From contig CAXXVZ010000005.1 in NCBI GenBank assembly GCA_963678065.2, forward strand, positions 128,001 to 192,000: a stretch of 64,000 nucleotides of DNA, written 5' to 3'. The notes below the pieces were generated by a model that saw nothing but the letters and a program-made list of their open reading frames with translations, was not told where the DNA came from and did not search any database. Shown piece by piece: positions 1 through 64,000 of this stretch. A program made the position numbers and the translations under genes. The stretch is from Treponemataceae bacterium. GTDB lineage: Bacteria; Spirochaetota; Spirochaetia; Treponematales; Rectinemataceae. Every line of letters begins with the position of its first letter. The stretch's first letter is position 1.

Positions 1-496
1 GCTGTGAACTGACCGAGCCGGCCTGGATGCCGAGATTTGCGACGAGGCCCTTGCCGCCGAGGAGTTTCGCCATCTGGATGCCCGCGTCGTAGCCGCCCTG
101 ATAGTTGTCGCAGGTGATGGAGCCGTAGGGCGCGTCGGAATCAATGCCCGAATCTACCATCACGACAGGCACTTTGGCCTTTATCGCACTCTCCACGGAG
201 GGGATGAGGGCTTTCGAATCGAGGGCCGCGAGGAGGATGCCCGCAGGTTTCTTGGCAGTGATGTTGCGGACCAGGTCTACCTGGGTATTCATGTCAGCCT
301 CGTTCGACGGTCCCTGATAGTCGATCGTATAACCCAGTTCCTTTGCGCGGTCTTGGGCGCCTTTTACGAGGAAAAGGTAAAAGGTTGCCGATGTCGACTT
401 GGGAATGAAGACGATCGTCTTCGACTGGGCGAAGGCGGTGCCCCCGAGTACGAGAAAGATCAGGACTAGCGGAATCAGGACAGAACTTCTCTTCAT
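1..496 (-). CDS. Sugar ABC transporter substrate-binding protein (RbsB-like), 3' end runs off the window
   Basis: Not in the ORF track; manual translation from ATG at 496 (GGAGG RBS): MKRSSVLIPLVLIFLVLGGTAFAQSKTIVFIPKS...VPVVMVDSGID...ITCDNYQGG. Signal peptide plus periplasmic-binding-protein motifs; downstream of the permease. Confidence 0.9.
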   Translation of the reverse strand, partial: MKRSSVLIPLVLIFLVLGGTAFAQSKTIVFIPKSTSATFYLFLVKGAQDRAKELGYTIDYQGPSNEADMNTQVDLVRNITAKKPAGILLAALDSKALIPSVESAIKAKVPVVMVDSGIDSDAPYGSITCDNYQGGYDAGIQMAKLLGGKGLVANLGIQAGSVSSQ

Positions 497-546
497 GACG
501 ACCCTCCGGAAATTCGAGATCCCGATTCGACGAATCGGGTAGATGC

Positions 547-1533
547 TTATTTATGCCGGCGCAGCTGGTCCACAGCCACGGCGCTGATGATTATCATTCC
601 GTTGACGACGAGCTGCCAGAAAGCGTTGACGCCGATGATATTGAGGCCGTTCCGGATCGTAGTGACAATGACCGCGCCGATGAGGGTGGCGACGATGCTG
701 CCTTCCCCGCCGAAGGTGCTCGTGCCGCCGATAACCACCGCGCCGATCGCGAGGAGCTCGTAGCCGTTTCCTCCCGCGGGCTGCACGGTTCCGAGCCGGC
801 CCGCCTCGATGGTGGAGGCGATGCCGCAGAGGAGGCCGCTGATGGCGTATATACCGATAGTCACCTTGCCCACGGGAATGCCGGACAGGCGGGAAGCTTC
901 GGCGTTGCTGCCGATCGCCAGAGTGAAGCGACCGAATCGCGTGAAGGTAATCAGAAGATAAATGAGGACGAATACAACAAGCATGATTACCGTGGGCACC
1001 GGGATGAGATTGAAAAGCTTGCCCTGTCCGATCCACTGGTAGCCCTTGTCCAGGCCGAAAATCGGGATGCCGCGTGAAAAAATCAGCGCGAAGCCCCGTG
1101 CGATCCCCATGAGTCCGAGGGTTGCGATGAAGGGCGGAACCCTCAATTTCGTGATGATGAGACCGCTGATCAAGCCCATGAGGGCTCCGAAACAGAGCGT
1201 CGCGGCGAGGGAAAAAAAGAGGCTGTGGGTCCATTGGAACACGATCCCGCCCACAACGGCGGAGCAGGCGAAGACCGACCCAACGGAGAGATCGATCCCT
1301 CCCGAGAAGATGATGAGGGTTTCGCCCGCCGCGATGATGGCGATGACAGCCGTCTGCAGGGTGATCTCGAAGATGTTGCTGACCGTGAAGAAGTAGGGCG
1401 ACAGGAATGCGAGCACTATCCACATTGCCACCAGGATAAGGAACATCGAAAACGCCTGGTTCTTGAGGGATCTGGCGATGAAGCGCGGTGCGAGCGTTCT
1501 TCCCTCTCGCGTGGGCTCTGTGATTGTACTCAT
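547..1533 (-). CDS. Sugar ABC transporter permease (RbsC-like)
   Basis: GGIDLSVGS, VPPFIATLG and IGAVVIGGTS..GG.G motifs; multiple TM helices. Confidence 0.93.
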   Translation of the reverse strand: MSTITEPTREGRTLAPRFIARSLKNQAFSMFLILVAMWIVLAFLSPYFFTVSNIFEITLQTAVIAIIAAGETLIIFSGGIDLSVGSVFACSAVVGGIVFQWTHSLFFSLAATLCFGALMGLISGLIITKLRVPPFIATLGLMGIARGFALIFSRGIPIFGLDKGYQWIGQGKLFNLIPVPTVIMLVVFVLIYLLITFTRFGRFTLAIGSNAEASRLSGIPVGKVTIGIYAISGLLCGIASTIEAGRLGTVQPAGGNGYELLAIGAVVIGGTSTFGGEGSIVATLIGAVIVTTIRNGLNIIGVNAFWQLVVNGMIIISAVAVDQLRRHK

Positions 1534-3035
1534 GCGATATCCTTTTGTTTGGCGCCGAGACTGTATTGCATGATCTCATGCTTGGAGCTCGTCCCGGGAT
1601 CGAGTTCGGCGACGATCCGCCCCCGCGACATCACGAGGGTCCTGCTCGAAATTTCCAGGATCTCGTCCATATCGCTCGAGATGAAGATCACCGAGCGGCC
1701 GGGCTTGCGGGCGAAGGCCCTGATGAGTTCGTAAATCTCGCTTCGCGCGCCGACGTCGATGCCGATGGTGGGTTCGTCGAGGATAAGAAGGCGACAGTCG
1801 GCCATGAGCCACTTGCCGAGGACGACTTTCTGTTTGTTGCCGCCGCTCAGGTACTTTACCTGCTGAGAGAGCCCGGGGGTCCTCACCGCTATGGCATCCA
1901 CAATGTTCTGGACGGAGCGGCGTTCGCCTGAATGACTGAATAAAAAGCTGCGGAGCCGCGAGAGAAAAGCGAGGGTCATGTTTTCCTTGACGCCCATATT
2001 GAGGCAGAGGCCGCACTCATCACGGTCCTCCGGCAAGTAGCCGATGCCGCGAAGCACAGCATCGCGGGGAGAAGTCACGACGATCGGCGAGCCCCCGAGA
2101 AGCAACCGACCCGAAACGAGACGGTCGATGCCGAAGATCGCCCGCGCGAGTTCGGTCTTGCCGGAGCCCACGAGGCCGGTGACGCCAAGGATTTCGTTCG
2201 CGCGCAACCGGAGACTGATCGGTTCCGGAAAATTCCGGTTCTGCAGCCTTTCGACCTCCAGAAAGTTTTCTCCCGCCTCAAGAAGAACCCGCTCGCCGCG
2301 GGAGGACATGGCCTTGCCGATCATGATGGCGATGAGCTCTTCGGTCCCTGTCGTCTTCGGATCGACCGTCGCGATGGTCGATCCATCCCGGAGTACGGTC
2401 ACCCTGTCGCCGATCCGCTTGATCTCCTCGAGCTTGTGGGAGATGTAGATTACGCCGATGCCGCGGGCCTTGATCCGCGCGATGGCCGAGAAGAGAATCT
2501 CGACCTCCTTCTCGCTCAGGGCGGCGGTCGGCTCATCCATGATGAGGATCTTCGCGTTTTTGGAGAGGGCGATGGCTATCTCGAGCATCTGTTTCTTGGA
2601 GACGCTCAAATCCTTCACGCGAGCGTGGAGATCGATGTCGAAATCGAGGGTGGCAAGAGTCTCTTTCGCGCGGCGGAACACGGTACCCCATCGGATCAGC
2701 GGGCCGCCTCCGGCAAAGCCGGGCAGCACGAGGTTCTCGGCGACACTCAAATGGGGAACCACGTGGAAGTTCTGATAGATCGTCACGATCCCCCATTCCT
2801 CGGCGAGGCTCGGTCCGAAACGAGAGGGTTCGACGCGGCGGCCGTCGATTTCGATGCTGCCCGAGTCGAATCCATAGGCGCCCGAGAGCACTTTGATCAG
2901 TGTGGACTTACCCGCTCCGTTCTCTCCGAGAAGGACGTGCACTTCGCCGCGATCGAGATCGAAATCGACGTCCTTGAGCGCCTTGACGCCGAAGAAAGTC
3001 TTGCTGATTCCCTTCATCACAAGCAACTTGGCCAT
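1530..3035 (-). CDS. Sugar ABC transporter ATP-binding protein (RbsA-like, two ABC domains)
   Basis: GENGAGKST, LSGGNKQK and two DEPT motifs. Confidence 0.95.
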   Translation of the reverse strand: MAKLLVMKGISKTFFGVKALKDVDFDLDRGEVHVLLGENGAGKSTLIKVLSGAYGFDSGSIEIDGRRVEPSRFGPSLAEEWGIVTIYQNFHVVPHLSVAENLVLPGFAGGGPLIRWGTVFRRAKETLATLDFDIDLHARVKDLSVSKKQMLEIAIALSKNAKILIMDEPTAALSEKEVEILFSAIARIKARGIGVIYISHKLEEIKRIGDRVTVLRDGSTIATVDPKTTGTEELIAIMIGKAMSSRGERVLLEAGENFLEVERLQNRNFPEPISLRLRANEILGVTGLVGSGKTELARAIFGIDRLVSGRLLLGGSPIVVTSPRDAVLRGIGYLPEDRDECGLCLNMGVKENMTLAFLSRLRSFLFSHSGERRSVQNIVDAIAVRTPGLSQQVKYLSGGNKQKVVLGKWLMADCRLLILDEPTIGIDVGARSEIYELIRAFARKPGRSVIFISSDMDEILEISSRTLVMSRGRIVAELDPGTSSKHEIMQYSLGAKQKDIA

Positions 3036-3106
3036 GTTCCTGCCTCAGGCTTTTCTTCGGAGCCAACGGGTATTAACAAAGTTCCACAACGGTGCAGAGC
3101 AATTTC

Positions 3107-3141
3107 AAGAAAACGTTATCACGAGGAAATGAAGCTGTCAA
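3107..3141 (-). promoter_or_regulatory. Sigma70-type promoter of the sugar ABC operon overlapping a LacI-type operator
   Basis: Minus strand TTGACA (3141-3136), 17 nt, TAACGT with an extended TG; overlaps GTGATAACGTTTTCTT (3107-3122), a variant of the palindrome at 3249. Confidence 0.65.
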
Positions 3142-3217
3142 GTTTTATTTTTACGTTTATTTGATATTTTTATCTATATGCAATAAAACAACTTATAATA
3201 AATAGATGATTATTATT

Positions 3218-3264
3218 TTGACAGATGGCAAAAACAAGGCTATAGTTCGTGGTAACGTTACCAC
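3218..3264 (+). promoter_or_regulatory. Sigma70-type promoter plus palindromic LacI-family operator
   Basis: TTGACA (3218-3223), 17 nt, TATAGT (3241-3246), followed by the perfect palindrome GTGGTAACGTTACCAC (3249-3264) with the central CG typical of LacI/GalR sites. Confidence 0.8.
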
Positions 3265-3289
3265 AGATTCTTAACTGGGGAGGTCTTCA

Positions 3290-4501
3290 ATGAAGGCGAC
3301 CGTCATCGAAAATTCCTTTGAGCAGGGCGATGGTATCCTGCGTCTCGTTCCCACATGGGTGCCGAGAAGTTTCTGCATTCCGGGGAGGAGGATAAAGCTG
3401 CACCCTGACGACTACTACGCCCTCGGGTCCAAGCGGGGCGGGCTCGACGAGCGGTGGTTCGCATCGACGACACCCGCCGACAACGGGCCGCTTACAGGGA
3501 AAGACGAAGGTCTGAGTTTCGTCGTCGCCATGGATGGTGCCCATGAGGAGCGTTTCCTCCTGCGCGATGCGGTGGCCGCGCTCGGCGGAGGTCTCATCGG
3601 CGAGAGTCTCTGGGAAAAGTATGGCAAATGGCCGATGTTCTCAAAATTCTTCGACAACAGGGACCCGCTTCCCCACCATATCCACCACCGCGAGCGACAC
3701 GCAAAACTCGTAGGGGCCGCGGGAAAGCCGGAAGCGTATTTCTTCCCGACCCAGCTCAACAACCACGGAGGCACCTTCCCGTTCACCTTCTTCGGCCTCC
3801 GGCCCGGCACGACAAAGGACGAAGTTCGCCGGGCCCTCCGGAATTTCTGCAAAGGCGACAACAAGATCACCAATCTTTCAGTCGCCTACCGCCTGGAGCC
3901 GGGGACGGGCTGGGATGTGCCGCCGGGCCTGCTCCACGCGCCGGGCTCTCTGTGCACCTACGAGCCTCAAGCCGCGTCCGACGTCTTCGCCATGTACCAG
4001 TCTCTCGTCGCCGACGTGCCGATCGACGAGGAACTCCTCTGGAAAAACACTCCCAAAGAAAAGCTTGGAGACTACGATTACCTCCTCGATGTGATAGATT
4101 GGGAGGCCAATACCGACCCGGATTTCGCGGCCCACCATTTCATGGAACCCAAGGCCACCCGCCCCGCGGCTGAAATGGAAGCAGAGGGATACCGCGAGAA
4201 CTGGGTCTGCTGGCGCGATCCCGACATAAGCGCCAAGGAACTCACCATTCTGCCGGGAAGGACGGCGACTATCAGCGACCGGGGCGCCTATGGGATAATA
4301 GTCCTGCAGGGTCACGGCAGGCTTGGCGCCTGGGATGTCGAGAGCCCGGCCCTCATACGTTTCGGCGAGTTGACCAACGATGAATTCTTCATCAGCGAGG
4401 AGGCGGCTCGCAAAGGCGTCGTGATCTCGAATCCATCCGCCTGCGACCCCTTGGTCATGCTCAAGCACTTCGGGAAGGGCTGCGCGGAGATGAATGGCTA
4501 G
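3290..4501 (+). CDS. Cupin-fold putative sugar(-phosphate) isomerase, phosphomannose-isomerase-like
   Basis: SKFFD..PLPHHIH...GKPEAY...PPGLLHAPG...EPQAASD resembles the class I PMI metal-binding pattern; sugar-uptake context. Confidence 0.6.
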   Translation: MKATVIENSFEQGDGILRLVPTWVPRSFCIPGRRIKLHPDDYYALGSKRGGLDERWFASTTPADNGPLTGKDEGLSFVVAMDGAHEERFLLRDAVAALGGGLIGESLWEKYGKWPMFSKFFDNRDPLPHHIHHRERHAKLVGAAGKPEAYFFPTQLNNHGGTFPFTFFGLRPGTTKDEVRRALRNFCKGDNKITNLSVAYRLEPGTGWDVPPGLLHAPGSLCTYEPQAASDVFAMYQSLVADVPIDEELLWKNTPKEKLGDYDYLLDVIDWEANTDPDFAAHHFMEPKATRPAAEMEAEGYRENWVCWRDPDISAKELTILPGRTATISDRGAYGIIVLQGHGRLGAWDVESPALIRFGELTNDEFFISEEAARKGVVISNPSACDPLVMLKHFGKGCAEMNG

Positions 4502-4531
4502 GAAGTCGGGAACACTGTGCGAGGAGGCATG

Positions 4532-5539
4532 ATGGCGTCGATCAGGGATGTGGCCAGGCTGGCGGGGGTTTCGGTTTCAACCGTCTCGAGGGTCCTGAGC
4601 GGATCCCCGAAAGTAGACGCAGAAACCCGCCGTCGGGTCGAGCAGGCCATCGGGACCATCGGCTACAGGCCAAATCTCCTCGCCCAGGGCCTGCGCTCCA
4701 AGAGCGGGAACCTCATCGGTCTCGTGGTGCCCGAGATCCGCCACGAGACCTTTGCGAGCTTCATCGAGTACATCGAGGAAGAGGTTGCGGCCAGGGGCTA
4801 CAATCTCGTGACCGGAAACACCCACGGCCGGCCGGAGGTCGAGGGTGCCTTCATAGACAGCCTCCTGCGCCGGCACGTGGATGGCATCATCTTTTCACGG
4901 GTTTCCGACAGGAGCCAGGTTCTCAGTATCATGGCGAAGAGCAATATCCCCGCGGTCATCATCGACAGGAGCCTCGACCGCGAGGACATCCCCACGATCA
5001 TCATGGACAACTACCGCGCGGGAGTCATGGCCGCCGAACACCTCGCCGACCTGGGACACCGCCGCTTCGCGGTGATCACCGGCCCCCAGGACATAGCGCT
5101 CTGCCGCGAACGGCTCAAGGGATTCGCCGAATTCCTCGAGCGGCGCGGGCTCACTCTGCTGCGCCGCAATATCCGCGAAGGAGACTTCAAGTTTGAGTCA
5201 GGGATCGAGGCCGGGCGCAGCTTCCTGGAACGGGGAATCGAGTTCACCGCACTCTGGGCTGAAAATGACCTCATGGCTGTGGGCGCGATGAACGCCCTCA
5301 TAAGGGGCGGCAAGCGCGTCCCTGAGGAGATATCGGTAGTGGGTATGGACGACTCGACGAGCTCGAAGATGATGATCCCCGCCCTCACCACCATACGCCA
5401 GCCCTTCGAGGCCATGTGCAAAAAGGCGGTCGAGCTGATCATCGCCATGAAGAACGGCGATCCGGGCGATGAGAGGCGATTTGTCTTGCCGCCCAGCATC
5501 ATCGTAAGAGAATCGACGTCGCGCTGCGCAGCATCATAA
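4532..5539 (+). CDS. LacI-family transcriptional regulator
   Basis: SIRDVARLAGVSVSTVSRVL HTH, YRPN..A..L hinge and sugar-binding domain; GGAGG RBS. Confidence 0.95.
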   Translation: MASIRDVARLAGVSVSTVSRVLSGSPKVDAETRRRVEQAIGTIGYRPNLLAQGLRSKSGNLIGLVVPEIRHETFASFIEYIEEEVAARGYNLVTGNTHGRPEVEGAFIDSLLRRHVDGIIFSRVSDRSQVLSIMAKSNIPAVIIDRSLDREDIPTIIMDNYRAGVMAAEHLADLGHRRFAVITGPQDIALCRERLKGFAEFLERRGLTLLRRNIREGDFKFESGIEAGRSFLERGIEFTALWAENDLMAVGAMNALIRGGKRVPEEISVVGMDDSTSSKMMIPALTTIRQPFEAMCKKAVELIIAMKNGDPGDERRFVLPPSIIVRESTSRCAAS

Positions 5540-5597
5540 AAATGATCGACCGGGATCGCTCGCCGCCTCACGGGAACGGCGTCGCGTTTATCCGGTA

Positions 5598-6308
5598 TCA
5601 GTGCCCCTCGCCCAGGTATGCCTTTCTGACCCTGTCGTCGGACAGGAGTTGCCGTCCCGGACCGTCGAACAGTATCCGGCCCGTCTCGAGGACATAGCCG
5701 TAATCGGCCACCTCGAGGGCGGCCTTGGCGTTCTGCTCGATGAGAAGAACCGTCGTTCCTTCCTTGTTGATTTCCCTGATGATGTCGAAGATCATCTTGA
5801 CGACGAGGGGGGCGAGTCCCAGCGAGGGCTCGTCCATCATGAGAAGCTTCGGGGCAGTCATCATGGCGCGGCCGACCGCGAGCATCTGCTGCTCGCCGCC
5901 CGAGAGAGTGCCGGCCTTCTGCTTCAGCCTCTCCCTCAGTCTCGGGAACAGGCCGAATACGCGTTCGCGGTCCCGGTTGATGGCGGTCCTGTCGTTCCTC
6001 GCGTAGGCGCCGAGGATGATATTCTCCTCGATGGTGAGGTTCGGGAAGACGTGTCGACCCTCCGGAACGAGGACGACGCCGCGCTCGACGATATCCTTCG
6101 TGGCCATTCCCGTGAGTGTTTCGCCGTTCCAGCTCACCGTGCCGCCTGAGGATTTCACGAGGCCTATGATCGAGCGGAGCGTCGTGCTCTTCCCCGCGCC
6201 GTTGGCGCCGATCAGCGTGACGACCTTGCCTTCCGGAACTTCGAGGCTGACACCCTGCAGGGCGTGAATTCCGCCGTAATGGACGGAGAGATTGTCGACT
6301 GCGAGCAT
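5598..6308 (-). CDS. livF: Branched-chain amino acid ABC transporter ATP-binding protein
   Basis: GANGAGKST, LSGGEQQMLA, DEPSLGLAP, AYLG end. Confidence 0.93.
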   Translation of the reverse strand: MLAVDNLSVHYGGIHALQGVSLEVPEGKVVTLIGANGAGKSTTLRSIIGLVKSSGGTVSWNGETLTGMATKDIVERGVVLVPEGRHVFPNLTIEENIILGAYARNDRTAINRDRERVFGLFPRLRERLKQKAGTLSGGEQQMLAVGRAMMTAPKLLMMDEPSLGLAPLVVKMIFDIIREINKEGTTVLLIEQNAKAALEVADYGYVLETGRILFDGPGRQLLSDDRVRKAYLGEGH

Positions 6309-7075
6309 CAGTCCACCCCCAGGTAGGCTTCTATCACTTTCTTGTCGCTGCGGATCGAGTCCGGATCTCCCTCGGCGATGGTGAGGCCGTAGTCGAGGAC
6401 GTACATGCGGTCGCAGACCCCCATGACGACCTGCATGTGGTGTTCGATGAGGAGGATGGTCAGGTCGAAGCTGTCGCGCACGTGGCGGATCAGATCCATG
6501 AGTTCGAGCGATTCCTGCGGATTCATGCCGGCGGCGGGCTCGTCAAGAAGGATCATCGAGGGTTTCGTCGCCAGCGCGCGGACGATCTCCAGGCGGCGCT
6601 GCGCCCCGTAGGGAAGGCTCGTCGCCCTCTCGCCCGCGAGTCCGGCGAGTCCGACCCGTCCGAGGAGGTCCATGGAGAAGCGGCGGGCTTCCTTCTCGCG
6701 TCTCAGGTATCCGGGAAGGTGGAGGGTCGCGCCGAAGATCCCCGTCCTTATGGAGAGATTGCAGGCGACCAGTACGTTCTCGAGGACACTCATGTCCTTG
6801 AAAAGCCTGATGTTCTGGAAGGTCCGCGCGACGCCTAGCCCGGTGATGGAGTGCGGCTTCATGCCCGTGATGTTTTTGCCTCTGTACTCGACCTTGCCGT
6901 CCGAAGGCCTGTACATCCCGGTGATGACATTGAAGGCCGTGGTCTTGCCGGCGCCGTTCGGGCCGATGAGGCCTATTATTTCATTCTTGCGGATCTCGAG
7001 GTTGAGGTCGTTCACGGCCGTCAGTCCGCCGAATTTCATGGTGACGCGGTCGGTTCTCAGCATGAGCTCAGGCAT
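6308..7075 (-). CDS. livG: Branched-chain amino acid ABC transporter ATP-binding protein
   Basis: GPNGAGKTT, LPYGAQRRLEI, DEPAAGMN; start re-called at MPELML overlapping the livM stop. Confidence 0.92.
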   Translation of the reverse strand: MPELMLRTDRVTMKFGGLTAVNDLNLEIRKNEIIGLIGPNGAGKTTAFNVITGMYRPSDGKVEYRGKNITGMKPHSITGLGVARTFQNIRLFKDMSVLENVLVACNLSIRTGIFGATLHLPGYLRREKEARRFSMDLLGRVGLAGLAGERATSLPYGAQRRLEIVRALATKPSMILLDEPAAGMNPQESLELMDLIRHVRDSFDLTILLIEHHMQVVMGVCDRMYVLDYGLTIAEGDPDSIRSDKKVIEAYLGVD

Positions 7076-8192
7076 GGCCGGCCCCCTTCCCTTTCGCACC
7101 GCCGGCGCCACCGATGCTGCGGGTACTACTGGTTCCGCCATTGCTGCCACTGCCGCCGGCGGGCGGACGTTTCCGGCGGAAATCCAGCATGTTCCAGGAG
7201 AACTCGCGTTTTCCCATGAGGCCGTGCTGCCTGAAAATGACGACGAGCATGAGGAGTATGGAGAAGACCACCATGCGCAGGCCCGGCAGCCCTTCCGTCT
7301 TCACGAAGATGAGGTTCATCGGCATGTCGAGGAAGCGCAGGGCCTCCATGAGGACGGTGATGACGATGGAGGCGATGACCGAACCCGTGATGGAGCCGAC
7401 CCCGCCGAGGACGACGATGAGGAGGATGTTGAAGGTCAGGGTGAAGGTGAACATCTTCGGGTCGATAGTCGTGATCATGTGGCCGAGAAGGGCGCCGCCG
7501 ACGCCGGCCCAGAAGCTCGAGACGACAAAACTCGTGACCTTGACCCTGAACACGTTGATGCCCATGGCCTCGGCGGCGATCTCGTCGTCGCGCACGGCCT
7601 TCATGGAGCGCCCGTAGCTCGAACGGATGAGGAATACCATGAAAAGAATCGCGCTCCCGGCCACAAGCCAGACTGTCCAGGTCGTGGCGAAGCGCGGCAG
7701 GCCTTTGAGCCCCTGCGCGCCGTTCGTCAGCGGCTGGAAATTGGTTATGAGGACACGGATGATTTCCGCGAAGCCGAGCGTCGCGATGGCGAGATAGTCG
7801 TCGCGAAGCCGGAGAACGGGAGCTCCGGTTATGAACCCGAAAAATGCGGCGACGAGGCCGGCGACGAGAAGCGCCGGGAGGAAGGGCAGTGTCAGGTTCT
7901 GCAGCCAGGGGACGATGGGCGTGAGGAAGAAATTCATCTCCTTGAGATCGGGCGGCATGGTGAGAAGGGCGCAGACGTAGGCGCCCACCGCCATGAAGCC
8001 GGCGTGCCCCAGCGAGAAGAGTCCCGTGAATCCGTTGAGGAGGTTGAGCGACAGCGAGAGGACGATGTAGATGGCGCAGAGGTTGAATACCCTGAGCGTG
8101 AAGGCGTCGAAGCCCTTGTCGGCATACAACAGGAAACCCGCGAAAAGAGCGACGGCGATCAGCGTGAAAACGTTGTTTCGTTTGATTTTCAT
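7068..8192 (-). CDS. livM: Branched-chain amino acid ABC transporter permease
   Basis: SLGHAGF..VGAY, LRLRDDYLAIATLGF, VVLGG.GS; start re-called at MKIKRNN. Confidence 0.92.
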   Translation of the reverse strand: MKIKRNNVFTLIAVALFAGFLLYADKGFDAFTLRVFNLCAIYIVLSLSLNLLNGFTGLFSLGHAGFMAVGAYVCALLTMPPDLKEMNFFLTPIVPWLQNLTLPFLPALLVAGLVAAFFGFITGAPVLRLRDDYLAIATLGFAEIIRVLITNFQPLTNGAQGLKGLPRFATTWTVWLVAGSAILFMVFLIRSSYGRSMKAVRDDEIAAEAMGINVFRVKVTSFVVSSFWAGVGGALLGHMITTIDPKMFTFTLTFNILLIVVLGGVGSITGSVIASIVITVLMEALRFLDMPMNLIFVKTEGLPGLRMVVFSILLMLVVIFRQHGLMGKREFSWNMLDFRRKRPPAGGSGSNGGTSSTRSIGGAGGAKGKGAGHA

Positions 8193-8196
8193 GGCC

Positions 8197-9090
8197 TCAC
8201 ACCTTTTCCGTCTGGCGCTTGCCGAGAAGTCCCGTCGGCTTGACGAGAAGGACAATGATGAGGAGGACGAAGGCGAAGGCATCGCGGTATCCGGAGAGCT
8301 CCGGCATGAAGGCGACGGTCAGAATTTCGATGCCGCCAAGAAGGAACCCTCCGAGGACGGCACCCTGGATGTTGCCGATGCCGCCGACGACTGCCGCGAT
8401 GAAGCACTTGAGGCCAGGCATGACGCCCATGAGAGGATTGAGCTGGGGATACTTGTAGGACCACATGATGCCGCCGAACGCGGCCAGGAGGGAGCCGATG
8501 CCGAAGGTGAAGGAGACGATCCTGTTGACATCGATGGCCATGAGGCGGGCGGCGTCCAGGTCGGTGGATACGGCGCGCATGGCCATGCCCGTCTTCGTGT
8601 GGTTCACGATCCACAGAAGGACGGCGAGGATGGCGAAGGTGAAGACAGGAATGACGAGGCTGACAACCACGACGGAGACCGATCCGAACTTGACGACGGC
8701 GCCGAGGAGCTCGGGTACATTGACTCCCTTCGGCCTTCCTCCGAAGAGGACGACACCCAAGTTCTCGATGAGGAAGGATGCGCCGATGGCGCTGATCATG
8801 ATCGAGATGCGCGGCGAATCGCGCAGAGGACGGTAGGCGACGCGCTCGAGTCCCACGCCGAACAGCGCCGTCACGACGATGGCGAGAATGAGGGCTCCCC
8901 ACCAGGGCAGGGCGAAGAGGCTGACGCCGTAGAATGCCACGTAGGCGCCGAGCATGAAGACATCGCCGTGCGCGAAATTGATCAGCCTCAGAATGCCGTA
9001 GACCATCGTGTAGCCGATGGCGATCAGGGCATAGAGACTGCCGAGGGACAAGGCGTTGGCCAGATGCTGGAGGAGCAGTGCCAGAGTCAT
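8197..9090 (-). CDS. livH: Branched-chain amino acid ABC transporter permease
   Basis: GSLYALIAIGYTMVYG..INFAHG, KPTGLLG. Confidence 0.93.
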   Translation of the reverse strand: MTLALLLQHLANALSLGSLYALIAIGYTMVYGILRLINFAHGDVFMLGAYVAFYGVSLFALPWWGALILAIVVTALFGVGLERVAYRPLRDSPRISIMISAIGASFLIENLGVVLFGGRPKGVNVPELLGAVVKFGSVSVVVVSLVIPVFTFAILAVLLWIVNHTKTGMAMRAVSTDLDAARLMAIDVNRIVSFTFGIGSLLAAFGGIMWSYKYPQLNPLMGVMPGLKCFIAAVVGGIGNIQGAVLGGFLLGGIEILTVAFMPELSGYRDAFAFVLLIIVLLVKPTGLLGKRQTEKV

Positions 9091-9197
9091 GCGACCTCAT
9101 TCGTGTACGAGATGGAAGGGAGTATCCGCTCCATCTCGCGCATCGTCCGGATGGAATCGGGGGACCGCGCCTGTCCTCCGCTCGGAAAGGAAATGCA

Positions 9198-9234
9198 GCG
9201 AGGGCGACCCGGGCAGGGGCCCGGGCCGCCCCGC
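9198..9234. other. GC-rich stem-loop between the liv binding-protein gene and livH
   Basis: GGGCGACCCGGGC-AGGG-GCCCGGGCCGCCC inverted repeat without a U-tract; likely an mRNA-stabilising or partial-termination hairpin. Confidence 0.5.
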
Positions 9235-9245
9235 GGAGTGAAGGA

Positions 9246-10382
9246 TCAGGGCTGGACTGTGGTCAGGTAGCTGAATTTGCCGTCCTTGACGACCTTGATG
9301 ACGGCGCTCTTCACGGCGTCGCCCTCGGCGTCGAGGGTGATCATGCCGGCCGCGCCGGGGAAGTCCTTGGTCACGGCGATGGCGTCGCGGATCTTCACGG
9401 TGTCGATGCTCTTGGCCTTCTCGATGGCGGCGCGGGCGACGAGGTAGCCGTCGAATCCAAGGGCCGTGACGGCGGCCGGCTCTTTCGAGTACTTCTTGCG
9501 GTAGGCGTCGAGGAAGACTTTGCTCATCGGGGTGATGGGAACCTCGGTGGCGAAGAAGGTGGAGAAGACGGCGCCTTCGACATTCTTCTTGCCGACATCG
9601 AGGAACTCGGGGGTCTCCCAGGTGTCTCCGCCGAGGAAGGGCGTAGTGATGCCTAGTTCGCGGGCCTGCTTCATGACGAGCGCGCTCTCAGTGAAGTTGC
9701 CGGGGGCGAAGATGACGTCGGGCTTGAATTTTTTGATCTCGGTGAGCTGGGCGGAGAAGTCTGTGTCGCCGGTGTTGTAGTTGAGGGTGGTGAGGATGGC
9801 GTTCTTGTCGCCCGTGAGCTTCACGAAGGCGTCGGAGAAGAACTTCGCGAGTCCGACGGAGTAGTCGTTGGAGATTTCGCGGACGATGACGGCCTTCCTG
9901 GCCTTCACTTCCTTGAACGCGTAGTTGGCCATCACGGTGCCCTGGAAGGGATCGAGGAAGCAGACGCGGAAATAGTACTCGTTGCCCTTGGTGACGAGGG
10001 GATTCGTGCAGGAGAGCCCGACCGCGGGAACCTTGGCCTGTTTGACGATGGGACCCGCGGCCATGGAGAGGGAGGAACCCCACGACCCGAGGACTACCTG
10101 AACCTTGTCCCTGTCGACGAGACGCTGGGCCGCGTTGGCGGCTTCGACCTTGTCGGATTTGTTGTCGGCGATGACCAGCTCGATCTTGTAGGTCTTGTCC
10201 CCGACCTTGACGGTGGGATAGAGATCGTTGGCGAGTTTGATGCCTTCGACTTCGAGTTCGCCGCCGCCGGCGTTGGCGCCGGTCAGGGGTTCGAATACGC
10301 CGAATTTGATGACTGGGTCCGCCGCCCATGCCGCCGCGGAAATCAGCGCGAGGGCCACGAAGATCAAGCCAAGCTTCTTCAT
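9246..10382 (-). CDS. Branched-chain amino acid ABC transporter substrate-binding protein (LivJ/LivK-like)
   Basis: Signal peptide MKKLGLIFVALALISAAAWA; PLTG, YFRVCFLDPFQG, DFSAQL motifs; AGGAGG RBS. Confidence 0.92.
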   Translation of the reverse strand: MKKLGLIFVALALISAAAWAADPVIKFGVFEPLTGANAGGGELEVEGIKLANDLYPTVKVGDKTYKIELVIADNKSDKVEAANAAQRLVDRDKVQVVLGSWGSSLSMAAGPIVKQAKVPAVGLSCTNPLVTKGNEYYFRVCFLDPFQGTVMANYAFKEVKARKAVIVREISNDYSVGLAKFFSDAFVKLTGDKNAILTTLNYNTGDTDFSAQLTEIKKFKPDVIFAPGNFTESALVMKQARELGITTPFLGGDTWETPEFLDVGKKNVEGAVFSTFFATEVPITPMSKVFLDAYRKKYSKEPAAVTALGFDGYLVARAAIEKAKSIDTVKIRDAIAVTKDFPGAAGMITLDAEGDAVKSAVIKVVKDGKFSYLTTVQP

Positions 10383-10430
10383 CAGGTGCCTCCTGTTTTT
10401 TCTCCGTACACTCCGGCACGGGGTTTTTAA

Positions 10431-10459
10431 ATGGTACGGCATAGTCCGGCATCTGTCAA
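10431..10459 (-). promoter_or_regulatory. Sigma70-type promoter of the liv operon
   Basis: Minus strand TTGACA (10459-10454), 17 nt, TACCAT (10436-10431). Confidence 0.6.
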
Positions 10460-10604
10460 TTTCAATTATTGAGCTAAAGGGTTCAATAATAGTGAAATAT
10501 GATTTCAATTGCTGACATCGCCCTGAGGTCCGGACAAAAAAAGTACGGACCAGAAAGGCTCAGGATAGCGCTTGAGGGGATTCAGGATGTGGAGTCGGGG
10601 CGGT

Positions 10605-11222
10605 TCAGGCTCCCTCCGACTCGGAGAATCGGAAATTCCGTTCGTGGGGCTGGATGCAGAGCTCGTAGGCTCGGGACATGGACTTCCTGAAGATGTCGGG
10701 ACTCATGTTGCTCCGTCCCTGTATGGCATTGAGGACGAGCGCGTTCGCGAGGACCTGGAACATATACAGATCGGAGTGGATGAGTTCCAGGTCAGCCTCC
10801 GGGCGCGCGTACTTCTTGACGAACAGGAAGACAGCGGCATAGCGGGTATAGATTTCCGGATTCTGCTGGAGCTGATTGAGATTCGAATTGAAAATGAATG
10901 TGTACAGGTGGGGACGGGCGAGGCCGAAACCGATAAGGTAGTCGGTCATCAGATTGTAGACCTTGAGGGGATTACCGTTTTTCCTGCCGTAGCTCTCGAG
11001 GTCATCCGGCAATCCGGACCAGAACAGGTCGTAGCCCTTGATGACCACCTGCGCGATGATGGCGTCACGGTTCTCGAAGTAGTTGTAGAGGGTCATCGCG
11101 GAGATGTTCAGCTCGGCCGCGAGCTTGCGCGTGGAGAATTGTTCGTAGCCGTTGGTTTCGATCAGGTCGAGGGCTTTGTCGACAATCAGATTCGTGTCAA
11201 CGATTTTCTTGCTTCTGCCCAT
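10605..11222 (-). CDS. TetR/AcrR-family transcriptional regulator
   Basis: N-terminal GYEQFSTRKLAAELNISAMTLYNYF HTH. Confidence 0.9.
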   Translation of the reverse strand: MGRSKKIVDTNLIVDKALDLIETNGYEQFSTRKLAAELNISAMTLYNYFENRDAIIAQVVIKGYDLFWSGLPDDLESYGRKNGNPLKVYNLMTDYLIGFGLARPHLYTFIFNSNLNQLQQNPEIYTRYAAVFLFVKKYARPEADLELIHSDLYMFQVLANALVLNAIQGRSNMSPDIFRKSMSRAYELCIQPHERNFRFSESEGA

Positions 11223-11435
11223 GCCACCCTCCTGAAAATCGAGGTCGGTTGGTCGCCTGAATCGACACTATAAATATAATCTTTTTTTATGATATCCGGG
11301 TCAATAGCTGTCGGGAATATTTCTATACATATAAGTCAAAATATAACACAAAAATCGTTTCCGGATTCCGCCCGGTGCCCCTCGCAGACCAAAAACTGAA
11401 GATTTGCCCGGAAGCATCCGATACTAGACATATCT

Positions 11436-12572
11436 TTGCTATGGAGTCATGAACCCTTGGAATACTCCGATATGCTCACGATTGGCGGAAGTTTCCGCGA
11501 TGCGGAAACCGAAGCGAGATTCAGGGAGAAGGAGCTGGTCGCCATGCGGCCCATGCTATCCATCCTCGTTCCGGGTCTCGGTCTGGCTTTCGCCTGTTTT
11601 GCGCTGCCGGACTACCTCGTCCTGGGAATGGGCGCGGATTTCCTGATCGCCGCGGCGGCGCGGGCGCTTTTCCTCGTCACCTGCCTGATCGCCACTCCCG
11701 GGCTGCTGCGCGGCGGTGGGTTCAGAAAACACACATTCCGGAAACATGCCGAGCGTCTTGTGACCATGGTGAGTGTCACCGGCGCGACGGCGTTTTCAGT
11801 CATCCTCTTCCTCTATCGGAACGGAAACTACTACCTCCAGGCGATGAGCGTCCTCATCATGATCGCCGGACTTTTTCTCATGCCGAACCGCCTCAGGGTC
11901 TCCTGTGCGCTCGCAGGGCTCATCGCCGGATCGGGCCTGGCCAGCATCCCATTTCTTGAATCGGGACTTGAATCCCAGGAAATCCCGGCCATCTTCGTGG
12001 ACTACGCCCTGGCCACAGCGGTCGGGCTTGTGGCCGCCTGGAGGACAGCGCAGGCGCGCAGGCTGGAATTCGCCCACGCGGAGGAACTTGAGCGGATTTC
12101 CGGCACGGATCCTCTGACTGGCCTTGCAAACAGGCGCGCATTCGAGCGGTGCATGAACGAGCTGCTGGAAAAAAACCGCGCCTGCGGAGGCAGGGCATCG
12201 CTCGGCGTACTCGACCTGGACAATCTGAAACCGGTGAACGACCGCTACGGGCATGAGGCGGGGGATGCTGTCCTCAGGGAAACGGCGGGCTGCCTCAAAA
12301 CGATGCTGGGCGCCTCAGGCTATGCGGCACGCTGGGGAGGCGACGAGATGGTGTTTCTCGTGAAAGACTCGGGGCTCGAAAAGGCCTCCGTTCTCGCCGA
12401 AGCCATCAGGAAGGCTTTCGAGGCGATGCGGCTGGAGCAGGGCATCCGCGTCACGGCCAGTTTCGGCATCACCGTCCTCGAGCCGAATGACGACCCCAAG
12501 AGCGCCGTTGCCAGAGCGGACAAAGCGCTCTACAAGGCGAAGGCATCGGGAAGGAACAGAGTCGAAACCTGA
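11436..12572 (+). CDS. Membrane-bound diguanylate cyclase (GGDEF domain)
   Basis: About 6 TM segments then TDPLTGLANRR, DLDNLKPVNDRYGH, RWGGDEM, ADKALYKAK; start uncertain (TTG 11436 or ATG 11472). Confidence 0.88.
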   Translation: MLWSHEPLEYSDMLTIGGSFRDAETEARFREKELVAMRPMLSILVPGLGLAFACFALPDYLVLGMGADFLIAAAARALFLVTCLIATPGLLRGGGFRKHTFRKHAERLVTMVSVTGATAFSVILFLYRNGNYYLQAMSVLIMIAGLFLMPNRLRVSCALAGLIAGSGLASIPFLESGLESQEIPAIFVDYALATAVGLVAAWRTAQARRLEFAHAEELERISGTDPLTGLANRRAFERCMNELLEKNRACGGRASLGVLDLDNLKPVNDRYGHEAGDAVLRETAGCLKTMLGASGYAARWGGDEMVFLVKDSGLEKASVLAEAIRKAFEAMRLEQGIRVTASFGITVLEPNDDPKSAVARADKALYKAKASGRNRVET

Positions 12573-12610
12573 CAGACCGCGGGAACTGGGCCGGCCTGTG
12601 CGACGGAGAA

Positions 12611-12652
12611 TTGACAGGCGGCCGTGGCTGCTTGACAGGCCGCCGTGGCTGC
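12611..12652. repeat. Tandem 21-bp direct repeat (2 copies plus degenerate tail)
   Basis: TTGACAGGCGGCCGTGGCTGC then TTGACAGGCCGCCGTGGCTGC, one mismatch. Confidence 0.75.
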
Positions 12653-12701
12653 AAAACAGGACGGCGGCCGCAGGACGATGATCCCCGAGATCCCGGGGGT
12701 T

Positions 12702-13046
12702 TTACTTTCCCGCCGAGAGGGCTTCTTCCCGGGTTTCGTGGATGTCGAGGATCTTGTGCAGACGCACGAGCTCGAACAGGACGCGGATGGGCTTGGAGAC
12801 GCAGCAGACCCTGAAATCCCCGCCCCGTTCTCCGATTCCGCGCATGATGGAGAGAATGGAGCCAAGTCCGGCCGAATCGATGAAATTGACGCCCGTCAGA
12901 TCGAGCACGACTTTTTTGACAGGCTGGACCAGGGGCGCCGACTGGGCGCGGAAATCGGCGACATTGGATGCGTCGATATGGTCGCTGGAGATAAGAAGCA
13001 CGAGTCTGTCTCCCGCCTGCTCTCCGCTCACGATGTATTTGCTCAT
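12702..13046 (-). CDS. STAS-domain anti-sigma-factor antagonist (RsbV/SpoIIAA-like)
   Basis: VVLDLTGVNFIDSAGLG with the phosphorylatable Ser; GAGGAG RBS before MSKYIV; last gene of the polysaccharide operon. Confidence 0.9.
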   Translation of the reverse strand: MSKYIVSGEQAGDRLVLLISSDHIDASNVADFRAQSAPLVQPVKKVVLDLTGVNFIDSAGLGSILSIMRGIGERGGDFRVCCVSKPIRVLFELVRLHKILDIHETREEALSAGK

Positions 13047-13095
13047 GAAAAACTCCTCATGCCCATTTGTCAGAGGAACTATACACCCGCTCCCC

Positions 13096-14382
13096 TCACG
13101 ATGCAACATCGCCCGTCAGAAGCGCCCGGATGATTTTCCGGTTCAGCGAACGCGGGTCGGCATATTTCTGTCCCGAGGCCTGCCAGGCCTCCGCCGCGAA
13201 GCACTCCCACTCGTCGCAATCCGGAGGAAGCGTCACCCATTCCCCGAGCAGGCCCATCGTAGAAGTCAGGGCGATCGAAGCGTGCAGCTCCGAGAGGGCA
13301 TCCATCCTCTCCGGGCTCCGCGGCGGAAGTCCCCAAAGGGCCACTCCGCCCGCCGCGACGTTGACGAGGGAAGGCAGGAAATCGGAGAAGAATCGCGGAA
13401 CGCTGGAGGAAAAGGCGGCTGGTCGCCGGTAGATCCGGTGGCGCCACCGGGAGCGGGGACCGCGGTCGGGTGTCGCGACGATGTGTTCCCGGCGGTAGAG
13501 CGGCCGCTTTCCCGACAGAGAGGCTATGGTCATGGCGGGAAAAAGGACGGGCGCGGCGAGGCCGAGGGCGAGGATCGCCCAGAGCCGCTCGGAGATGGAG
13601 GCCGGCGATGGCTGGACCCGCCAAGAGCTCGCTATCAATGTGTCATCCAGCACGATGGCCGCATCGGACTTCGGTTTGTACACCGATCCGCCATCCACGA
13701 CAGCGTCCCTGATCTCGAGACCGTCGCCGAGGAAAGTCCAGGGAAGGACCACAGAGGAAGCCACTTCAGTCCCGTTTCCGACGATTACGCCGCGCTCGAG
13801 CACTGCGTCGGGGCCCACGACAGCCCCGGGACCGATCTCGACGCCTTCCGCGAGAAAGACGGGTGGGTTGATCCTGGCAGTCGGGTGGATGCTCACGTGG
13901 TGGGAAATCCTGACACCCGCCGACCTCTCCCGGCCGGGAGGCACCATGCCGGGGAGTTTACCGCGCAGGAGGGCGATGGATTCGTCCATGAAGCCCCCCA
14001 GAGTGAATACATCGGGAACGGGAGCTTCCCCGAAGAGGGACTCCGCTCCCGGCATCACGGGATAGCGCAGGCAATCGAAAACGGAGGCTCCGCCCCAGGC
14101 CGAGGCCAAGTCCTGTGCCCGCTTTTCCGGATCGGCGTCCGACTTGCACAAGGCTGTCGATATCTTCACGCCCCAGCGCTCTCCGGCTCCGAGCACGGCC
14201 CTGAAACGCTCGGGCTCTTCCCGAAGGAGAAAGCGCAGATCCCGGTAACCTTTGTCCGAGAGCAACTCTACCGCGCGCTGGATCACCGGGCGCCCTGCCA
14301 CAGGAAGAAACTCCGCCAGGGTCGGCAGGATTACCCCGCCGGTCTCGAGATGCCTTCCCACGGCGATGATGACGGCTTTCAT
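13096..14382 (-). CDS. Degenerate NDP-sugar pyrophosphorylase-like / hexapeptide-repeat / sugar-transferase-like fusion protein
   Basis: MKAVIIA...LPVAGRPVI...GERWGVKI, then left-handed beta-helix repeats (IHPTARINPPVFLAEGVEIGPGAVVGP), one TM, then LPSLVNVAAGGVALWG. Confidence 0.7.
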   Translation of the reverse strand: MKAVIIAVGRHLETGGVILPTLAEFLPVAGRPVIQRAVELLSDKGYRDLRFLLREEPERFRAVLGAGERWGVKISTALCKSDADPEKRAQDLASAWGGASVFDCLRYPVMPGAESLFGEAPVPDVFTLGGFMDESIALLRGKLPGMVPPGRERSAGVRISHHVSIHPTARINPPVFLAEGVEIGPGAVVGPDAVLERGVIVGNGTEVASSVVLPWTFLGDGLEIRDAVVDGGSVYKPKSDAAIVLDDTLIASSWRVQPSPASISERLWAILALGLAAPVLFPAMTIASLSGKRPLYRREHIVATPDRGPRSRWRHRIYRRPAAFSSSVPRFFSDFLPSLVNVAAGGVALWGLPPRSPERMDALSELHASIALTSTMGLLGEWVTLPPDCDEWECFAAEAWQASGQKYADPRSLNRKIIRALLTGDVAS

Positions 14383-15119
14383 GCGCGGCCTCCGCTTCGT
14401 CCCATCCAGATCGAACGGGTCAGGAATATGATATTTCCGAGAAGATACCTGCGCCACATCCGCGCGGGCTCCATGGCCAGGCGGAAAACCCACTCGATTC
14501 CGACCGACCGCATCCAGAGCGGGGCTCGCGGCATGCGGTCGGAGTAGAAGTCGAAGAGTCCGCCCACGGCGAGAACCGCCGCAACCCCGGATTCCCGCGC
14601 CCATGCGTCGATCCAGAGCTCCTGGCGCGGCACGCCCATGCCGACAAAGAGGACATCGGCCCTTGAATCGCGCACCTCGCGGGCGGCGACCGCCGGATCG
14701 GAAAAGAAACCGGAGCGGAAACCCGCGATCTTCACCGCAGGCCACTTCTCCCCGACCTTCGCCGCGAGAGCCTCCACGACTTCGCGCTTCGCGCCGAGGA
14801 AAAAGACGGAGGAGCCTGTTTTTCCGAATCGGTCCATGAGGAGGGGAAAGAGGTCCGTGCCGTTGACATTGGGGACTTTGCCGATGCGCTGTATCCTGGC
14901 GGCGGCGGCCACGCCCGAACCATCGGCGAACACGAGGTCGGCCCTTTCAAGGGCAGCGCGGTATTCAGGCCTTTTCCACGCCACGTTCGCGCAGTGGGCG
15001 TTGAGGAAATAGATCCGGGAACAGCCCGCGTGAGTCCGGGCGGCTTTGTCGACGATATCCACGGCCTCGCCGATTTCCACCCTGTCCACGGGCAGTTTCT
15101 GTATCCTGACCCTCTCCAT
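14379..15119 (-). CDS. WecB/TagA/CpsF-family glycosyltransferase
   Basis: ADGSGV, NGTDL, VGMGVPRQELW, VGGLFDF, RAP.WM...EW..RL..EP.R..RRY. Confidence 0.93.
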   Translation of the reverse strand: MERVRIQKLPVDRVEIGEAVDIVDKAARTHAGCSRIYFLNAHCANVAWKRPEYRAALERADLVFADGSGVAAAARIQRIGKVPNVNGTDLFPLLMDRFGKTGSSVFFLGAKREVVEALAAKVGEKWPAVKIAGFRSGFFSDPAVAAREVRDSRADVLFVGMGVPRQELWIDAWARESGVAAVLAVGGLFDFYSDRMPRAPLWMRSVGIEWVFRLAMEPARMWRRYLLGNIIFLTRSIWMGRSGGRA

Positions 15120-15120
15120 G

Positions 15121-16452
15121 TCAGTACGCTCCCTTGCCGGTCAGGACGGCGGGGATCGTCGCGAGGAGGAGGCGGAGGTCGAGAGAGAGACTGCGGCTCT
15201 CCAGATACTCGACATCGAGCTCCACCTGCCTGGGGAAGGGGATTTCGGAGCGGCCCGAGACCTGCCAGATGCAAGTCAGGCCGGGAACGGCCTCGAGGCG
15301 CCTGCGGTCCGCGGCCGTGTAGAGGGCGACCTCCCGGGGGACAGGCGGCCTCGGACCGACGAGGGAGAGGTCCCCTTTCAGGATGGACCAGAGCTGGGGC
15401 AGCTCGTCGAGGCTGTACTTGCGGATGACGAAGCCTATGGGGATGATGCGCGGATCCCTCTTCATCTTGAAGGTGATGCCGCCGGACATCTCGTTTTTGG
15501 CGAGGAGCTTGTCCTTCAGCTTGTCGGCATCCCGCACCATCGAGCGGAATTTCGGAAACGGAAAGGATTTTCCGTACTTTCCGATCCTGGTCTGGCTGTA
15601 GAAGACGGGGCCCGGATCGTCGAGCCATATGAGAAAGGCGACAAGGGCGAAGACCGGCCAGATAACCATGAGGAGGAGGGACACGAGCGTGACGTCGAGG
15701 ACCCGCTTCATGGCTGGGTACACTTTGTCCGACATGAACATCCGGAAGACGGGTCCGAAGCCCTTGGCAGCCGGGGCTGGGTGGGAGTAGCGGGACTCCA
15801 TCGCCTTTATGAGCGCGAGCCGGTCGGCCATCTCCGGCATTCCCTCCTGCGCGGAAGTCTGCGAAGGCGAGGCGGAAGGAGTCGCCCCCGCGACGCTCTT
15901 GTCGATGAGCCAGAGAATTTTCTGCGCGAGGAGATCCTGTCCCTCTTCCTCGTCCAGGACGAGGGTCGACGAGGCGAGGGCCTCGGGCGCCCAGGAACGG
16001 TATTCGGGCTCGATCGAGTCCGAATACATGGCGAGCGCCTCGACGCCGCCGGGAGATCCGGCCTCCATCAGGGCGTCGGCCCAGCGGAGGAGCATCAGGC
16101 GCTCCTCGATGTCGATGAAGACTTTCAGCGTGCACAGGGCCGCGATTCCGGGGACGGCGCACAGGGGGCCGAGGACGAGGAGAAGAACCCCGGCCTGGCC
16201 GGAATCCTTCTCGGCGATAATCTCGGCCCGGAAGGAGTCCAGGTCGTAGGATGAGGGGTTCTCAGTCGCGGCCAATGCGAGGTCTTTCCCTGCCTGCCGG
16301 AGGTTTTCGGCCGTGCGGACATATTTCGCGGCTTCCACGACGCGCACCTGGGTTTTCCCGCCCGCGGAAAGCCCCGCGGACACTCGCCCGGCGATGGATC
16401 GGGCTCCGGTCACGGCGGAGCCTCCGAGTCCCACGACAATGCATCCGCTCAT
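15121..16452 (-). CDS. Priming phosphoglycosyltransferase with an N-terminal uridine-kinase-like domain
   Basis: C-terminal KR.LD, KFRSM, DPRI, LDELPQL, SLVGPRP, PGLTCIWQVSGRS. N-terminal ~165 aa follows uridine kinase motif order. ATGA overlap with the upstream gene. Confidence 0.88.
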   Translation of the reverse strand: MSGCIVVGLGGSAVTGARSIAGRVSAGLSAGGKTQVRVVEAAKYVRTAENLRQAGKDLALAATENPSSYDLDSFRAEIIAEKDSGQAGVLLLVLGPLCAVPGIAALCTLKVFIDIEERLMLLRWADALMEAGSPGGVEALAMYSDSIEPEYRSWAPEALASSTLVLDEEEGQDLLAQKILWLIDKSVAGATPSASPSQTSAQEGMPEMADRLALIKAMESRYSHPAPAAKGFGPVFRMFMSDKVYPAMKRVLDVTLVSLLLMVIWPVFALVAFLIWLDDPGPVFYSQTRIGKYGKSFPFPKFRSMVRDADKLKDKLLAKNEMSGGITFKMKRDPRIIPIGFVIRKYSLDELPQLWSILKGDLSLVGPRPPVPREVALYTAADRRRLEAVPGLTCIWQVSGRSEIPFPRQVELDVEYLESRSLSLDLRLLLATIPAVLTGKGAY

Positions 16453-17600
16453 TTCTTTCCCCTCCGCGCGGCATCGAGTATCAGGTCGAGTGTGAGTCTT
16501 GCGGTCTGCTCCCATCCTGAGTTCGCTGTCCTCGCGAACCCCCTGGTCCTCAGCGAACCGAGGAGCCCGGGGTCGCCCGCGGCCATCTCGAGCTTGGCCT
16601 CGATGTCGGCCTCATTCTCGGGATCGAAATAGACGGCGGCGTCGCCCCCGACTTCGGGCAGGGAGGAGCGGTCGGAGCAGAACACGGGCACTCCCGCCGC
16701 CATGGCCTCGAGTATGGGCATCCCGAAGCCCTCGAAGAGAGAGGGGAAGAAAAGCGCTTCGGCTCCCCCGTAGAGTCCCATGAGGTCCTCGTTCGCGACG
16801 AAACCCGTGAAGCGGATGGAGTCCGCCGCGACGCACTCGGACGCGGCCTTGTGGACCAGCTCCGCGCGGTCCCAGTCGGCCCCCGCGAGGATGAGAGAGT
16901 GAGGCGCCCCCGTTCTGGCCTTGAAATCCGCGAAGGCTCTGATGAGCCGGACATGGTTTTTCCCGGGGTGCTCTATCCTCGATATGAACAGAAAATACGG
17001 CTTTCGCAGCCCGAGGCGCTCAGCCACGGCTCCGGCGTCCGCCGCCGCCGCGACAGGCGAGAAGCGCGCAAGGTCGACGCCGTGGAAGATGACGCTGATC
17101 CGGGAAGGATCGACGCGGGCGGTGCGCACGAGGTCGTCCTTCGTCGCTCCGCTGATCGAGATGACCTTGTCGAGGCCCCGGATGAGGCCGGGCACAAGCC
17201 CTTTTATGTAGATCTCGTGGCTCAGGGGGTATTTCCCCTTCATGTGAAGGCTGGAGAGATCGTGCACGGTTCCGACGGTAGGCACGCCGGCGAGGAGCGG
17301 AAGCCGCCTGTTCGCAGCGGGGAAAAACAGGACATCGATGCGGTTGCGCCTGCAGAACCCGCGCAGATGGGTGGCGTTCCAGAGGACATTCGGCAAGGGG
17401 CGCGTCACCTTTTCGTCGATGGGGATGAAGGAGAATCTCGGCGAATGCGGCATGAACACATCGCCCGCCTCCTCTGTTCCGAAAAGGATGTACTCCTCTT
17501 CGCCGGGAAGAAGGGCGAGAGATTTCAGAATCTCGATCAGGTAACGGCTGATGCCCGATTTGCCGAGATCGCAGCCCGACAAAGGTATTCCTATTCTCAT
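16449..17600 (-). CDS. Glycosyltransferase family 4
   Basis: TVHDL, KN..RLI, FPSLFEGFGMPILEAMA; start re-called at MRIGIP. Confidence 0.92.
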   Translation of the reverse strand: MRIGIPLSGCDLGKSGISRYLIEILKSLALLPGEEEYILFGTEEAGDVFMPHSPRFSFIPIDEKVTRPLPNVLWNATHLRGFCRRNRIDVLFFPAANRRLPLLAGVPTVGTVHDLSSLHMKGKYPLSHEIYIKGLVPGLIRGLDKVISISGATKDDLVRTARVDPSRISVIFHGVDLARFSPVAAAADAGAVAERLGLRKPYFLFISRIEHPGKNHVRLIRAFADFKARTGAPHSLILAGADWDRAELVHKAASECVAADSIRFTGFVANEDLMGLYGGAEALFFPSLFEGFGMPILEAMAAGVPVFCSDRSSLPEVGGDAAVYFDPENEADIEAKLEMAAGDPGLLGSLRTRGFARTANSGWEQTARLTLDLILDAARRGKK

Positions 17601-18841
17601 CGTATTCCTCCGGATTTCGGAACCGGGCCCTCCGGGATCGAAGCGACAGGGCTCAGATGGCGAAGCAAGTTGTCGATGCTGGACTCGAAGGCGTACTCGG
17701 TCGCCGCGATCCTCCGTCCGGCCTCGCCCATGGACTTCGCGAGGCTCCTGTCGTCGAGGAGCCTGCGGATGGCCGCTCCGAGGGCCGCGAGGTCGGCGCA
17801 GGGCGCGAGGATGCCGTTCACCCCGTCGCGGAGCCAGTCGGGGATTCCCCCCGATGCAAAACCGACGACAGGCAGGGATTTGCGCATGGCCTCGAGGCCG
17901 ATCATTCCGAAGGGCTCCGGCCAGCGGGAGGGCACGACTAGGCACTCGGCCCCGCGATAGAGGACGTCGAGCTTATCAGGGGAAATGGAGCCCTCGAAGC
18001 GGACGCGCGATTCGAGTCCCCGTTCGCGGACGAGCTCGCGCAGGCCGTCCCTGGCATTGCCGGACCCCGCGATGGAGAGTCGCAGTCCGGGGTAGTCAGG
18101 CGCGAGAAGGGAGAAAGCCTCGATGAGGAGGTCGACGCCTTTCCCGCGGATGAGCTGTCCGACATAGAGAATGTAGCGCCCGGCGGTGTTTCCGGGAGAG
18201 AGTTCCGCTGGCGGCGCGGCCGGCGGACCGGACAAAGATGCCGGCAGCGCCGGAGATGTCGGCGGCACGGGCGGCAGGATCGAAACCCGCTCAGGATCGA
18301 ATCCGTTGGCCAGAAGCTCGTTCCGCATGTAGGTCGAGCCGACGAGGATCCACGGAAGGCGCCGGTTGTCCGCGAGTTCGGAGAAGAAGCGGAAAGGTGA
18401 CTTGAAACCGATGAAGCGCCCCTTCCTCTCGATGAAACCCGCGTCGAAAAAGCAGAAGGCTCCGGCCGGCCGGTCGCAGATCGCCGAATTGGAGGCGTAG
18501 TACTTGTGCCGGCGGGGGCAGACCGTATCGTGATCGTGGATGTAGCGGATGAGCTTTATCCCCGGATCGAGCCGGAGGAAAGGTGCGACCCTGTCGACCT
18601 TGTGCAGGAAAACAGTGTCGAAGCTCCGCCGCCGCGCCTCATCGGCGAGGCCCGCCTCATCCTCCGCCCGGAACCACTCGGGGAAGGCCGCGAGGTAGTC
18701 GCCCGTCTCCTCTCCCCTCTGCTCGACGAAGCCGAGCGCGCAGTGAACGCCTTTCGCCGCGAGCGCGATGGCTGCCCGCCGCACATAGACCTCCACGCCG
18801 CCGAAGGCTCCGGCGTAACGGTTGACGAAGAGAACCCTCAT
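17597..18841 (-). CDS. Glycosyltransferase family 4
   Basis: GQLIRGKG, PSRWPEPFGMIGLEAM. Confidence 0.92.
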   Translation of the reverse strand: MRVLFVNRYAGAFGGVEVYVRRAAIALAAKGVHCALGFVEQRGEETGDYLAAFPEWFRAEDEAGLADEARRRSFDTVFLHKVDRVAPFLRLDPGIKLIRYIHDHDTVCPRRHKYYASNSAICDRPAGAFCFFDAGFIERKGRFIGFKSPFRFFSELADNRRLPWILVGSTYMRNELLANGFDPERVSILPPVPPTSPALPASLSGPPAAPPAELSPGNTAGRYILYVGQLIRGKGVDLLIEAFSLLAPDYPGLRLSIAGSGNARDGLRELVRERGLESRVRFEGSISPDKLDVLYRGAECLVVPSRWPEPFGMIGLEAMRKSLPVVGFASGGIPDWLRDGVNGILAPCADLAALGAAIRRLLDDRSLAKSMGEAGRRIAATEYAFESSIDNLLRHLSPVASIPEGPVPKSGGIR

Positions 18842-20109
18842 GCGCGTTTTCCTCTGGAACGGCAGGATATCCTGAGCTCTTCATAGAGAGCGTCGAGCCG
18901 GTCCACGATGCGGTCCCAGGTATAATGGGCCTCGACCTCGGCCTGGCCGCTGCGTGTGAGGTTTCGCGCCAGCTCCCTGTCTCCGAGGATCTCGAACACC
19001 GCACGGGAAGCCTCGGCGACGCTGTCGGCTCCGGTCCCGGGCGCGAAGAGGAGGCCGTTCCTCCGGTCTGTCACGAAGGCGGGGATGCCGCCGACTCTCG
19101 CCGCGACAAGAGGAAGTCCAGCCGCCCAGGCCTCCAGAGCAACGACTCCGAAGGGCTCATGGATGGAGGGCAGAAGGAAGCAGTCCGCCGCAGCATAGGC
19201 CGCCGCGAGTTCTCCCGAGGCGTAATCCAGCTGTCCCGCAAGGATGGCCGCCCCGGAGAGGCCCTTACGCTCGATTTCGGACTCGATGGAAGTCCTGTAG
19301 GCCTCGTTGGTCGCGGGTCCGGCCATCACGAGACGGAGCTCCGGCAGCTTCGCGCGCAGCTGTTCGAGGACGGCGACCGCAAGAAGTTGGTTTTTCTGGG
19401 GATCGATCCGTCCGACGACCAGGATGAGGGGAGCTTCGGCCGGGATACCCCGCGCGCGGCGGAAGGCGGCGCCGGCTCCCGGGGGAGCTTTGAAGCGCGC
19501 GGGGTCGACGCCGTTGGGCATGAACTCGATACGCTTCTTCGGCATGGCCGCACGGAGCTCGTCGACCTCGAACCGGTCCACGCAGAGGATGGCATCCGCG
19601 TCGCTCACCACGCTGCGGCCGCCATAGATGAGTCCGATCAGCTTTCCCCACTCCAGGGAGCCTTTGCCGGGCTCGACGAGGTCACGCCGCTCCGATTCGG
19701 GGCTCCGCACGAGACCTCCGTGGAGGCTGATGAGATAGGGTATGCCGCGCCGTCTGGCCGCGGTCCGGACGAGGGCGCCCAGTCTCTTGCCGGTGTGCAG
19801 GTGGAAGATGTCCGGATCTTCCATCGCAAGAAGGCTCCGGTAAAGCCCGAAGGAAACGAGGTTGCCGCCCTTGCGGTCCATCCTGCCGCGGTCTTCCTCG
19901 GAGAGCCCGAGATAGGGATAGATGTGGGGATATCGCTTCACGGGGACTCCCTCGATCGTCTCCTCCCGGGCTTGCGCGAGCGCCATGCTCGTCGCGATAT
20001 GTACGCGGTCGCCGCGGAGAATCTGGCGCCGCGCGGTCTCGAGAATGACAGTCTCCGTGCCGCCCCACGCCTCGCGCACGAAGCGGCGCGGGATGTGCAC
20101 TATGTTCAT
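18838..20109 (-). CDS. Glycosyltransferase family 4
   Basis: GRIDPQKNQ, PSIHEPFGVVALEAW. Confidence 0.92.
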   Translation of the reverse strand: MNIVHIPRRFVREAWGGTETVILETARRQILRGDRVHIATSMALAQAREETIEGVPVKRYPHIYPYLGLSEEDRGRMDRKGGNLVSFGLYRSLLAMEDPDIFHLHTGKRLGALVRTAARRRGIPYLISLHGGLVRSPESERRDLVEPGKGSLEWGKLIGLIYGGRSVVSDADAILCVDRFEVDELRAAMPKKRIEFMPNGVDPARFKAPPGAGAAFRRARGIPAEAPLILVVGRIDPQKNQLLAVAVLEQLRAKLPELRLVMAGPATNEAYRTSIESEIERKGLSGAAILAGQLDYASGELAAAYAAADCFLLPSIHEPFGVVALEAWAAGLPLVAARVGGIPAFVTDRRNGLLFAPGTGADSVAEASRAVFEILGDRELARNLTRSGQAEVEAHYTWDRIVDRLDALYEELRISCRSRGKRA

Positions 20110-21374
20110 CGCCTTCCTCCGGGTCCGGGCAGGGTCTGTGCGATCGCTCCCTCGAGTATGGCCTCGAGCCTGTCCACGTAGCGCTCGAGGGAAAACTTCT
20201 CCTCCACGGTCTTGCGCCCGGCGAGAGCGAGCCGCCTCCGCAGCCCGGCATCCCCGGCGATCCTGGCGATGGCGGCGGCCAATTCACCAGGGTTTTCCTT
20301 CGCGAAGATGAGGGCGTTCTCGCCGTCCCGCAGGAACTCGCCGGGACCCCCGTGCCCGACGGACACGACGGGGGTGCCCGAAGCCATGGCCTCGAGATGG
20401 GTGAGCCCGAAAGGCTCGTCCCAGACCGAAGTGAACGCGAGGAGATCTGATTCGCGGTAGAGGGAAGCCATGAGGGAAGAGGATATCCTTCCGAGAAAGC
20501 GGGCCTCGATGCCGAGTTTCAGGGCGCGCTCGCGGAGCCTCTGTTCGTAGGCAGGATCCCCTGCCCCGGCTACGGTCAGAATGTAGCGCCCCGAAGACTT
20601 CAGGAGTCCCATGGCCTCCACGAGGGTGTGGACGCCCTTGTATTCATGCAGCTGGCCGGCATAGAGGACCCTGAAGGGATCTTGCGCCGATCCGGGCTCG
20701 GCTTTCAGGGGATAGGACTCGAGGGGAACGCCCTGGAAGGCGACGATGGAGCGCGAGAAGCGGGGATCGGCGCCGGCGAGGCGCTTGCGCACAGTGTCGG
20801 ATATGACGACGACGGGATCGAGGCGAAGTCTTTTGTAGGTCGAGGCGGGGAAGATGTACCGCTCCAGGACAGAGCGGGCCAGACCTTTGGGGCCGCCGCC
20901 TGCCGCCGGCCTGAAGCCGAGAATGTGGTCGTCGTTCATGGTGTAGACGACGGGCAGATCCCTCGACTCAGCCTCTCTCGCTGCGCCCAAACCCAACCTC
21001 AGCTGGCTCCATACGAAGACGACATCCGGCTTGAAACGCCCGATGGCCTCGGCCGCCGCGCGACGGTTCGACTTCTCCACCCTCTGACGTCCGCCCCTGG
21101 CCAGGCGGGGAGCTTCGCCGAAAGGAAGGTAGAGCCGGAGACTCCGCAGGACCGTCTCGCCGGCGGGACCTTTCTCTTCCCGCACCGCGCCGCCGACAGT
21201 GCCATTGCCGGTGGCACCATTGCCGATGGCTCCGGGAACGCCGGAGACGGGTGTCGTGAGAACCATAATGGAAGCCCCGCGCTTCACGAGGGAGGCGACG
21301 ACCTGGGCGCAGAGGATCTCGTAGCCGCCGAGAACCTTGGGAGGATACAGATTCGATACGATGAGAACTCGCAT
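20106..21374 (-). CDS. Glycosyltransferase family 4
   Basis: NLYPP..GGYE, GQL..YKG, SVWDEPFGLTHLEAMA. Confidence 0.92.
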   Translation of the reverse strand: MRVLIVSNLYPPKVLGGYEILCAQVVASLVKRGASIMVLTTPVSGVPGAIGNGATGNGTVGGAVREEKGPAGETVLRSLRLYLPFGEAPRLARGGRQRVEKSNRRAAAEAIGRFKPDVVFVWSQLRLGLGAAREAESRDLPVVYTMNDDHILGFRPAAGGGPKGLARSVLERYIFPASTYKRLRLDPVVVISDTVRKRLAGADPRFSRSIVAFQGVPLESYPLKAEPGSAQDPFRVLYAGQLHEYKGVHTLVEAMGLLKSSGRYILTVAGAGDPAYEQRLRERALKLGIEARFLGRISSSLMASLYRESDLLAFTSVWDEPFGLTHLEAMASGTPVVSVGHGGPGEFLRDGENALIFAKENPGELAAAIARIAGDAGLRRRLALAGRKTVEEKFSLERYVDRLEAILEGAIAQTLPGPGGRR

Positions 21375-21377
21375 GAC

Positions 21378-24068
21378 TTACTCCCGGTTGAAGGCGGGGA
21401 TCACATCGGTGAAGACGACCCCGAGCACCCGCTTGTGTCCGAGTTCGGTGATGGCCTGTTCAACTTCACGGGGCGTGACGGTCCTGGCGCGGATACACAT
21501 GATGACCGCGTCGCAGTTCTTCGCGACGATGGCCGCGTCAGCGAAACCGAGGACGGCGGGGGCCTCGAGCACGACGATGCTGTAGGTCTTCGAGGCGGAT
21601 TCGAGAAGCTCCCGGAAACGATTCGAGCCGAGGAGGTCGGGCAGAGCCTCTTCGGCTCCGCGCGTCACGAGATCGACGCCCGGCATGATGGATTGGGTCG
21701 CGATTTCTCCGAGATCCTGGGCGCGGTAGGTCAGGTACTCGCCGGTGCCGGCAAGTGGCATCTCTGCCGTAGCTTCCCGGGTATCGAGCCCGGCCAGCGG
21801 CCAAGCCTCGGCCGAGCCGCGGGTTTCGGTGTCAAGTATGAGGACGCGTTCGTCGGAGCGCCCCCAGATGAGGCCGAGGTTGGCCGCGACGAGGCTCTTT
21901 CCGCCTGAGCCGGTCGGAGATGCGAGGAGTATCCTGACACCTTTGCCGGGCACTTCCCTGCGGAGACGGAGGGCGAGGAGCCGGAATTTTTCGATAAGCG
22001 CCGGATCGCCGTCAGTCCCGGGCATTATCTTGTTGCGGTCGGAACGGGGCAGGACGGAGAGGATGGGCAGACCGAGAGTGAGACGTGCCTCCGCGGGCGA
22101 ACGGATACGTCTGTCGAAGAGCTCGAAAGCCGCGATGGAGCCCCAGCCGATAAGGAGTATGACGAAGGAAAAGGCGATCAGTATGGTCTTTCTATTCGAA
22201 CTGGTCGCGAAAACAGGAATCGGAGCCTGCGAAATGATCTTGAAATCGGCGGAGCCCTTGGCGAGGGCGGTGTCGGCCTGGGCCACCATCTTCTCGAGAC
22301 CTTTGACCTCCGCGGAAAGGCCCGCGGCATCAGTCGTCAGCTGCGCATATTCCTTGTTCACCTCAGGGAGCGTATCGATGGCCTTCTGCGCGTTCTTGAC
22401 CATGTTGTCGTAGTTCGTGAAAGACCCCTCGACCGCGACCAGTTCAAGTTTTGCGTCGAAGCGCTTGAGGGTGAGTTCGTGGAGGAGCTGCTCCTCGGGG
22501 CTCTGAGAGAGAGAGGGGGTTGAGAGACTCGCGCGGAGACTGTCGATCTGGGTGAGGATGCCTGTCGTCTCCTGATCGCTCTGTCCGGCCAAAGTCGCTT
22601 TTTCGTAGTCGGCGCGCGCGCGATCGAGTTCGGATTTTGTCGCGAGCCCCTCTTTGTACAGCTGATTGAGTCTGTTGAGGTCTTCCTGACGCGCCGTGAT
22701 CTCCGCCTGGGCCCCCCGGCGAGCGTTCGCATCCTCGAGCTGGCGGGTCAGAGAAGCTATCTTCGCCTCGATCTCCGCATTGCTCGGCTTGCCGCTCTCG
22801 ATATCCTTGGTCGTCTTGATCTGGGACGTAAGATCGGAAATAGACTGGTCGAGAGATTTTATCTGAACCTGGAGAGTCGCTCTCCGCGAAGAGGCATCAT
22901 CGCGCAGGGAACGCAGCCGGACGAGTTCCTGGACGACCTGCTCGCTCTCTTTTTTTATGTCGACAATATTGTGCTTGTCGGTAAAGACCTTCAGATCCGA
23001 CTCCGTCTGCTTCCATTTAGCCAAAACATCCTTGTAGCGCGAAGAGAGCCTCGCCTGCATGTCGATGAGGTTCTCCTTGTTGACCGCCTTGTTGGATTCT
23101 ATGAATACGTCGACGAGAACGTTCGTGAGGGCGGCCGCGGTCTCCGGGTCATCCCAGGTGGTGTGCACCGTCATGAGTTCGGTTTCTTTCTGCACTCCGA
23201 CGCGGACAGCCGAGCCGATCGTGTTGAGGGGCACCTTGAGCTTGAGTGCGGCGCGGACACTTTCCATGTTCTTGGGAATCTTGACGGTATTGAGTAGGGT
23301 CTTTATGGCGACCGATCCAACCTGCAACCTCTCTTTGCGCGACCCTTGGCGGTAGATGAAGGTCGTGGACGGATCGATATTCTGAAGCACTTCGTACTCG
23401 TCCGACAGCTCGTTGTCGGAGGGTTTGTAGAGAAGGACGGCTTCGGTCTCGAAGATGGCCTTTCCGAGGAATTTGGCCGCGACCAGTCCCGCTCCGATGG
23501 CCACCACGAAGATGGCCAGAAGTATCCATTTATGGGAAAAGAAGGCCGTAAGGAAGGTCCCCATATCGAAGCCCATGCCCGTCGGCTTCTCGCCGGAGGG
23601 CGTAGACTCGGCCTGAGTCGCGGGTTGGGGCTCGGGGCCACGCGGAAGCAGAACGCCGGAATATAGCGGACCCCACGCGTCGACGAATTCGGGCCGCGGT
23701 TCGTTGCTCTGGAAAAAGCGCGACACCTCGACCTGCTGCGCCAAGCGGTCGTAGCCTCCCGAATCGAAGGAAAAAAAGGCCGCAGCCTCTGTAGGCTGGA
23801 CCACGATATCAGGGGCGGATTCGCGGATCGCATCCGACAGCGAACCCGACGCGACGATTCGCAGCCCTCCGCCCAAGGAATCCAGTTTTTCGGCGAATTT
23901 TCCCAGGATAGCGCAGGCTTCCGGTTCGATCTCACCGACGGCCGAGAGGTCGAGGACAAGCTTGCTTCGACCGCTCAGAGTTGTCTCTATGCGGAGGATT
24001 GCGTTTCGAGCCGTCTGGGCATCCAGCCGGCTGTCGGCAAGATGCACTGTCATGTAGCCGTTCGACAA
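21378..24068 (-). CDS. Wzc/GumC-like polysaccharide co-polymerase with N-terminal STAS-like domain and degenerate BY-kinase domain
   Basis: Two TM helices flank a long coiled coil; DRRIRS...LGLPIL..LP, EKFRLL, GGKSLVAANL, PDLLGS.RF..LL; N-terminal LVLDLSAV STAS-like segment. Confidence 0.85.
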   Translation of the reverse strand: MSNGYMTVHLADSRLDAQTARNAILRIETTLSGRSKLVLDLSAVGEIEPEACAILGKFAEKLDSLGGGLRIVASGSLSDAIRESAPDIVVQPTEAAAFFSFDSGGYDRLAQQVEVSRFFQSNEPRPEFVDAWGPLYSGVLLPRGPEPQPATQAESTPSGEKPTGMGFDMGTFLTAFFSHKWILLAIFVVAIGAGLVAAKFLGKAIFETEAVLLYKPSDNELSDEYEVLQNIDPSTTFIYRQGSRKERLQVGSVAIKTLLNTVKIPKNMESVRAALKLKVPLNTIGSAVRVGVQKETELMTVHTTWDDPETAAALTNVLVDVFIESNKAVNKENLIDMQARLSSRYKDVLAKWKQTESDLKVFTDKHNIVDIKKESEQVVQELVRLRSLRDDASSRRATLQVQIKSLDQSISDLTSQIKTTKDIESGKPSNAEIEAKIASLTRQLEDANARRGAQAEITARQEDLNRLNQLYKEGLATKSELDRARADYEKATLAGQSDQETTGILTQIDSLRASLSTPSLSQSPEEQLLHELTLKRFDAKLELVAVEGSFTNYDNMVKNAQKAIDTLPEVNKEYAQLTTDAAGLSAEVKGLEKMVAQADTALAKGSADFKIISQAPIPVFATSSNRKTILIAFSFVILLIGWGSIAAFELFDRRIRSPAEARLTLGLPILSVLPRSDRNKIMPGTDGDPALIEKFRLLALRLRREVPGKGVRILLASPTGSGGKSLVAANLGLIWGRSDERVLILDTETRGSAEAWPLAGLDTREATAEMPLAGTGEYLTYRAQDLGEIATQSIMPGVDLVTRGAEEALPDLLGSNRFRELLESASKTYSIVVLEAPAVLGFADAAIVAKNCDAVIMCIRARTVTPREVEQAITELGHKRVLGVVFTDVIPAFNRE

Positions 24069-24084
24069 CTCCCCCTCCTCTTTC

Positions 24085-25605
24085 TTAAGATTTTCGGCCT
24101 TTTTTTCTTAAAAAGACAGTGAAAAGATCGTGTTCCGAGGGATCGAGCGAGAAAAACCAGAAGGCGACGATGTAGCAAACTGCCCCCGCGAGGCCTGCGA
24201 GGAAAACGGAACCGAGGGTTTCCGGCCTGAATCGCTGTGCGATGAAGAAAATAACCGCGCCTTCGACCGCGGCAGGGATAAGGATGGGTATCCAGACATG
24301 GGTTATCAGGTTGCCCTTCCTGATGTTGTAACGCCTGTAGGATCGCAGGGGAATGGCGAAGCCGTCCACAGAAGTGGCGGCGATGAGAGTGCCGAGGGCC
24401 ACACCGAGGGGACCGAGCACGGTCACGAGGGCGACGCTCGCCAGGATGTTGAGTACGGTGGAGGCGACCATGGCCCGCGCCGCGTAGACATGGTCACCCT
24501 TGAGACTCAGGACAGCCGCGCAGGGCATCTGGACGGCTATCACGACGAAGGATGCCATGAGGATGCCCAGGATGGAGGCGGCGTCGCCGTACTCCGGGCC
24601 GGCCCAGGCAGAAAGCGCAGGGACACCGAGGATCGTCATCGCGACGGCAAAAATTGCGGCGAATCCTCCCGCATATTTGGGCGCATTGATGAGAAAAAAG
24701 CGAGCCTTTTCCGGTTCCGCCGCCATGTCCAGGCGGGCGATAGGCGGAGTGAGGGCATTGACGACCTGCTTCACGAGCATGAACGCGTATTCGGCCGCCC
24801 TCTGCGCCACGCCGTACTTGGCTACCGCGGCGAGAGGCGCGAAAAGCTTGAGAAGAACGACGTCGGACTGCATGAGAATGACACCGGCGATCTGCACGGC
24901 GAAACTGGCTCCGGAAAATGAGAAGGCTTCGCGGAACCTGGATTTGGAAGCCTTGCGGAGGGAAATCCGGATATCGGGGGCCGTTATGCGGGCCGCCACG
25001 ACGTAGGCGAGGTTTTCGGCCAGGGAGGTCGCGAGCCCGATCACCGCCAGTCCGGAGAGTGAGATCCCCGAATCCAGAAAGCGGAAACACAGGAATCCAT
25101 AGACGAGGGATGATGCGATCTGGATCATGTTGACATAGAATAGCCGTCCCACGCCGAAGACGAGTCCCCGGAAAAAGCCTCCGGGGATACCCACGACGAC
25201 TGCCCTGAAACCGAGGAGGAGAAACACGATGCGCCCTTGGGAGACCATGTCGCTGGGGAGGCTGAACAGTCTGCCGTACACCGCGGCGAGTCCGAAGAGG
25301 AGAGCGCAGCCCACGCCGGCTGCCACATAGTGTACCAGGAGAGCGGTCGACAGAAGTTCGTCGCGCCTCTGCATGTCTTCGGGTTTTCTCGCCTCCGCCG
25401 TCCACTTGACTACTCCCGTCCCGAACCCGCCATCCAGGATAAGGAGAAAGCCGAGGAGGGATGACGCGAGGGTCCACAGCCCATAGCGGTCGACTCCATA
25501 GGCGGCGGACATGCGGGGAACCAGCATGAACGAAACGACGGCCGCGACGAGGTAGCGGAGCCAGTTGGTCAGGACATCACCCAGTATTCGCTTTGAATTC
25601 TTCAA
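24085..25605 (-). CDS. Wzx-type oligosaccharide flippase
   Basis: About 12-14 TMs; YGLW, LDGGFG, SDVVLL....P..VAKYG; TTG start with AGAGG RBS inferred. Confidence 0.85.
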   Translation of the reverse strand: MKNSKRILGDVLTNWLRYLVAAVVSFMLVPRMSAAYGVDRYGLWTLASSLLGFLLILDGGFGTGVVKWTAEARKPEDMQRRDELLSTALLVHYVAAGVGCALLFGLAAVYGRLFSLPSDMVSQGRIVFLLLGFRAVVVGIPGGFFRGLVFGVGRLFYVNMIQIASSLVYGFLCFRFLDSGISLSGLAVIGLATSLAENLAYVVAARITAPDIRISLRKASKSRFREAFSFSGASFAVQIAGVILMQSDVVLLKLFAPLAAVAKYGVAQRAAEYAFMLVKQVVNALTPPIARLDMAAEPEKARFFLINAPKYAGGFAAIFAVAMTILGVPALSAWAGPEYGDAASILGILMASFVVIAVQMPCAAVLSLKGDHVYAARAMVASTVLNILASVALVTVLGPLGVALGTLIAATSVDGFAIPLRSYRRYNIRKGNLITHVWIPILIPAAVEGAVIFFIAQRFRPETLGSVFLAGLAGAVCYIVAFWFFSLDPSEHDLFTVFLRKKGRKS

Positions 25606-25616
25606 CTGATACCTCT

Positions 25617-26974
25617 TTACTTCTCGTCTCCGAGGGGGTTTATTCCCATCTCTTCGAGCCTGCCGATGGCTGCCATGCAGGCCGCTATGTACAGGTATTG
25701 ACACAGAACCGGAGTGATCCGGAAGGCCCATTCGAAGAGGCCGGATATGTGGAGAGCGATCTCTCCCACCCCCGCAGCGAGAGCAATCGCCTCAGGCAGA
25801 TTCCGTTTTCTGCCCCGCTTGAGCAGAAGTCCGGGTTTGGAAACCGCCCACCACAGCGTCAGGTACAATAGAATGATGACGATCATGCCGCCGTAACCTG
25901 TCTCGGCCGCGGAGAGCCAGTAGATGTTGTGGACGACTCCTGCGGATTCCTCGTTGGCCATGACCTCGACATGGGCATTGTACTTGTCGACGAGGGTCAT
26001 AGTCTCGGAAAAATTGTTGAGGCCGACGCCGAGCGGTCTGTCCTGGCCATCATCTTCGCGGCTATCTTGAACTCTTCGCGCGCTTGTTCACTCGATTCGG
26101 GCGCGTTCAGGAAGCGGTCGATGATGGTCTTCGCGACCATGACTCCGCCGATCGCGGCGAGAACCGCGAACACAAGGATAGTCGCCTTCGCCCGCGTCGA
26201 CAACTTGAGTCTCGTCGCGAGGAAAAAAGCCACGGCGCAAGCCATGACCGCGAGCATCATCCCGAGCCGCGACTGGGTGGCCACGACGGAGATAAGTCCC
26301 GCCCCGACAGCGCCCATCATGAGCAGGAACTCCACATTGCCGATCCTCTTGTCCCCCAGCGCCCAGACGAGGATGGTCGGGGCGGCGGGATTGACGAAGA
26401 GGGGAATGGTGTTGGAATGGTCGAACGGGCCTTTCACCCGATAATAGCCTTCGAGGAATTTTTGCTTGAGCGAAAAGAAGCCCACGAAGAGCAGCCCCGC
26501 CGTCAGGCCGCGGCGCACCCCGGTGTAGAAGACGGAAGGATCCTTCTCCCCTGTGGCGGAAGCCCAGATGATGGCATAGACCATCGTGATGCGCAGAAAT
26601 TTGATGACAGTGAACATACCGAAAAAGGGTTGCAGGGCCCCCGAAAGTCCGGCGGCCCCGATCGCGACATAGACGAGGAGGATGGCGAGCCCTGGCGCCG
26701 CCTTCTTGGGGCGCCTGCGGTCAATATAGGTTCCGAGCTGCCGGGACAATAACAGTCCCAGCGCGACCATCTCGGCGAAGGTGAGTTCGAGCCCTCGGTC
26801 GGGCCCGCGGTATGTCTCTACAGAGAAGAAATTGATGCCTGACATGTCCCCCATCGCGGGTATGAACATGAGCAGTGCGTAACAGGCCGAACGGAGTTTC
26901 GCGCTCTGCGAGGCGGCAAAGGCGATCGCCGGAATGCCGCCGGCGAAGACTAGCACGAAAATGAAATACTTCAT
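25617..26974 (-). pseudogene. Wzy polymerase / O-antigen-ligase-like membrane protein split by a single frameshift near 26043
   Basis: ORF 25997-26974 (KGPFDHSN, TQSR.G) continues in another frame as DRPLGVGLNNF...VHNIYWLSAAETG. Real lesion or assembly error. Confidence 0.75.
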
Positions 26975-26981
26975 GCGCCTG

Positions 26982-28175
26982 TCAGTTGAACCGTTTCCAT
27001 GTTCCGAGGAAAGGTTCGAGGAGGTTTTCCGGCACGGGTTCTCCCCGCGCGATCATGGAAAGAAGAACAGGGAGCGTCCGATAGAGTTTTTCGCGCGGGT
27101 AGCGCGACGAGAATTCGCGACTCCGGAGATTGTGCGCGAGGTTTCTCGCGAGCTTGCGGACACCTGCGTGCTCTGCGGGCTCGCGGAGGCCCGCCCACGA
27201 GGAATAGTCGGCAGCATCCTTCCATGAAAGTCCCGTGCGGGCGGATTCCGTGGCGATGAATACCTTCAGCCAGAGCGAGGCCTCGCCTTCGAGGTCCTCA
27301 GAAGAAGGCTGCGCAGGAAACGTGTCCGGGGAGAGCTTGAAGCCGACGCCTTCGCGGTAGTCGGTCTCGGCCGCAGCGAGGACCGCGTCAATCTTTCCGC
27401 TCGCGGCTTTGCCCTTCGCCACGTCGGGGAAGGCCCGGGCAAGGATCTCGCGTATCCGCTTCCGGCCCGAGGCGAAACTTTCCAGCTTGCCGGAAACCGG
27501 CGTGACATGGCAGCCCGCAGCGATGGAGAGTGCGTCTCCGATCGCGAGCCTGGACTTCATCCAGTTGCGTCTGACGAAATCGGGATCGGATGTATCGTAG
27601 GAAGCCGGCGGCTTGCCGATGGCTTTCATGGCGGCCATGAGGAGGCCGGTGCCCCGGTTCAGGAGGAGCCTGGCGGCCTCGGCAGGAGCTATGGCTGTTC
27701 CCGGGTCGAAGGAGATCGCCTTCAGGAAGAGATCCTGCGGCCCTTCGAGCACGCGGTGGCCGCGGGCGACCTCGGTCCACATGAGACTCGGAGAAAAACG
27801 GGCAAGCGCCTGGAGCTCGAGAGGCCTGCCGATGTCCAGGTCGGCGTGCCATCGCGACTCGAAGTCCGCCCGCATCGCCTCGCAGCCCGCGAGGGCCTCG
27901 GCCAGCGCGGGAACTCCGCCCCGCGCGGCCACCGGCAGGATGTCGACATCGTTGTAGGCTGCCTCGAGGTATCCGCCCGGCGCGCCTGAGTCGGGATGGC
28001 GGGAGACAGCGCCCTCCCCCCGCCCGTAGCCGCCGCAGAGCACGAGTCCGGCGAGCGCGTCTCCTGCTCCTCGCCTCGCGGCTTTCCGCACAGCGGCGGC
28101 GTAGGCCTCGAGGTCCTGGCCAAAGGCTCTGTTGAACTCCGCGCTCCCTTCGGGCGCGTAGACGAATCCGCTCAT
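26982..28175 (-). CDS. Uncharacterised protein with a Pol-beta-superfamily nucleotidyltransferase motif
   Basis: LVLCGGYGRGEG...YNDVDIL fits the hG[GS]..DhD pattern; ATGA overlap with the upstream GT2. Confidence 0.65.
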   Translation of the reverse strand: MSGFVYAPEGSAEFNRAFGQDLEAYAAAVRKAARRGAGDALAGLVLCGGYGRGEGAVSRHPDSGAPGGYLEAAYNDVDILPVAARGGVPALAEALAGCEAMRADFESRWHADLDIGRPLELQALARFSPSLMWTEVARGHRVLEGPQDLFLKAISFDPGTAIAPAEAARLLLNRGTGLLMAAMKAIGKPPASYDTSDPDFVRRNWMKSRLAIGDALSIAAGCHVTPVSGKLESFASGRKRIREILARAFPDVAKGKAASGKIDAVLAAAETDYREGVGFKLSPDTFPAQPSSEDLEGEASLWLKVFIATESARTGLSWKDAADYSSWAGLREPAEHAGVRKLARNLAHNLRSREFSSRYPREKLYRTLPVLLSMIARGEPVPENLLEPFLGTWKRFN

Positions 28176-29077
28176 GTTCCTTCCTTGCCGTCGGGGCCGG
28201 CGCCGCTGTTTCCGGCTCCGCGACGGGCTGCCATCGCGGCAAGAGCGTCCCTGAAGCCCTTCCGCCTGCCCGCCGCCATCACGGCCCTCGTGAGCGGCGA
28301 GGCGAAGGCCCCCCCGACCGCGCCGTGCGCGAGGCACCAGCCCAGGTCGGAGAGGACGAGGCGCCCCCACGGCAGGACCGTATACCTCAGAAACCCCCTC
28401 CGTCCCGAGGGCAGGTCGAAGATTTCGGCTTCCGCGTAGCCTTCTCCGTACTGCCGCCTGTGCAGCTGGCGCAGCGTGTAGTTGTGCGAGTGGAATACCG
28501 CCGAATCCGGCCTGTAGACTATCCTGTATCCGGCGGCGCGCGCCCTCCATGTCCAGTCGATATCCTCGGAATACTTCAGAATCTCTGAAAACCTCATGGT
28601 TTCCCAGACTCCTCGCCGGATGCAGCAGGAAGCCATCGAAAAGCAGTGCAGCCACCGGGCCTGGCGGGCACCGTCGCCAAAGGTGAACAGCGTGTCCTTC
28701 GCCATGAGCGGGCTGGCGTCCGGACGGGGGTCCTGTCTGCTGAAGCAGGCAGCGACCGTTTCGTCCGCCATGCCCGCGACGAGCGATGAGAGCCATCTCT
28801 CGTCCCTGGGCTCGCAGTCACAGTTGAGGAAGACGACGATTTCGCCTTCGGTCTCCTCCATGGCCCTGTTGAGGACAGCGCCGGGAATGTAGGCGCCTTC
28901 GGGGATATCGACGATGCGGTCGGCATATTTCGCCGCCAACTCCCTCGTGCCGTCGGTGGAGGCGTTGTCGAGCACGAGGAGGCGACAGGGCATCGACTGC
29001 TTCCGGATACCCTCCAGAGTCTTTCCGACGAGGGCGATGTCGTTGCGGGAGCGCATGACCACCCAGACGGGGTTCAC
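28172..29077 (-). CDS. Glycosyltransferase family 2 (rhamnosyltransferase-like)
   Basis: LDNASTDGT, VFLNCD, SEDIDW, VFHSH. Confidence 0.9.
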   Translation of the reverse strand: MNPVWVVMRSRNDIALVGKTLEGIRKQSMPCRLLVLDNASTDGTRELAAKYADRIVDIPEGAYIPGAVLNRAMEETEGEIVVFLNCDCEPRDERWLSSLVAGMADETVAACFSRQDPRPDASPLMAKDTLFTFGDGARQARWLHCFSMASCCIRRGVWETMRFSEILKYSEDIDWTWRARAAGYRIVYRPDSAVFHSHNYTLRQLHRRQYGEGYAEAEIFDLPSGRRGFLRYTVLPWGRLVLSDLGWCLAHGAVGGAFASPLTRAVMAAGRRKGFRDALAAMAARRGAGNSGAGPDGKEGT

Positions 29078-30216
29078 AGGCCGACCTCCGACTTCATGAG
29101 AGTGAAGAGGTCGGCGAGTCCCCTGGGCTCGGTCCCGAGGGGCACGTTCGAGATGAAGGAAGCCATCGACCCCGGCTCAGCGGGCTCGTAGCCGTGCATG
29201 CCGGCGAGGGGCTTGACCCCCATGAAGCTCGGGCAGAGGAGGACGCCGGGGTTCATGAGGAAGAAGAGATCGCCGTAGCGCCTGTCCGGGAAGTCGACGC
29301 CCCAGTCATGCAGGGTTGTCTCGTCGAGAATGCGCCCGTCGGGAACACCCGAGAGCAGCTTTCTCACCTTCGCTTCGGCGCCAGGTTTCAGGAACCAGAA
29401 TCGCGCCATCGTCGAGTCGAAGACCGCGGCGTAGTCCTCGCCGAATTCGAGGCCGCTCCCCTCCAGTGTCGCCATGAGGGGGCAGGTTTTTCTGATATCC
29501 GTCATGCCGTGGTCGGAAAACACGAAGAGCCTCACCTCGTCGTAGACTTCGCGGGAACCGCGGATAAGGTCGCGCAGGGTACTCTCGTAGCCGTCGATCT
29601 TGGCTTTCACCTTCTCGGAGGCAGTGCCGACGGCGTGCAGGAGGGCGTCCATCTGCGCGAGGTAGAGATAGACCATGCGGGGTTTTCCCGTCGCGATGGC
29701 AGCCGCCGCGTCGGCGACAGCCTCCGTCTCCCCTTTGTGCCAGTCGGAGCGGAAGTAGGGGATGCCGGCTTTGTCCATGAGGACGAATACGCTCGGCTGC
29801 CCGCCGTTGATGCCGCCCTCGAGGTAGATGTCTTTCTTCTCGGTGTAGTCGAAGAGATGGATCAGGTCGAAGGGGACGGCGTAGAGCTGGAAATACCCTG
29901 TGTAGCCGTAGGCCTTTTTAACAAACCGACTGACCACATTGCGCACGCGGCCCCGGTCGGCCAGGCTCCGGGGAAGGAAGCGGAGGACCCGCAGCGGCCT
30001 GAAGGGGGATTTCGCCGGATCATACACGAAAAACGAAAAGTGGCCGTGGTCCCGCGGGGCCGCGCCCGTGATGATAGTCGGGTCGCAGGTCGAACTGTAG
30101 CCGAACACGGTCTCGAGCGGCTTCTTGATGCGGGCCTCAGGCTCGAGGAAGTCGCGGTTCCGCACGAGTTCCCAGCCGAGTGCGTCGATGAAAACGAACA
30201 GGGACAGTGTCTTCAT
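29074..30216 (-). CDS. Alkaline-phosphatase-superfamily nucleotide pyrophosphatase/phosphodiesterase
   Basis: FIDALG, GYSST..PTI.TG, D..LH, FSDHGM, GMHGY metal ligands; GAGGAG RBS before MKTLSL. Confidence 0.8.
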   Translation of the reverse strand: MKTLSLFVFIDALGWELVRNRDFLEPEARIKKPLETVFGYSSTCDPTIITGAAPRDHGHFSFFVYDPAKSPFRPLRVLRFLPRSLADRGRVRNVVSRFVKKAYGYTGYFQLYAVPFDLIHLFDYTEKKDIYLEGGINGGQPSVFVLMDKAGIPYFRSDWHKGETEAVADAAAAIATGKPRMVYLYLAQMDALLHAVGTASEKVKAKIDGYESTLRDLIRGSREVYDEVRLFVFSDHGMTDIRKTCPLMATLEGSGLEFGEDYAAVFDSTMARFWFLKPGAEAKVRKLLSGVPDGRILDETTLHDWGVDFPDRRYGDLFFLMNPGVLLCPSFMGVKPLAGMHGYEPAEPGSMASFISNVPLGTEPRGLADLFTLMKSEVGL

Positions 30217-30230
30217 GATTTCTCCTCGTT

Positions 30231-30707
30231 TCAGCCCGGATGCCGGAAGAGTGTTCCGGCGAAGGCGGCGAGTTTCGGTCCGAAAACCAGAACCCCCGTG
30301 CACACTGAAGAGAGGGCCGCGAGAAGCACCGCCCCGCTGGCCGCGTCCTTGGAACCCTTGGCATTGTAGTGGTAATCGCTCGTCACGAGGTCCACCGTCA
30401 GCTCGAGGGAGGTATTCTTGACCTCGAGGGCGAGCACGAAGAACACATTTGTGAGAATGAGTGCCCACTCCACGGCCCCGATGCCGAAGACGAATCCTGC
30501 GGCGATCACCGCGGCGGTCATGGCGAGCTCGAACCGGAAATTGCGCTCCGAGAGGGAGGTCAGGACTATCCCCTTGATGGCGTTGCGCAGACTCCGCCGG
30601 AAACTTTTATTCTTGCCGACGACCGATCCCTGATTCTCCTCTTCGGCGATAAACAGCAGCAGCCTTTCGGCTATTCTCCCCCGGATGACTTCGCGGCCTG
30701 TTTTCAT
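30231..30707 (-). CDS. dgkA: DgkA-family diacylglycerol/undecaprenol kinase
   Basis: A.KGI.....ERNFR, LEVKNTSLE..VDL, KDAASGAVL; 3 TMs. Confidence 0.8.
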   Translation of the reverse strand: MKTGREVIRGRIAERLLLFIAEEENQGSVVGKNKSFRRSLRNAIKGIVLTSLSERNFRFELAMTAAVIAAGFVFGIGAVEWALILTNVFFVLALEVKNTSLELTVDLVTSDYHYNAKGSKDAASGAVLLAALSSVCTGVLVFGPKLAAFAGTLFRHPG

Positions 30708-32185
30708 GGCGTCTTTCCTTCGCTCTGTGAGATGATTTCCACGAATTTGCCAATGGGAATCTTGAGGTTGACGATGGCGGTCACCGTGTCGAGAAAATAC
30801 CCGGCGCGCGCCCGGTCGAGGGCCGACTCCACCTCCACCATGGTACTCACGGCGGAAAGCCTGTCGATCTCTGTCACGACACTCTGATCCTGCAGTTTTT
30901 TGTAGACATCGGCGAGGCGAAGCTTTTCCTTGTATTGGGCTGAGAGGGATTCTATCCTGTCCCTGCGGTTCTGGAGGAGAATCCGGTACTCGGCGAGAAG
31001 TCGGTTGGCCGAGTCTCCTGCGTCCATGGCGACATTGGTCCGTAATTCTTTCAATTGGGCGATGTTTTTCGCCCGCTCGGCCTTCTCGTTGCCGAGGGGC
31101 AGCGTGAAGCCGAGAGTTCCGGAAACGACCGGGGCTATCTGCTTGTCGTTGTCGTTCCAACCCAATTTTGCGTCCACCGAGGCCGTGAATGTGGCAGCCT
31201 TCGCAACCACTTCAGCAGAGAGTTCGGCCAGCCTCAAGTCCCATCCCGCCGTGGCCGTCTCGGCAGCGACGGGAGCCGGATCGGCCGTTTCGAGGAGGGG
31301 TTCGAGTATCCGGGCGAGAGCTTCCAGATCGGAGCCCTGGAAAAAGTCAGGCTCTTCGCGCGACGCGACAGAGTCCCCGCCTCCATCGGAGGCGCCGCCA
31401 AAGGAGGCGGGTCTGGCGCGGGCGCGGGCCTCCCGCCCCAGGCGGCCGGACTCGTAGAAGGCATCAGATGCGGCGGCCTGCGACCTTTCGAGGGCGTCTT
31501 TCTCCTCGAGATAGTCGGCCCTGGAGATTTTCCCTCCCTGCATGAGAACTTCCATGCGCCGGAGGTTCTTTTCCAGATAGTCGTTCCTGGCCTTCGCTTT
31601 CAGCGCGTCGGAACGCGAACTCGCGGAGAGAGCGGCGAGGGAACAGACTTCGAGAAAGCTCGACAGGGCCTTGTCCTCGAGTCCGCGGACCCGGCCGGCC
31701 AGCTCTATGTTCCGCAGCACTTCGCTCGGCGGAAGGCTACCGCGCGCTGAGGGAGCGAGCCGTATGGTCGTCTGCGCCGCAACATAGGGTCCGAGGAAAA
31801 CAGCGAGCGGATCGTAGAGGGAATCCTTGTGGACATTGACCTCCCCTCCTGCAGAGAACTCCCAGGAAAAGCGCTCGGAGGAGGCCGGACCGGGAGAAGT
31901 CACGGAGAGGCCCGCGCGGGGGACAACGGACCATGTGCTTTGGGAGCCGTCCACGGCTCCCGAACCCTGAGCCTTGAGAGCGAGGGCAGGGGCGCGTGAT
32001 CCGGTCCCCAGCCGTGACGTGTCCAGTACCTGTCCTGTGGATCTGGCCTTTTCCAGCGAAGCGGCCAGACCCGTAATCCAGTTGGTCTCGCCTGCGGAAC
32101 AAGGCTGGGCCACAAGGGCCACCGCGAAGACCGCCGCGATGGTCCTCGCGAGGGAAAAATCGGACAGCTGAAATCGGCGTACCAT
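30704..32185 (-). CDS. TolC-like outer-membrane efflux protein, first gene of the polysaccharide operon
   Basis: Signal peptide; two repeats of beta-strands plus long helices with efflux-protein turn motifs (LMQGGKISRADYL; LQDQSVVTEIDRL). Confidence 0.6.
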   Translation of the reverse strand: MVRRFQLSDFSLARTIAAVFAVALVAQPCSAGETNWITGLAASLEKARSTGQVLDTSRLGTGSRAPALALKAQGSGAVDGSQSTWSVVPRAGLSVTSPGPASSERFSWEFSAGGEVNVHKDSLYDPLAVFLGPYVAAQTTIRLAPSARGSLPPSEVLRNIELAGRVRGLEDKALSSFLEVCSLAALSASSRSDALKAKARNDYLEKNLRRMEVLMQGGKISRADYLEEKDALERSQAAASDAFYESGRLGREARARARPASFGGASDGGGDSVASREEPDFFQGSDLEALARILEPLLETADPAPVAAETATAGWDLRLAELSAEVVAKAATFTASVDAKLGWNDNDKQIAPVVSGTLGFTLPLGNEKAERAKNIAQLKELRTNVAMDAGDSANRLLAEYRILLQNRRDRIESLSAQYKEKLRLADVYKKLQDQSVVTEIDRLSAVSTMVEVESALDRARAGYFLDTVTAIVNLKIPIGKFVEIISQSEGKTP

Positions 32186-32191
32186 TCTCCG

Positions 32192-32277
32192 AGTATAGCA
32201 TCGCGGTCTGTCTCAGTCGACACAATTCCTTGGCAAACAGGAATCGCTTCCGCAGAGAACGGAGGGGATGCTATACT
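32192..32277. promoter_or_regulatory. Divergent pair of extended -10 promoters
   Basis: GATGCTATACTC occurs on each strand; TATACT at 32197-32192 (minus) and 32272-32277 (plus), each 6 nt before an ATG. Confidence 0.6.
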
Positions 32278-32283
32278 CTTTGC

Positions 32284-34281
32284 ATGATGCCGCAAACCGA
32301 ACGGACCGTCATCCTCATCGTGGACGACGACGCGAACAATCTCAGGCTTCTGGGTCTGATCCTGCGAGACGCTGGCTACGAGGCACTCGCCGTGCGCGAC
32401 CCCGAACGGGTTCTCGCCGTCATCAAGGCGAAATCGCCCGAAATCGTCCTGCTCGACGTCTCGATGCCCAAGATAAACGGCTACGATGTGTGCAAGCAAA
32501 TCCTGTCCGAGCCGGGATACGCCCGCCTTCCTGTCATCTTCCTCACTGCCAGGACCGAGCCGGAGGATCTCATCCGCGGCTTCAAGGCAGGGGCGGTGGA
32601 CTACGTGACGAAACCATTCAACAAGACCGAACTTCTGGAGCGCGTCAAAAACCACATCGACCGCTGCCGCTACGAAAAGTCGCTCGCCGACGAGAAGGAT
32701 CGTTTCCGCATCATGACGGAGAGTGTCGCGGAGGCCTTCATCCTCATCGGCGATGACATGAAGAAGATCGAGTATGTCAGTCCGGCCTTTGAGCGCATCT
32801 TCGGTTTCTCGCCGCCCGGCACATCGGCCAGGCTGGATTTCCTCGCATCCTTCGTCTCCGCCGTGGATATCGAAAGCCTGAACATACTCCTCACAAAGAC
32901 AGTCCGTCAGGGCATTCCGGGCAGCATAGAACTCCAGGTCACCCGCCCCGACGGCGTGGTCCGCTGGGCTTGGCTCCGGTCCACCGTCTCCAGCCTGGGA
33001 GGCGAGACCAAGCTGATCTGCGTGGTCGCGGACATCACCGAAAAGAAAACCGCGGAGCTGCAGATCCTCCGCGCGCACGAGGTCGCGGCCAGACTTGCGG
33101 GAGAAACCCGCAAGAGCCTCTCGACCTACGAGACGCGGCTCCGGAGTCTCGGCATCGACTCCGGCCTGCTCTCCATACCCTGCAAGAACATAGACGGCGA
33201 CTTCTTCGACATATTCATCAACAGAGAAACCGTGGATATCGTGGTCGGGGACGTGATGGGCAAGGGCATACACGCCGCCCTCGTCAGCTCGGGAGCCCGC
33301 ACCTGGTTCCTCCGGGCGCGCTTCCGCTTCGGCACCGGCAAGACCGGCCTCCCCTCGCCCGCCGTCATGGTCACGGACGTGGACCGTGCCATGACGCCCC
33401 ACCTCATCGGACTCAACTCCTTCTTCACCGCCCAGTACCTGCGCATCGACAGGGACGAAGGCTACCTCGAATTCGTGGACTGCGGTCACACGCCCATCCT
33501 CGTATGGGACGGCGAGAACTGCTGGTCTTACAAAGGAACGAACACGCCTATCGGATTCTTCGAGAATCAGAAATTCACTGCGCACCGACTGCCCTTCGGC
33601 CCCGAATCCGTCTTCATGGTGTATTCCGACGGAGTGACCGACACGATCAACCCCTCGGGAGATTCTTTCGGCGAGGAGAGGCTTCGCGAGGGTTTCGTCA
33701 GGAACGCCGGTAAATCCGCGCCGGAAATAGTCGCGGCGATGAGGGCCGAACTCGAGGACTTCGCCGCCGGGGCGCCCTGGAAAGACGACATCACGCTGGC
33801 CGCGTTCCGCATCGCGGAGGAGCCACCTGTTCCGGCTCCTCTGTACCGGAAATCCTTCGTCCTCCCCTCCAGTCTCGAATGCCTTTCCGAGGTGCGGAAG
33901 CTCCTCTCGGAAGCGCTCTCGTGCTACGACGATGCCGTCATGAACGAGACGAACCGGAGTCTGGCCATTCTTGCCGTCAACGAGGCGGCTTCCAACATCA
34001 TCATCCACGGGCTCAAGAAAATGCCGGCTGAAAGCTTCCGTTTCGCGCTGGAGGTCCACCCATCCTGGTACGCCATCACCTTCTCCTACCCAGGCCCCGA
34101 TTTCGATTGGGCCAGGATCAAGAAGTCCTCCGTCATCAACCTGGACGAGTCGGGCTACGGCATGGACATCATGCGCGAGACCATGTTCAGCGTGCTGTTC
34201 GCCCGCAACAGCCTCGGGGTGGCTCAATTCACCTTGACGGGACTGCCCGGAGGCAACGAGGCCGACGATGAATCCTGGTAA
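32284..34281 (+). CDS. REC-PAS-PP2C (SpoIIE/RsbU) phosphatase fused to an RsbW-like HATPase domain
   Basis: IVLLDVSMP; PAS (YVSPAFERIFG); DGDFFD, GDVMGKG, SDGVTD, DDITL; LAVNEAASNIIIHG, ESGYGM. Confidence 0.88.
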   Translation: MMPQTERTVILIVDDDANNLRLLGLILRDAGYEALAVRDPERVLAVIKAKSPEIVLLDVSMPKINGYDVCKQILSEPGYARLPVIFLTARTEPEDLIRGFKAGAVDYVTKPFNKTELLERVKNHIDRCRYEKSLADEKDRFRIMTESVAEAFILIGDDMKKIEYVSPAFERIFGFSPPGTSARLDFLASFVSAVDIESLNILLTKTVRQGIPGSIELQVTRPDGVVRWAWLRSTVSSLGGETKLICVVADITEKKTAELQILRAHEVAARLAGETRKSLSTYETRLRSLGIDSGLLSIPCKNIDGDFFDIFINRETVDIVVGDVMGKGIHAALVSSGARTWFLRARFRFGTGKTGLPSPAVMVTDVDRAMTPHLIGLNSFFTAQYLRIDRDEGYLEFVDCGHTPILVWDGENCWSYKGTNTPIGFFENQKFTAHRLPFGPESVFMVYSDGVTDTINPSGDSFGEERLREGFVRNAGKSAPEIVAAMRAELEDFAAGAPWKDDITLAAFRIAEEPPVPAPLYRKSFVLPSSLECLSEVRKLLSEALSCYDDAVMNETNRSLAILAVNEAASNIIIHGLKKMPAESFRFALEVHPSWYAITFSYPGPDFDWARIKKSSVINLDESGYGMDIMRETMFSVLFARNSLGVAQFTLTGLPGGNEADDESW

Positions 34282-36337
34282 TGACCCTGTCTCTTGCCTT
34301 TCATCCCGGCCAATGGACGATCCCGAGGAGACTCGGCAGGCCGAGGGGGCGCGCGTCCTTTTGCGCGTGTCCTCGCGGGCCGTGGCTCTCCTTCTGAGGG
34401 AACGCGACTTCGACGTGGCCGTGTCGGAGAGCCTCAGGATAATCGGGGAAGGAGCAAAGGCGGACAGGTCCTACCTTTTCCGCACACACTACGACACCAA
34501 AGGCGCAGGGTCGATGAGTCTGCGCTTCGAATGGAATTCCGGAGTCGCCGCGCCGCAGATCGACAACCCCCGGCTCCAGGACATGCCCTTCGAGGCTCTC
34601 CCCCAATTCATCGAATCCATGCTGAAAGGCGAAATTTTCCACGGCCAGGTCAGCAGTTTCGATGAAAATCTCAAGGCCATTCTCGAACCCCAGCAGATTC
34701 TCTCCATTATCATCCTTCCGATTATGGTGGACGGCGTCTTCTGGGGCTTCGTGGGCTTCGACGACTGCACGACCGGGCGCGTCTGGCACGAAGACGAACG
34801 CGCCATCCTGCTCGCCTACACGAGCGCGATCGGCGCCGTGGTCGAAAGGGTGAACAGGGAAAACGAAATCTGGGCCGCCAAGGCGGCGGCCGAATCGGCC
34901 AACAAGGCAAAAAGCGCCTTCGTCGCCAACGTATCCCATGAAATACGCACCCCCCTCAACGCCATCCTCGGCTTCGCCGAGCTGGTCATGGACAGGACGA
35001 CAGACCCCAAACTCAAAGAGTACGGGGAAGGCATCAGTATCGCGGGACACAACCTCCTCTCCCTGATAAACGACATCCTCGATCTCTCCAAGATCGAAGC
35101 AAACAGGCTGGAAATCCGACCGAGGCCCATCTCATTGCCGGGCATGCTTGCGGAAATGCGGAGTGTGTTCAGCCTGAAAGCCGAAAAACAAGGCCTCGAC
35201 TACGATGTCCTTATCCCGGAGAACCTGCCCGAAACCATCATCGCCGACCCGACCAGAATCCGGCAGATCCTGTTCAACCTCATCGGCAACGCATTCAAGT
35301 ACACGGAGAAAGGCTATGTCAGGCTCGGATGCTCCTCCAGGCCCTCGGGGGCGAACAGGGTCGACATCGAGATCACGGTGGCTGATTCCGGCATCGGCAT
35401 ACCGGAAAACCAGCAAAACAATGTCTTCGAGGCTTTCCGGCAGCACGAAGACGACAGCACCCGCAAGTACGGCGGCACAGGGCTCGGACTGACCATCACG
35501 CGGAGGATCGCCAACCTCATGGGCGGACGGATTACAGTCCGGAGCGCGCTTGGAAAGGGAAGCGTCTTCACGGTTCACCTGCCGAAGATTCCGGTCACCG
35601 AAGAGAAGCGCGGCCGCGAGGAAGTCACAGCCAAGAACAGAGTGTTCGCCCCCGCCACAGTCCTGCTCGTCGACGACATCGCTTCAAACAGAGCCGTCAT
35701 GCGCGGCTTCCTCGAGAACACGGCGATAAAACTCCTGGAGGCGGGAAACGGCGAAGAGGCGCTGGAGATAGTGAAAAAAGTGAAGCCCGACATGATATTC
35801 ATGGACATGCAGATGCCTGTCATGGACGGAAGGACGGCGCTCCGGGAACTGCGGGAGACCCCTTCGACTTCCAAGATTCCGGTCGTGGCGCTCACCGCGA
35901 GCGCGCTCGGCCGCGATGAGGACGACATAAAGACTCTGTGCGAAGGCTATCTGCGCAAACCCGTTTCCAGGACCGAACTTTTCGCCGAGATGGCCCGCTT
36001 CCTCGACTCCGAAGGCCAGGGTCCCGCGAAGGAGGCCCGCGCCGAACCGCCGTCGAATCTTTCGGATGTGAAGCGTTTTTCTTTTCCACAGTCCTACTGC
36101 GCGCTTTTCGAGGGCAAATGGCGGCATGCCTCGGAGCTGCTCAGCATCGACGACCTCGGCAACTTCGCGGGCGACCTCGCCATAGAGGCGGCGAAGCTCG
36201 ATGACGAGGTCGCCATGAAATACGCCGCGGAGCTCGCCGACGCCTGCGCGTCATTCGACCTCGTCCGGATGGAGGCAGTCTTCGCGAGATTCCCCGAACT
36301 CGCGGGTTTTGCCTGCGGCGACGGGGATATACTCTGA
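34268..36337 (+). CDS. Hybrid sensor histidine kinase (GAF-HisKA-HATPase-REC)
   Basis: GAF (FWGFVGFDDC), SHEIRTPLN, NLIGNAFKYT, GGTGLGL, FMDMQMP. Confidence 0.92.
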   Translation: MNPGNDPVSCLSSRPMDDPEETRQAEGARVLLRVSSRAVALLLRERDFDVAVSESLRIIGEGAKADRSYLFRTHYDTKGAGSMSLRFEWNSGVAAPQIDNPRLQDMPFEALPQFIESMLKGEIFHGQVSSFDENLKAILEPQQILSIIILPIMVDGVFWGFVGFDDCTTGRVWHEDERAILLAYTSAIGAVVERVNRENEIWAAKAAAESANKAKSAFVANVSHEIRTPLNAILGFAELVMDRTTDPKLKEYGEGISIAGHNLLSLINDILDLSKIEANRLEIRPRPISLPGMLAEMRSVFSLKAEKQGLDYDVLIPENLPETIIADPTRIRQILFNLIGNAFKYTEKGYVRLGCSSRPSGANRVDIEITVADSGIGIPENQQNNVFEAFRQHEDDSTRKYGGTGLGLTITRRIANLMGGRITVRSALGKGSVFTVHLPKIPVTEEKRGREEVTAKNRVFAPATVLLVDDIASNRAVMRGFLENTAIKLLEAGNGEEALEIVKKVKPDMIFMDMQMPVMDGRTALRELRETPSTSKIPVVALTASALGRDEDDIKTLCEGYLRKPVSRTELFAEMARFLDSEGQGPAKEARAEPPSNLSDVKRFSFPQSYCALFEGKWRHASELLSIDDLGNFAGDLAIEAAKLDDEVAMKYAAELADACASFDLVRMEAVFARFPELAGFACGDGDIL

Positions 36338-36362
36338 TATAGATATAAAGGAGAATTCCGTC

Positions 36363-36863
36363 ATGGATATTCGTGAACTGTCCGGTCTCGATCTCGCTGG
36401 GGCGAAGAGTCTGCTCCTGGCCTTCGCGACCGATGCGAAACGTCTGGACAAGGAAATCGCGGCGGCCGGAGAGGAAAGAAAGCTCTGGACTTCCCGGGTC
36501 GCGCTCGCACAGGGCAAGGGGATGGCCGAACTCGCCGCGGCGGCCACAGCGAAGCTCGCGGAGCTGGAAAGCAGAATGCAGTCTCTCGAGGGGGAGCGCG
36601 CCTCGATGCAGCATGACCTGAGTCAGCTCAAGGAGGCCATTCCGGGCATCAGTGCGAAGGAGCGGAGCATCGATCCTGACAGACTGCTCGCGGAAATCCA
36701 GCTCGTGACCGGTGAGCTTCTCCAGCCGGAGGCCGCTGCGGCCGAGGCCGAGATCGGCAGAATCGAATCGGCGGCGGGTGTGGAAGACGCCCTCGCGGCG
36801 CTCAAGAAAAAAATGGGCGGTCCCGACGCGACCCACGGCGACAATTCCGGCAGCCAGGCATGA
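36363..36863 (+). CDS. Coiled-coil protein, PspA/IM30-like
   Basis: W..RVALAQGKG..ELA..A and C-terminal EDALAALKKKM resemble PspA; AAGGAG RBS. Confidence 0.55.
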   Translation: MDIRELSGLDLAGAKSLLLAFATDAKRLDKEIAAAGEERKLWTSRVALAQGKGMAELAAAATAKLAELESRMQSLEGERASMQHDLSQLKEAIPGISAKERSIDPDRLLAEIQLVTGELLQPEAAAAEAEIGRIESAAGVEDALAALKKKMGGPDATHGDNSGSQA

Positions 36864-37645
36864 AACTTCCCCTCCTGCCGGATTTTCCGAGGCCGCTGGT
36901 CTTCGCGCACCGCGGGCTCTCCGCCCGGGCGCCCGAAAACACTCGCGCGGCCTTCGGCCTGGCGATGAAAGAAGGCATTCCGGGCATCGAACTCGACGTC
37001 CACCTCAGCGCTGATGGCAAGCTCGTCGTCATCCACGATCATTTCACGGGCAGAACAGCCCCGGGGAGCCGGGAGCTGTCGGGATCGCCCGATGGTTTCA
37101 AAGTCGAGACGACCGCGTGGGATGTTCTCCGCCGGCTGGACGCAGGGTCCTGGAAGGGGCCGGAATACGCTTCCGAATGCCTCATGCTCCTTTGTGAACT
37201 CTTCGACGAGACGGGCGGGCGCGTCTACTACGATATCGAGCTGAAATCGGGGGCAAAGGCGGATTACGGCCTCGAGAAGGCCCTCGCGCACGAGATCGCG
37301 CGCTCGGGGCTCGGAAATCGATGTCTCGTCTCCAGCTTCAATCCCTTCTCTCTCGCGCGCTTCAAGGGATTCGCGCCCGAGATCCCCACCGGAATCATCT
37401 GGTGCAGGTCGGAAGAGCTGCCCTTCTTCCTCAGACGAGGCGAGGGACGCTGGATCGCGGCGGCCGACTACCTGAAGCCCGACCATGTGCTCGCGAAGCC
37501 CGCCTCGCGCATCGCCTGGAAGCTGACGGGGCACAGCACCTTCGTGCCCTGGACAGTGGACGAGCCGACGGAAGCGAGGCGGCTCCTCGCCCTCGGAGCC
37601 GAAGGCCTCATCTCGAACGACCCGACGGCTCTCGGCATTCTCTGA
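36860..37645 (+). CDS. Glycerophosphodiester phosphodiesterase
   Basis: AHRG...PENT, IELDV, VIHD, IELK, SSFN, WTVD. Confidence 0.92.
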   Translation: MKLPLLPDFPRPLVFAHRGLSARAPENTRAAFGLAMKEGIPGIELDVHLSADGKLVVIHDHFTGRTAPGSRELSGSPDGFKVETTAWDVLRRLDAGSWKGPEYASECLMLLCELFDETGGRVYYDIELKSGAKADYGLEKALAHEIARSGLGNRCLVSSFNPFSLARFKGFAPEIPTGIIWCRSEELPFFLRRGEGRWIAAADYLKPDHVLAKPASRIAWKLTGHSTFVPWTVDEPTEARRLLALGAEGLISNDPTALGIL

Positions 37646-37756
37646 AAGAGAATGAACGAACCCCGGAGCAGAGCTGCGAGGAGTAAACCTGCGTGCAAAT
37701 CACGTCTGCCCCCCGGAAGCCCCGCAGGCAAGGCGCTGTCCGGACACGAAGCCCGC

Positions 37757-39442
37757 TCAGCCCCGGGATTCGTGCACGGAGCGGGCTATGGGCATGCGCC
37801 GGCCGAGGCCGAAGGCCCGGCGCGACACTTTGAGGACGGGCGCCGCCTGTCTGCGCTTGTATTCGGCCTTCGCCGTCATGGTGATCACCCTCTCCACGAG
37901 GGCTCGATCGTGGCCTCTCGCGACGATTTCGGCGCAGGAAAGCTCCTCCTCGATGTACAGTTCCAGGATGGTGTCGAGGATATCGTAGGGGGGCAGGCTG
38001 TCCTGATCCTTCTGGTCATGGCGAAGTTCGGCGCTCGGCGCCTTGGTCAGGATGGGCTCGGGAATGACCGATCTCCCTCCGTAGCGCGACGCGAGTTTTT
38101 TGTTCAGGTAGCGGGAGAGCTCGTAGACTTCCGTCTTGAGGAGGTCTCCGATCGGGGCGAGGGCTCCGCACATGTCGCCGTACAGGGTGCAGTAGCCGAC
38201 GGCGATCTCGCTCTTGTTGCCTGTCGTGAGCACCATGCCGCCGAACTTGTTGGACCACGACATGAGAATGGCCCCCCTGATGCGCGCCTGGAGGTTCTCC
38301 TCGGCGAGGCCGAAGGGGATTCCCTCGAAACGGGGCTCGAGAAGTTCGAGGTAGGCGGTGAAGGGGCCTTCTATGGGAAGGGTGACGAGCCTGATGCCCG
38401 CTATCCTGCACAGCTCCTCCGAGTCCGAGATGGAGCCGTCGCTCGAAAAGCGGGAAGGCATGGCGATGCAGGTGACGTTTTCCGCCCCGATCGCCTCGGC
38501 GGCCAGCACGGCCACGAGGGCGGAATCGATGCCTCCCGAGAGTCCGAGACAGGCTTTGGAGAATCCGCATTTCCCCATGTAATCGCGGATTCCGATGACG
38601 AGGGCTGTTCCGATCTCCTCCATGCGCGCCTCGGGCTCCGCTTCCGGCCCGGGCTCGGAGGCGAGTTCCGCGGTGTCGACCACGAGGAGTTCCTCGCCCC
38701 ATCCGGCCATGCGGCGGAGCCTGCCCGAGGAGTCCAGCGCGAAGGATCTGCCGTCGAAAATGAGCGAATCGTTCGCACCCGTCATGTTGCAGTACAGGAC
38801 CGGAATGCCACCTTCCCTGGCGGCCTTGGCCGCGAGCCTCTGCCGGGTTTCCATCTTCCCCGAAACGAAGGGGGAGGCGGAGGGCACTATGAGGAGGTCG
38901 GCGCCGGCGTCGAGAAGCTCCTTCACCGGATCGATGCTGTATTTGAAATCCCGCGAGGGCGGAGCCTCCCACCAGATGTCCTCACAGATGGCGAAGCCGA
39001 TGTTTTCGCCGGCGAGTTCGAACACTTTCCGCTCACGGGCCGGCTCGAAATACCTCGCCTCGTCGAAGACGTCGTAGGTGGGAAGAAGGGTCTTTGCCTG
39101 GGAGAACACGATCCTGCCATCTTTGATGACGGTCATGGCATTGACGAGTGAACGGCCCGGACCTCTCCGGTTTTTGTCCACATGGCCGACCGCGACAGCC
39201 ACATCCACGGGAAGCGAGCGCTGCAACAGGCGCAAGGCCGAGAGGCATCCGGCGACAAAAGACTCCTGCTCGAGCAGGTCGAGAGGAGGATAGCCGCAGA
39301 GACAGAGCTCCGGAAAGACGACGAGATCGGGTCGCCGCACGGATGGAGCGGAAGAGGCCTCTTCCACGAAGGACTGTATCCGTTTCCTGTTGCCGTCGAA
39401 ATCGCCGATGACGGAGTTTATCTGCGCGAGCGCTATGTTCAT
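37757..39442 (-). CDS. nadE: Glutamine-dependent NAD+ synthetase
   Basis: Nitrilase-like domain (FPEL, K, ICED) plus LSGGIDS, ENLQARIRG, TGNKSE, PSAEL. Confidence 0.95.
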   Translation of the reverse strand: MNIALAQINSVIGDFDGNRKRIQSFVEEASSAPSVRRPDLVVFPELCLCGYPPLDLLEQESFVAGCLSALRLLQRSLPVDVAVAVGHVDKNRRGPGRSLVNAMTVIKDGRIVFSQAKTLLPTYDVFDEARYFEPARERKVFELAGENIGFAICEDIWWEAPPSRDFKYSIDPVKELLDAGADLLIVPSASPFVSGKMETRQRLAAKAAREGGIPVLYCNMTGANDSLIFDGRSFALDSSGRLRRMAGWGEELLVVDTAELASEPGPEAEPEARMEEIGTALVIGIRDYMGKCGFSKACLGLSGGIDSALVAVLAAEAIGAENVTCIAMPSRFSSDGSISDSEELCRIAGIRLVTLPIEGPFTAYLELLEPRFEGIPFGLAEENLQARIRGAILMSWSNKFGGMVLTTGNKSEIAVGYCTLYGDMCGALAPIGDLLKTEVYELSRYLNKKLASRYGGRSVIPEPILTKAPSAELRHDQKDQDSLPPYDILDTILELYIEEELSCAEIVARGHDRALVERVITMTAKAEYKRRQAAPVLKVSRRAFGLGRRMPIARSVHESRG

Positions 39443-39470
39443 GCTATACCTCCAGACGTGACCGGGAATC

Positions 39471-40475
39471 TCAGCCCTTTATCTTTTTCCTGAGCTTGCG
39501 CCCCTTCAACGGCTGCGCCGTCGCGGCGGCGAGCTGCAGCTGTCGCTTCCGGAGTACGGCTATCATTGCCCAGCCTCCTATAATCATAAAAAGGCAGAGA
39601 AGCTGCCCCATCGAAAAATTGAAGGGCGTCACGAAGCGGGAAGTCGGGGCAGAGGGATCTCCCAGCTTGATGATGTATCCGAGCGAAGCGTCAGGCTCCC
39701 TGAAATACTCGATGAAAAACCTCACGACCCCATACCCGATCGCGTACATTCCGACGGAGTAGCCGGGGAAAGGCTTCCTTTTCCGGACGATGAACCAGAG
39801 AAAAACCCAGAGGAGGAGCCCCTCGAAGAGGGCTTCGTAGAGCTGGGAAGGGTGGCGCGGGAGGTTGATCATGTCGTTGAGTGAGGACATGGGGATGCCC
39901 ACCTTTATCGCCAGTTCCTGAACCCAGAGATCCCTCGCGGGGAAGGAAGGCGCATAGGGGAAGACTATTCCCCAGCGCATGTGGGTCACCTTGCCCCAGA
40001 GCTCGCCGTTGATGAAATTGCCGAGTCTTCCGAAGGTGTAGCCGAGAGGGGCGCCGACGGCCACCGTATCGGCCAGGAGAAGCCAGCTCTCGCCCTTGAC
40101 CTTGCACCAGACGAGAGTGGCGACGATGAGGCCGACGAAACCGCCGTGGAAGGACATGCCCTGGAAACCGACAAAGCGGCCCGACTCGTCGAAGGGCCAG
40201 AAGATGAACCAGGGCTTGCGCCAATAGAAATCGGTGGGTTCGTAGATGAGTGTGCCGGCGAGCCTTCCCCCGAGGAGAATTCCCGCGATACCCCAGAAGA
40301 ACACGTTCGTCATGTCATCGTCGGTCATTTTCAGGCCGATGCGCCGCGATTCCTTGCGGAGGAGCACCCACGCGCAGGCGAAGGCGAGGACATACATGAG
40401 GCCATACCAGCGGAATGGCAGGCCGGGGATGATCTCCGGCTTGAGCCATGCAGGAAAATCCAGATACGCTTTCAT
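39471..40475 (-). CDS. lgt: Prolipoprotein diacylglyceryl transferase
   Basis: RWYGLMY, GMSFHGG, GRLGNFINGELWG, HPSQLYE, EYFREPD. Confidence 0.96.
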   Translation of the reverse strand: MKAYLDFPAWLKPEIIPGLPFRWYGLMYVLAFACAWVLLRKESRRIGLKMTDDDMTNVFFWGIAGILLGGRLAGTLIYEPTDFYWRKPWFIFWPFDESGRFVGFQGMSFHGGFVGLIVATLVWCKVKGESWLLLADTVAVGAPLGYTFGRLGNFINGELWGKVTHMRWGIVFPYAPSFPARDLWVQELAIKVGIPMSSLNDMINLPRHPSQLYEALFEGLLLWVFLWFIVRKRKPFPGYSVGMYAIGYGVVRFFIEYFREPDASLGYIIKLGDPSAPTSRFVTPFNFSMGQLLCLFMIIGGWAMIAVLRKRQLQLAAATAQPLKGRKLRKKIKG

Positions 40476-40915
40476 TGCGACTCCTTGGTGGAGGTGTCGG
40501 TTTCCGTCTCACTGGTTTCCGCCACGTTTCCGGAAACGAGGAGGCAGGCCGTACTGAAGAGGTCCAAAAGGACTACCGCGAATCCCGCGAACAGGGCGGA
40601 ACGCGGAATCATGAAGCCGCCTCGCCCCGTCCGCGCGGCGACGAACAGGGACAGGGCCAGAAAGGCGCCAGGAATCACGAGAGCCGCCTTCCCCGCCAGC
40701 AGCAGGGACCTGAACCGCGCGTAGCGCGGCTGGTCGAGCCAGAGGAAGAAAAAGCCGGCGGCAAACAGGAGCTGCGGCAGGCAGGCGTAGCGAAAAAGCG
40801 CATTTCCCGCGATGCCGGCGGCCGGAAACCCGAGCGCCGAAGCCAGGAAAATTACAATGAAATAACGGATAGTTTCCGTTATGGACGCTGCCAGGAACCT
40901 CGTTTTTTTCCTCAT
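40472..40915 (-). CDS. Hypothetical membrane protein (about 4 TM)
   Basis: MRKKTRFL... hydrophobic segments; ATGA overlap with lgt. Confidence 0.6.
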   Translation of the reverse strand: MRKKTRFLAASITETIRYFIVIFLASALGFPAAGIAGNALFRYACLPQLLFAAGFFFLWLDQPRYARFRSLLLAGKAALVIPGAFLALSLFVAARTGRGGFMIPRSALFAGFAVVLLDLFSTACLLVSGNVAETSETETDTSTKESQ

Positions 40916-41035
40916 GATGCTCCGGCAGTCTAGTTTCAGGCCCCGTCCACAGTCAAGGCAGTGAACTGCCTCATCAATTTTCCACCCCCGGGGAGAGTTG
41001 ACAGCGTGGCTCGGTAAAACGATATTCTCTATACA

Positions 41036-42655
41036 ATGAAACCGAACAGCACTCCGGGCAAGCACCGGGCCGCGTGGACCGCCGTCGCGGCATGCATGAT
41101 CTTCGCCTCTGCATTTTCCCTTTCCTCCACTCCACTTTTCGCGCAGGCCCAGGACAGCGTGTCCGCCGACGCGAAATCCTATATACAGCTTTTCCAGAGC
41201 ATCTATCAGTTCATACTTCGGAATTACGTCGACGAACCGGATCCCCGGAAGCTGTACGAGGGTGCCATGAAGGGGATGTTCGACGCGCTGGGCGACCCGC
41301 ATTCCATGTTCCTCGACAAGGACATGATGTCCGACCTCACCGAGACGGTGGACGGCAGCTACGCGGGCATCGGACTGTACATCTCCAAGCAGGCGCCCGA
41401 TTCATCCCTGCCGCCCGACGCTCCCCGCTACATCGAGGTCGTATCCCCCATAGAGGACACTCCCGGATGGAAGGCCGGGATACAGCCCGGGGACCTCCTC
41501 ATCAAGATCGACGGGGAGACCACTGCCCCCCTCACTACCGACCAGGCTTCCAAACGCATCAGGGGAGCGGCCGGCACCAACGTGACTCTGACCATCAGGC
41601 GCGGCCAGAGCGTCGAGTTCGATATCGTGGCGACAAGGGCCATCATCCAGCTGCCGACGGTCAAAGAGGCTCTCATCCCGTATAAAGGGAAGACCTACGC
41701 CTACATCAGAATCATCGACTGGGTCCCGCAGACCATGGACAGGATGAAGGAGGCCCTCGCCTCCATCGGCGCAGTCCCGCACGACGGACTCGTCGTCGAT
41801 GTGCGCAGCAACCCGGGCGGCCTCCTCCGCTCCGTCATCGACGTCTCCGACCTCTTCCTCTCGTCGGGCGTCATCGTCTCGACGCGGGGGAGAAACCAGT
41901 CGGAGAACTCCGAATACAAGGCCGATCCAGAGCTCTCCTACCCCGCGGACAAGCCCATGGTCATCCTCATAAACAAAGGATCGGCATCGGCCTCCGAAAT
42001 ATTCGCCGGAGCGCTCAAGGACCACAAGCGCGCCCTCCTCCTCGGCGAGAAGAGTTACGGCAAGGGCTCGGTCCAGCAGATTTTCCCCCTGACGGACACC
42101 GGTTTCAAGCTCACGATGGCCCGCTACTACACGCCGAGCGGTGAAAACATCGACAAGACCGGCATCCCGCCCGACCGCGAGCTGAAGGAAGCCGAGCTCA
42201 CGGAAGCCCAGCTCGCCACCTTCGAGAAGCTCTATGAGTCGGGCAAGATCCCCGAGTTTGCCCGCAAGCATCCCGACGCGACCAACGAGGAGAAGACCGC
42301 CTTCGCCGACTCCCTCTCCTCGGGCCCCTATCCCCTCCCCGGGAAGGTGGTCCGCCGCATGGTCAGGGACGAGTTCAACAGGACGGCGAAAGCGCCCGTA
42401 TATGACCTCGAGTTCGACAGTCAGCTTTCGGGCGCGCTCGACCTCCTCGCCGATCCGGGTTTCGGCAAGCTGCTGGACGAATCGAAATCCGTGAAGGAGC
42501 TTGTCCTCGCGGCGCGCGCGGACAAGGCTTCTTCGGGCGCCCTTGCTGCGGGAAAAAGTACCGCGACGACTCCGGCTTCACTCGCGCCTACCACACCCGC
42601 GACGGACAGCGTCCCCGCAAAAAGGATCGTTCCGCCCGATCGGGACGGAAAGTAG
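41036..42655 (+). CDS. ctpA: C-terminal processing protease, S41A family
   Basis: PDZ (GIGL), DVRSNPGG, SASASEI, SYGKGSVQ. Confidence 0.93.
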   Translation: MKPNSTPGKHRAAWTAVAACMIFASAFSLSSTPLFAQAQDSVSADAKSYIQLFQSIYQFILRNYVDEPDPRKLYEGAMKGMFDALGDPHSMFLDKDMMSDLTETVDGSYAGIGLYISKQAPDSSLPPDAPRYIEVVSPIEDTPGWKAGIQPGDLLIKIDGETTAPLTTDQASKRIRGAAGTNVTLTIRRGQSVEFDIVATRAIIQLPTVKEALIPYKGKTYAYIRIIDWVPQTMDRMKEALASIGAVPHDGLVVDVRSNPGGLLRSVIDVSDLFLSSGVIVSTRGRNQSENSEYKADPELSYPADKPMVILINKGSASASEIFAGALKDHKRALLLGEKSYGKGSVQQIFPLTDTGFKLTMARYYTPSGENIDKTGIPPDRELKEAELTEAQLATFEKLYESGKIPEFARKHPDATNEEKTAFADSLSSGPYPLPGKVVRRMVRDEFNRTAKAPVYDLEFDSQLSGALDLLADPGFGKLLDESKSVKELVLAARADKASSGALAAGKSTATTPASLAPTTPATDSVPAKRIVPPDRDGK

Positions 42656-42711
42656 CCGGCCGGCATCGCCCGCCACCTGTAAGCCGTGGAAGCCCCAGGC
42701 ATGAGAACGAT

Positions 42712-43608
42712 ATGAGACGGTTCATGCTGCCGCCCGACCGGAAGCCCGGTCCGGCCTGCGAAATCAGGGGTGAACGGGCCCACTATCTCACGCGCGTGCT
42801 GAGGCTGGATGTCGGGGACTCCTTCCCCGCCATGGATTCCGGGGCGTGCTTGTACGATTGTTCCATCCTCGAGAGCTCTCCCGGCAGGGTTCTCCTCTCG
42901 GTACAGAAGGCGGCAGGCAGACCGGAACAGCCGACCGGCGTAGGGAACCCTTTCTGCCAGCCTCAGGAGGCTAGAGTGGGCTCGCCTTTGAAGGCCTCCT
43001 CGGGTGACTATCCGGAACATATTTCCGTCGCAGGTTCCGCCAGCCCGGACCTCTCCGGGCCCCGGATCGTCCTCGTACAGGCCCTGCCCAAGGCGGGCAA
43101 GATGGACCTCATCGTGCGGCAGGCGACGGAAGCGGGAGTATCCCTCGTCCTCCCTGTCCTGTCCCGGCACTGCGTCTCCCGCCCCGAACCTGGCAAGGAT
43201 CGTGCTTCCAGGCGGGAGCGCTGGGAACGCGTCGCCAGAGAAGCCCTGCAGCAGTCCGGCTCCGGCATTCCGACGAGCGTTCACGACATCGTCGATCTGC
43301 GCGAACTCCCGGCCCTCCTCGACAGTCTCTGCACTCCCGCCGGGGAAAGACTCTGCCTGCTCCTCCACGAGGCGCCTCTTGATTCGGCCAGCCTTCATGG
43401 GTATCTTGGCTCGATCCCGGAAACCATCGTCCTGTGCATAGGCCCGGAGGGGGGCTTTTCTCCGGAGGAGAGGTCCTTTCTTCTGGATGGCGGATTCCGG
43501 GTCATGCATCTCAGGGCAGCCGTGCTCAGGACCGAAACGGCAGCACTCTACGCCGTCGCGGCGGTCCAGACAATCATTTCGGAGCGATCAGCATGGAAGC
43601 CAGCCTGA
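42712..43608 (+). CDS. rsmE: 16S rRNA m3U1498 methyltransferase
   Basis: HY..RVLRL, K..KMD....ATE.GV, EALQQS, IGPEGGFS, LRTETA. Confidence 0.93.
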   Translation: MRRFMLPPDRKPGPACEIRGERAHYLTRVLRLDVGDSFPAMDSGACLYDCSILESSPGRVLLSVQKAAGRPEQPTGVGNPFCQPQEARVGSPLKASSGDYPEHISVAGSASPDLSGPRIVLVQALPKAGKMDLIVRQATEAGVSLVLPVLSRHCVSRPEPGKDRASRRERWERVAREALQQSGSGIPTSVHDIVDLRELPALLDSLCTPAGERLCLLLHEAPLDSASLHGYLGSIPETIVLCIGPEGGFSPEERSFLLDGGFRVMHLRAAVLRTETAALYAVAAVQTIISERSAWKPA

Positions 43609-44315
43609 AGCGGCGATCGGAACTGTCCGGGATTCCCCTCGATGCCTTCGATGAAGGTTCACTGGAGGCTTTTGTCGAATCCTGCATGGACGGGAAAAAC
43701 CACCAGATCATCCTCCTCGGCCTCGGAGACCTCGTCCGCGCCCGCGCGCAGGGAGAATACCGGACCATGGTCCAGGGAGCCGACCTGGTCCTTCCTCTGT
43801 CGCCATCCATCCCCTGCGCCGCGCGCCGCTTCGGGATCGAGGACCTGCCCGTCCACGATTCCTTCACCTTCGTCATCAAACTCCTCTCCGCGCTCGAGTC
43901 CAAGGGCAGGTCGGTCTTCCTCGCCGGAGGGAGCAAAAAGCTCCTCGCGAAGGCGGAGCGGAACCTCTTGTCGACCTTTCCTGGACTCAGGCTCGTAGGC
44001 CGCCACTCGGGCGGGTATCCAAAATCCGCCAACGCGCCGCTTATGGAGGCGATCCGGAAGGCCACTCCTACCCTCATCCTCGTCGGGCCTGGTGTTCCCG
44101 GCGCAGAGGCCTGGATACCGGCGACCATGCCGCGCATCAACAGCGGCATCTTCCTCTGGTGCCCCGACATCTTCACAACCCTCGCCACGGGTCGCAGGCG
44201 GAGACCACAGCCATCCCACAGGGAGGCGGGAGCCCGCTCTCCCTCCGCTCCCCTGGCAGCGCGGCTCGCCGGATTCATCGCCTCGGTCAGGTTGAAGTCA
44301 GAGGCAAATACATAA
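43593..44315 (+). CDS. WecB/TagA/CpsF-like protein (divergent)
   Basis: ADLVLP, SVFLAGG, FPGLRLVG, I....PTLILVG; lacks the canonical C-terminal motifs. Confidence 0.65.
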   Translation: MEASLKRRSELSGIPLDAFDEGSLEAFVESCMDGKNHQIILLGLGDLVRARAQGEYRTMVQGADLVLPLSPSIPCAARRFGIEDLPVHDSFTFVIKLLSALESKGRSVFLAGGSKKLLAKAERNLLSTFPGLRLVGRHSGGYPKSANAPLMEAIRKATPTLILVGPGVPGAEAWIPATMPRINSGIFLWCPDIFTTLATGRRRRPQPSHREAGARSPSAPLAARLAGFIASVRLKSEANT

Positions 44316-44395
44316 TTTAATTTTACGCAATAAATTATGTATTTTTGAGCTGTTTCGGTCGACAGCAAATTAACAACATGTTATAAAGATCAGCT

Positions 44396-45520
44396 ATGTC
44401 GGGAATCCTGTACCTCAATCCTAACTACCTTTCCGCAGACAGGGTCTGGCATTCCCTCTGGAAAGAATTCGATATATCGCTCTGCACGAACTACCGGGAG
44501 GCCCACAAGTGGGTGCGGGATCTCGATCCTTACGTGCTGCTCGTGAGCTACGACCCGCTGTGGCCAGGACTCGCCGACATGCTCGGCAGTTTCCTCGAGG
44601 AAGATGACCGGCACCGACTGATCACCATCCATGGAGAGGGTGAAGCGGAGTGCACAAGGGAATCAATACGGAGATCCATCGGCCGCGATGGCCGCGCGGC
44701 GCGCATCATCCATGTCGACGACGACATATCTTCCATCCGGCAGGCCTTGCTCTCCCTCAAGTATTCCCAGGAGCGAGGGCCAGCGGTTGCGGTCCTCCAA
44801 GGCGTGTCCAAGGCCATCCGCACTGTCAACGAAACTCTCGAAAAATACGCGCCGAGTGAGTTCCCGGTCCTCATCAGGGGAGAAAGCGGCACGGGCAAGG
44901 AACTGGCGGCGCGCAGGATACACGAAGCTTCACCGCGCAGACAGGTCGAAATGATCGCCCTCGACTGCGGAGCGCTGCCGGAGCACCTTACGGAGTCCAT
45001 GCTGTTCGGCTCGGAAAAGGGAGCTTTCACCGACGCCGTAGAGCAGCGCGGGGCACTGGAAGAGGCCGCTGGAGGCACACTCTTTCTCGACGAGATAGGC
45101 AACCTCTCCCTGCCGGGACAGTGCAAGCTCCTCCGGGTCCTCGAGTCCGGAGATTATCGCAGGCTCGGAGGAAAAAAGACCCGGAGGGCGGAGTTCCGTC
45201 TGGTTTCAGCTACATCTCTCGACATCCGGAAAGCCATCCACGCGGGGGGCTTCCGGAACGATCTCTATCACAGGGTCAACACCCTCATCCTGGACATACC
45301 GCCCCTGCGCTCCAGACCCGAGGACATCGAGCCTCTCGCTGTCCTCATGTGCCTCGAACATTCCGGCGGAGCCTGCATCCCCGGCCGGGAGGCGATCGAC
45401 AAACTTCTCTCCCACGACTGGCCGGGGAATGTGCGGGAACTGAGGAACACCATCCAGAGGGCCATCGTGCTCAGCGGCTACAAGGGCGAACTCGGCGGGG
45501 ACGAAATCATCTTCTCCTGA
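44396..45520 (+). CDS. Sigma54-interaction-domain AAA+ protein without a C-terminal HTH
   Basis: GESGTGKE, GAFTDA, LFLDEIG, FRNDLYHR, WPGNVREL; ends about 20 aa after this motif. Confidence 0.85.
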   Translation: MSGILYLNPNYLSADRVWHSLWKEFDISLCTNYREAHKWVRDLDPYVLLVSYDPLWPGLADMLGSFLEEDDRHRLITIHGEGEAECTRESIRRSIGRDGRAARIIHVDDDISSIRQALLSLKYSQERGPAVAVLQGVSKAIRTVNETLEKYAPSEFPVLIRGESGTGKELAARRIHEASPRRQVEMIALDCGALPEHLTESMLFGSEKGAFTDAVEQRGALEEAAGGTLFLDEIGNLSLPGQCKLLRVLESGDYRRLGGKKTRRAEFRLVSATSLDIRKAIHAGGFRNDLYHRVNTLILDIPPLRSRPEDIEPLAVLMCLEHSGGACIPGREAIDKLLSHDWPGNVRELRNTIQRAIVLSGYKGELGGDEIIFS

Positions 45521-46254
45521 TCCCCGGCCGCGGCGAGAGTCTTCCGGGCCAGGGAACTCATCTTGTGGAAAAGAGCCTCGAAATAGCGCAGCTCGGAGGT
45601 GGTCATCCCGGCCCGCTCGACGGTGTCCCTGAGAAAGTTCCGGCACTGGGCTCCGTCCGTGATCTTGAAGAAGCCAAGCGAGGCGAGGCTCGATCCGATC
45701 CTCGCGACCGAGGCGTCGGTCTCGGAGCGGGAGACAGGGAGCGCAGAGCCATCCTTCGTCCCTATGGCGGCTCTACGTATCTCGTGGCAGGCGATCTGGA
45801 CAGCCTGGGAAAGGTTGAGCGAGGGAAAGGCCTCGGATGTAGGGATGTGGACGGCGAGAGAGCACAGATCGAGTTCTTCGCCGGAGAGCCCGCTCTTTTC
45901 GTTCCCGAAAACGAGGGCCACCGATCCCTGCCGGCCCGATTCCCGCCCCGCAAAGTCCGTGACGGAGAGAGAAAAGGCCTTCCGCCCCGCTCCCCTCCTT
46001 CGGGTGAATCCGGCGCTCTCGCCGAAGCCGGCCAGGGCGGAGGCGAGATCGGAGAAGCGGACCGCGTTCTCATAGAGGTCGAAGGCGTGGACAGCCATGG
46101 TCCTGATCCTGGCTTCGTCGAAGGAGGGGCAGGCGGCGAGGATCAGCCGCGTGAGTCCCATCGTTTTCATGGCGCGGCAGACGGAGCCCACATTGCCGCC
46201 CTCCTCTGTCCTGCACAGGATAACGGCGAATCGCGAAAGATCGGGTTCGGGCAT
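45478..46254 (-). CDS. TrmJ/TrmH-family SPOUT RNA methyltransferase
   Basis: GNVGSVCRAMKTMG, VFGNE.SGL, SLNLSQAV; convergent overlap with the upstream gene. Confidence 0.9.
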   Translation of the reverse strand: MPEPDLSRFAVILCRTEEGGNVGSVCRAMKTMGLTRLILAACPSFDEARIRTMAVHAFDLYENAVRFSDLASALAGFGESAGFTRRRGAGRKAFSLSVTDFAGRESGRQGSVALVFGNEKSGLSGEELDLCSLAVHIPTSEAFPSLNLSQAVQIACHEIRRAAIGTKDGSALPVSRSETDASVARIGSSLASLGFFKITDGAQCRNFLRDTVERAGMTTSELRYFEALFHKMSSLARKTLAAAGDQEKMISSPPSSPL

Positions 46255-46354
46255 GATTACCTCCGGGCTGGCGAACCCGTTCATCCTGAATATTTATAAG
46301 GCAATCCGGAATCTTGCGGGCACTGGAAAGCAAAGGTATACTTGGATGGTGATT

Positions 46355-47107
46355 ATGGCAAGATCAGGCTCCTCCTCTTCCCTTCCACCCCGGAGGAGGG
46401 CTCTTGTCGTGGGAGGCTCCGGCGGCATAGGCCGCGAAGCGGCCTTCGAACTTGCGTCGCGGGGCATAGAGCTCGTCATCCACGGCGGACACTCGGCAGG
46501 GCGACTCGCCCAGACCATCGAGGCCCTCCGCGCGGAGGGAGGCCGGGCAGAAGGATTTCTCCTCGACATCGAAAAACCGCGGGACTTCGTCGACAGACTT
46601 CCCGAGTTCGGCCTCATCGACATACTCGTCGTCGCCTTCGGTCCTTTCCTGCGCAAAAGTCTTGCCACGACCAGCCCCTCCGACTGGGAGAAACTCGCCC
46701 TCCTCGATCTCGCCCTGCCGGGAGCCCTCGTCTCGCACTGTCTGCCGGCGATGAAAGAGGCCGGCTGGGGCAGGATACTCCTGTTCGGCGGCACGCGGAC
46801 CGACTCGATCCGCGCCTATTCGTCCAACGCGGCCTACGCCGCGGCCAAGACGGGACTGGCCGTGCTGACCAAATCTGCGGCTGCGGAAGGCGCGCCTTAC
46901 GGAATAGGCTGCATCCAGGTCTGTCCCGGACTCGTGGACACCGAGTATCTCGACGACGTCACGAAGAGCGAGCTCGCCGCGAAAGCTCCCGGCGGGGAAC
47001 TCATCGATCCGCGGCATCTCGTTTCCCAGGCCATCGCCCTCCTCCTCGCCGAACCATGCACCGCCTCAGGCGCGGTCATCGCGATGGACGCGGGTCTGGT
47101 CCTTTAG
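46355..47107 (+). CDS. Short-chain dehydrogenase/reductase
   Basis: GGSGGIG, YAAAK, CPG.VDT; start uncertain. Confidence 0.88.
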   Translation: MARSGSSSSLPPRRRALVVGGSGGIGREAAFELASRGIELVIHGGHSAGRLAQTIEALRAEGGRAEGFLLDIEKPRDFVDRLPEFGLIDILVVAFGPFLRKSLATTSPSDWEKLALLDLALPGALVSHCLPAMKEAGWGRILLFGGTRTDSIRAYSSNAAYAAAKTGLAVLTKSAAAEGAPYGIGCIQVCPGLVDTEYLDDVTKSELAAKAPGGELIDPRHLVSQAIALLLAEPCTASGAVIAMDAGLVL

Positions 47108-47312
47108 CAGAGCGCCCAAAAAACGCGAAGGAGGTTTTCCGCGGACCCTTTTGAGCCGCCGACCGCGTTCGGGCTGTCGATCCGCGCAGTCGACAGTTTG
47201 ACAGCGCATCGGGCCGACCGTTACTATAGTCGAAGACTCTCGAGGAAACTCGTGTCATGCCGGCGGCGGCCCCCTTCAGGGAACTGCGTCCGCCGGATGA
47301 AAAGGAAGGGAG

Positions 47313-47885
47313 ATGCTCCCGATCGCGGACAATCCATCGTCGCCGCCTCCGGATACTGGACTCTCTGCGGACATTCTTCCCGTGGCGGGATGCCCTTCCT
47401 GCGCCCGGGTAGTGCTCGCGGGCTATCTCGACCTCCACACCATCCCCGCCTTCAAGGATGCCATGGCGGCTGCGCGCACGGAATCCGTGGACAGAGTGAT
47501 CCTGGACTGCCAGGCCTTGAGCTTCATCTCGGCCTCGGGCATCGGAGCCCTCGTCGCCCTGTCCAAGGAGCTCTCCGAACGCTCGGGCGAACTCATTCTC
47601 GCGGGAATTTCCGCAAAAGCATTCAGGATGTTTCAGCTTCTCGGCTTTTCCGAGTATTTCATCCGTGCAAATTCGAGCCTCGCTGCGATAGAATATGTAA
47701 GGACGACCAGCACACGGGGTTTCCCCCGCGCCCAGGCCTGCCCTTCCTGCGGCGCGACACTGACGGTGCCGGCCCCGGGCAGGTACCGGTGTCAGGCTTG
47801 CGGCTTCGACCTGGTCGTCGGACCCGATGCGGCCGCGCCGCCGGGCGCGGGGCACGTGGAACACGATGAAGGAGGAACGCAATGA
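47313..47885 (+). CDS. STAS-domain protein with C-terminal zinc ribbon
   Basis: LAGYLD, VILDCQALSFISASGIG, FQLLGF; CPSC...CQAC. Confidence 0.8.
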   Translation: MLPIADNPSSPPPDTGLSADILPVAGCPSCARVVLAGYLDLHTIPAFKDAMAAARTESVDRVILDCQALSFISASGIGALVALSKELSERSGELILAGISAKAFRMFQLLGFSEYFIRANSSLAAIEYVRTTSTRGFPRAQACPSCGATLTVPAPGRYRCQACGFDLVVGPDAAAPPGAGHVEHDEGGTQ

Positions 47886-48268
47886 ACACTCTCGACAAGA
47901 TCGAAGAGTACTTGATCGATCTGGGCATTTCCTACCAGGAATTATCCCCGACGGCCTGGCTCCTCGAAGATGAAGCGAAAGGTCTTCCCGCGATGGTGGC
48001 TTCGCACGCCGGCCCGGTCGTCATGATCCGGGCGGAAGTGATGAAAGTTCCCCAGTCCGGGAAGGAAGCCCTGTACGCGAAACTCCTCTCGCTCAATTCC
48101 TCGGATCTCCTGCATGGCGCCTACGCCCTTGACGGCGATAAGGTTGTCATACTAGACACTCTGGAGTACGAGGGCATGGACAAATCCGAATTCGGAGCGT
48201 CGCTCGAGGCCATGGGTTTCGCGCTCGAGGAGCATTATCCGGTACTTTCCCGCTTCGAGGAAAAATAG
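47882..48268 (+). CDS. CesT/YbjN-like chaperone-fold protein
   Basis: 128-aa acidic protein with LYAKLLSLN...HGAYAL.GD motif. Confidence 0.6.
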   Translation: MNTLDKIEEYLIDLGISYQELSPTAWLLEDEAKGLPAMVASHAGPVVMIRAEVMKVPQSGKEALYAKLLSLNSSDLLHGAYALDGDKVVILDTLEYEGMDKSEFGASLEAMGFALEEHYPVLSRFEEK

Positions 48269-48280
48269 GAGGATCGATAT

Positions 48281-48991
48281 ATGGGTATCTTCGATAGAAT
48301 CAAGACAGTCGTGTCTTCGAACATCAACGACATGATCAGCAAGGCCGAAAATCCGGAAAAAATGCTCAACCAGCTGGTTGTCGACATGAACCAGCAGATG
48401 ATCGATTCCAAGAAAGCCGTGGCCATGGCGATCGCCGACGAGAAAAAACTCGAGCGCGACATGCTCGAGAACAAGGCCAGGGCGGACGAGTGGGAAAAGA
48501 AAGCGATGCTGGCCGTCCGCGCAGGACGCGATGATCTCGCCAAGGAAGCCCTTCTCCGCAAACAGGAATTCGAAGGTTACGCCGCCCAGCTCTCGACGCA
48601 GTGGCAGGCGCAGAAGGCCTCCGTCGAGAAGCTCAAGGATTCCCTCCGCCAGCTCCAGGCCAAGATCGACGAGGCCGGCCGCAAAAAAAACATCCTCATC
48701 GCGAGGGCGAAGCGCGCCGAGGCCCAGGACAGGATCAACCAGACCATGTCCAGCCTGAGCGGCAACAAGAGCGCCTTCGACACCTTCGAGAGAATGGCCA
48801 AAAAGGTCGACGAAATCGAGGCCAAGGCCGAGGCCCACAAGGAACTCGAGGATCTCTCCACATCCGCGAGCCTCGAGAAGCAATTCGCCATGCTTGAATC
48901 CTCCTCTGGGGTGGGTGCTGACGCCATGCTCGAGGATCTCAAGCGCAAGATGCTCACCCAGGATGCCGGAACCGAGGGCGGGCAGAGCTGA
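48281..48991 (+). CDS. pspA: Phage shock protein A (PspA/IM30)
   Basis: MGIFDRIK..VSSNIN....AENPEKML, WE.KA..A...GRDDLAKEAL, FERM..KV. Confidence 0.93.
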   Translation: MGIFDRIKTVVSSNINDMISKAENPEKMLNQLVVDMNQQMIDSKKAVAMAIADEKKLERDMLENKARADEWEKKAMLAVRAGRDDLAKEALLRKQEFEGYAAQLSTQWQAQKASVEKLKDSLRQLQAKIDEAGRKKNILIARAKRAEAQDRINQTMSSLSGNKSAFDTFERMAKKVDEIEAKAEAHKELEDLSTSASLEKQFAMLESSSGVGADAMLEDLKRKMLTQDAGTEGGQS

Positions 48992-49010
48992 ACGGAATCG
49001 GGAGCCAACG

Positions 49011-49718
49011 ATGAAGGCGCTGCTCGTAGCGGACAAAGAGCCCTATCTCCATTACAGGACCAGGCCGGCGGAAGCCGGACGGTCTCCCGGAATGGAGACG
49101 GGCGCGGAGCAGGAACAGGGACGCGTCATCAAGGCATCCTCGGCCCGCGGAGGGCTTTTCGTCCCCGAGCCCTCCATCACGATAGAAGTGACTCCCCGTC
49201 CCGTCTTCGAGACGAAAGCCGACATCTACATCATCCCGGCACACATCTTTACGGGCCTGCGCACGAACGAACGCCCCCACCCCTCATTCGCCTACGGTCC
49301 CGTCAACCTGATGGAAGCCGCCTTCGGCGCGGGCTGCATGGATTACCTGCGGGAGCCTTGGATCATTCCGGAGCTCGAGGCGCGCACAATACGCTACGAG
49401 ACACTCAGGTTCCGCGTCGCCGGGCGCCTCGTGACCGTGACCTCCCGCCGGATGAGCTGCGAAAACGGAGAGCCGGTGCCCCTTCGGCATGGCGAGTATG
49501 TGGCTCTCCGGGTTCTCATCATGAATCACTGCCAGTGCGTCTCACGCGAGACGCTGGAGTTCGCCATCTGGGGCAGCCTGAGGCCCAAGTCCCGCTCCCT
49601 CGATGTCCTCATCTCCTCCCTCCGCTCCTGTCTCGAGAAAATCGCCCCCGGCGGAGGGGATGCCCTCACGTCCTCTCGCGGCTTCGGCTACATGCTCGAG
49701 ACGGAATCCTGCGGTTGA
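49011..49718 (+). CDS. OmpR-type winged-helix protein with a degenerate receiver-like region
   Basis: AFGAGCMDYLREPW; C-terminal SRETLE..IWG...SRSLDVLISSLR...RGFGY. Confidence 0.75.
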   Translation: MKALLVADKEPYLHYRTRPAEAGRSPGMETGAEQEQGRVIKASSARGGLFVPEPSITIEVTPRPVFETKADIYIIPAHIFTGLRTNERPHPSFAYGPVNLMEAAFGAGCMDYLREPWIIPELEARTIRYETLRFRVAGRLVTVTSRRMSCENGEPVPLRHGEYVALRVLIMNHCQCVSRETLEFAIWGSLRPKSRSLDVLISSLRSCLEKIAPGGGDALTSSRGFGYMLETESCG

Positions 49719-49728
49719 AACGACAGGT

Positions 49729-50005
49729 TGTGGATAACTTGTGAGGATAAACGGGACAAAGCGGCGAAGCGCAGGCTGGGCCTCTCCGTTCCGGCGCCGA
49801 TTGTGCGGGTCATGTTCATTTCCTGTTGAAACATCCTGTGGAAATAAAATAATTCATATTGACAGATGTATTTAAAACAATAATTCCCTTCGACGCCGAC
49901 GGACCCTTTGCGCGGCTCTTCACGGAAGTCATTGCACCTCAACACTTTCCGGCTGAAGCGTTTCGGGAACATCCTGTGGATAAGTTGTTCATAGCGGTGG
50001 AAAAG
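49729..50005. promoter_or_regulatory. DnaA-box cluster with AT-rich core
   Basis: Perfect TGTGGATAA at 49729 and 49975; near-matches at 49742, 49837 and 49997; AT-rich 49840-49885. Confidence 0.7.
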
Positions 50006-50087
50006 AAAAAGAGGGGAAACAGCGCCATGCATGCGACAAGCGGCATGAGCTTGCATCCCCTCCTTGCAGTCCGCAGACGTGGGTCGT

Positions 50088-51371
50088 TCAGCCCTGCTCC
50101 TGCCGCTCGATCCGCGCGCCGAGCGTGCGCAGGCGAGACGAGATGCTCTCGTAGCCGCGCTCGATCTGGTAGACGTTGGAGATCGTGCTGAGGCCCTCGG
50201 CGCAGAGCGCGGCGATGACCATCGCCATGCCCGCCCTGACGTCGGGCGATGAGAGGGTCGCGCCCGAAAGGCGACTTGGTCCCGAGACGACGGCGCGGTG
50301 GGGATCGCAGAGCACGATGCTGGCGCCCATGCCGATGAGCTTGTCGACAAAGAACATGCGGGACTCGAACATCTTTTCGTGGATGAGGACGAGTCCGGAG
50401 GTCTGCGTGGCCACGACGGTCATGATCGAGGTGAGGTCAGGGGGAAAGCCGGGCCAGGGCGCGTCGTCGATCTTGGGAATCTGCCCGCCCAGGTCGCTGA
50501 CAACGTTCATGGACTGGGTGGAGGGCACGAAGATGGAATCGGCCCCCGTTATCCAGGATATTCCGAGCCGCCCGAAGCCGACCTTGAGGGGGCGGAGATC
50601 CTCCGGCACGATGCCCTCTATGAGAAGTTCGCCGCGCGTCACGGCCGCGAGGCCGACGAGTGAACCGATTTCCATGTAGTCGGGGCCGATTGAGTAATCG
50701 CAGCCGCCGAGGGATTGGACTCCCTCTATCCTGACCACGTTCGAACCGATTCCTTCTATGCGGGCGCCCATGGCGACGAGCATACGGCAGAGGTCCTGGA
50801 CGTGGGGCTCGCTCGCGGCGTTGCGGATGACGGTGGAGCCCGCCGCGAGCGTCGCGGCCATGACGGCGTTCTCCGTGCCCGTGACCGAGGCCTCATCGAG
50901 GAAGATGTCGGCGCCCGCCAGTTTGTTGGCGCTGAACTTGAGGAAACCGTCCACGGATATGCGCGCGCCGAGCTCTTGCAGGGCGAGAATGTGGGTGTCG
51001 ATGCGGCGGCGCCCGATGGCGTCTCCTCCGGGCGGAGGAAGGATGACCCTTCCGAAGCGGGCGAGAAGGGGGCCCGCGAACAGTATGGAGGCGCGGACTT
51101 TCTTGGCCTGCTCCTCCTGCACCTCCCAGCGACTGAGTCCGGCCGGGTCGATCCTCCACTCGTGCGCCCCCAGCCGCTCCACACTGGCCCCCAGAGAGGT
51201 GAGAACGTCGAACATGACGAGGACATCCTCAATTTCGGGTATGTTGCGGAGAGTTACGGGAGCTCCGGCCATGGAGCAGGCGGCGATGCAGGGCAGGGCC
51301 GCGTTCTTGTTGCCGCTCGCGCGGATTTTCCCCTTTACGGGAAAGCCGCCTTCTATGACATACTTGTACAT
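50088..51371 (-). CDS. murA: UDP-N-acetylglucosamine 1-carboxyvinyltransferase
   Basis: [22 protein letters not shown] (Asp at the fosfomycin-target Cys position), IERGYE. Confidence 0.95.
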
Positions 51372-51465
51372 GGCCACACTCTAGGACCAACGCGGAGTTC
51401 TGGTCAATCGAGGTGGCCCCCGAGGCGGCTTGTCCGCGTTCCGGCCGGGTCGGTATAGTCGATCC

Positions 51466-52470
51466 ATGAACGATGCGATCACCCTCCCCAGACCTGACGA
51501 TTTCCATGTCCACCTCCGCCAGGGCCAAGCGATGCGGGCCTACGCGCGCCGCGAGGCCCTCTGGTTCGGCAGGGCGATGGCGATGCCCAACACGGTGCCC
51601 GCCGTTTCCTCGGCCGCTGCGGTCGGCGCATACCGCGAGGAAATACAGGGCGTCGCGGGAAAGGCTTTTTGCGCCCTCATGACCTTCAAGGTATTGCCCG
51701 GAATGAAGGCCGAGGATGTTTCGGCCTGTCATGCCGCGGGCGCGATAGCGGGAAAGTACTATCCGGCCGGGGCGACGACGAACTCATCCGACGGGCTCTC
51801 CGATCCGGATCTCGCGGAGGAAGCTCTCGGGGCGATGGAAGATGGTGGCATCGTTCTGTCCATCCACGCGGAAGATCCCTCGGCGCCTGTTTTCGAACGC
51901 GAGGAGGCCTTCCTGCCGGTGTTGGAGAGGATCATGCTCCGTCACCCGCGGCTCAAGCTTGTGTTCGAGCACATTTCGAGCGCGGCGGGGCTCAATTTCG
52001 TCCTCTCCGGGCCCGAGAGACTCGCCGGAACTCTCACCGCCCACCACCTGCTCTTCAGCGTCGACGATATGATGGGCGAATCCCTCGATCCTCACCTCTA
52101 CTGCAAGCCCGTCATCAAGGGGAAAAAAGACAGGGAGGCCCTGCGCGCAGCCGTGCTCGGCGGAAACCCGAAACTCTTCTTCGGAAGCGACTCGGCTCCC
52201 CACCCCCGATCCGCCAAGGAATGCGCGAAGGCGGCCTCGGGAGTCTACTCAGCCCCGACAGCCATCCCCGCCCTCGTCGCCCTGTTCGAACGCGAGGGGG
52301 CATTGCCGGCTCTCGCGGGATTCTTCGCGGCGAAGGGCGCGGAATTCTATGGACTTCCGGCCCCGGAAGGGGAGCTTCGACTCGTGAAGCGTCCCTGGAC
52401 CGTGCCCGCCGAGATGGACGGTGTCGTTCCGATGCTCGCGGGGAAAACCCTGGACTGGGACAGGGAATAG
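51466..52470 (+). CDS. pyrC: Dihydroorotase
   Basis: PDDFHVHLR, MPN, KYYPAGATTNS, EHIS, YCKP, GSDSAPH. Confidence 0.95.
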   Translation: MNDAITLPRPDDFHVHLRQGQAMRAYARREALWFGRAMAMPNTVPAVSSAAAVGAYREEIQGVAGKAFCALMTFKVLPGMKAEDVSACHAAGAIAGKYYPAGATTNSSDGLSDPDLAEEALGAMEDGGIVLSIHAEDPSAPVFEREEAFLPVLERIMLRHPRLKLVFEHISSAAGLNFVLSGPERLAGTLTAHHLLFSVDDMMGESLDPHLYCKPVIKGKKDREALRAAVLGGNPKLFFGSDSAPHPRSAKECAKAASGVYSAPTAIPALVALFEREGALPALAGFFAAKGAEFYGLPAPEGELRLVKRPWTVPAEMDGVVPMLAGKTLDWDRE

Positions 52471-52505
52471 AGCCACACAATGGCTGTAGGACGCAGCCTT
52501 GCGAC

Positions 52506-53633
52506 CTACAGCCGGACGATCCTCGAGTGAGTCAGAACTTCGTGCCCTGTCTCGGTGATGAGGACGTCGTTTTCGAGCCTCACGCCGCCGAGATCGGGGT
52601 GGTATAGTCCGGGTTCGATGGTGATGATGTTGCCCGGCTCGAGGACGGCCCTGTTCTCTTCGCGCAGATTGACGCCGGGGGCCTCGTGGGCCTCGAGTCC
52701 GACCCCGTGCCCGAGGGCGTGAGGCATGGCCTGCCCCGCCGAGGAGAAGATGCCGTCTGCCTTCGCCGCGATGTCGCGGGTCGCCACCCCGGGCGCGCAC
52801 ATGGCTATGCCTGAGTCGTAGGCCTCGCGCACGAGGGAAATCATGCGCTCGCGTTCGACTCCCGGATCGCCCCGGACAAAGGTCATCGTGATGTCCGTCG
52901 TGTAGCCGCCGAGCTTGAGGCCGCAGTCCAGGATGGACATCCCATCGGTGGCGAAGGGGCCTGAGCCGTAGGCGGGCACGGCGTGTATGCCGAAACTCCT
53001 GCCCGGCCCCGCCGCGAGGGTCTCGAATCCCGTACCTTCGCAGCCAAGTATCCTCGCCTGTCTCTCGATGTAGAGGGCGACGTCGACTTCGGTGGTGAGC
53101 TTTCCGGACCTGACACCTGCTTCGATGCCATCCATGAGAAGGTCTGTGATTCTGGATGCCTCGCGGTAGAGCTCGAGTTCGCCGGAGTCTTTGACCGCCC
53201 GCATGCCGAGGACGAACTCGTCCACGCCGTCTTCCTCGCAGACCATGTCGTAGTCCTCCAGAGCGCCGACGAAGTCGATATACCGGAGATAGGAAGTTCC
53301 GGAAGAAAGCGCGATCCGGGAACCGTCAGGTATCCCGAGCTTGTGCGCGACGGCCAGGGTGGCCGCCGTCGCTTTGCGCCCGAAGGAGGTGTAAGGGATG
53401 ATTTCGTCGACGCAGGCGCATTTCTGCGCCATGTTGAGGTCCCAGGGGACGAGGACGGAGCGGGCATCGGCGGTGACGACGAGGAAGGCGTCGCCGGGAT
53501 GTCCGGAGAGGTAGGTGACGCTGCGGCCTCGCATGCCCTCGAAGTCCTCGAAGCGGGCGGCGGCGATTCCTTTTCCGGCGAGATATGCGGCGACGCGCTT
53601 TCGGCGCGCCTCAAAGACGAAAGGGTCGATCAT
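52506..53633 (-). CDS. Xaa-Pro aminopeptidase (M24 family)
   Basis: DCG....GYTTDIT, HALGHGVGLEAHE, TIEPG, GVRLEN; start re-called at MIDPF. Confidence 0.9.
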   Translation of the reverse strand: MIDPFVFEARRKRVAAYLAGKGIAAARFEDFEGMRGRSVTYLSGHPGDAFLVVTADARSVLVPWDLNMAQKCACVDEIIPYTSFGRKATAATLAVAHKLGIPDGSRIALSSGTSYLRYIDFVGALEDYDMVCEEDGVDEFVLGMRAVKDSGELELYREASRITDLLMDGIEAGVRSGKLTTEVDVALYIERQARILGCEGTGFETLAAGPGRSFGIHAVPAYGSGPFATDGMSILDCGLKLGGYTTDITMTFVRGDPGVERERMISLVREAYDSGIAMCAPGVATRDIAAKADGIFSSAGQAMPHALGHGVGLEAHEAPGVNLREENRAVLEPGNIITIEPGLYHPDLGGVRLENDVLITETGHEVLTHSRIVRL

Positions 53634-53813
53634 AAAAAACTCCCGCTCCCGCGCCTGGCCTTCAGAGGCCGGCATGGCGGAAGCGGGAGTCAGTATATAC
53701 TGAGGAACGGGCCAGGTGAAAGCTCGGTCCCGGCACGCGCCCAGTGCCCGCGTCGCCGCGGGCGGAGACTCCGGAGCACCAGAGCGCCGGAGCGTTCGGA
53801 CCACGTCCCGGAC

Positions 53814-54992
53814 TCAGGCCTTGGCCGCGGCGAGGACCTCGTCCAGGGATTTCTTCATGATGGCGAGGCCTTCGTCGATCTCCGCCTCGGTGATCACGAG
53901 CGGCGGAAGGAGGCGCAGGGTGTCCTCTCCCGCAGTGAGGGCGAGAAGGCCGTTGGCAAGGCAGCGCGCCATGAGGTCGGCGGGCTTGCAGCTTACCGCG
54001 ATGCCGATCATAAGGCCACGGCCGCGCACGACTTTGACGAGAGGATGGTTCCAGCTCCGCACCGCGTCCATGATGCGCGCGCTCTTGGCCGTGACAGCCT
54101 CCATGAAGCCGGGAGAGTTCAGCGCCGCGATGACGACGCGGGCGGCGGCCGTGGAGAGAGGATTGCCGCCGAAGGTCGAACCGTGGTCGCCGGGGACAAA
54201 GACGTTCGCCGCCGCGCCGCGCGCGAGGACAGCCCCGATGGGCACGCCGCCGCCCAGGCCCTTGGCCACGGTGACGAGGTCAGGCCTGACGCCGAAGTGT
54301 TCGTAGCAGAAGAATTTCCCCGTGCGGCCGAGGCCGGCCTGGACCTCGTCCGCGATGAGGAGGATGTTCCGCTCTTTGCAGAGCCTGGCCGCCGCCTGCA
54401 CATATTCCGTGTCGAGGGGAACGACGCCGCCCTCTCCCTGGATGCCTTCGAACATGAAAGCGCAGACAGTCCCGTCCAGAGCCGCGTCCAGAGTGGCGAT
54501 ATCGTTGGCCTGAACGTAGCGGAATCCTTCCGGGAAGGGGCCGAAGTTGACGTGGAATTTATCCTGTCCGGTCGCCGTGAGGGTCGCGAGGGTGCGGCCG
54601 TGGAAGGAGCCCCTCAGCGTGACGACGACGTTTTTCTTCGAATCGATCGACGAACCGTACTTGCGCGCGATCTTGATGGCGCCCTCGTTGGCCTCGGCGC
54701 CGGAGTTGCCGAAGAAGACGCGGTCGCAGTCCGCGGTCCGGCAGAGTTCGCCCGCGAGCGCGAGAGCCGTGTCGCTCTGATAATAGTTGGAGATGTGAAT
54801 CATCTTGCCGGCCTGTTCGGAGATGGCCGCCACGAGGCTCGGGTTGGCATGCCCGAGGATGTTGACGCCAATCCCCGAGGAGAAGTCCACCCAGGATCTA
54901 CCCTCGGCGTCGAAGAGCCGGGCGCCCCGGCCATGCGTGAATACAAGAGGCGTCCTCTTGTAGGTGTCCATGAAATATCCGGATTCGCTCAT
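53814..54992 (-). CDS. argD: Acetylornithine aminotransferase
   Basis: NSGAEANE, FHGRT, DEVQ.G.GRTG, AKGLGGG, HGSTFGGNP; in argCJBD. Confidence 0.93.
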   Translation of the reverse strand: MSESGYFMDTYKRTPLVFTHGRGARLFDAEGRSWVDFSSGIGVNILGHANPSLVAAISEQAGKMIHISNYYQSDTALALAGELCRTADCDRVFFGNSGAEANEGAIKIARKYGSSIDSKKNVVVTLRGSFHGRTLATLTATGQDKFHVNFGPFPEGFRYVQANDIATLDAALDGTVCAFMFEGIQGEGGVVPLDTEYVQAAARLCKERNILLIADEVQAGLGRTGKFFCYEHFGVRPDLVTVAKGLGGGVPIGAVLARGAAANVFVPGDHGSTFGGNPLSTAAARVVIAALNSPGFMEAVTAKSARIMDAVRSWNHPLVKVVRGRGLMIGIAVSCKPADLMARCLANGLLALTAGEDTLRLLPPLVITEAEIDEGLAIMKKSLDEVLAAAKA

Positions 54993-55855
54993 ACGATCAT
55001 CGTCCCCATGCCTTTGTCGCTCAGGAGTTCCACGAGCAATGCGTGCGGTACCCTTCCGTCCAGGATGTGGGCGGACTTGACGCCGTTTTCCACGGCGGTC
55101 ACGCAGCACTCGAGCTTCGGTATCATGCCTTTGGAGACAATGCCGCCCGTGATGAGGGCCGGCAGTTCGCTCCGGTGCATTTCGGTTATCAGGGTGCCCT
55201 CATCCGCGACATTGCGCAGGATTCCGGGCACATCGGTCAGGAGAATCAGCTTCTCGGCCTTCATCGCGAACGCGAGGGCGGCCGCGGCGGTGTCGGCGTT
55301 GACATTGTAGTACTTCTCGTCGTCTCCCCGGCCTGCAGCGATCGTCGCCACCACGGGAATGAATCCGTCCCGGAGCGCGTTTTCGATGATGGAGGGATCG
55401 ACATCCGTGATATCGCCGACGAGGCCGAGGTCGGCGCCGTCCTTGATGAGGCGCTTGGCGGTGAAGAGGCCTCCGTCGATGCCGCACAGTCCTGTCGCCT
55501 TGCCGCCGTTCTTCTGGATGATGCCGACGATGTCCTTGTTCACGGTTCCTGCGAGGACCATCTGGACGACGTCCATCGTCTCCTCGTCGGTGTAGCGCAG
55601 GCCCTTGATGAAGACCGGCTCCTTGCCCAGCTTGCGCAGGGTCGCGTCGATCTCCGGTCCGCCGCCGTGCACGAGGACGACCTTGACGCCGATCTGGGAC
55701 AGAAGGATGAGGTCCTGCATGACGGCCATCTTGACGCCTTCATTGACCATGGCGGCGCCGCCGAATTTCACGATAATCACCTTGCCGAGATATTTTTTGA
55801 TATAAGGCAGGGCCTGGATGAGAAAGTCAGCCCTGACGTTGTCAGTAATGTTCAT
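54989..55855 (-). CDS. argB: Acetylglutamate kinase
   Basis: VKFGG, VHGGGP, GLRYT, NVNAD, GMIPK. Confidence 0.96.
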   Translation of the reverse strand: MNITDNVRADFLIQALPYIKKYLGKVIIVKFGGAAMVNEGVKMAVMQDLILLSQIGVKVVLVHGGGPEIDATLRKLGKEPVFIKGLRYTDEETMDVVQMVLAGTVNKDIVGIIQKNGGKATGLCGIDGGLFTAKRLIKDGADLGLVGDITDVDPSIIENALRDGFIPVVATIAAGRGDDEKYYNVNADTAAAALAFAMKAEKLILLTDVPGILRNVADEGTLITEMHRSELPALITGGIVSKGMIPKLECCVTAVENGVKSAHILDGRVPHALLVELLSDKGMGTMIV

Positions 55856-55948
55856 ACCCGTTCTCCTTCGGTTTCGGGATTGGCAAATCGGCCGACCCCA
55901 GCCCCTGTCTGACCGGGGGCCGGCTGACGACTATGTCCGGACCGACCC

Positions 55949-57166
55949 CTATGTTCGATAGTCGCCATTGATCCTGACGTACTCGTATGACAGATCGCAG
56001 CCCCAGGCGGTGGCCTGTGCCTCTCCGACGTGGAGCTCGACATACATCGTGATCGCCTGGGCGCTCAAAACCAGTTTGGCTTTTTCCTCGCTGAATGGCA
56101 AGGGTGCGCCGTTCTTGCAGACTTCGATGTAGCCCTTCGCGCTCTCGAAGGCGAGGTCGACCTTGGCGGGGTCGAAGGCGGCCGGGGTGTAGCCGAGGGC
56201 GCACAGGACGCGACCCCAGTTGGCGTCGGAGCCGAACATGGCCGTCTTGACGAGACTCGAGCAGATGACGGACTTGGCGAAGGCCTCGGCGTCTTCCTCG
56301 CTCACCGCCCCGTCGACATTGCACTCGATGAGCTTGGTCGCGCCCTCGCCGTCGAAGGCGATGAGTTTGGCCAGCTCGACGTTGAGCCAGTCCAGGGCCT
56401 CCGCGAAATTGCGGTAGTCGCCGTTCTTCTCCGTGATGAGGGCGTTGCCGGCCATGCCGTTCGCGAGGATGACCACCATGTCGTTCGTGCTCGTGTCGCC
56501 GTCCACCGAGACGCGGTTGTAGCTGAGCTTCACGCTCGCGGACAGGGCCTCCTGAAGGAGGTTCCGGTCGATGGCGCAGTCCGTCGTGATGAAGGAGAGC
56601 ATTGTCGCCATATTGGGGTGGATCATGCCCGAGCCTTTGGCCATGGCCCCGATGACAACCGTCTTCCCACCGATCTCGACGGAGACCGTCACTTCCTTCT
56701 TCATGGTGTCGGTCGTCATGATGGCTTCGCGCGCGTCAATCGAGCCGGCCTTGGAGAGTCCCGCGACGAGGCTGTCCATCCCCGCCTCGATGACCGAAAC
56801 GTCGAGGGGAACGCCGATGACGCCGGTGGAGGCGACGACGACGTCCTTGGCCTTTACAGGCAGGCGCTTCGCGACAAAATCCGCCATGGCGCGGGCCGCG
56901 ACGATGCCGGCCTCGCCAGTGCAGGTGTTGGCGTTGCCGGAATTGACGATGACAGCCTGAGCAACGCCGTCGGCCAAGTGCTCCTTCGTCACGACGAGTG
57001 GCAGGCCGATGACCTTGTTGGTCGTGTAGCAGGCCGCCGCCGTGCAGGGCACTTCCGACCAGACGAGGGCGAGGTCCTTCTTTTCCTTGTTCTTCCTGAT
57101 GCCTACATGGACGCCGGAAGCGGTGAATCCCTTGGGTGCTGTGACTCCGCCACGAATTTCTTTCAT
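55949..57166 (-). CDS. argJ: Ornithine acetyltransferase / N-acetylglutamate synthase
   Basis: NSGNAN, KGSGMIHPNMATML, DGDTSTND, DGEGATK. Confidence 0.96.
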   Translation of the reverse strand: MKEIRGGVTAPKGFTASGVHVGIRKNKEKKDLALVWSEVPCTAAACYTTNKVIGLPLVVTKEHLADGVAQAVIVNSGNANTCTGEAGIVAARAMADFVAKRLPVKAKDVVVASTGVIGVPLDVSVIEAGMDSLVAGLSKAGSIDAREAIMTTDTMKKEVTVSVEIGGKTVVIGAMAKGSGMIHPNMATMLSFITTDCAIDRNLLQEALSASVKLSYNRVSVDGDTSTNDMVVILANGMAGNALITEKNGDYRNFAEALDWLNVELAKLIAFDGEGATKLIECNVDGAVSEEDAEAFAKSVICSSLVKTAMFGSDANWGRVLCALGYTPAAFDPAKVDLAFESAKGYIEVCKNGAPLPFSEEKAKLVLSAQAITMYVELHVGEAQATAWGCDLSYEYVRINGDYRT

Positions 57167-57186
57167 TCTCTGCCTCTCGATCCCGG

Positions 57187-58245
57187 TCAGAACGCCGGGG
57201 GTATCATCGTAAGGCCCGACGTCTCATTGAAGCCGAGCGCGATGTTCATATTCTGTACCGCCTGACCGGCGGCACCCTTCACCATGTTGTCTATGGAAGA
57301 GACGATGATGGCCGTCTTTCCGTCATGAGCCATGTGCAGCGAAATGTCGCAGTAATTGGAGAATTTGACATAGCGGTTGGATGAGACCATTCCCTCGGGC
57401 AGGACGCGGACGAAGGGCTCTCCTGAATAGAAGTGAAGGTAGGCCTCGTGCAGCTCCGCGAGGGTCGCGGGCTTCGCGAGCCCGAAGTAGATCGTGCTGA
57501 CGATGCCGCGGTTCATCGGGGCGAGATGGGGCGTGAAGATGGCGTTCACCTCTGTGCCGGCAATGCCCGACAGGGTGCGGATGATCTCGGGCGTGTGCCT
57601 GTGTTCTCCGATCTTGTAGGGGGTGTAGCCGTCCGCACACTCGGGATAGTGGGTCGTCTTGGAGGGCTCGCGGCCGGCGCCCGTCACTCCCGAAGCCGCG
57701 TCGATGATGATCCGGTCAGTCTGGGCGAGGCCGAGCTTGAGGGCGGGCAAAAGGCCCAGGGCGGCCGAGGTCGGGTAGCAGCCGGGATTGCCGATCACCT
57801 TCGCTTTGGCGATGAGGGCGCGGTTGAGTTCGGGCAGTCCGTACACCGAGGCAGCGTGGACGGCTTTGTTCGTCCAGGCCACGCCGTACCAGGCCTTGAA
57901 GGTCTCTTCGTCGTCGCCAAAACGGAAGTCAGCGGAAATGTCGATGAAAACCTTGCCGGCGGCCAGGCACTCCGCGGCGGCTTTTTCGGCGAGGCCGTGC
58001 GGCAGGCAGGAGAACACGATGTCGGAGGCCTCGACGACGGCGTCCTGATTGACGAGGCGGCCGGTCACTCCAGGCCGCTTGAGGCTTGCGAGGAAATTGG
58101 GGTACACGCGCTCCATGGCGTCGCCCTCGAAGCTGACGGAGCTCAGCGAGAGTCCGCCCACTTCGGGGTGGGACGAGAGGAGTCGGAGAAGCTCGGCCCC
58201 GGCATAGCCTGTGGCGCCGATGATTCCGCAATCGATCACGGTCAA
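57187..58245 (-). CDS. argC: N-acetyl-gamma-glutamyl-phosphate reductase
   Basis: GATGYAG, YGLPE, NPGCY, DNMVKGAAGQA; start may be GTG at 58239. Confidence 0.96.
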   Translation of the reverse strand: MTVIDCGIIGATGYAGAELLRLLSSHPEVGGLSLSSVSFEGDAMERVYPNFLASLKRPGVTGRLVNQDAVVEASDIVFSCLPHGLAEKAAAECLAAGKVFIDISADFRFGDDEETFKAWYGVAWTNKAVHAASVYGLPELNRALIAKAKVIGNPGCYPTSAALGLLPALKLGLAQTDRIIIDAASGVTGAGREPSKTTHYPECADGYTPYKIGEHRHTPEIIRTLSGIAGTEVNAIFTPHLAPMNRGIVSTIYFGLAKPATLAELHEAYLHFYSGEPFVRVLPEGMVSSNRYVKFSNYCDISLHMAHDGKTAIIVSSIDNMVKGAAGQAVQNMNIALGFNETSGLTMIPPAF

Positions 58246-58405
58246 CTCCTGTACTCGATACCGACACTCCCCCTCTCATGAGGTGATGCTGCCGGGTCGA
58301 ATGGACTAGCCTCCGGTCAGCCAGGGACCGGGGCCCGGTTATCTATGTGGGTTCCTTGTGGCTTCCGGCCGCAAAGTTACCGTCTGTGGTGTGGGAAAAG
58401 TGTTT

Positions 58406-58549
58406 TCAACGACGGGGAAAAAGACGCAAGAAAGGTCGTGGGAAGCGGAGGGGGGTGGGAAGATACTTTATGAAGTCGCATTTCGTGTTGTCGACACATT
58501 GGAAGTCTGACGGGGGCACCCGGCGATACCCGTTCTGGATATTGCTCAT
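58406..58549 (-). CDS. Putative Arg-rich leader peptide of argCJBD (47 aa)
   Basis: GAGGAG RBS; MSNIQNGYRRVPPSDFQCVDNTKCDFIKYLPTPLRFPRPFLRLFPRR. Confidence 0.5.
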   Translation of the reverse strand: MSNIQNGYRRVPPSDFQCVDNTKCDFIKYLPTPLRFPRPFLRLFPRR

Positions 58550-58618
58550 CTGCTTCTCCTCTTCGGAAAGGTGAGCACGATGAAAATACGAATCGCCTTT
58601 CCATGTCAAGACTGCGCG

Positions 58619-58662
58619 CGCATAATTATGCCGCAAATCCAAAATCTGAGCATAATTTTTCA
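58619..58662. promoter_or_regulatory. Two ARG-box-like (ArgR) operators
   Basis: CGCATAATTATGCC (58619-58632) and AGCATAATTTTTCA (58649-58662) resemble TGMATWWWWATKCA; next to a minus-strand TTGACA (58609-58604) upstream of argC. Confidence 0.6.
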
Positions 58663-58814
58663 CTGTACGCAGAATGGTACGACCGCCCCCTCTTCCGGGG
58701 AACCAGGACGATGAATAAACGCGAAAAATCAAGACGTGATGACTGGCCCGCCGACAACGCGCCAAGGCCATACGGCGACCTCGCTGAAAAGCGGGAAGGC
58801 CCACTGCGGCCCCG

Positions 58815-58843
58815 TTGCGCCTTCCTGGCAGTTTTGCTAGACT
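58815..58843 (+). promoter_or_regulatory. Putative promoter of the trpS leader
   Basis: TTGCGC, 17 nt, TAGACT with an extended TG. Confidence 0.5.
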
Positions 58844-58861
58844 GACAGACAGGCAACAATC

Positions 58862-59026
58862 ATGAACTACTGCCTGAATTTGCCGGCACTGCCGGCGTCG
58901 ATGCGGCCGCCATCGCCCCTATCGGGATCGACTGCATCGGCAGGACAAACCTCCGCCTCTTCCCCCCGCCGGGCCGGCCCGCACTGCTGGTCCTGGCGTC
59001 GCACGGTTCCGTCCGGCCGCAGCTGA
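58862..59026 (+). CDS. Putative Trp-containing leader peptide of trpS (54 aa)
   Basis: Manual translation MNYCLNL...GPHCWSWRRTVPSGRS; the only Trp codons are at 58988 and 58994; weak RBS. Confidence 0.4.
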   Translation: MNYCLNLPALPASMRPPSPLSGSTASAGQTSASSPRRAGPHCWSWRRTVPSGRS

Positions 59027-59167
59027 CAGCCAGAAGCCCCAGGCTTCCATTCCTGTCTGTCCGGGTCGCGGAAGTTCCCAAAAGCTTCCAGAGACGGAAA
59101 CCGGATTCCTGAAGCCGGCTTCGGGCCGACTGACACTACAACCACACAGACAAATCGGAGAACAATC

Positions 59168-60229
59168 ATGGAACGCAAACGAATACTGACGGGCGACCGC
59201 CCCACCGGAAAACTCCACCTCGGCCACTATGTCGGCAGTCTCGCCAACCGCGTCCGCCTCCAGGACGAGTACGAGTGCTTCTTCATCATCGCCGACCTCC
59301 ACACCCTGACCACCAAGCCCGAGAAAGAGAACATCGCGGCCCTGGCGGAAAACGTCCGCTCGGCCGCCCTCGACTACCTCGCCTGCGGCATCGACCCGGC
59401 GCGCTCGGTCATCTACCTCCAGTCGGCCGTGCCCGAAGTCGTCGAGCTCTCGCTCTTTTTCCAGAACCTGATCACCGTGCCGCGCCTCTCGCGCGTGCCG
59501 AGCCTCAAGGAGATGGCCCAGGGAGCAGGCATCGAGGAGATGCCCTTCGGACTCCTCGGCTACCCCGTCCTCCAGGCGGCCGACATCCTCCTGCCGCGCG
59601 CCCACTTGGTCCCGGTCGGCAAGGACAACGTCGCCCACGTCGAGGTCACGCGCGAAATCGCGAGGCGCTTCAACTACCTCTACGGCGAGACCTTCCCCGT
59701 CCCCGAAGTCCTCGTCTCCGAGTTCGGAAGCCTCGTCGGCACGGACGGCAACGCCAAGATGTCCAAGTCCCTGGGCAACGCCATCTTCCTCTCGGACGAC
59801 GAGAAGACCGTCACGAAGCGCGTCATGTCCATGTACACTGACCCCAAGCGCATCTCGGCCGACATTCCCGGCACCGTCGAGGGCAACCCGGTCTTCCAGT
59901 ACCACGACGCCTTCAACCCGAACCTGGCCGAAGTCGAGGACCTCAAAGCCCGCTACCGCGCCGGCAAAGTCGGCGACGTCGAGGTGAAGGAGAAGCTGGC
60001 CCGCGCTCTCAACACCTTCCTCGACCCGATCCGCGAGCGCCGCGCCAAGTACGAGTCGACCAACGGCCTCGCCGACGAAGTCGTCTACGACGGCACCATG
60101 AAGATGCGCGAGGAAGCCCGCATGACGCTCGCAGCCGCGAAGAAGGCTATGGGCATTTCGGCGGTCTGGAACCGCATCTCCCGAAAAGCAGAGGACGTTA
60201 AGAAAAAGCGTGCCCAACAACAGGCCTGA
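59168..60229 (+). CDS. trpS: Tryptophanyl-tRNA synthetase
   Basis: TGDRPTGKLHLGH, YPVLQAADIL, KMSKS. Confidence 0.96.
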   Translation: MERKRILTGDRPTGKLHLGHYVGSLANRVRLQDEYECFFIIADLHTLTTKPEKENIAALAENVRSAALDYLACGIDPARSVIYLQSAVPEVVELSLFFQNLITVPRLSRVPSLKEMAQGAGIEEMPFGLLGYPVLQAADILLPRAHLVPVGKDNVAHVEVTREIARRFNYLYGETFPVPEVLVSEFGSLVGTDGNAKMSKSLGNAIFLSDDEKTVTKRVMSMYTDPKRISADIPGTVEGNPVFQYHDAFNPNLAEVEDLKARYRAGKVGDVEVKEKLARALNTFLDPIRERRAKYESTNGLADEVVYDGTMKMREEARMTLAAAKKAMGISAVWNRISRKAEDVKKKRAQQQA

Positions 60230-60335
60230 CGGCTCGGTTTCGCGGGTCGCATGCCTGCGGGGGAAGCGCCAAAACAGCCCAGATGTAAAGTGATTGGGCG
60301 TTTCCCTTTAGCGGCTGCCCGAAAGCATGTGATCC

Positions 60336-61457
60336 GTGATAAAAGTCGATATCACTCTTGGAGGACGCTCTTTCTTCGTAGGTCCAAACGCATCAGGCAA
60401 ATCCAACCTGCTCGATTCGTTTCGCTTTATGGCGGATCTGGTCAAACGGGGCGGTGGCCTCCAGCGAGCTCTTTCAGACCGGGGAGGACTCCAGAAAATT
60501 CGTTGTCTTGCAGCCAGGGCGACACCATCAGTCGTCCTCGAATTCGAATTGGAACGAGGCGGCGAAACACCAACCACATGGAAATACCGACTAGTATTGA
60601 AGCAAGAGCGTTCTGGCGCAAAGCGGAACATTGTGGCACAAGAACAAGTTTGGGAGAAGGACAAACTCATCCTCGACAGACCGAATGCCGAAGACCTACG
60701 CGACGACTTGCGGCTGACACAAACAAGTCTTGAACAGATCAGTGCAAATGGAGAATCCCGTGCCGTCTACGATTTTTTTGGATCTTTTCGCTACTTGCAT
60801 ATAGTACCACAGGTGACCAAGACTCCGGAAGTTTTCTCCAACGCTCGGACTACTGTCGAAGACGATGTTTACGGAATAAAATTCCTCGAACAGGTCGCAC
60901 GCACCACCCCCAAAGTCAGGGCATCCCGGTTGGCTCGTATCCAGAAAGCGCTCCAGGTCGCCGTACCACAGTTGGGGGATCTCCAGAATTCCACTGATGA
61001 AACCGGCACTCCACACCTCGAGGTCAGACTCGAGCATTGGCGACCGAATGCAGGCAGACAACAAGAAAATCAACTTTCAGATGGAACATTGAGGCTTATA
61101 GGTATCCTTTGGACCATTTTGGAAACAAAGGAACTTATCATGCTCGAAGAGCCAGAGCTCTCACTGCATCCTGGAATCGTATCCCGTCTCGCGCCACTCA
61201 TGTATCGTGTCAACCGCACAAAAAAGGAGACTTCCCAGATCCTGGTCAGCACCCATAGCGCTGACCTTCTTTCTGACAAAGGAATTGGGATGAAAGAAGT
61301 CTTTATCCTTTCTCCCGGCAGGGAAGGAACCACTGTAAAATCGGCTGCGGACATTGAAGAAGTCAGAGTGCTGATGGAGACAGGAGCATCTCCCGCAGAT
61401 GCAGTGATTCCATACAGTGCACCAAATAGTGTTGAACAACTCAACCTATTCGAATGA
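60336..61457 (+). CDS. ABC/AAA_21-type ATPase, probably 5'-truncated
   Basis: GPNASGKSN, LSDGTLR, LEEPE..LHP, STHS; in-frame stop just before the GTG; AT-richer than the flanks. Confidence 0.8.
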   Translation: MIKVDITLGGRSFFVGPNASGKSNLLDSFRFMADLVKRGGGLQRALSDRGGLQKIRCLAARATPSVVLEFELERGGETPTTWKYRLVLKQERSGAKRNIVAQEQVWEKDKLILDRPNAEDLRDDLRLTQTSLEQISANGESRAVYDFFGSFRYLHIVPQVTKTPEVFSNARTTVEDDVYGIKFLEQVARTTPKVRASRLARIQKALQVAVPQLGDLQNSTDETGTPHLEVRLEHWRPNAGRQQENQLSDGTLRLIGILWTILETKELIMLEEPELSLHPGIVSRLAPLMYRVNRTKKETSQILVSTHSADLLSDKGIGMKEVFILSPGREGTTVKSAADIEEVRVLMETGASPADAVIPYSAPNSVEQLNLFE

Positions 61458-61873
61458 ATATCATCAATTTTTCTGTCGAGGATGATCTCAGCGAATCCGT
61501 CCTCAGAAAAATATTAATCACGGAAGGCAAGATTGCGGGAAGACGATATCCTGACCGGGACAGAGTGTCAGTCCCCCCCGGCAAAGGGCATCTCCTCAAT
61601 AAAATCATTCAGTATAACAATTTCTTCCGTCTTGATCGATTTATCATGCTTCTGGATCTGGATCAGGAAAAATGCGGGCCTTCTGCATATCGCAAGCTGA
61701 AGCCTGCTCAACAAAATCCGGGTTTTTTCCTTCGCTTCGCTGTCCGGGAAATAGAATCCTGGATCCTCGCCGACAGGAAGGGATTTGCCAATTTCCTTGG
61801 CCTGTCAGTCGGGCAAATGCCACCAGATCCAGAGGCGCTCATGGATCCGAAAGGTACCCTGGAATATCGATGA
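61454..61873 (+). pseudogene. DUF4276/TOPRIM-like partner of the ATPase, apparently 3'-truncated
   Basis: VEDD.S, LDLD..C, FAVREIESWILADR...DPK then an abrupt stop; ATGA overlap with the ATPase. Confidence 0.55.
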
Positions 61874-62031
61874 AGCAACAGCCAAGTCCGACAGTCTTCG
61901 ACGTACACGGCGCGCAATCTCGGAATTCTGATGTGCAGCCGACAATGCAAACCTGATTCAAGATGAATCCGATCCTTGAATACCCCTTCATCCGCCATTA
62001 GAATGGCCGTATACGCACGAACGGAGTCTGC

Positions 62032-64000
62032 ATGGCTTCCACTATTCCCTTTGTATCCGACACACCCCGCAAGCGGGGCCGCCCGCGAAAAATCCGCCCG
62101 GAAGCCACGCAGCCCGGCGCGGGCACCGGGACTGCCTTCGACATCGACCTGCCGGAAGACTTCCTGAATACAGACACTCAGCTCCCGGGCACGAAAAAAT
62201 CCCGTGCAATCAAAGAATACCCTTCAGGCCCCGGGAATCCATACGCTCAGGCGAGGCACACACGGCAATCCAAACCGGAGGCAGCCTTCCTTCTGGAAAA
62301 ACGGGAGTCAGTTGTCCTTTTGAGTCTCGTGGACCGAAAGGGAAAACCCGTCGTTCCCGATTATCGCCGGTATGCGGGCCTCGCGCGCGACGCTGTCCGC
62401 GACTACTCGGTGAGACTCTCCCGCGAGGCCGATGTCTTTCACTGGAACGCGAACCGGGGTGCGGGCGACCAACCGCATGAAAGCGGGGGACTGGCAGCCC
62501 CGGAACCCCGGCTTCTCGACCTCGCGGCCCAGGCGGGAATGCTCGTGGATCGGTCCGGTCTGCCTATCACCGTTCCGGACCATGAGGCCAGCCTCGTCAT
62601 CTCTGTCGAAAAGTCAAAAAACGGAACCTTCAAAGCCGCTCTGCAGCTTTCAGCCGCGGAATCGGAGAACGCGGCGCCTCGGGACAGGACGATTCCCCTC
62701 TCGGTGTCGCCCCGGCACGCCCTGTGCGGGCAGCTTCTGTATTCGATACCCGACCTGGGTCCCGAATGGCAGGAGGATCTCCGCTCCGCCACCAACATAA
62801 AGCGGGAGGATCTTCCCGTCATCCTCTCCCTCGCGCTCTCCCGCCTGAACGGACTCGGGCTCGAATTTCCGCCCTACTCGGTCGTGCGGACCAGTCCGAG
62901 GACTGCGAAGCCGGCCCTTGTCTTCAGCGCTGTCGACGCGTACGGATACCTCCACATCCGCCCCGTCTCCACCCTTCCGGGATATCCGCCAGGCTTTTTC
63001 GAGGAACGGGACATCATGCGCGTTGTCGAGATCGACGACGACGAAAATGAAATCCGGATCGCCGATGTGCTCTTCCCCGCCCCCGTCGACGAAACTTTCC
63101 GCTCCCTTTTCGCGGGGCTCGGAAAGGCAGCCAAAAACGGTGTGTTCGAAGAGGGCGGGTACTTCATCCTCAGCCCCGATTTCGCGGAACGCTTCCTTTC
63201 GGAATCCATGGGCAAACTGATGGACGATTTCCTTCTCTTCGAATCGGAAAAACTCGCGACCTTCCGCATCCGGCCTTCCAAACCCAGGCTCAGGCTCTCG
63301 CTCGCCTCGGGAATCGATTTTCTTGAAGGAAGCGCGCTCGTCGAAATCGGGGGAGAAACCTTTTCGTACGCCCGCTTCCTCAAGGATGTCCGCAGGCAAT
63401 CGTACATCGAACTTTCGGACGGGACGAGGGCCTACCCGGAGCGAAGCGAAGTAGACCGTTTCGAGCGCATCCTCAGGCGTGTCCGGGGCGACGACGACCT
63501 CGTCCGGGTGTCGTTTTTCGATTACCCCCTTCTCGCGGGAGACGGGAGCAGCCTCACCGACGGCGATGCGTGGAAACGCCCCGAAGCCTTCTATCGAGGA
63601 TACAATTCCATCCATGCCCGGTCCGCCGCGGCGAGCCAGGGAGCGGAGGGACAGGAAGGATTTTCCGTCCGCGAAGGTGAACTGCGTCCATACCAGAATT
63701 ACGGCGCGCTCTGGATGGATTATCTCAGATCGCACGGACTCGGCGCCTGCCTCGCGGACGAGATGGGACTCGGCAAGACCGTGCAGACCATAGCCCTCCT
63801 GCGCAAAGTATACCGGGAAGGCGAGACTGCGCAGAGTCTCGTTGTCATGCCGCGCTCTCTCCTGTTCAACTGGATGGCCGAATTCGCCCGCTTCGCTCCC
63901 GAGCTGCGGGTGAGCATACACCACGGCGTGGACAGGAGCGCCCGCTCGCTGGTGGATACACAGATCATCCTCACGACCTACGCGATCCTCAGGCACGACG
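62032..64000 (+). CDS. SNF2-family helicase/ATPase, 3' end runs off the window
   Basis: Not in the ORF track; manual frame +1 read is open from ATG 62032 (GGAG RBS) to the window end; ELRPYQ, CLADEMGLGKTVQ, PRSLLFNW, LTTY. Confidence 0.92.
   Translation, partial: MASTIPFVSDTPRKRGRPRKIRPEATQPGAGTGTAFDIDLPEDFLNTDTQLPGTKKSRAIKEYPSGPGNPYAQARHTRQSKPEAAFLLEKRESVVLLSLVDRKGKPVVPDYRRYAGLARDAVRDYSVRLSREADVFHWNANRGAGDQPHESGGLAAPEPRLLDLAAQAGMLVDRSGLPITVPDHEASLVISVEKSKNGTFKAALQLSAAESENAAPRDRTIPLSVSPRHALCGQLLYSIPDLGPEWQEDLRSATNIKREDLPVILSLALSRLNGLGLEFPPYSVVRTSPRTAKPALVFSAVDAYGYLHIRPVSTLPGYPPGFFEERDIMRVVEIDDDENEIRIADVLFPAPVDETFRSLFAGLGKAAKNGVFEEGGYFILSPDFAERFLSESMGKLMDDFLLFESEKLATFRIRPSKPRLRLSLASGIDFLEGSALVEIGGETFSYARFLKDVRRQSYIELSDGTRAYPERSEVDRFERILRRVRGDDDLVRVSFFDYPLLAGDGSSLTDGDAWKRPEAFYRGYNSIHARSAAASQGAEGQEGFSVREGELRPYQNYGALWMDYLRSHGLGACLADEMGLGKTVQTIALLRKVYREGETAQSLVVMPRSLLFNWMAEFARFAPELRVSIHHGVDRSARSLVDTQIILTTYAILRHD

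Follow-up and report, generated by a model that had tools for sequence, protein, structure and literature searches.

The window, a 64,000-nucleotide stretch of a Treponemataceae bacterium genome (family Rectinemataceae; contig CAXXVZ010000005.1, positions 128,001 to 192,000), contains a 16-gene Wzx/Wzy polysaccharide operon that runs on the minus strand from 32185 to 12702, with neighboring genes overlapping by 4 nt or separated by gaps of at most 49 nt. The order is OEP-like, dgkA, phosphodiesterase, GT2, nucleotidyltransferase-like, wzy, wzx, wzc, four GT4, Bac_transf, WecG, NTP-transferase/hexapeptide and STAS. Two signaling genes diverge from the operon, and downstream of the STAS gene a gene for a membrane GGDEF protein (11436-12572) lies in convergent orientation. 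The starts of the STAS and regulator genes were corrected to 13046 and 32284, respectively. The features are as follows.

12702..13046, minus strand: free STAS protein, 114 aa, last operon gene (Pfam STAS, 61.7 bits)
13096..14382, minus strand: NTP-transferase-like/hexapeptide-repeat protein (Hexapep and Arch_glmU-like matches; kept in relatives)
14379..15119, minus strand: WecG/TagA/CpsF glycosyltransferase (PF03808, 180.7 bits)
15121..16452, minus strand: priming phosphoglycosyl transferase (Bac_transf, PF02397) with an N-terminal uridine-kinase/PRK-fold domain (approximately residues 1-190)
16449-17600, 17597-18841, 18838-20109 and 20106-21374, minus strand: four GT4 glycosyltransferases (PF00534 in each)
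21378..24068, minus strand: Wzc-like co-polymerase, 896 aa (architecture, structure comparison)
23760..24068, minus strand: fused STAS-fold domain of the Wzc-like protein, residues 1-103, with Pro49 at the phosphoserine position (structure comparison)
24085..25605, minus strand: Wzx flippase (PF01943, 45.7 bits)
25617..26974, minus strand: Wzy-like polymerase/ligase (Wzy_C, E 0.00029)
26982-28175, minus strand: nucleotidyltransferase-like protein (GxGRG-like motif)
28172-29077, minus strand: GT2 (family search)
29074-30216, minus strand: type I phosphodiesterase (family search)
30231..30707, minus strand: DgkA-family diacylglycerol/undecaprenol kinase (PF01219, 95.8 bits)
30704..32185, minus strand: outer-membrane-efflux (TolC)-like protein, first operon gene (OEP, E 0.06; Atlas 0.97-0.98 to putative OEP clusters)
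32186..32283, no strand: divergent promoter region with two TGn-TATACT extended -10 elements, at 32192-32197 (minus) and 32272-32277 (plus)
32284..34281, plus strand: REC-PAS-PP2C(SpoIIE)-RsbW-like HATPase (HATPase_c_2) protein, 665 aa (family matches)
34268..36337, plus strand: GAF-HisKA-HATPase-REC hybrid histidine kinase (His224, Asp513; family matches)

The gene order and the Pfam STAS match agree with a sequence-only reading of this DNA, which had described a 16-gene Wzx/Wzy operon ending in a free STAS protein with an intact DSAG motif; domain matches likewise confirm the divergent REC-PAS-PP2C-HATPase protein and GAF hybrid kinase that it proposed. The wzy gene appears split in the window near 26041 and both pieces match a single 463-aa relative. 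Since contigs from 4/4 sequencing runs compared carry one extra C at the split site, the gene is intact and the frameshift is an assembly error. The product of 26982-28175 is presumably nucleotidyltransferase-like, given its GxGRG-like motif; a family search returned no family for it and a PDB structure comparison no match. The locus has no Wza/OPX gene (the sole Poly_export match of the genome sits on another contig), and the 16 operon genes include neither a Wzb-type phosphatase nor a c-di-GMP-binding family.

Each extended -10 element stands 6 nt ahead of an ATG, the distance at which such hexamers peak genome-wide (60, versus 8-34 at the other 29 spacings), and both transcription units are predicted to have leaderless housekeeping-sigma promoters. 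As the sequence-only reading had stated, no sigma factor gene lies at the locus: a search confined to the sigma70 family found seven genes in the genome, none of them within the window. The genome does contain FliA, FlgM and five sigma70-family genes beyond FliA and the largest one. A SypG-like sigma54 activator lies within the module of two relatives but not beside the window's copy; transcriptional control thus belongs to the wider family.

The free STAS protein has a DSAG motif with a predicted phosphoacceptor, Ser58, that is invariant in 8/8 locus STAS proteins. It is 61–63% identical across genera, and its dN/dS of 0.08–0.11 (three relatives) indicates strong purifying selection. As the genome has only two Pfam STAS and two SpoIIE matches, one of each at this locus, the STAS protein can be paired by exclusion with the SpoIIE protein encoded here. 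In that regulator, D58, D306, D323, D449, D501/502, E567, N571, H575, G604, G624 and G626 are intact, and its family profile matches RsbW (6m36, E 2e-18) and SpoIIAB. The PP2C/SpoIIE metal-binding aspartates (D306, D323, D449, D501 and D502), the RsbW/SpoIIAB N-box Glu and Asn (E567, N571), the G2 glycines (G624, G626), H575 and the G1 glycine are invariant in 27/27 family members. The G1 Asp of GHKL kinases binds adenine. Here the G1 box reads Y602-P-G604 in place of DxG, and the position is Tyr in 13, His in 11 and Asp in 3 of the 27. Because Tyr is found family-wide and the other catalytic residues are invariant, this is not decay; the YPG reading in the sequence-only account was correct, and the doubt it cast on kinase activity would be eased, Tyr or His being the family norm. 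In the hybrid kinase, the C-terminal tail is helical and gave no Hpt match with Pfam; three relatives encode this kinase in the same place (43–47% identical).

The locus thus encodes receiver, PP2C and RsbW-like kinase domains in a single protein, and a PP2C-HATPase gene and a Ser-bearing STAS gene adjoin the operon in 4/4 related genome loci. These comprise three Rectinemataceae of one genus and one Gemmatimonadota, whose PP2C-HATPase has GAF/PAS where REC otherwise stands; independent lineages are few, being two genera of one family plus this Gemmatimonadota genome. Among 68 other family genomes, a close homolog of the regulator (E <= 1e-110) is found in three, all of one genus; the ortholog of the operon GT4 is found in exactly those three, and the remaining three genomes of that genus have neither. 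The close homolog was not found in 65/68 family genomes. The neighborhood check suggested by the sequence-only reading therefore upholds linkage of PP2C-HATPase and STAS to the operon, but not of STAS-Wzc, which was found only in the spirochaete clade.

Among known systems, the Vibrio fischeri syp locus (SypE/SypA, SypF, SypG) also combines a free Ser-bearing STAS, a receiver-PP2C-RsbW-like kinase protein and a hybrid kinase with Wzx/Wzy polysaccharide genes and no sigma factor gene, and the SypE/SypA analogy drawn from the sequence holds, the single-domain STAS with its conserved Ser lying within a polysaccharide locus. According to excerpts of PMC10120452, SypE has its kinase domain first, an order different from REC-PAS-PP2C-kinase; the regulator appears to work like SypE but by architecture is not a SypE ortholog. 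Further departures from the syp locus are the replaced G1 Asp, the absence of Wza/OPX and, next to the window's copy, of a sigma54 activator, and two extra domains: the STAS fold carried by Wzc and the pseudo-uridine-kinase of the priming enzyme. The comparison with Pseudomonas HsbR/HsbA, which can be extended to Shewanella CrsR/CrsA, is likewise apt for the REC-PP2C-kinase order, the free STAS substrate and the hybrid kinase input, although those systems act on RpoS, FlgM/FliA and HsbD, whereas the present module has an additional PAS domain, lacks an Hpt protein at its locus and moves together with a polysaccharide cassette. Anabaena PCC 7120 HenR/Alr3423/All4160 and Synechocystis XssP share sigma-independent partner switching, a STAS fused to machinery and a REC-SpoIIE phosphatase. 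In those proteins the phosphoserine (S74) lies in the fused STAS, which is part of the priming transferase. At this locus the fused STAS belongs to the co-polymerase and has Pro at the corresponding position, while a separate, free STAS bears the Ser and a single protein combines kinase and phosphatase. As sigma-free STAS control of polysaccharide, including STAS fused to machinery, has been published for All4160, the claim of a new system was not borne out: the locus is a spirochaete variant of a recurring kind, not a new principle.

How might the switch operate? We consider it somewhat better than an even chance that this Wzx/Wzy cassette moves horizontally and brings along a SypE/SypA-like switch that acts post-translationally and not through a sigma factor. 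The hybrid kinase would tune the REC-PAS-PP2C-HATPase protein; this protein would in turn both phosphorylate and dephosphorylate Ser58 of the free STAS, and unphosphorylated STAS would activate polymer synthesis after translation, independently of sigma. The phosphotransfer steps, the direction of control and the target are all our inference; the direction is borrowed from SypA and All4160, which are active in their unphosphorylated form. Such a switch is supported by linkage in all four loci over two phyla, the shared distribution of regulator and GT4, the STAS-SpoIIE pairing, strong purifying selection on the free STAS and the invariant PP2C and HATPase residues; its sigma independence is supported by the predicted housekeeping promoters on both units and the lack of sigma70-family genes in the window. 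Precedents, as far as the excerpted sources describe them, are SypA, which acts below transcription via an unknown target (2023, PMC10120452), All4160, a STAS-Bac_transf protein switched by HenR and Alr3423 (bioRxiv 2026.04.08.717354), and EpsW, whose target is the priming transferase EpsZ (PMC12802240). Against a switch of this kind, replacement of the G1 Asp in 24/27 family members makes the predicted kinase activity less certain, the best-studied proteins with the same domain order, HsbR and CrsR, act on distant sigma factors, the present genome has FliA, FlgM and seven sigma70-family genes, two relatives carry a sigma54 activator in the module, and the independent lineages are few.

Our leading candidate for the STAS target, though less likely than not, is the initiation step, in the priming transferase with its pseudo-kinase domain, which we rank above Wzc. 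Neither this domain nor the lack of a tyrosine cluster in Wzc had been noticed in the sequence-only reading. The P-loop of that domain lacks GKT/S; its top Atlas matches are PRK/uridine kinase (0.92), Foldseek returns UCK2 (E 2.5e-8) and the structural Z to 3asy is 12.8. The domain is present in 2/2 aligned spirochaete relatives and missing from the Gemmatimonadota locus. A STAS-Bac_transf fusion of the All4160/XssP type was ruled out for this protein, as its N-terminal domain has the uridine-kinase fold.

The Wzc-like protein consists of a STAS-fold domain, a linker, a transmembrane helix (182-200), a periplasmic coiled coil, a second transmembrane helix (629-647) and a BY-kinase-like ATPase domain. 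It shares the two helices, coiled coil and C-terminal P-loop domain of PCP-2a co-polymerases, and its best structural matches are Wzc and CapAB (Foldseek Wzc, E 3e-17; NCBIfam Wzc, E 1.6e-19, below cut-off). Unlike PCP-2a Wzc, it has no tyrosine cluster (0 Tyr in the last 25 residues of 7/7 clade proteins), altered Walker A'/B motifs (DTE and EAP) in place of the canonical aspartates, no accompanying Wzb or Wza gene and the extra N-terminal fold. Residues 1-103 fall below the Pfam cut-off (STAS_2, E 0.00095), but the predicted structure (pLDDT ~78–88 over residues 11-100) is a true STAS fold, with Z 15.1 to STAS 4xs5 (rmsd 2.6 Å, 109 residues), 13.6 to SpoIIAA 1tid_B (2.2 Å, 100 residues) and 13.4 to RsbS, and HHalign gives 91% against the free STAS profile. 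The second STAS-like domain seen in the sequence is thereby confirmed. Opposite D-S-A-G of the free STAS it reads E48-P49-E50-A51, and the phosphoacceptor Ser is missing in 9/9 sequences (Pro in eight, Ala in one), so the domain cannot itself be the phospho-switch. It evolves 3–4 times faster than the remainder of Wzc and appears to be under relaxed selection: dN/dS is 0.33–0.38, similar to the disordered linker and higher than the rest of Wzc (Fisher P 0.002–0.014), although below 1 (binomial P 0.003–0.02), indicating that some purifying selection is left. Identity between genera is 18–33%, versus 45–66% for the rest of Wzc and 44–63% for the supposed partners. Most likely, the fold is a docking domain or a passenger, specific to the lineage and unable to be phosphorylated, that arose by fusion of an extra cassette STAS gene. 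Of the earlier idea that STAS-Wzc is a Rosetta stone, the fold stands, but the clue to the target is weak, as the domain lacks the phosphoacceptor, was found only in the spirochaete clade and shows relaxed selection.

Could Wzc nevertheless be the target? Its STAS fold might serve as a permanent pseudo-substrate, either docking the HATPase/PP2C protein or pairing with the free STAS, and stand in for the tyrosine-cluster cycle that gates polymerization and export. Like the ATPase domain, the fold faces the cytoplasm, and it is retained in all nine clade sequences that have an N-terminus, and the missing tyrosines, altered Walker motifs and lack of Wzb would suit such a role. We nonetheless regard it as unlikely: the fold diverges far faster than its supposed partners, is cut down to ~77 residues in one genus and is missing from the Gemmatimonadota Wzc, despite the same switch, and from the other Wzc relatives examined. 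Tyrosine loss is not explained by the fusion, since no more than one C-terminal Tyr is present in 89/97 aligned Wzc family members, whether fused to a STAS fold or not. Similarly improbable is the fuller version in which the serine-less STAS on a tyrosine-less Wzc replaces the sigma factor, the HATPase holding either STAS, Ser58 phosphorylation gating the co-polymerase in place of the BY-kinase/Wzb cycle, and the pseudo-uridine-kinase sensing nucleotide supply.

A sigma factor encoded elsewhere could instead be the endpoint, with the HATPase as an anti-sigma factor or the STAS binding FlgM. In excerpts of PMC6482189, HsbR and CrsR, which share the REC-PP2C-kinase order, bind RpoS, a distant sigma factor, and HsbA binds FlgM and HsbD; FliA, FlgM and the five further sigma70-family genes could supply such partners. 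We consider this rather unlikely, as the module is inherited with a polysaccharide cassette and not found in 65/68 family genomes, unlike a core stress or motility regulator, and the predicted operon promoter is of the housekeeping type. More doubtful is a catalytically dead HATPase domain, a pseudokinase able only to bind STAS proteins; the regulator would then dephosphorylate and sequester them, and any kinase would have to be encoded elsewhere. The G1 replacement favors it, and our literature search found no paper on an RsbW-like kinase with such a replacement; however, Glu567, Asn571, His575 and the G1/G2 glycines would be needless for a binding-only domain, Ser58 and the PP2C site are conserved, and the genome encodes its two other RsbW/RsbT-like proteins far from the locus. 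Least probable is activation of a diguanylate cyclase by the STAS, with c-di-GMP driving polymer synthesis. SiaC of the SiaABCD system reportedly activates SiaD. The convergent GGDEF gene and the binding of HsbD by HsbA (PMC6482189, in part) would fit, but no GGDEF homolog lies beside STAS in 3/3 spirochaete relatives or on the Gemmatimonadota contig, and the operon encodes no c-di-GMP-binding family.

The only STAS-controlled enzyme shown so far, in the excerpted sources, is a priming transferase (cyanobacteria, 2026). The cassette offers two machinery candidates, the STAS fold on Wzc and the pseudo-kinase on the priming enzyme, as well as a conserved family of RsbW-like kinases in which the G1 Asp is replaced; if the sigma-replacing role of Wzc were true, SypA-like proteins would have a target in the co-polymerase. 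Finally, we note that a dCTP deaminase gene comes after the STAS gene in the two annotated spirochaete relatives.

The locus has the anatomy that the sequence-only reading described, namely a 16-gene operon, a free STAS protein, a fused STAS fold, and a divergent regulator and kinase.

12702-32185, minus strand: polysaccharide operon of 16 tightly packed genes, in the order OEP/TolC-like, DgkA, type I phosphodiesterase, GT2, family-less protein, Wzy, Wzx, Wzc-like co-polymerase, four GT4, Bac_transf priming transferase, WecG, NTP-transferase/hexapeptide and free STAS
32186-32283: extended -10 elements TGn-TATACT, back to back, six bases before the ATG of each divergent unit
32284-34281, plus strand, 98 bases from the operon: REC-PAS-SpoIIE-HATPase_c_2 protein (regulator), 665 aa
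Adjoining the regulator, plus strand: GAF-HisKA-HATPase-REC kinase

None of the seven sigma70-family genes of the genome lies inside the window, in keeping with the earlier statement that the locus has no sigma factor gene. Contigs from four of four runs, drawn from four studies of which one is possibly the source, contain one more base at 26041, so that wzy is intact; a broken wzy is ruled out, as the split is a one-base assembly error at this position. Neither a family nor a structure match was found for the protein encoded at 26982-28175. RNA contigs from one metatranscriptome cover the operon in pieces, including 23812-24066, in a form from which level, strand and starts are unreadable and in which DNA is possible. 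A membrane GGDEF protein gene (11436-12572, plus strand) converges on the STAS gene, next to which none was found in relatives, and a PspA-like coiled-coil gene (36363-36863, plus strand) follows the kinase at the place where G013, one of the spirochaete relatives, has a sigma54 activator.

Are the signaling genes tied to the operon, as had been proposed? A genome scan revealed four related loci, and in both the spirochaete and the Gemmatimonadota loci the signaling genes stay beside the operon. In three spirochaete genomes that belong to a single genus, the gene order is conserved, with HK and regulator divergent from OEP, dgkA ... wzy, wzx, STAS-wzc, GT4s, transferase, wecG, NTP-transferase and STAS; all three have an additional Ser-bearing STAS following dgkA, and one has the operon tail on a separate contig. 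The Gemmatimonadota contig encodes the same sugar genes, an unfused Wzc, two free STAS proteins, a GAF-PAS-PP2C-HATPase protein (G1 box YKG) and a sigma54 activator, with no hybrid kinase. The GT4 orthologue and a close regulator homologue occur in the same 3 of 68 other family genomes, and 3 more contain a weaker paralogue alone. Linkage in two more genomes is hinted at by the protein pairs P0003/P0159 and P0005/P0161, the members of each pair coming from genomes whose longest contigs are equal in length. The independent lineages carrying the linked module are few. Traced through its GT4 orthologue, the cassette was found in none of 400 sampled Spirochaetota and, besides the centre, none of 300 sampled Gemmatimonadota, and the orthologue was found in neither plasmids nor viral contigs. 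A protein collection nonetheless contains 780 close GT4 homologues, with source names that include Planctomycetota, Sumerlaeota and Deltaproteobacteria; the cassette is rare and mobile. In G013, one GT4 spans two frames (locus L005, 13343-14544), which is either a break or an assembly error, and the phosphodiesterase/GT2 block has moved about 20 kb from its operon place.

The receiver residues D58, T88 and K110 and the PP2C ligands of the regulator are intact. The sequence-only reading had cautioned that the HATPase G1 box reads YPG. The G1 Asp is indeed replaced, but not as a sign of decay: of 27 aligned homologues (several of them close kin; two further matches without the HATPase domain were excluded), 13 have Tyr at this position, 11 have His and 3 have Asp, while E567, N571, H575, G604, G624 and G626 are invariant in all 27. 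With the other catalytic residues kept and Tyr or His in 24/27, a decayed kinase is ruled out, and YPG is a conserved, family-wide variant in a putative kinase. We found no paper on a G1-variant RsbW in the main texts of mostly open-access literature. The PP2C-HATPase family with this Asp to Tyr/His change (domain at 33900-34281, plus strand; proteins P0158-P0184) is widespread. Genome-wide Pfam matches comprise two STAS and two SpoIIE, with one of each at the locus. The other STAS protein (47313-47885, plus strand) has a C-terminal CxxC..CxxC tail that we take to be zinc-ribbon-like; its gene precedes those of a small protein and a PspA-like protein. A second STAS plus PP2C-HATPase pair is present in three genomes (G449:C87, G450:C76 and G451:C21), and relatives without the cassette have a weaker paralogue.

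There are precedents for such control. Ser56 of SypA is under SypE control, with an effect below transcription and a target not identified in that report (PMC10120452); no later paper naming the target since 2023 was found in mostly open-access main texts. STAS at the level of the machinery had been put forward as a novelty. However, in Anabaena All4160, a STAS-Bac_transf fusion, is switched by HenR and Alr3423 with hep transcription unchanged, so machinery-level STAS has already been shown (bioRxiv 10.64898/2026.04.08.717354; PMC13555669). HsbR and CrsR, which share the domain order of the locus regulator, act on RpoS, FlgM and HsbD (PMC6482189), and FliA and FlgM are encoded in the window's genome. 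Taken with linkage and residue conservation, precedents such as SypA and All4160 make partner-switch control of the polysaccharide at this locus somewhat more probable than its absence, with each mechanistic step being one that we infer.

The fusion on Wzc had been read as a Rosetta-stone clue to the STAS target. Residues 1-103 score under the Pfam STAS cut-off, and their predicted fold (pLDDT about 78-88) matches STAS 4xs5 (Z 15.1, rmsd 2.6 A, 109 residues), SpoIIAA (Z 13.6) and RsbS (Z 13.4), with an HHalign value of 91% against the free STAS profile. Because it is N-terminal of the first TM helix, the domain is predicted to share the cytoplasmic side with the ATPase domain; the full-length model (pTM 0.33) does not fix its position. 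E48-P49-E50-A51 aligns to D-S58-A-G of the free STAS, and among nine fused-domain sequences (seven aligned, plus protein P0107 and locus L009) the phosphoserine position is Pro in 8/9 and Ala in 1/9. With no Ser there, the fused domain, as judged from its sequence, cannot undergo canonical switching. Identity between genera is 18-33% for the fused domain versus 45-66% for the remaining Wzc, and inside the window's own clade 65-72% versus 68-91%. In three genomes of one genus, dN/dS is 0.33-0.38 for the domain and alike for the linker (0.34-0.48), significantly above the 0.08-0.11 of both the periplasmic plus ATPase parts and the free STAS (Fisher P 0.002-0.014); the domain's departure from neutrality is significant too (P 0.003-0.02 if 72% of sites are taken as non-synonymous). 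Among 156 Wzc relatives, the fused-domain profile matched only the clade's 8 proteins. As these relatives were the best 150 of 53,616 matches plus a smaller homologue set, more distant Wzc proteins may carry STAS fusions of independent origin. Thus, although the fusion is real and absent from the mostly open-access main texts searched, its lack of the Ser, restricted distribution and relaxed evolution leave it a weak clue that is unlikely to reveal the STAS target.

Wzc has no Tyr within its last 25 residues, and its Walker A'/B motifs are altered. Since 89/97 aligned Wzc relatives have at most one Tyr in that stretch, the Tyr-poor tail is a family trait unconnected with the fusion. With controls not folded and a mark of 0.32, predicted complexes of the free STAS scored 0.20 when the partner was Wzc 650-896, its ATPase domain, and 0.28 when it was the full priming transferase.

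A priming transferase, EpsZ, is regulated by EpsW (PMC12802240). The earlier gene inventory had passed over two features. Residues 1-190 of the priming transferase (15121-16452, minus strand) adopt a uridine-kinase/PRK fold (Atlas 0.92; Foldseek UCK2 E 2.5e-8; Z 12.8 vs 3asy; model pLDDT about 70 within the domain) with a P-loop that lacks GKT/S. This pseudo-uridine-kinase domain, common to the spirochaete relatives and for which no paper was found in mostly open-access main texts, may sense nucleotides or serve for docking. The other feature is the OEP/TolC-like gene (30704-32185, minus strand) that heads the operon, with no Wza/OPX at the locus. Structural comparison of the long Wzc coiled coil with AcrA/HlyD hairpins gave scores of middling size (Z about 10), and a TolC-type exit route for the polymer is possible. 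In another polysaccharide locus, an unusually long Poly_export (OPX) protein of 3578 aa (G000:C3:287939-298675) is encoded ahead of a Wzz-like gene.

How is the operon transcribed? The back-to-back -10 elements suggest leaderless housekeeping promoters for both divergent units. Genome-wide, such hexamers peak six bases before long ATG frames (60 vs 8-34 at other spacings). The predicted promoters are consistent with control after transcription, which they do not prove. A sigma54 pattern search of 12000-36900 gave no match at the operon. In G013, the kinase gene is followed by that of a sigma54 activator; downstream of the activator, a near-consensus sigma54 site stands before unrelated genes, a pair of 710-aa lipoprotein-like genes akin to each other (locus L006, 8254-14405). 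The spacing peak also hints at leaderless mRNAs in the window's spirochaete.
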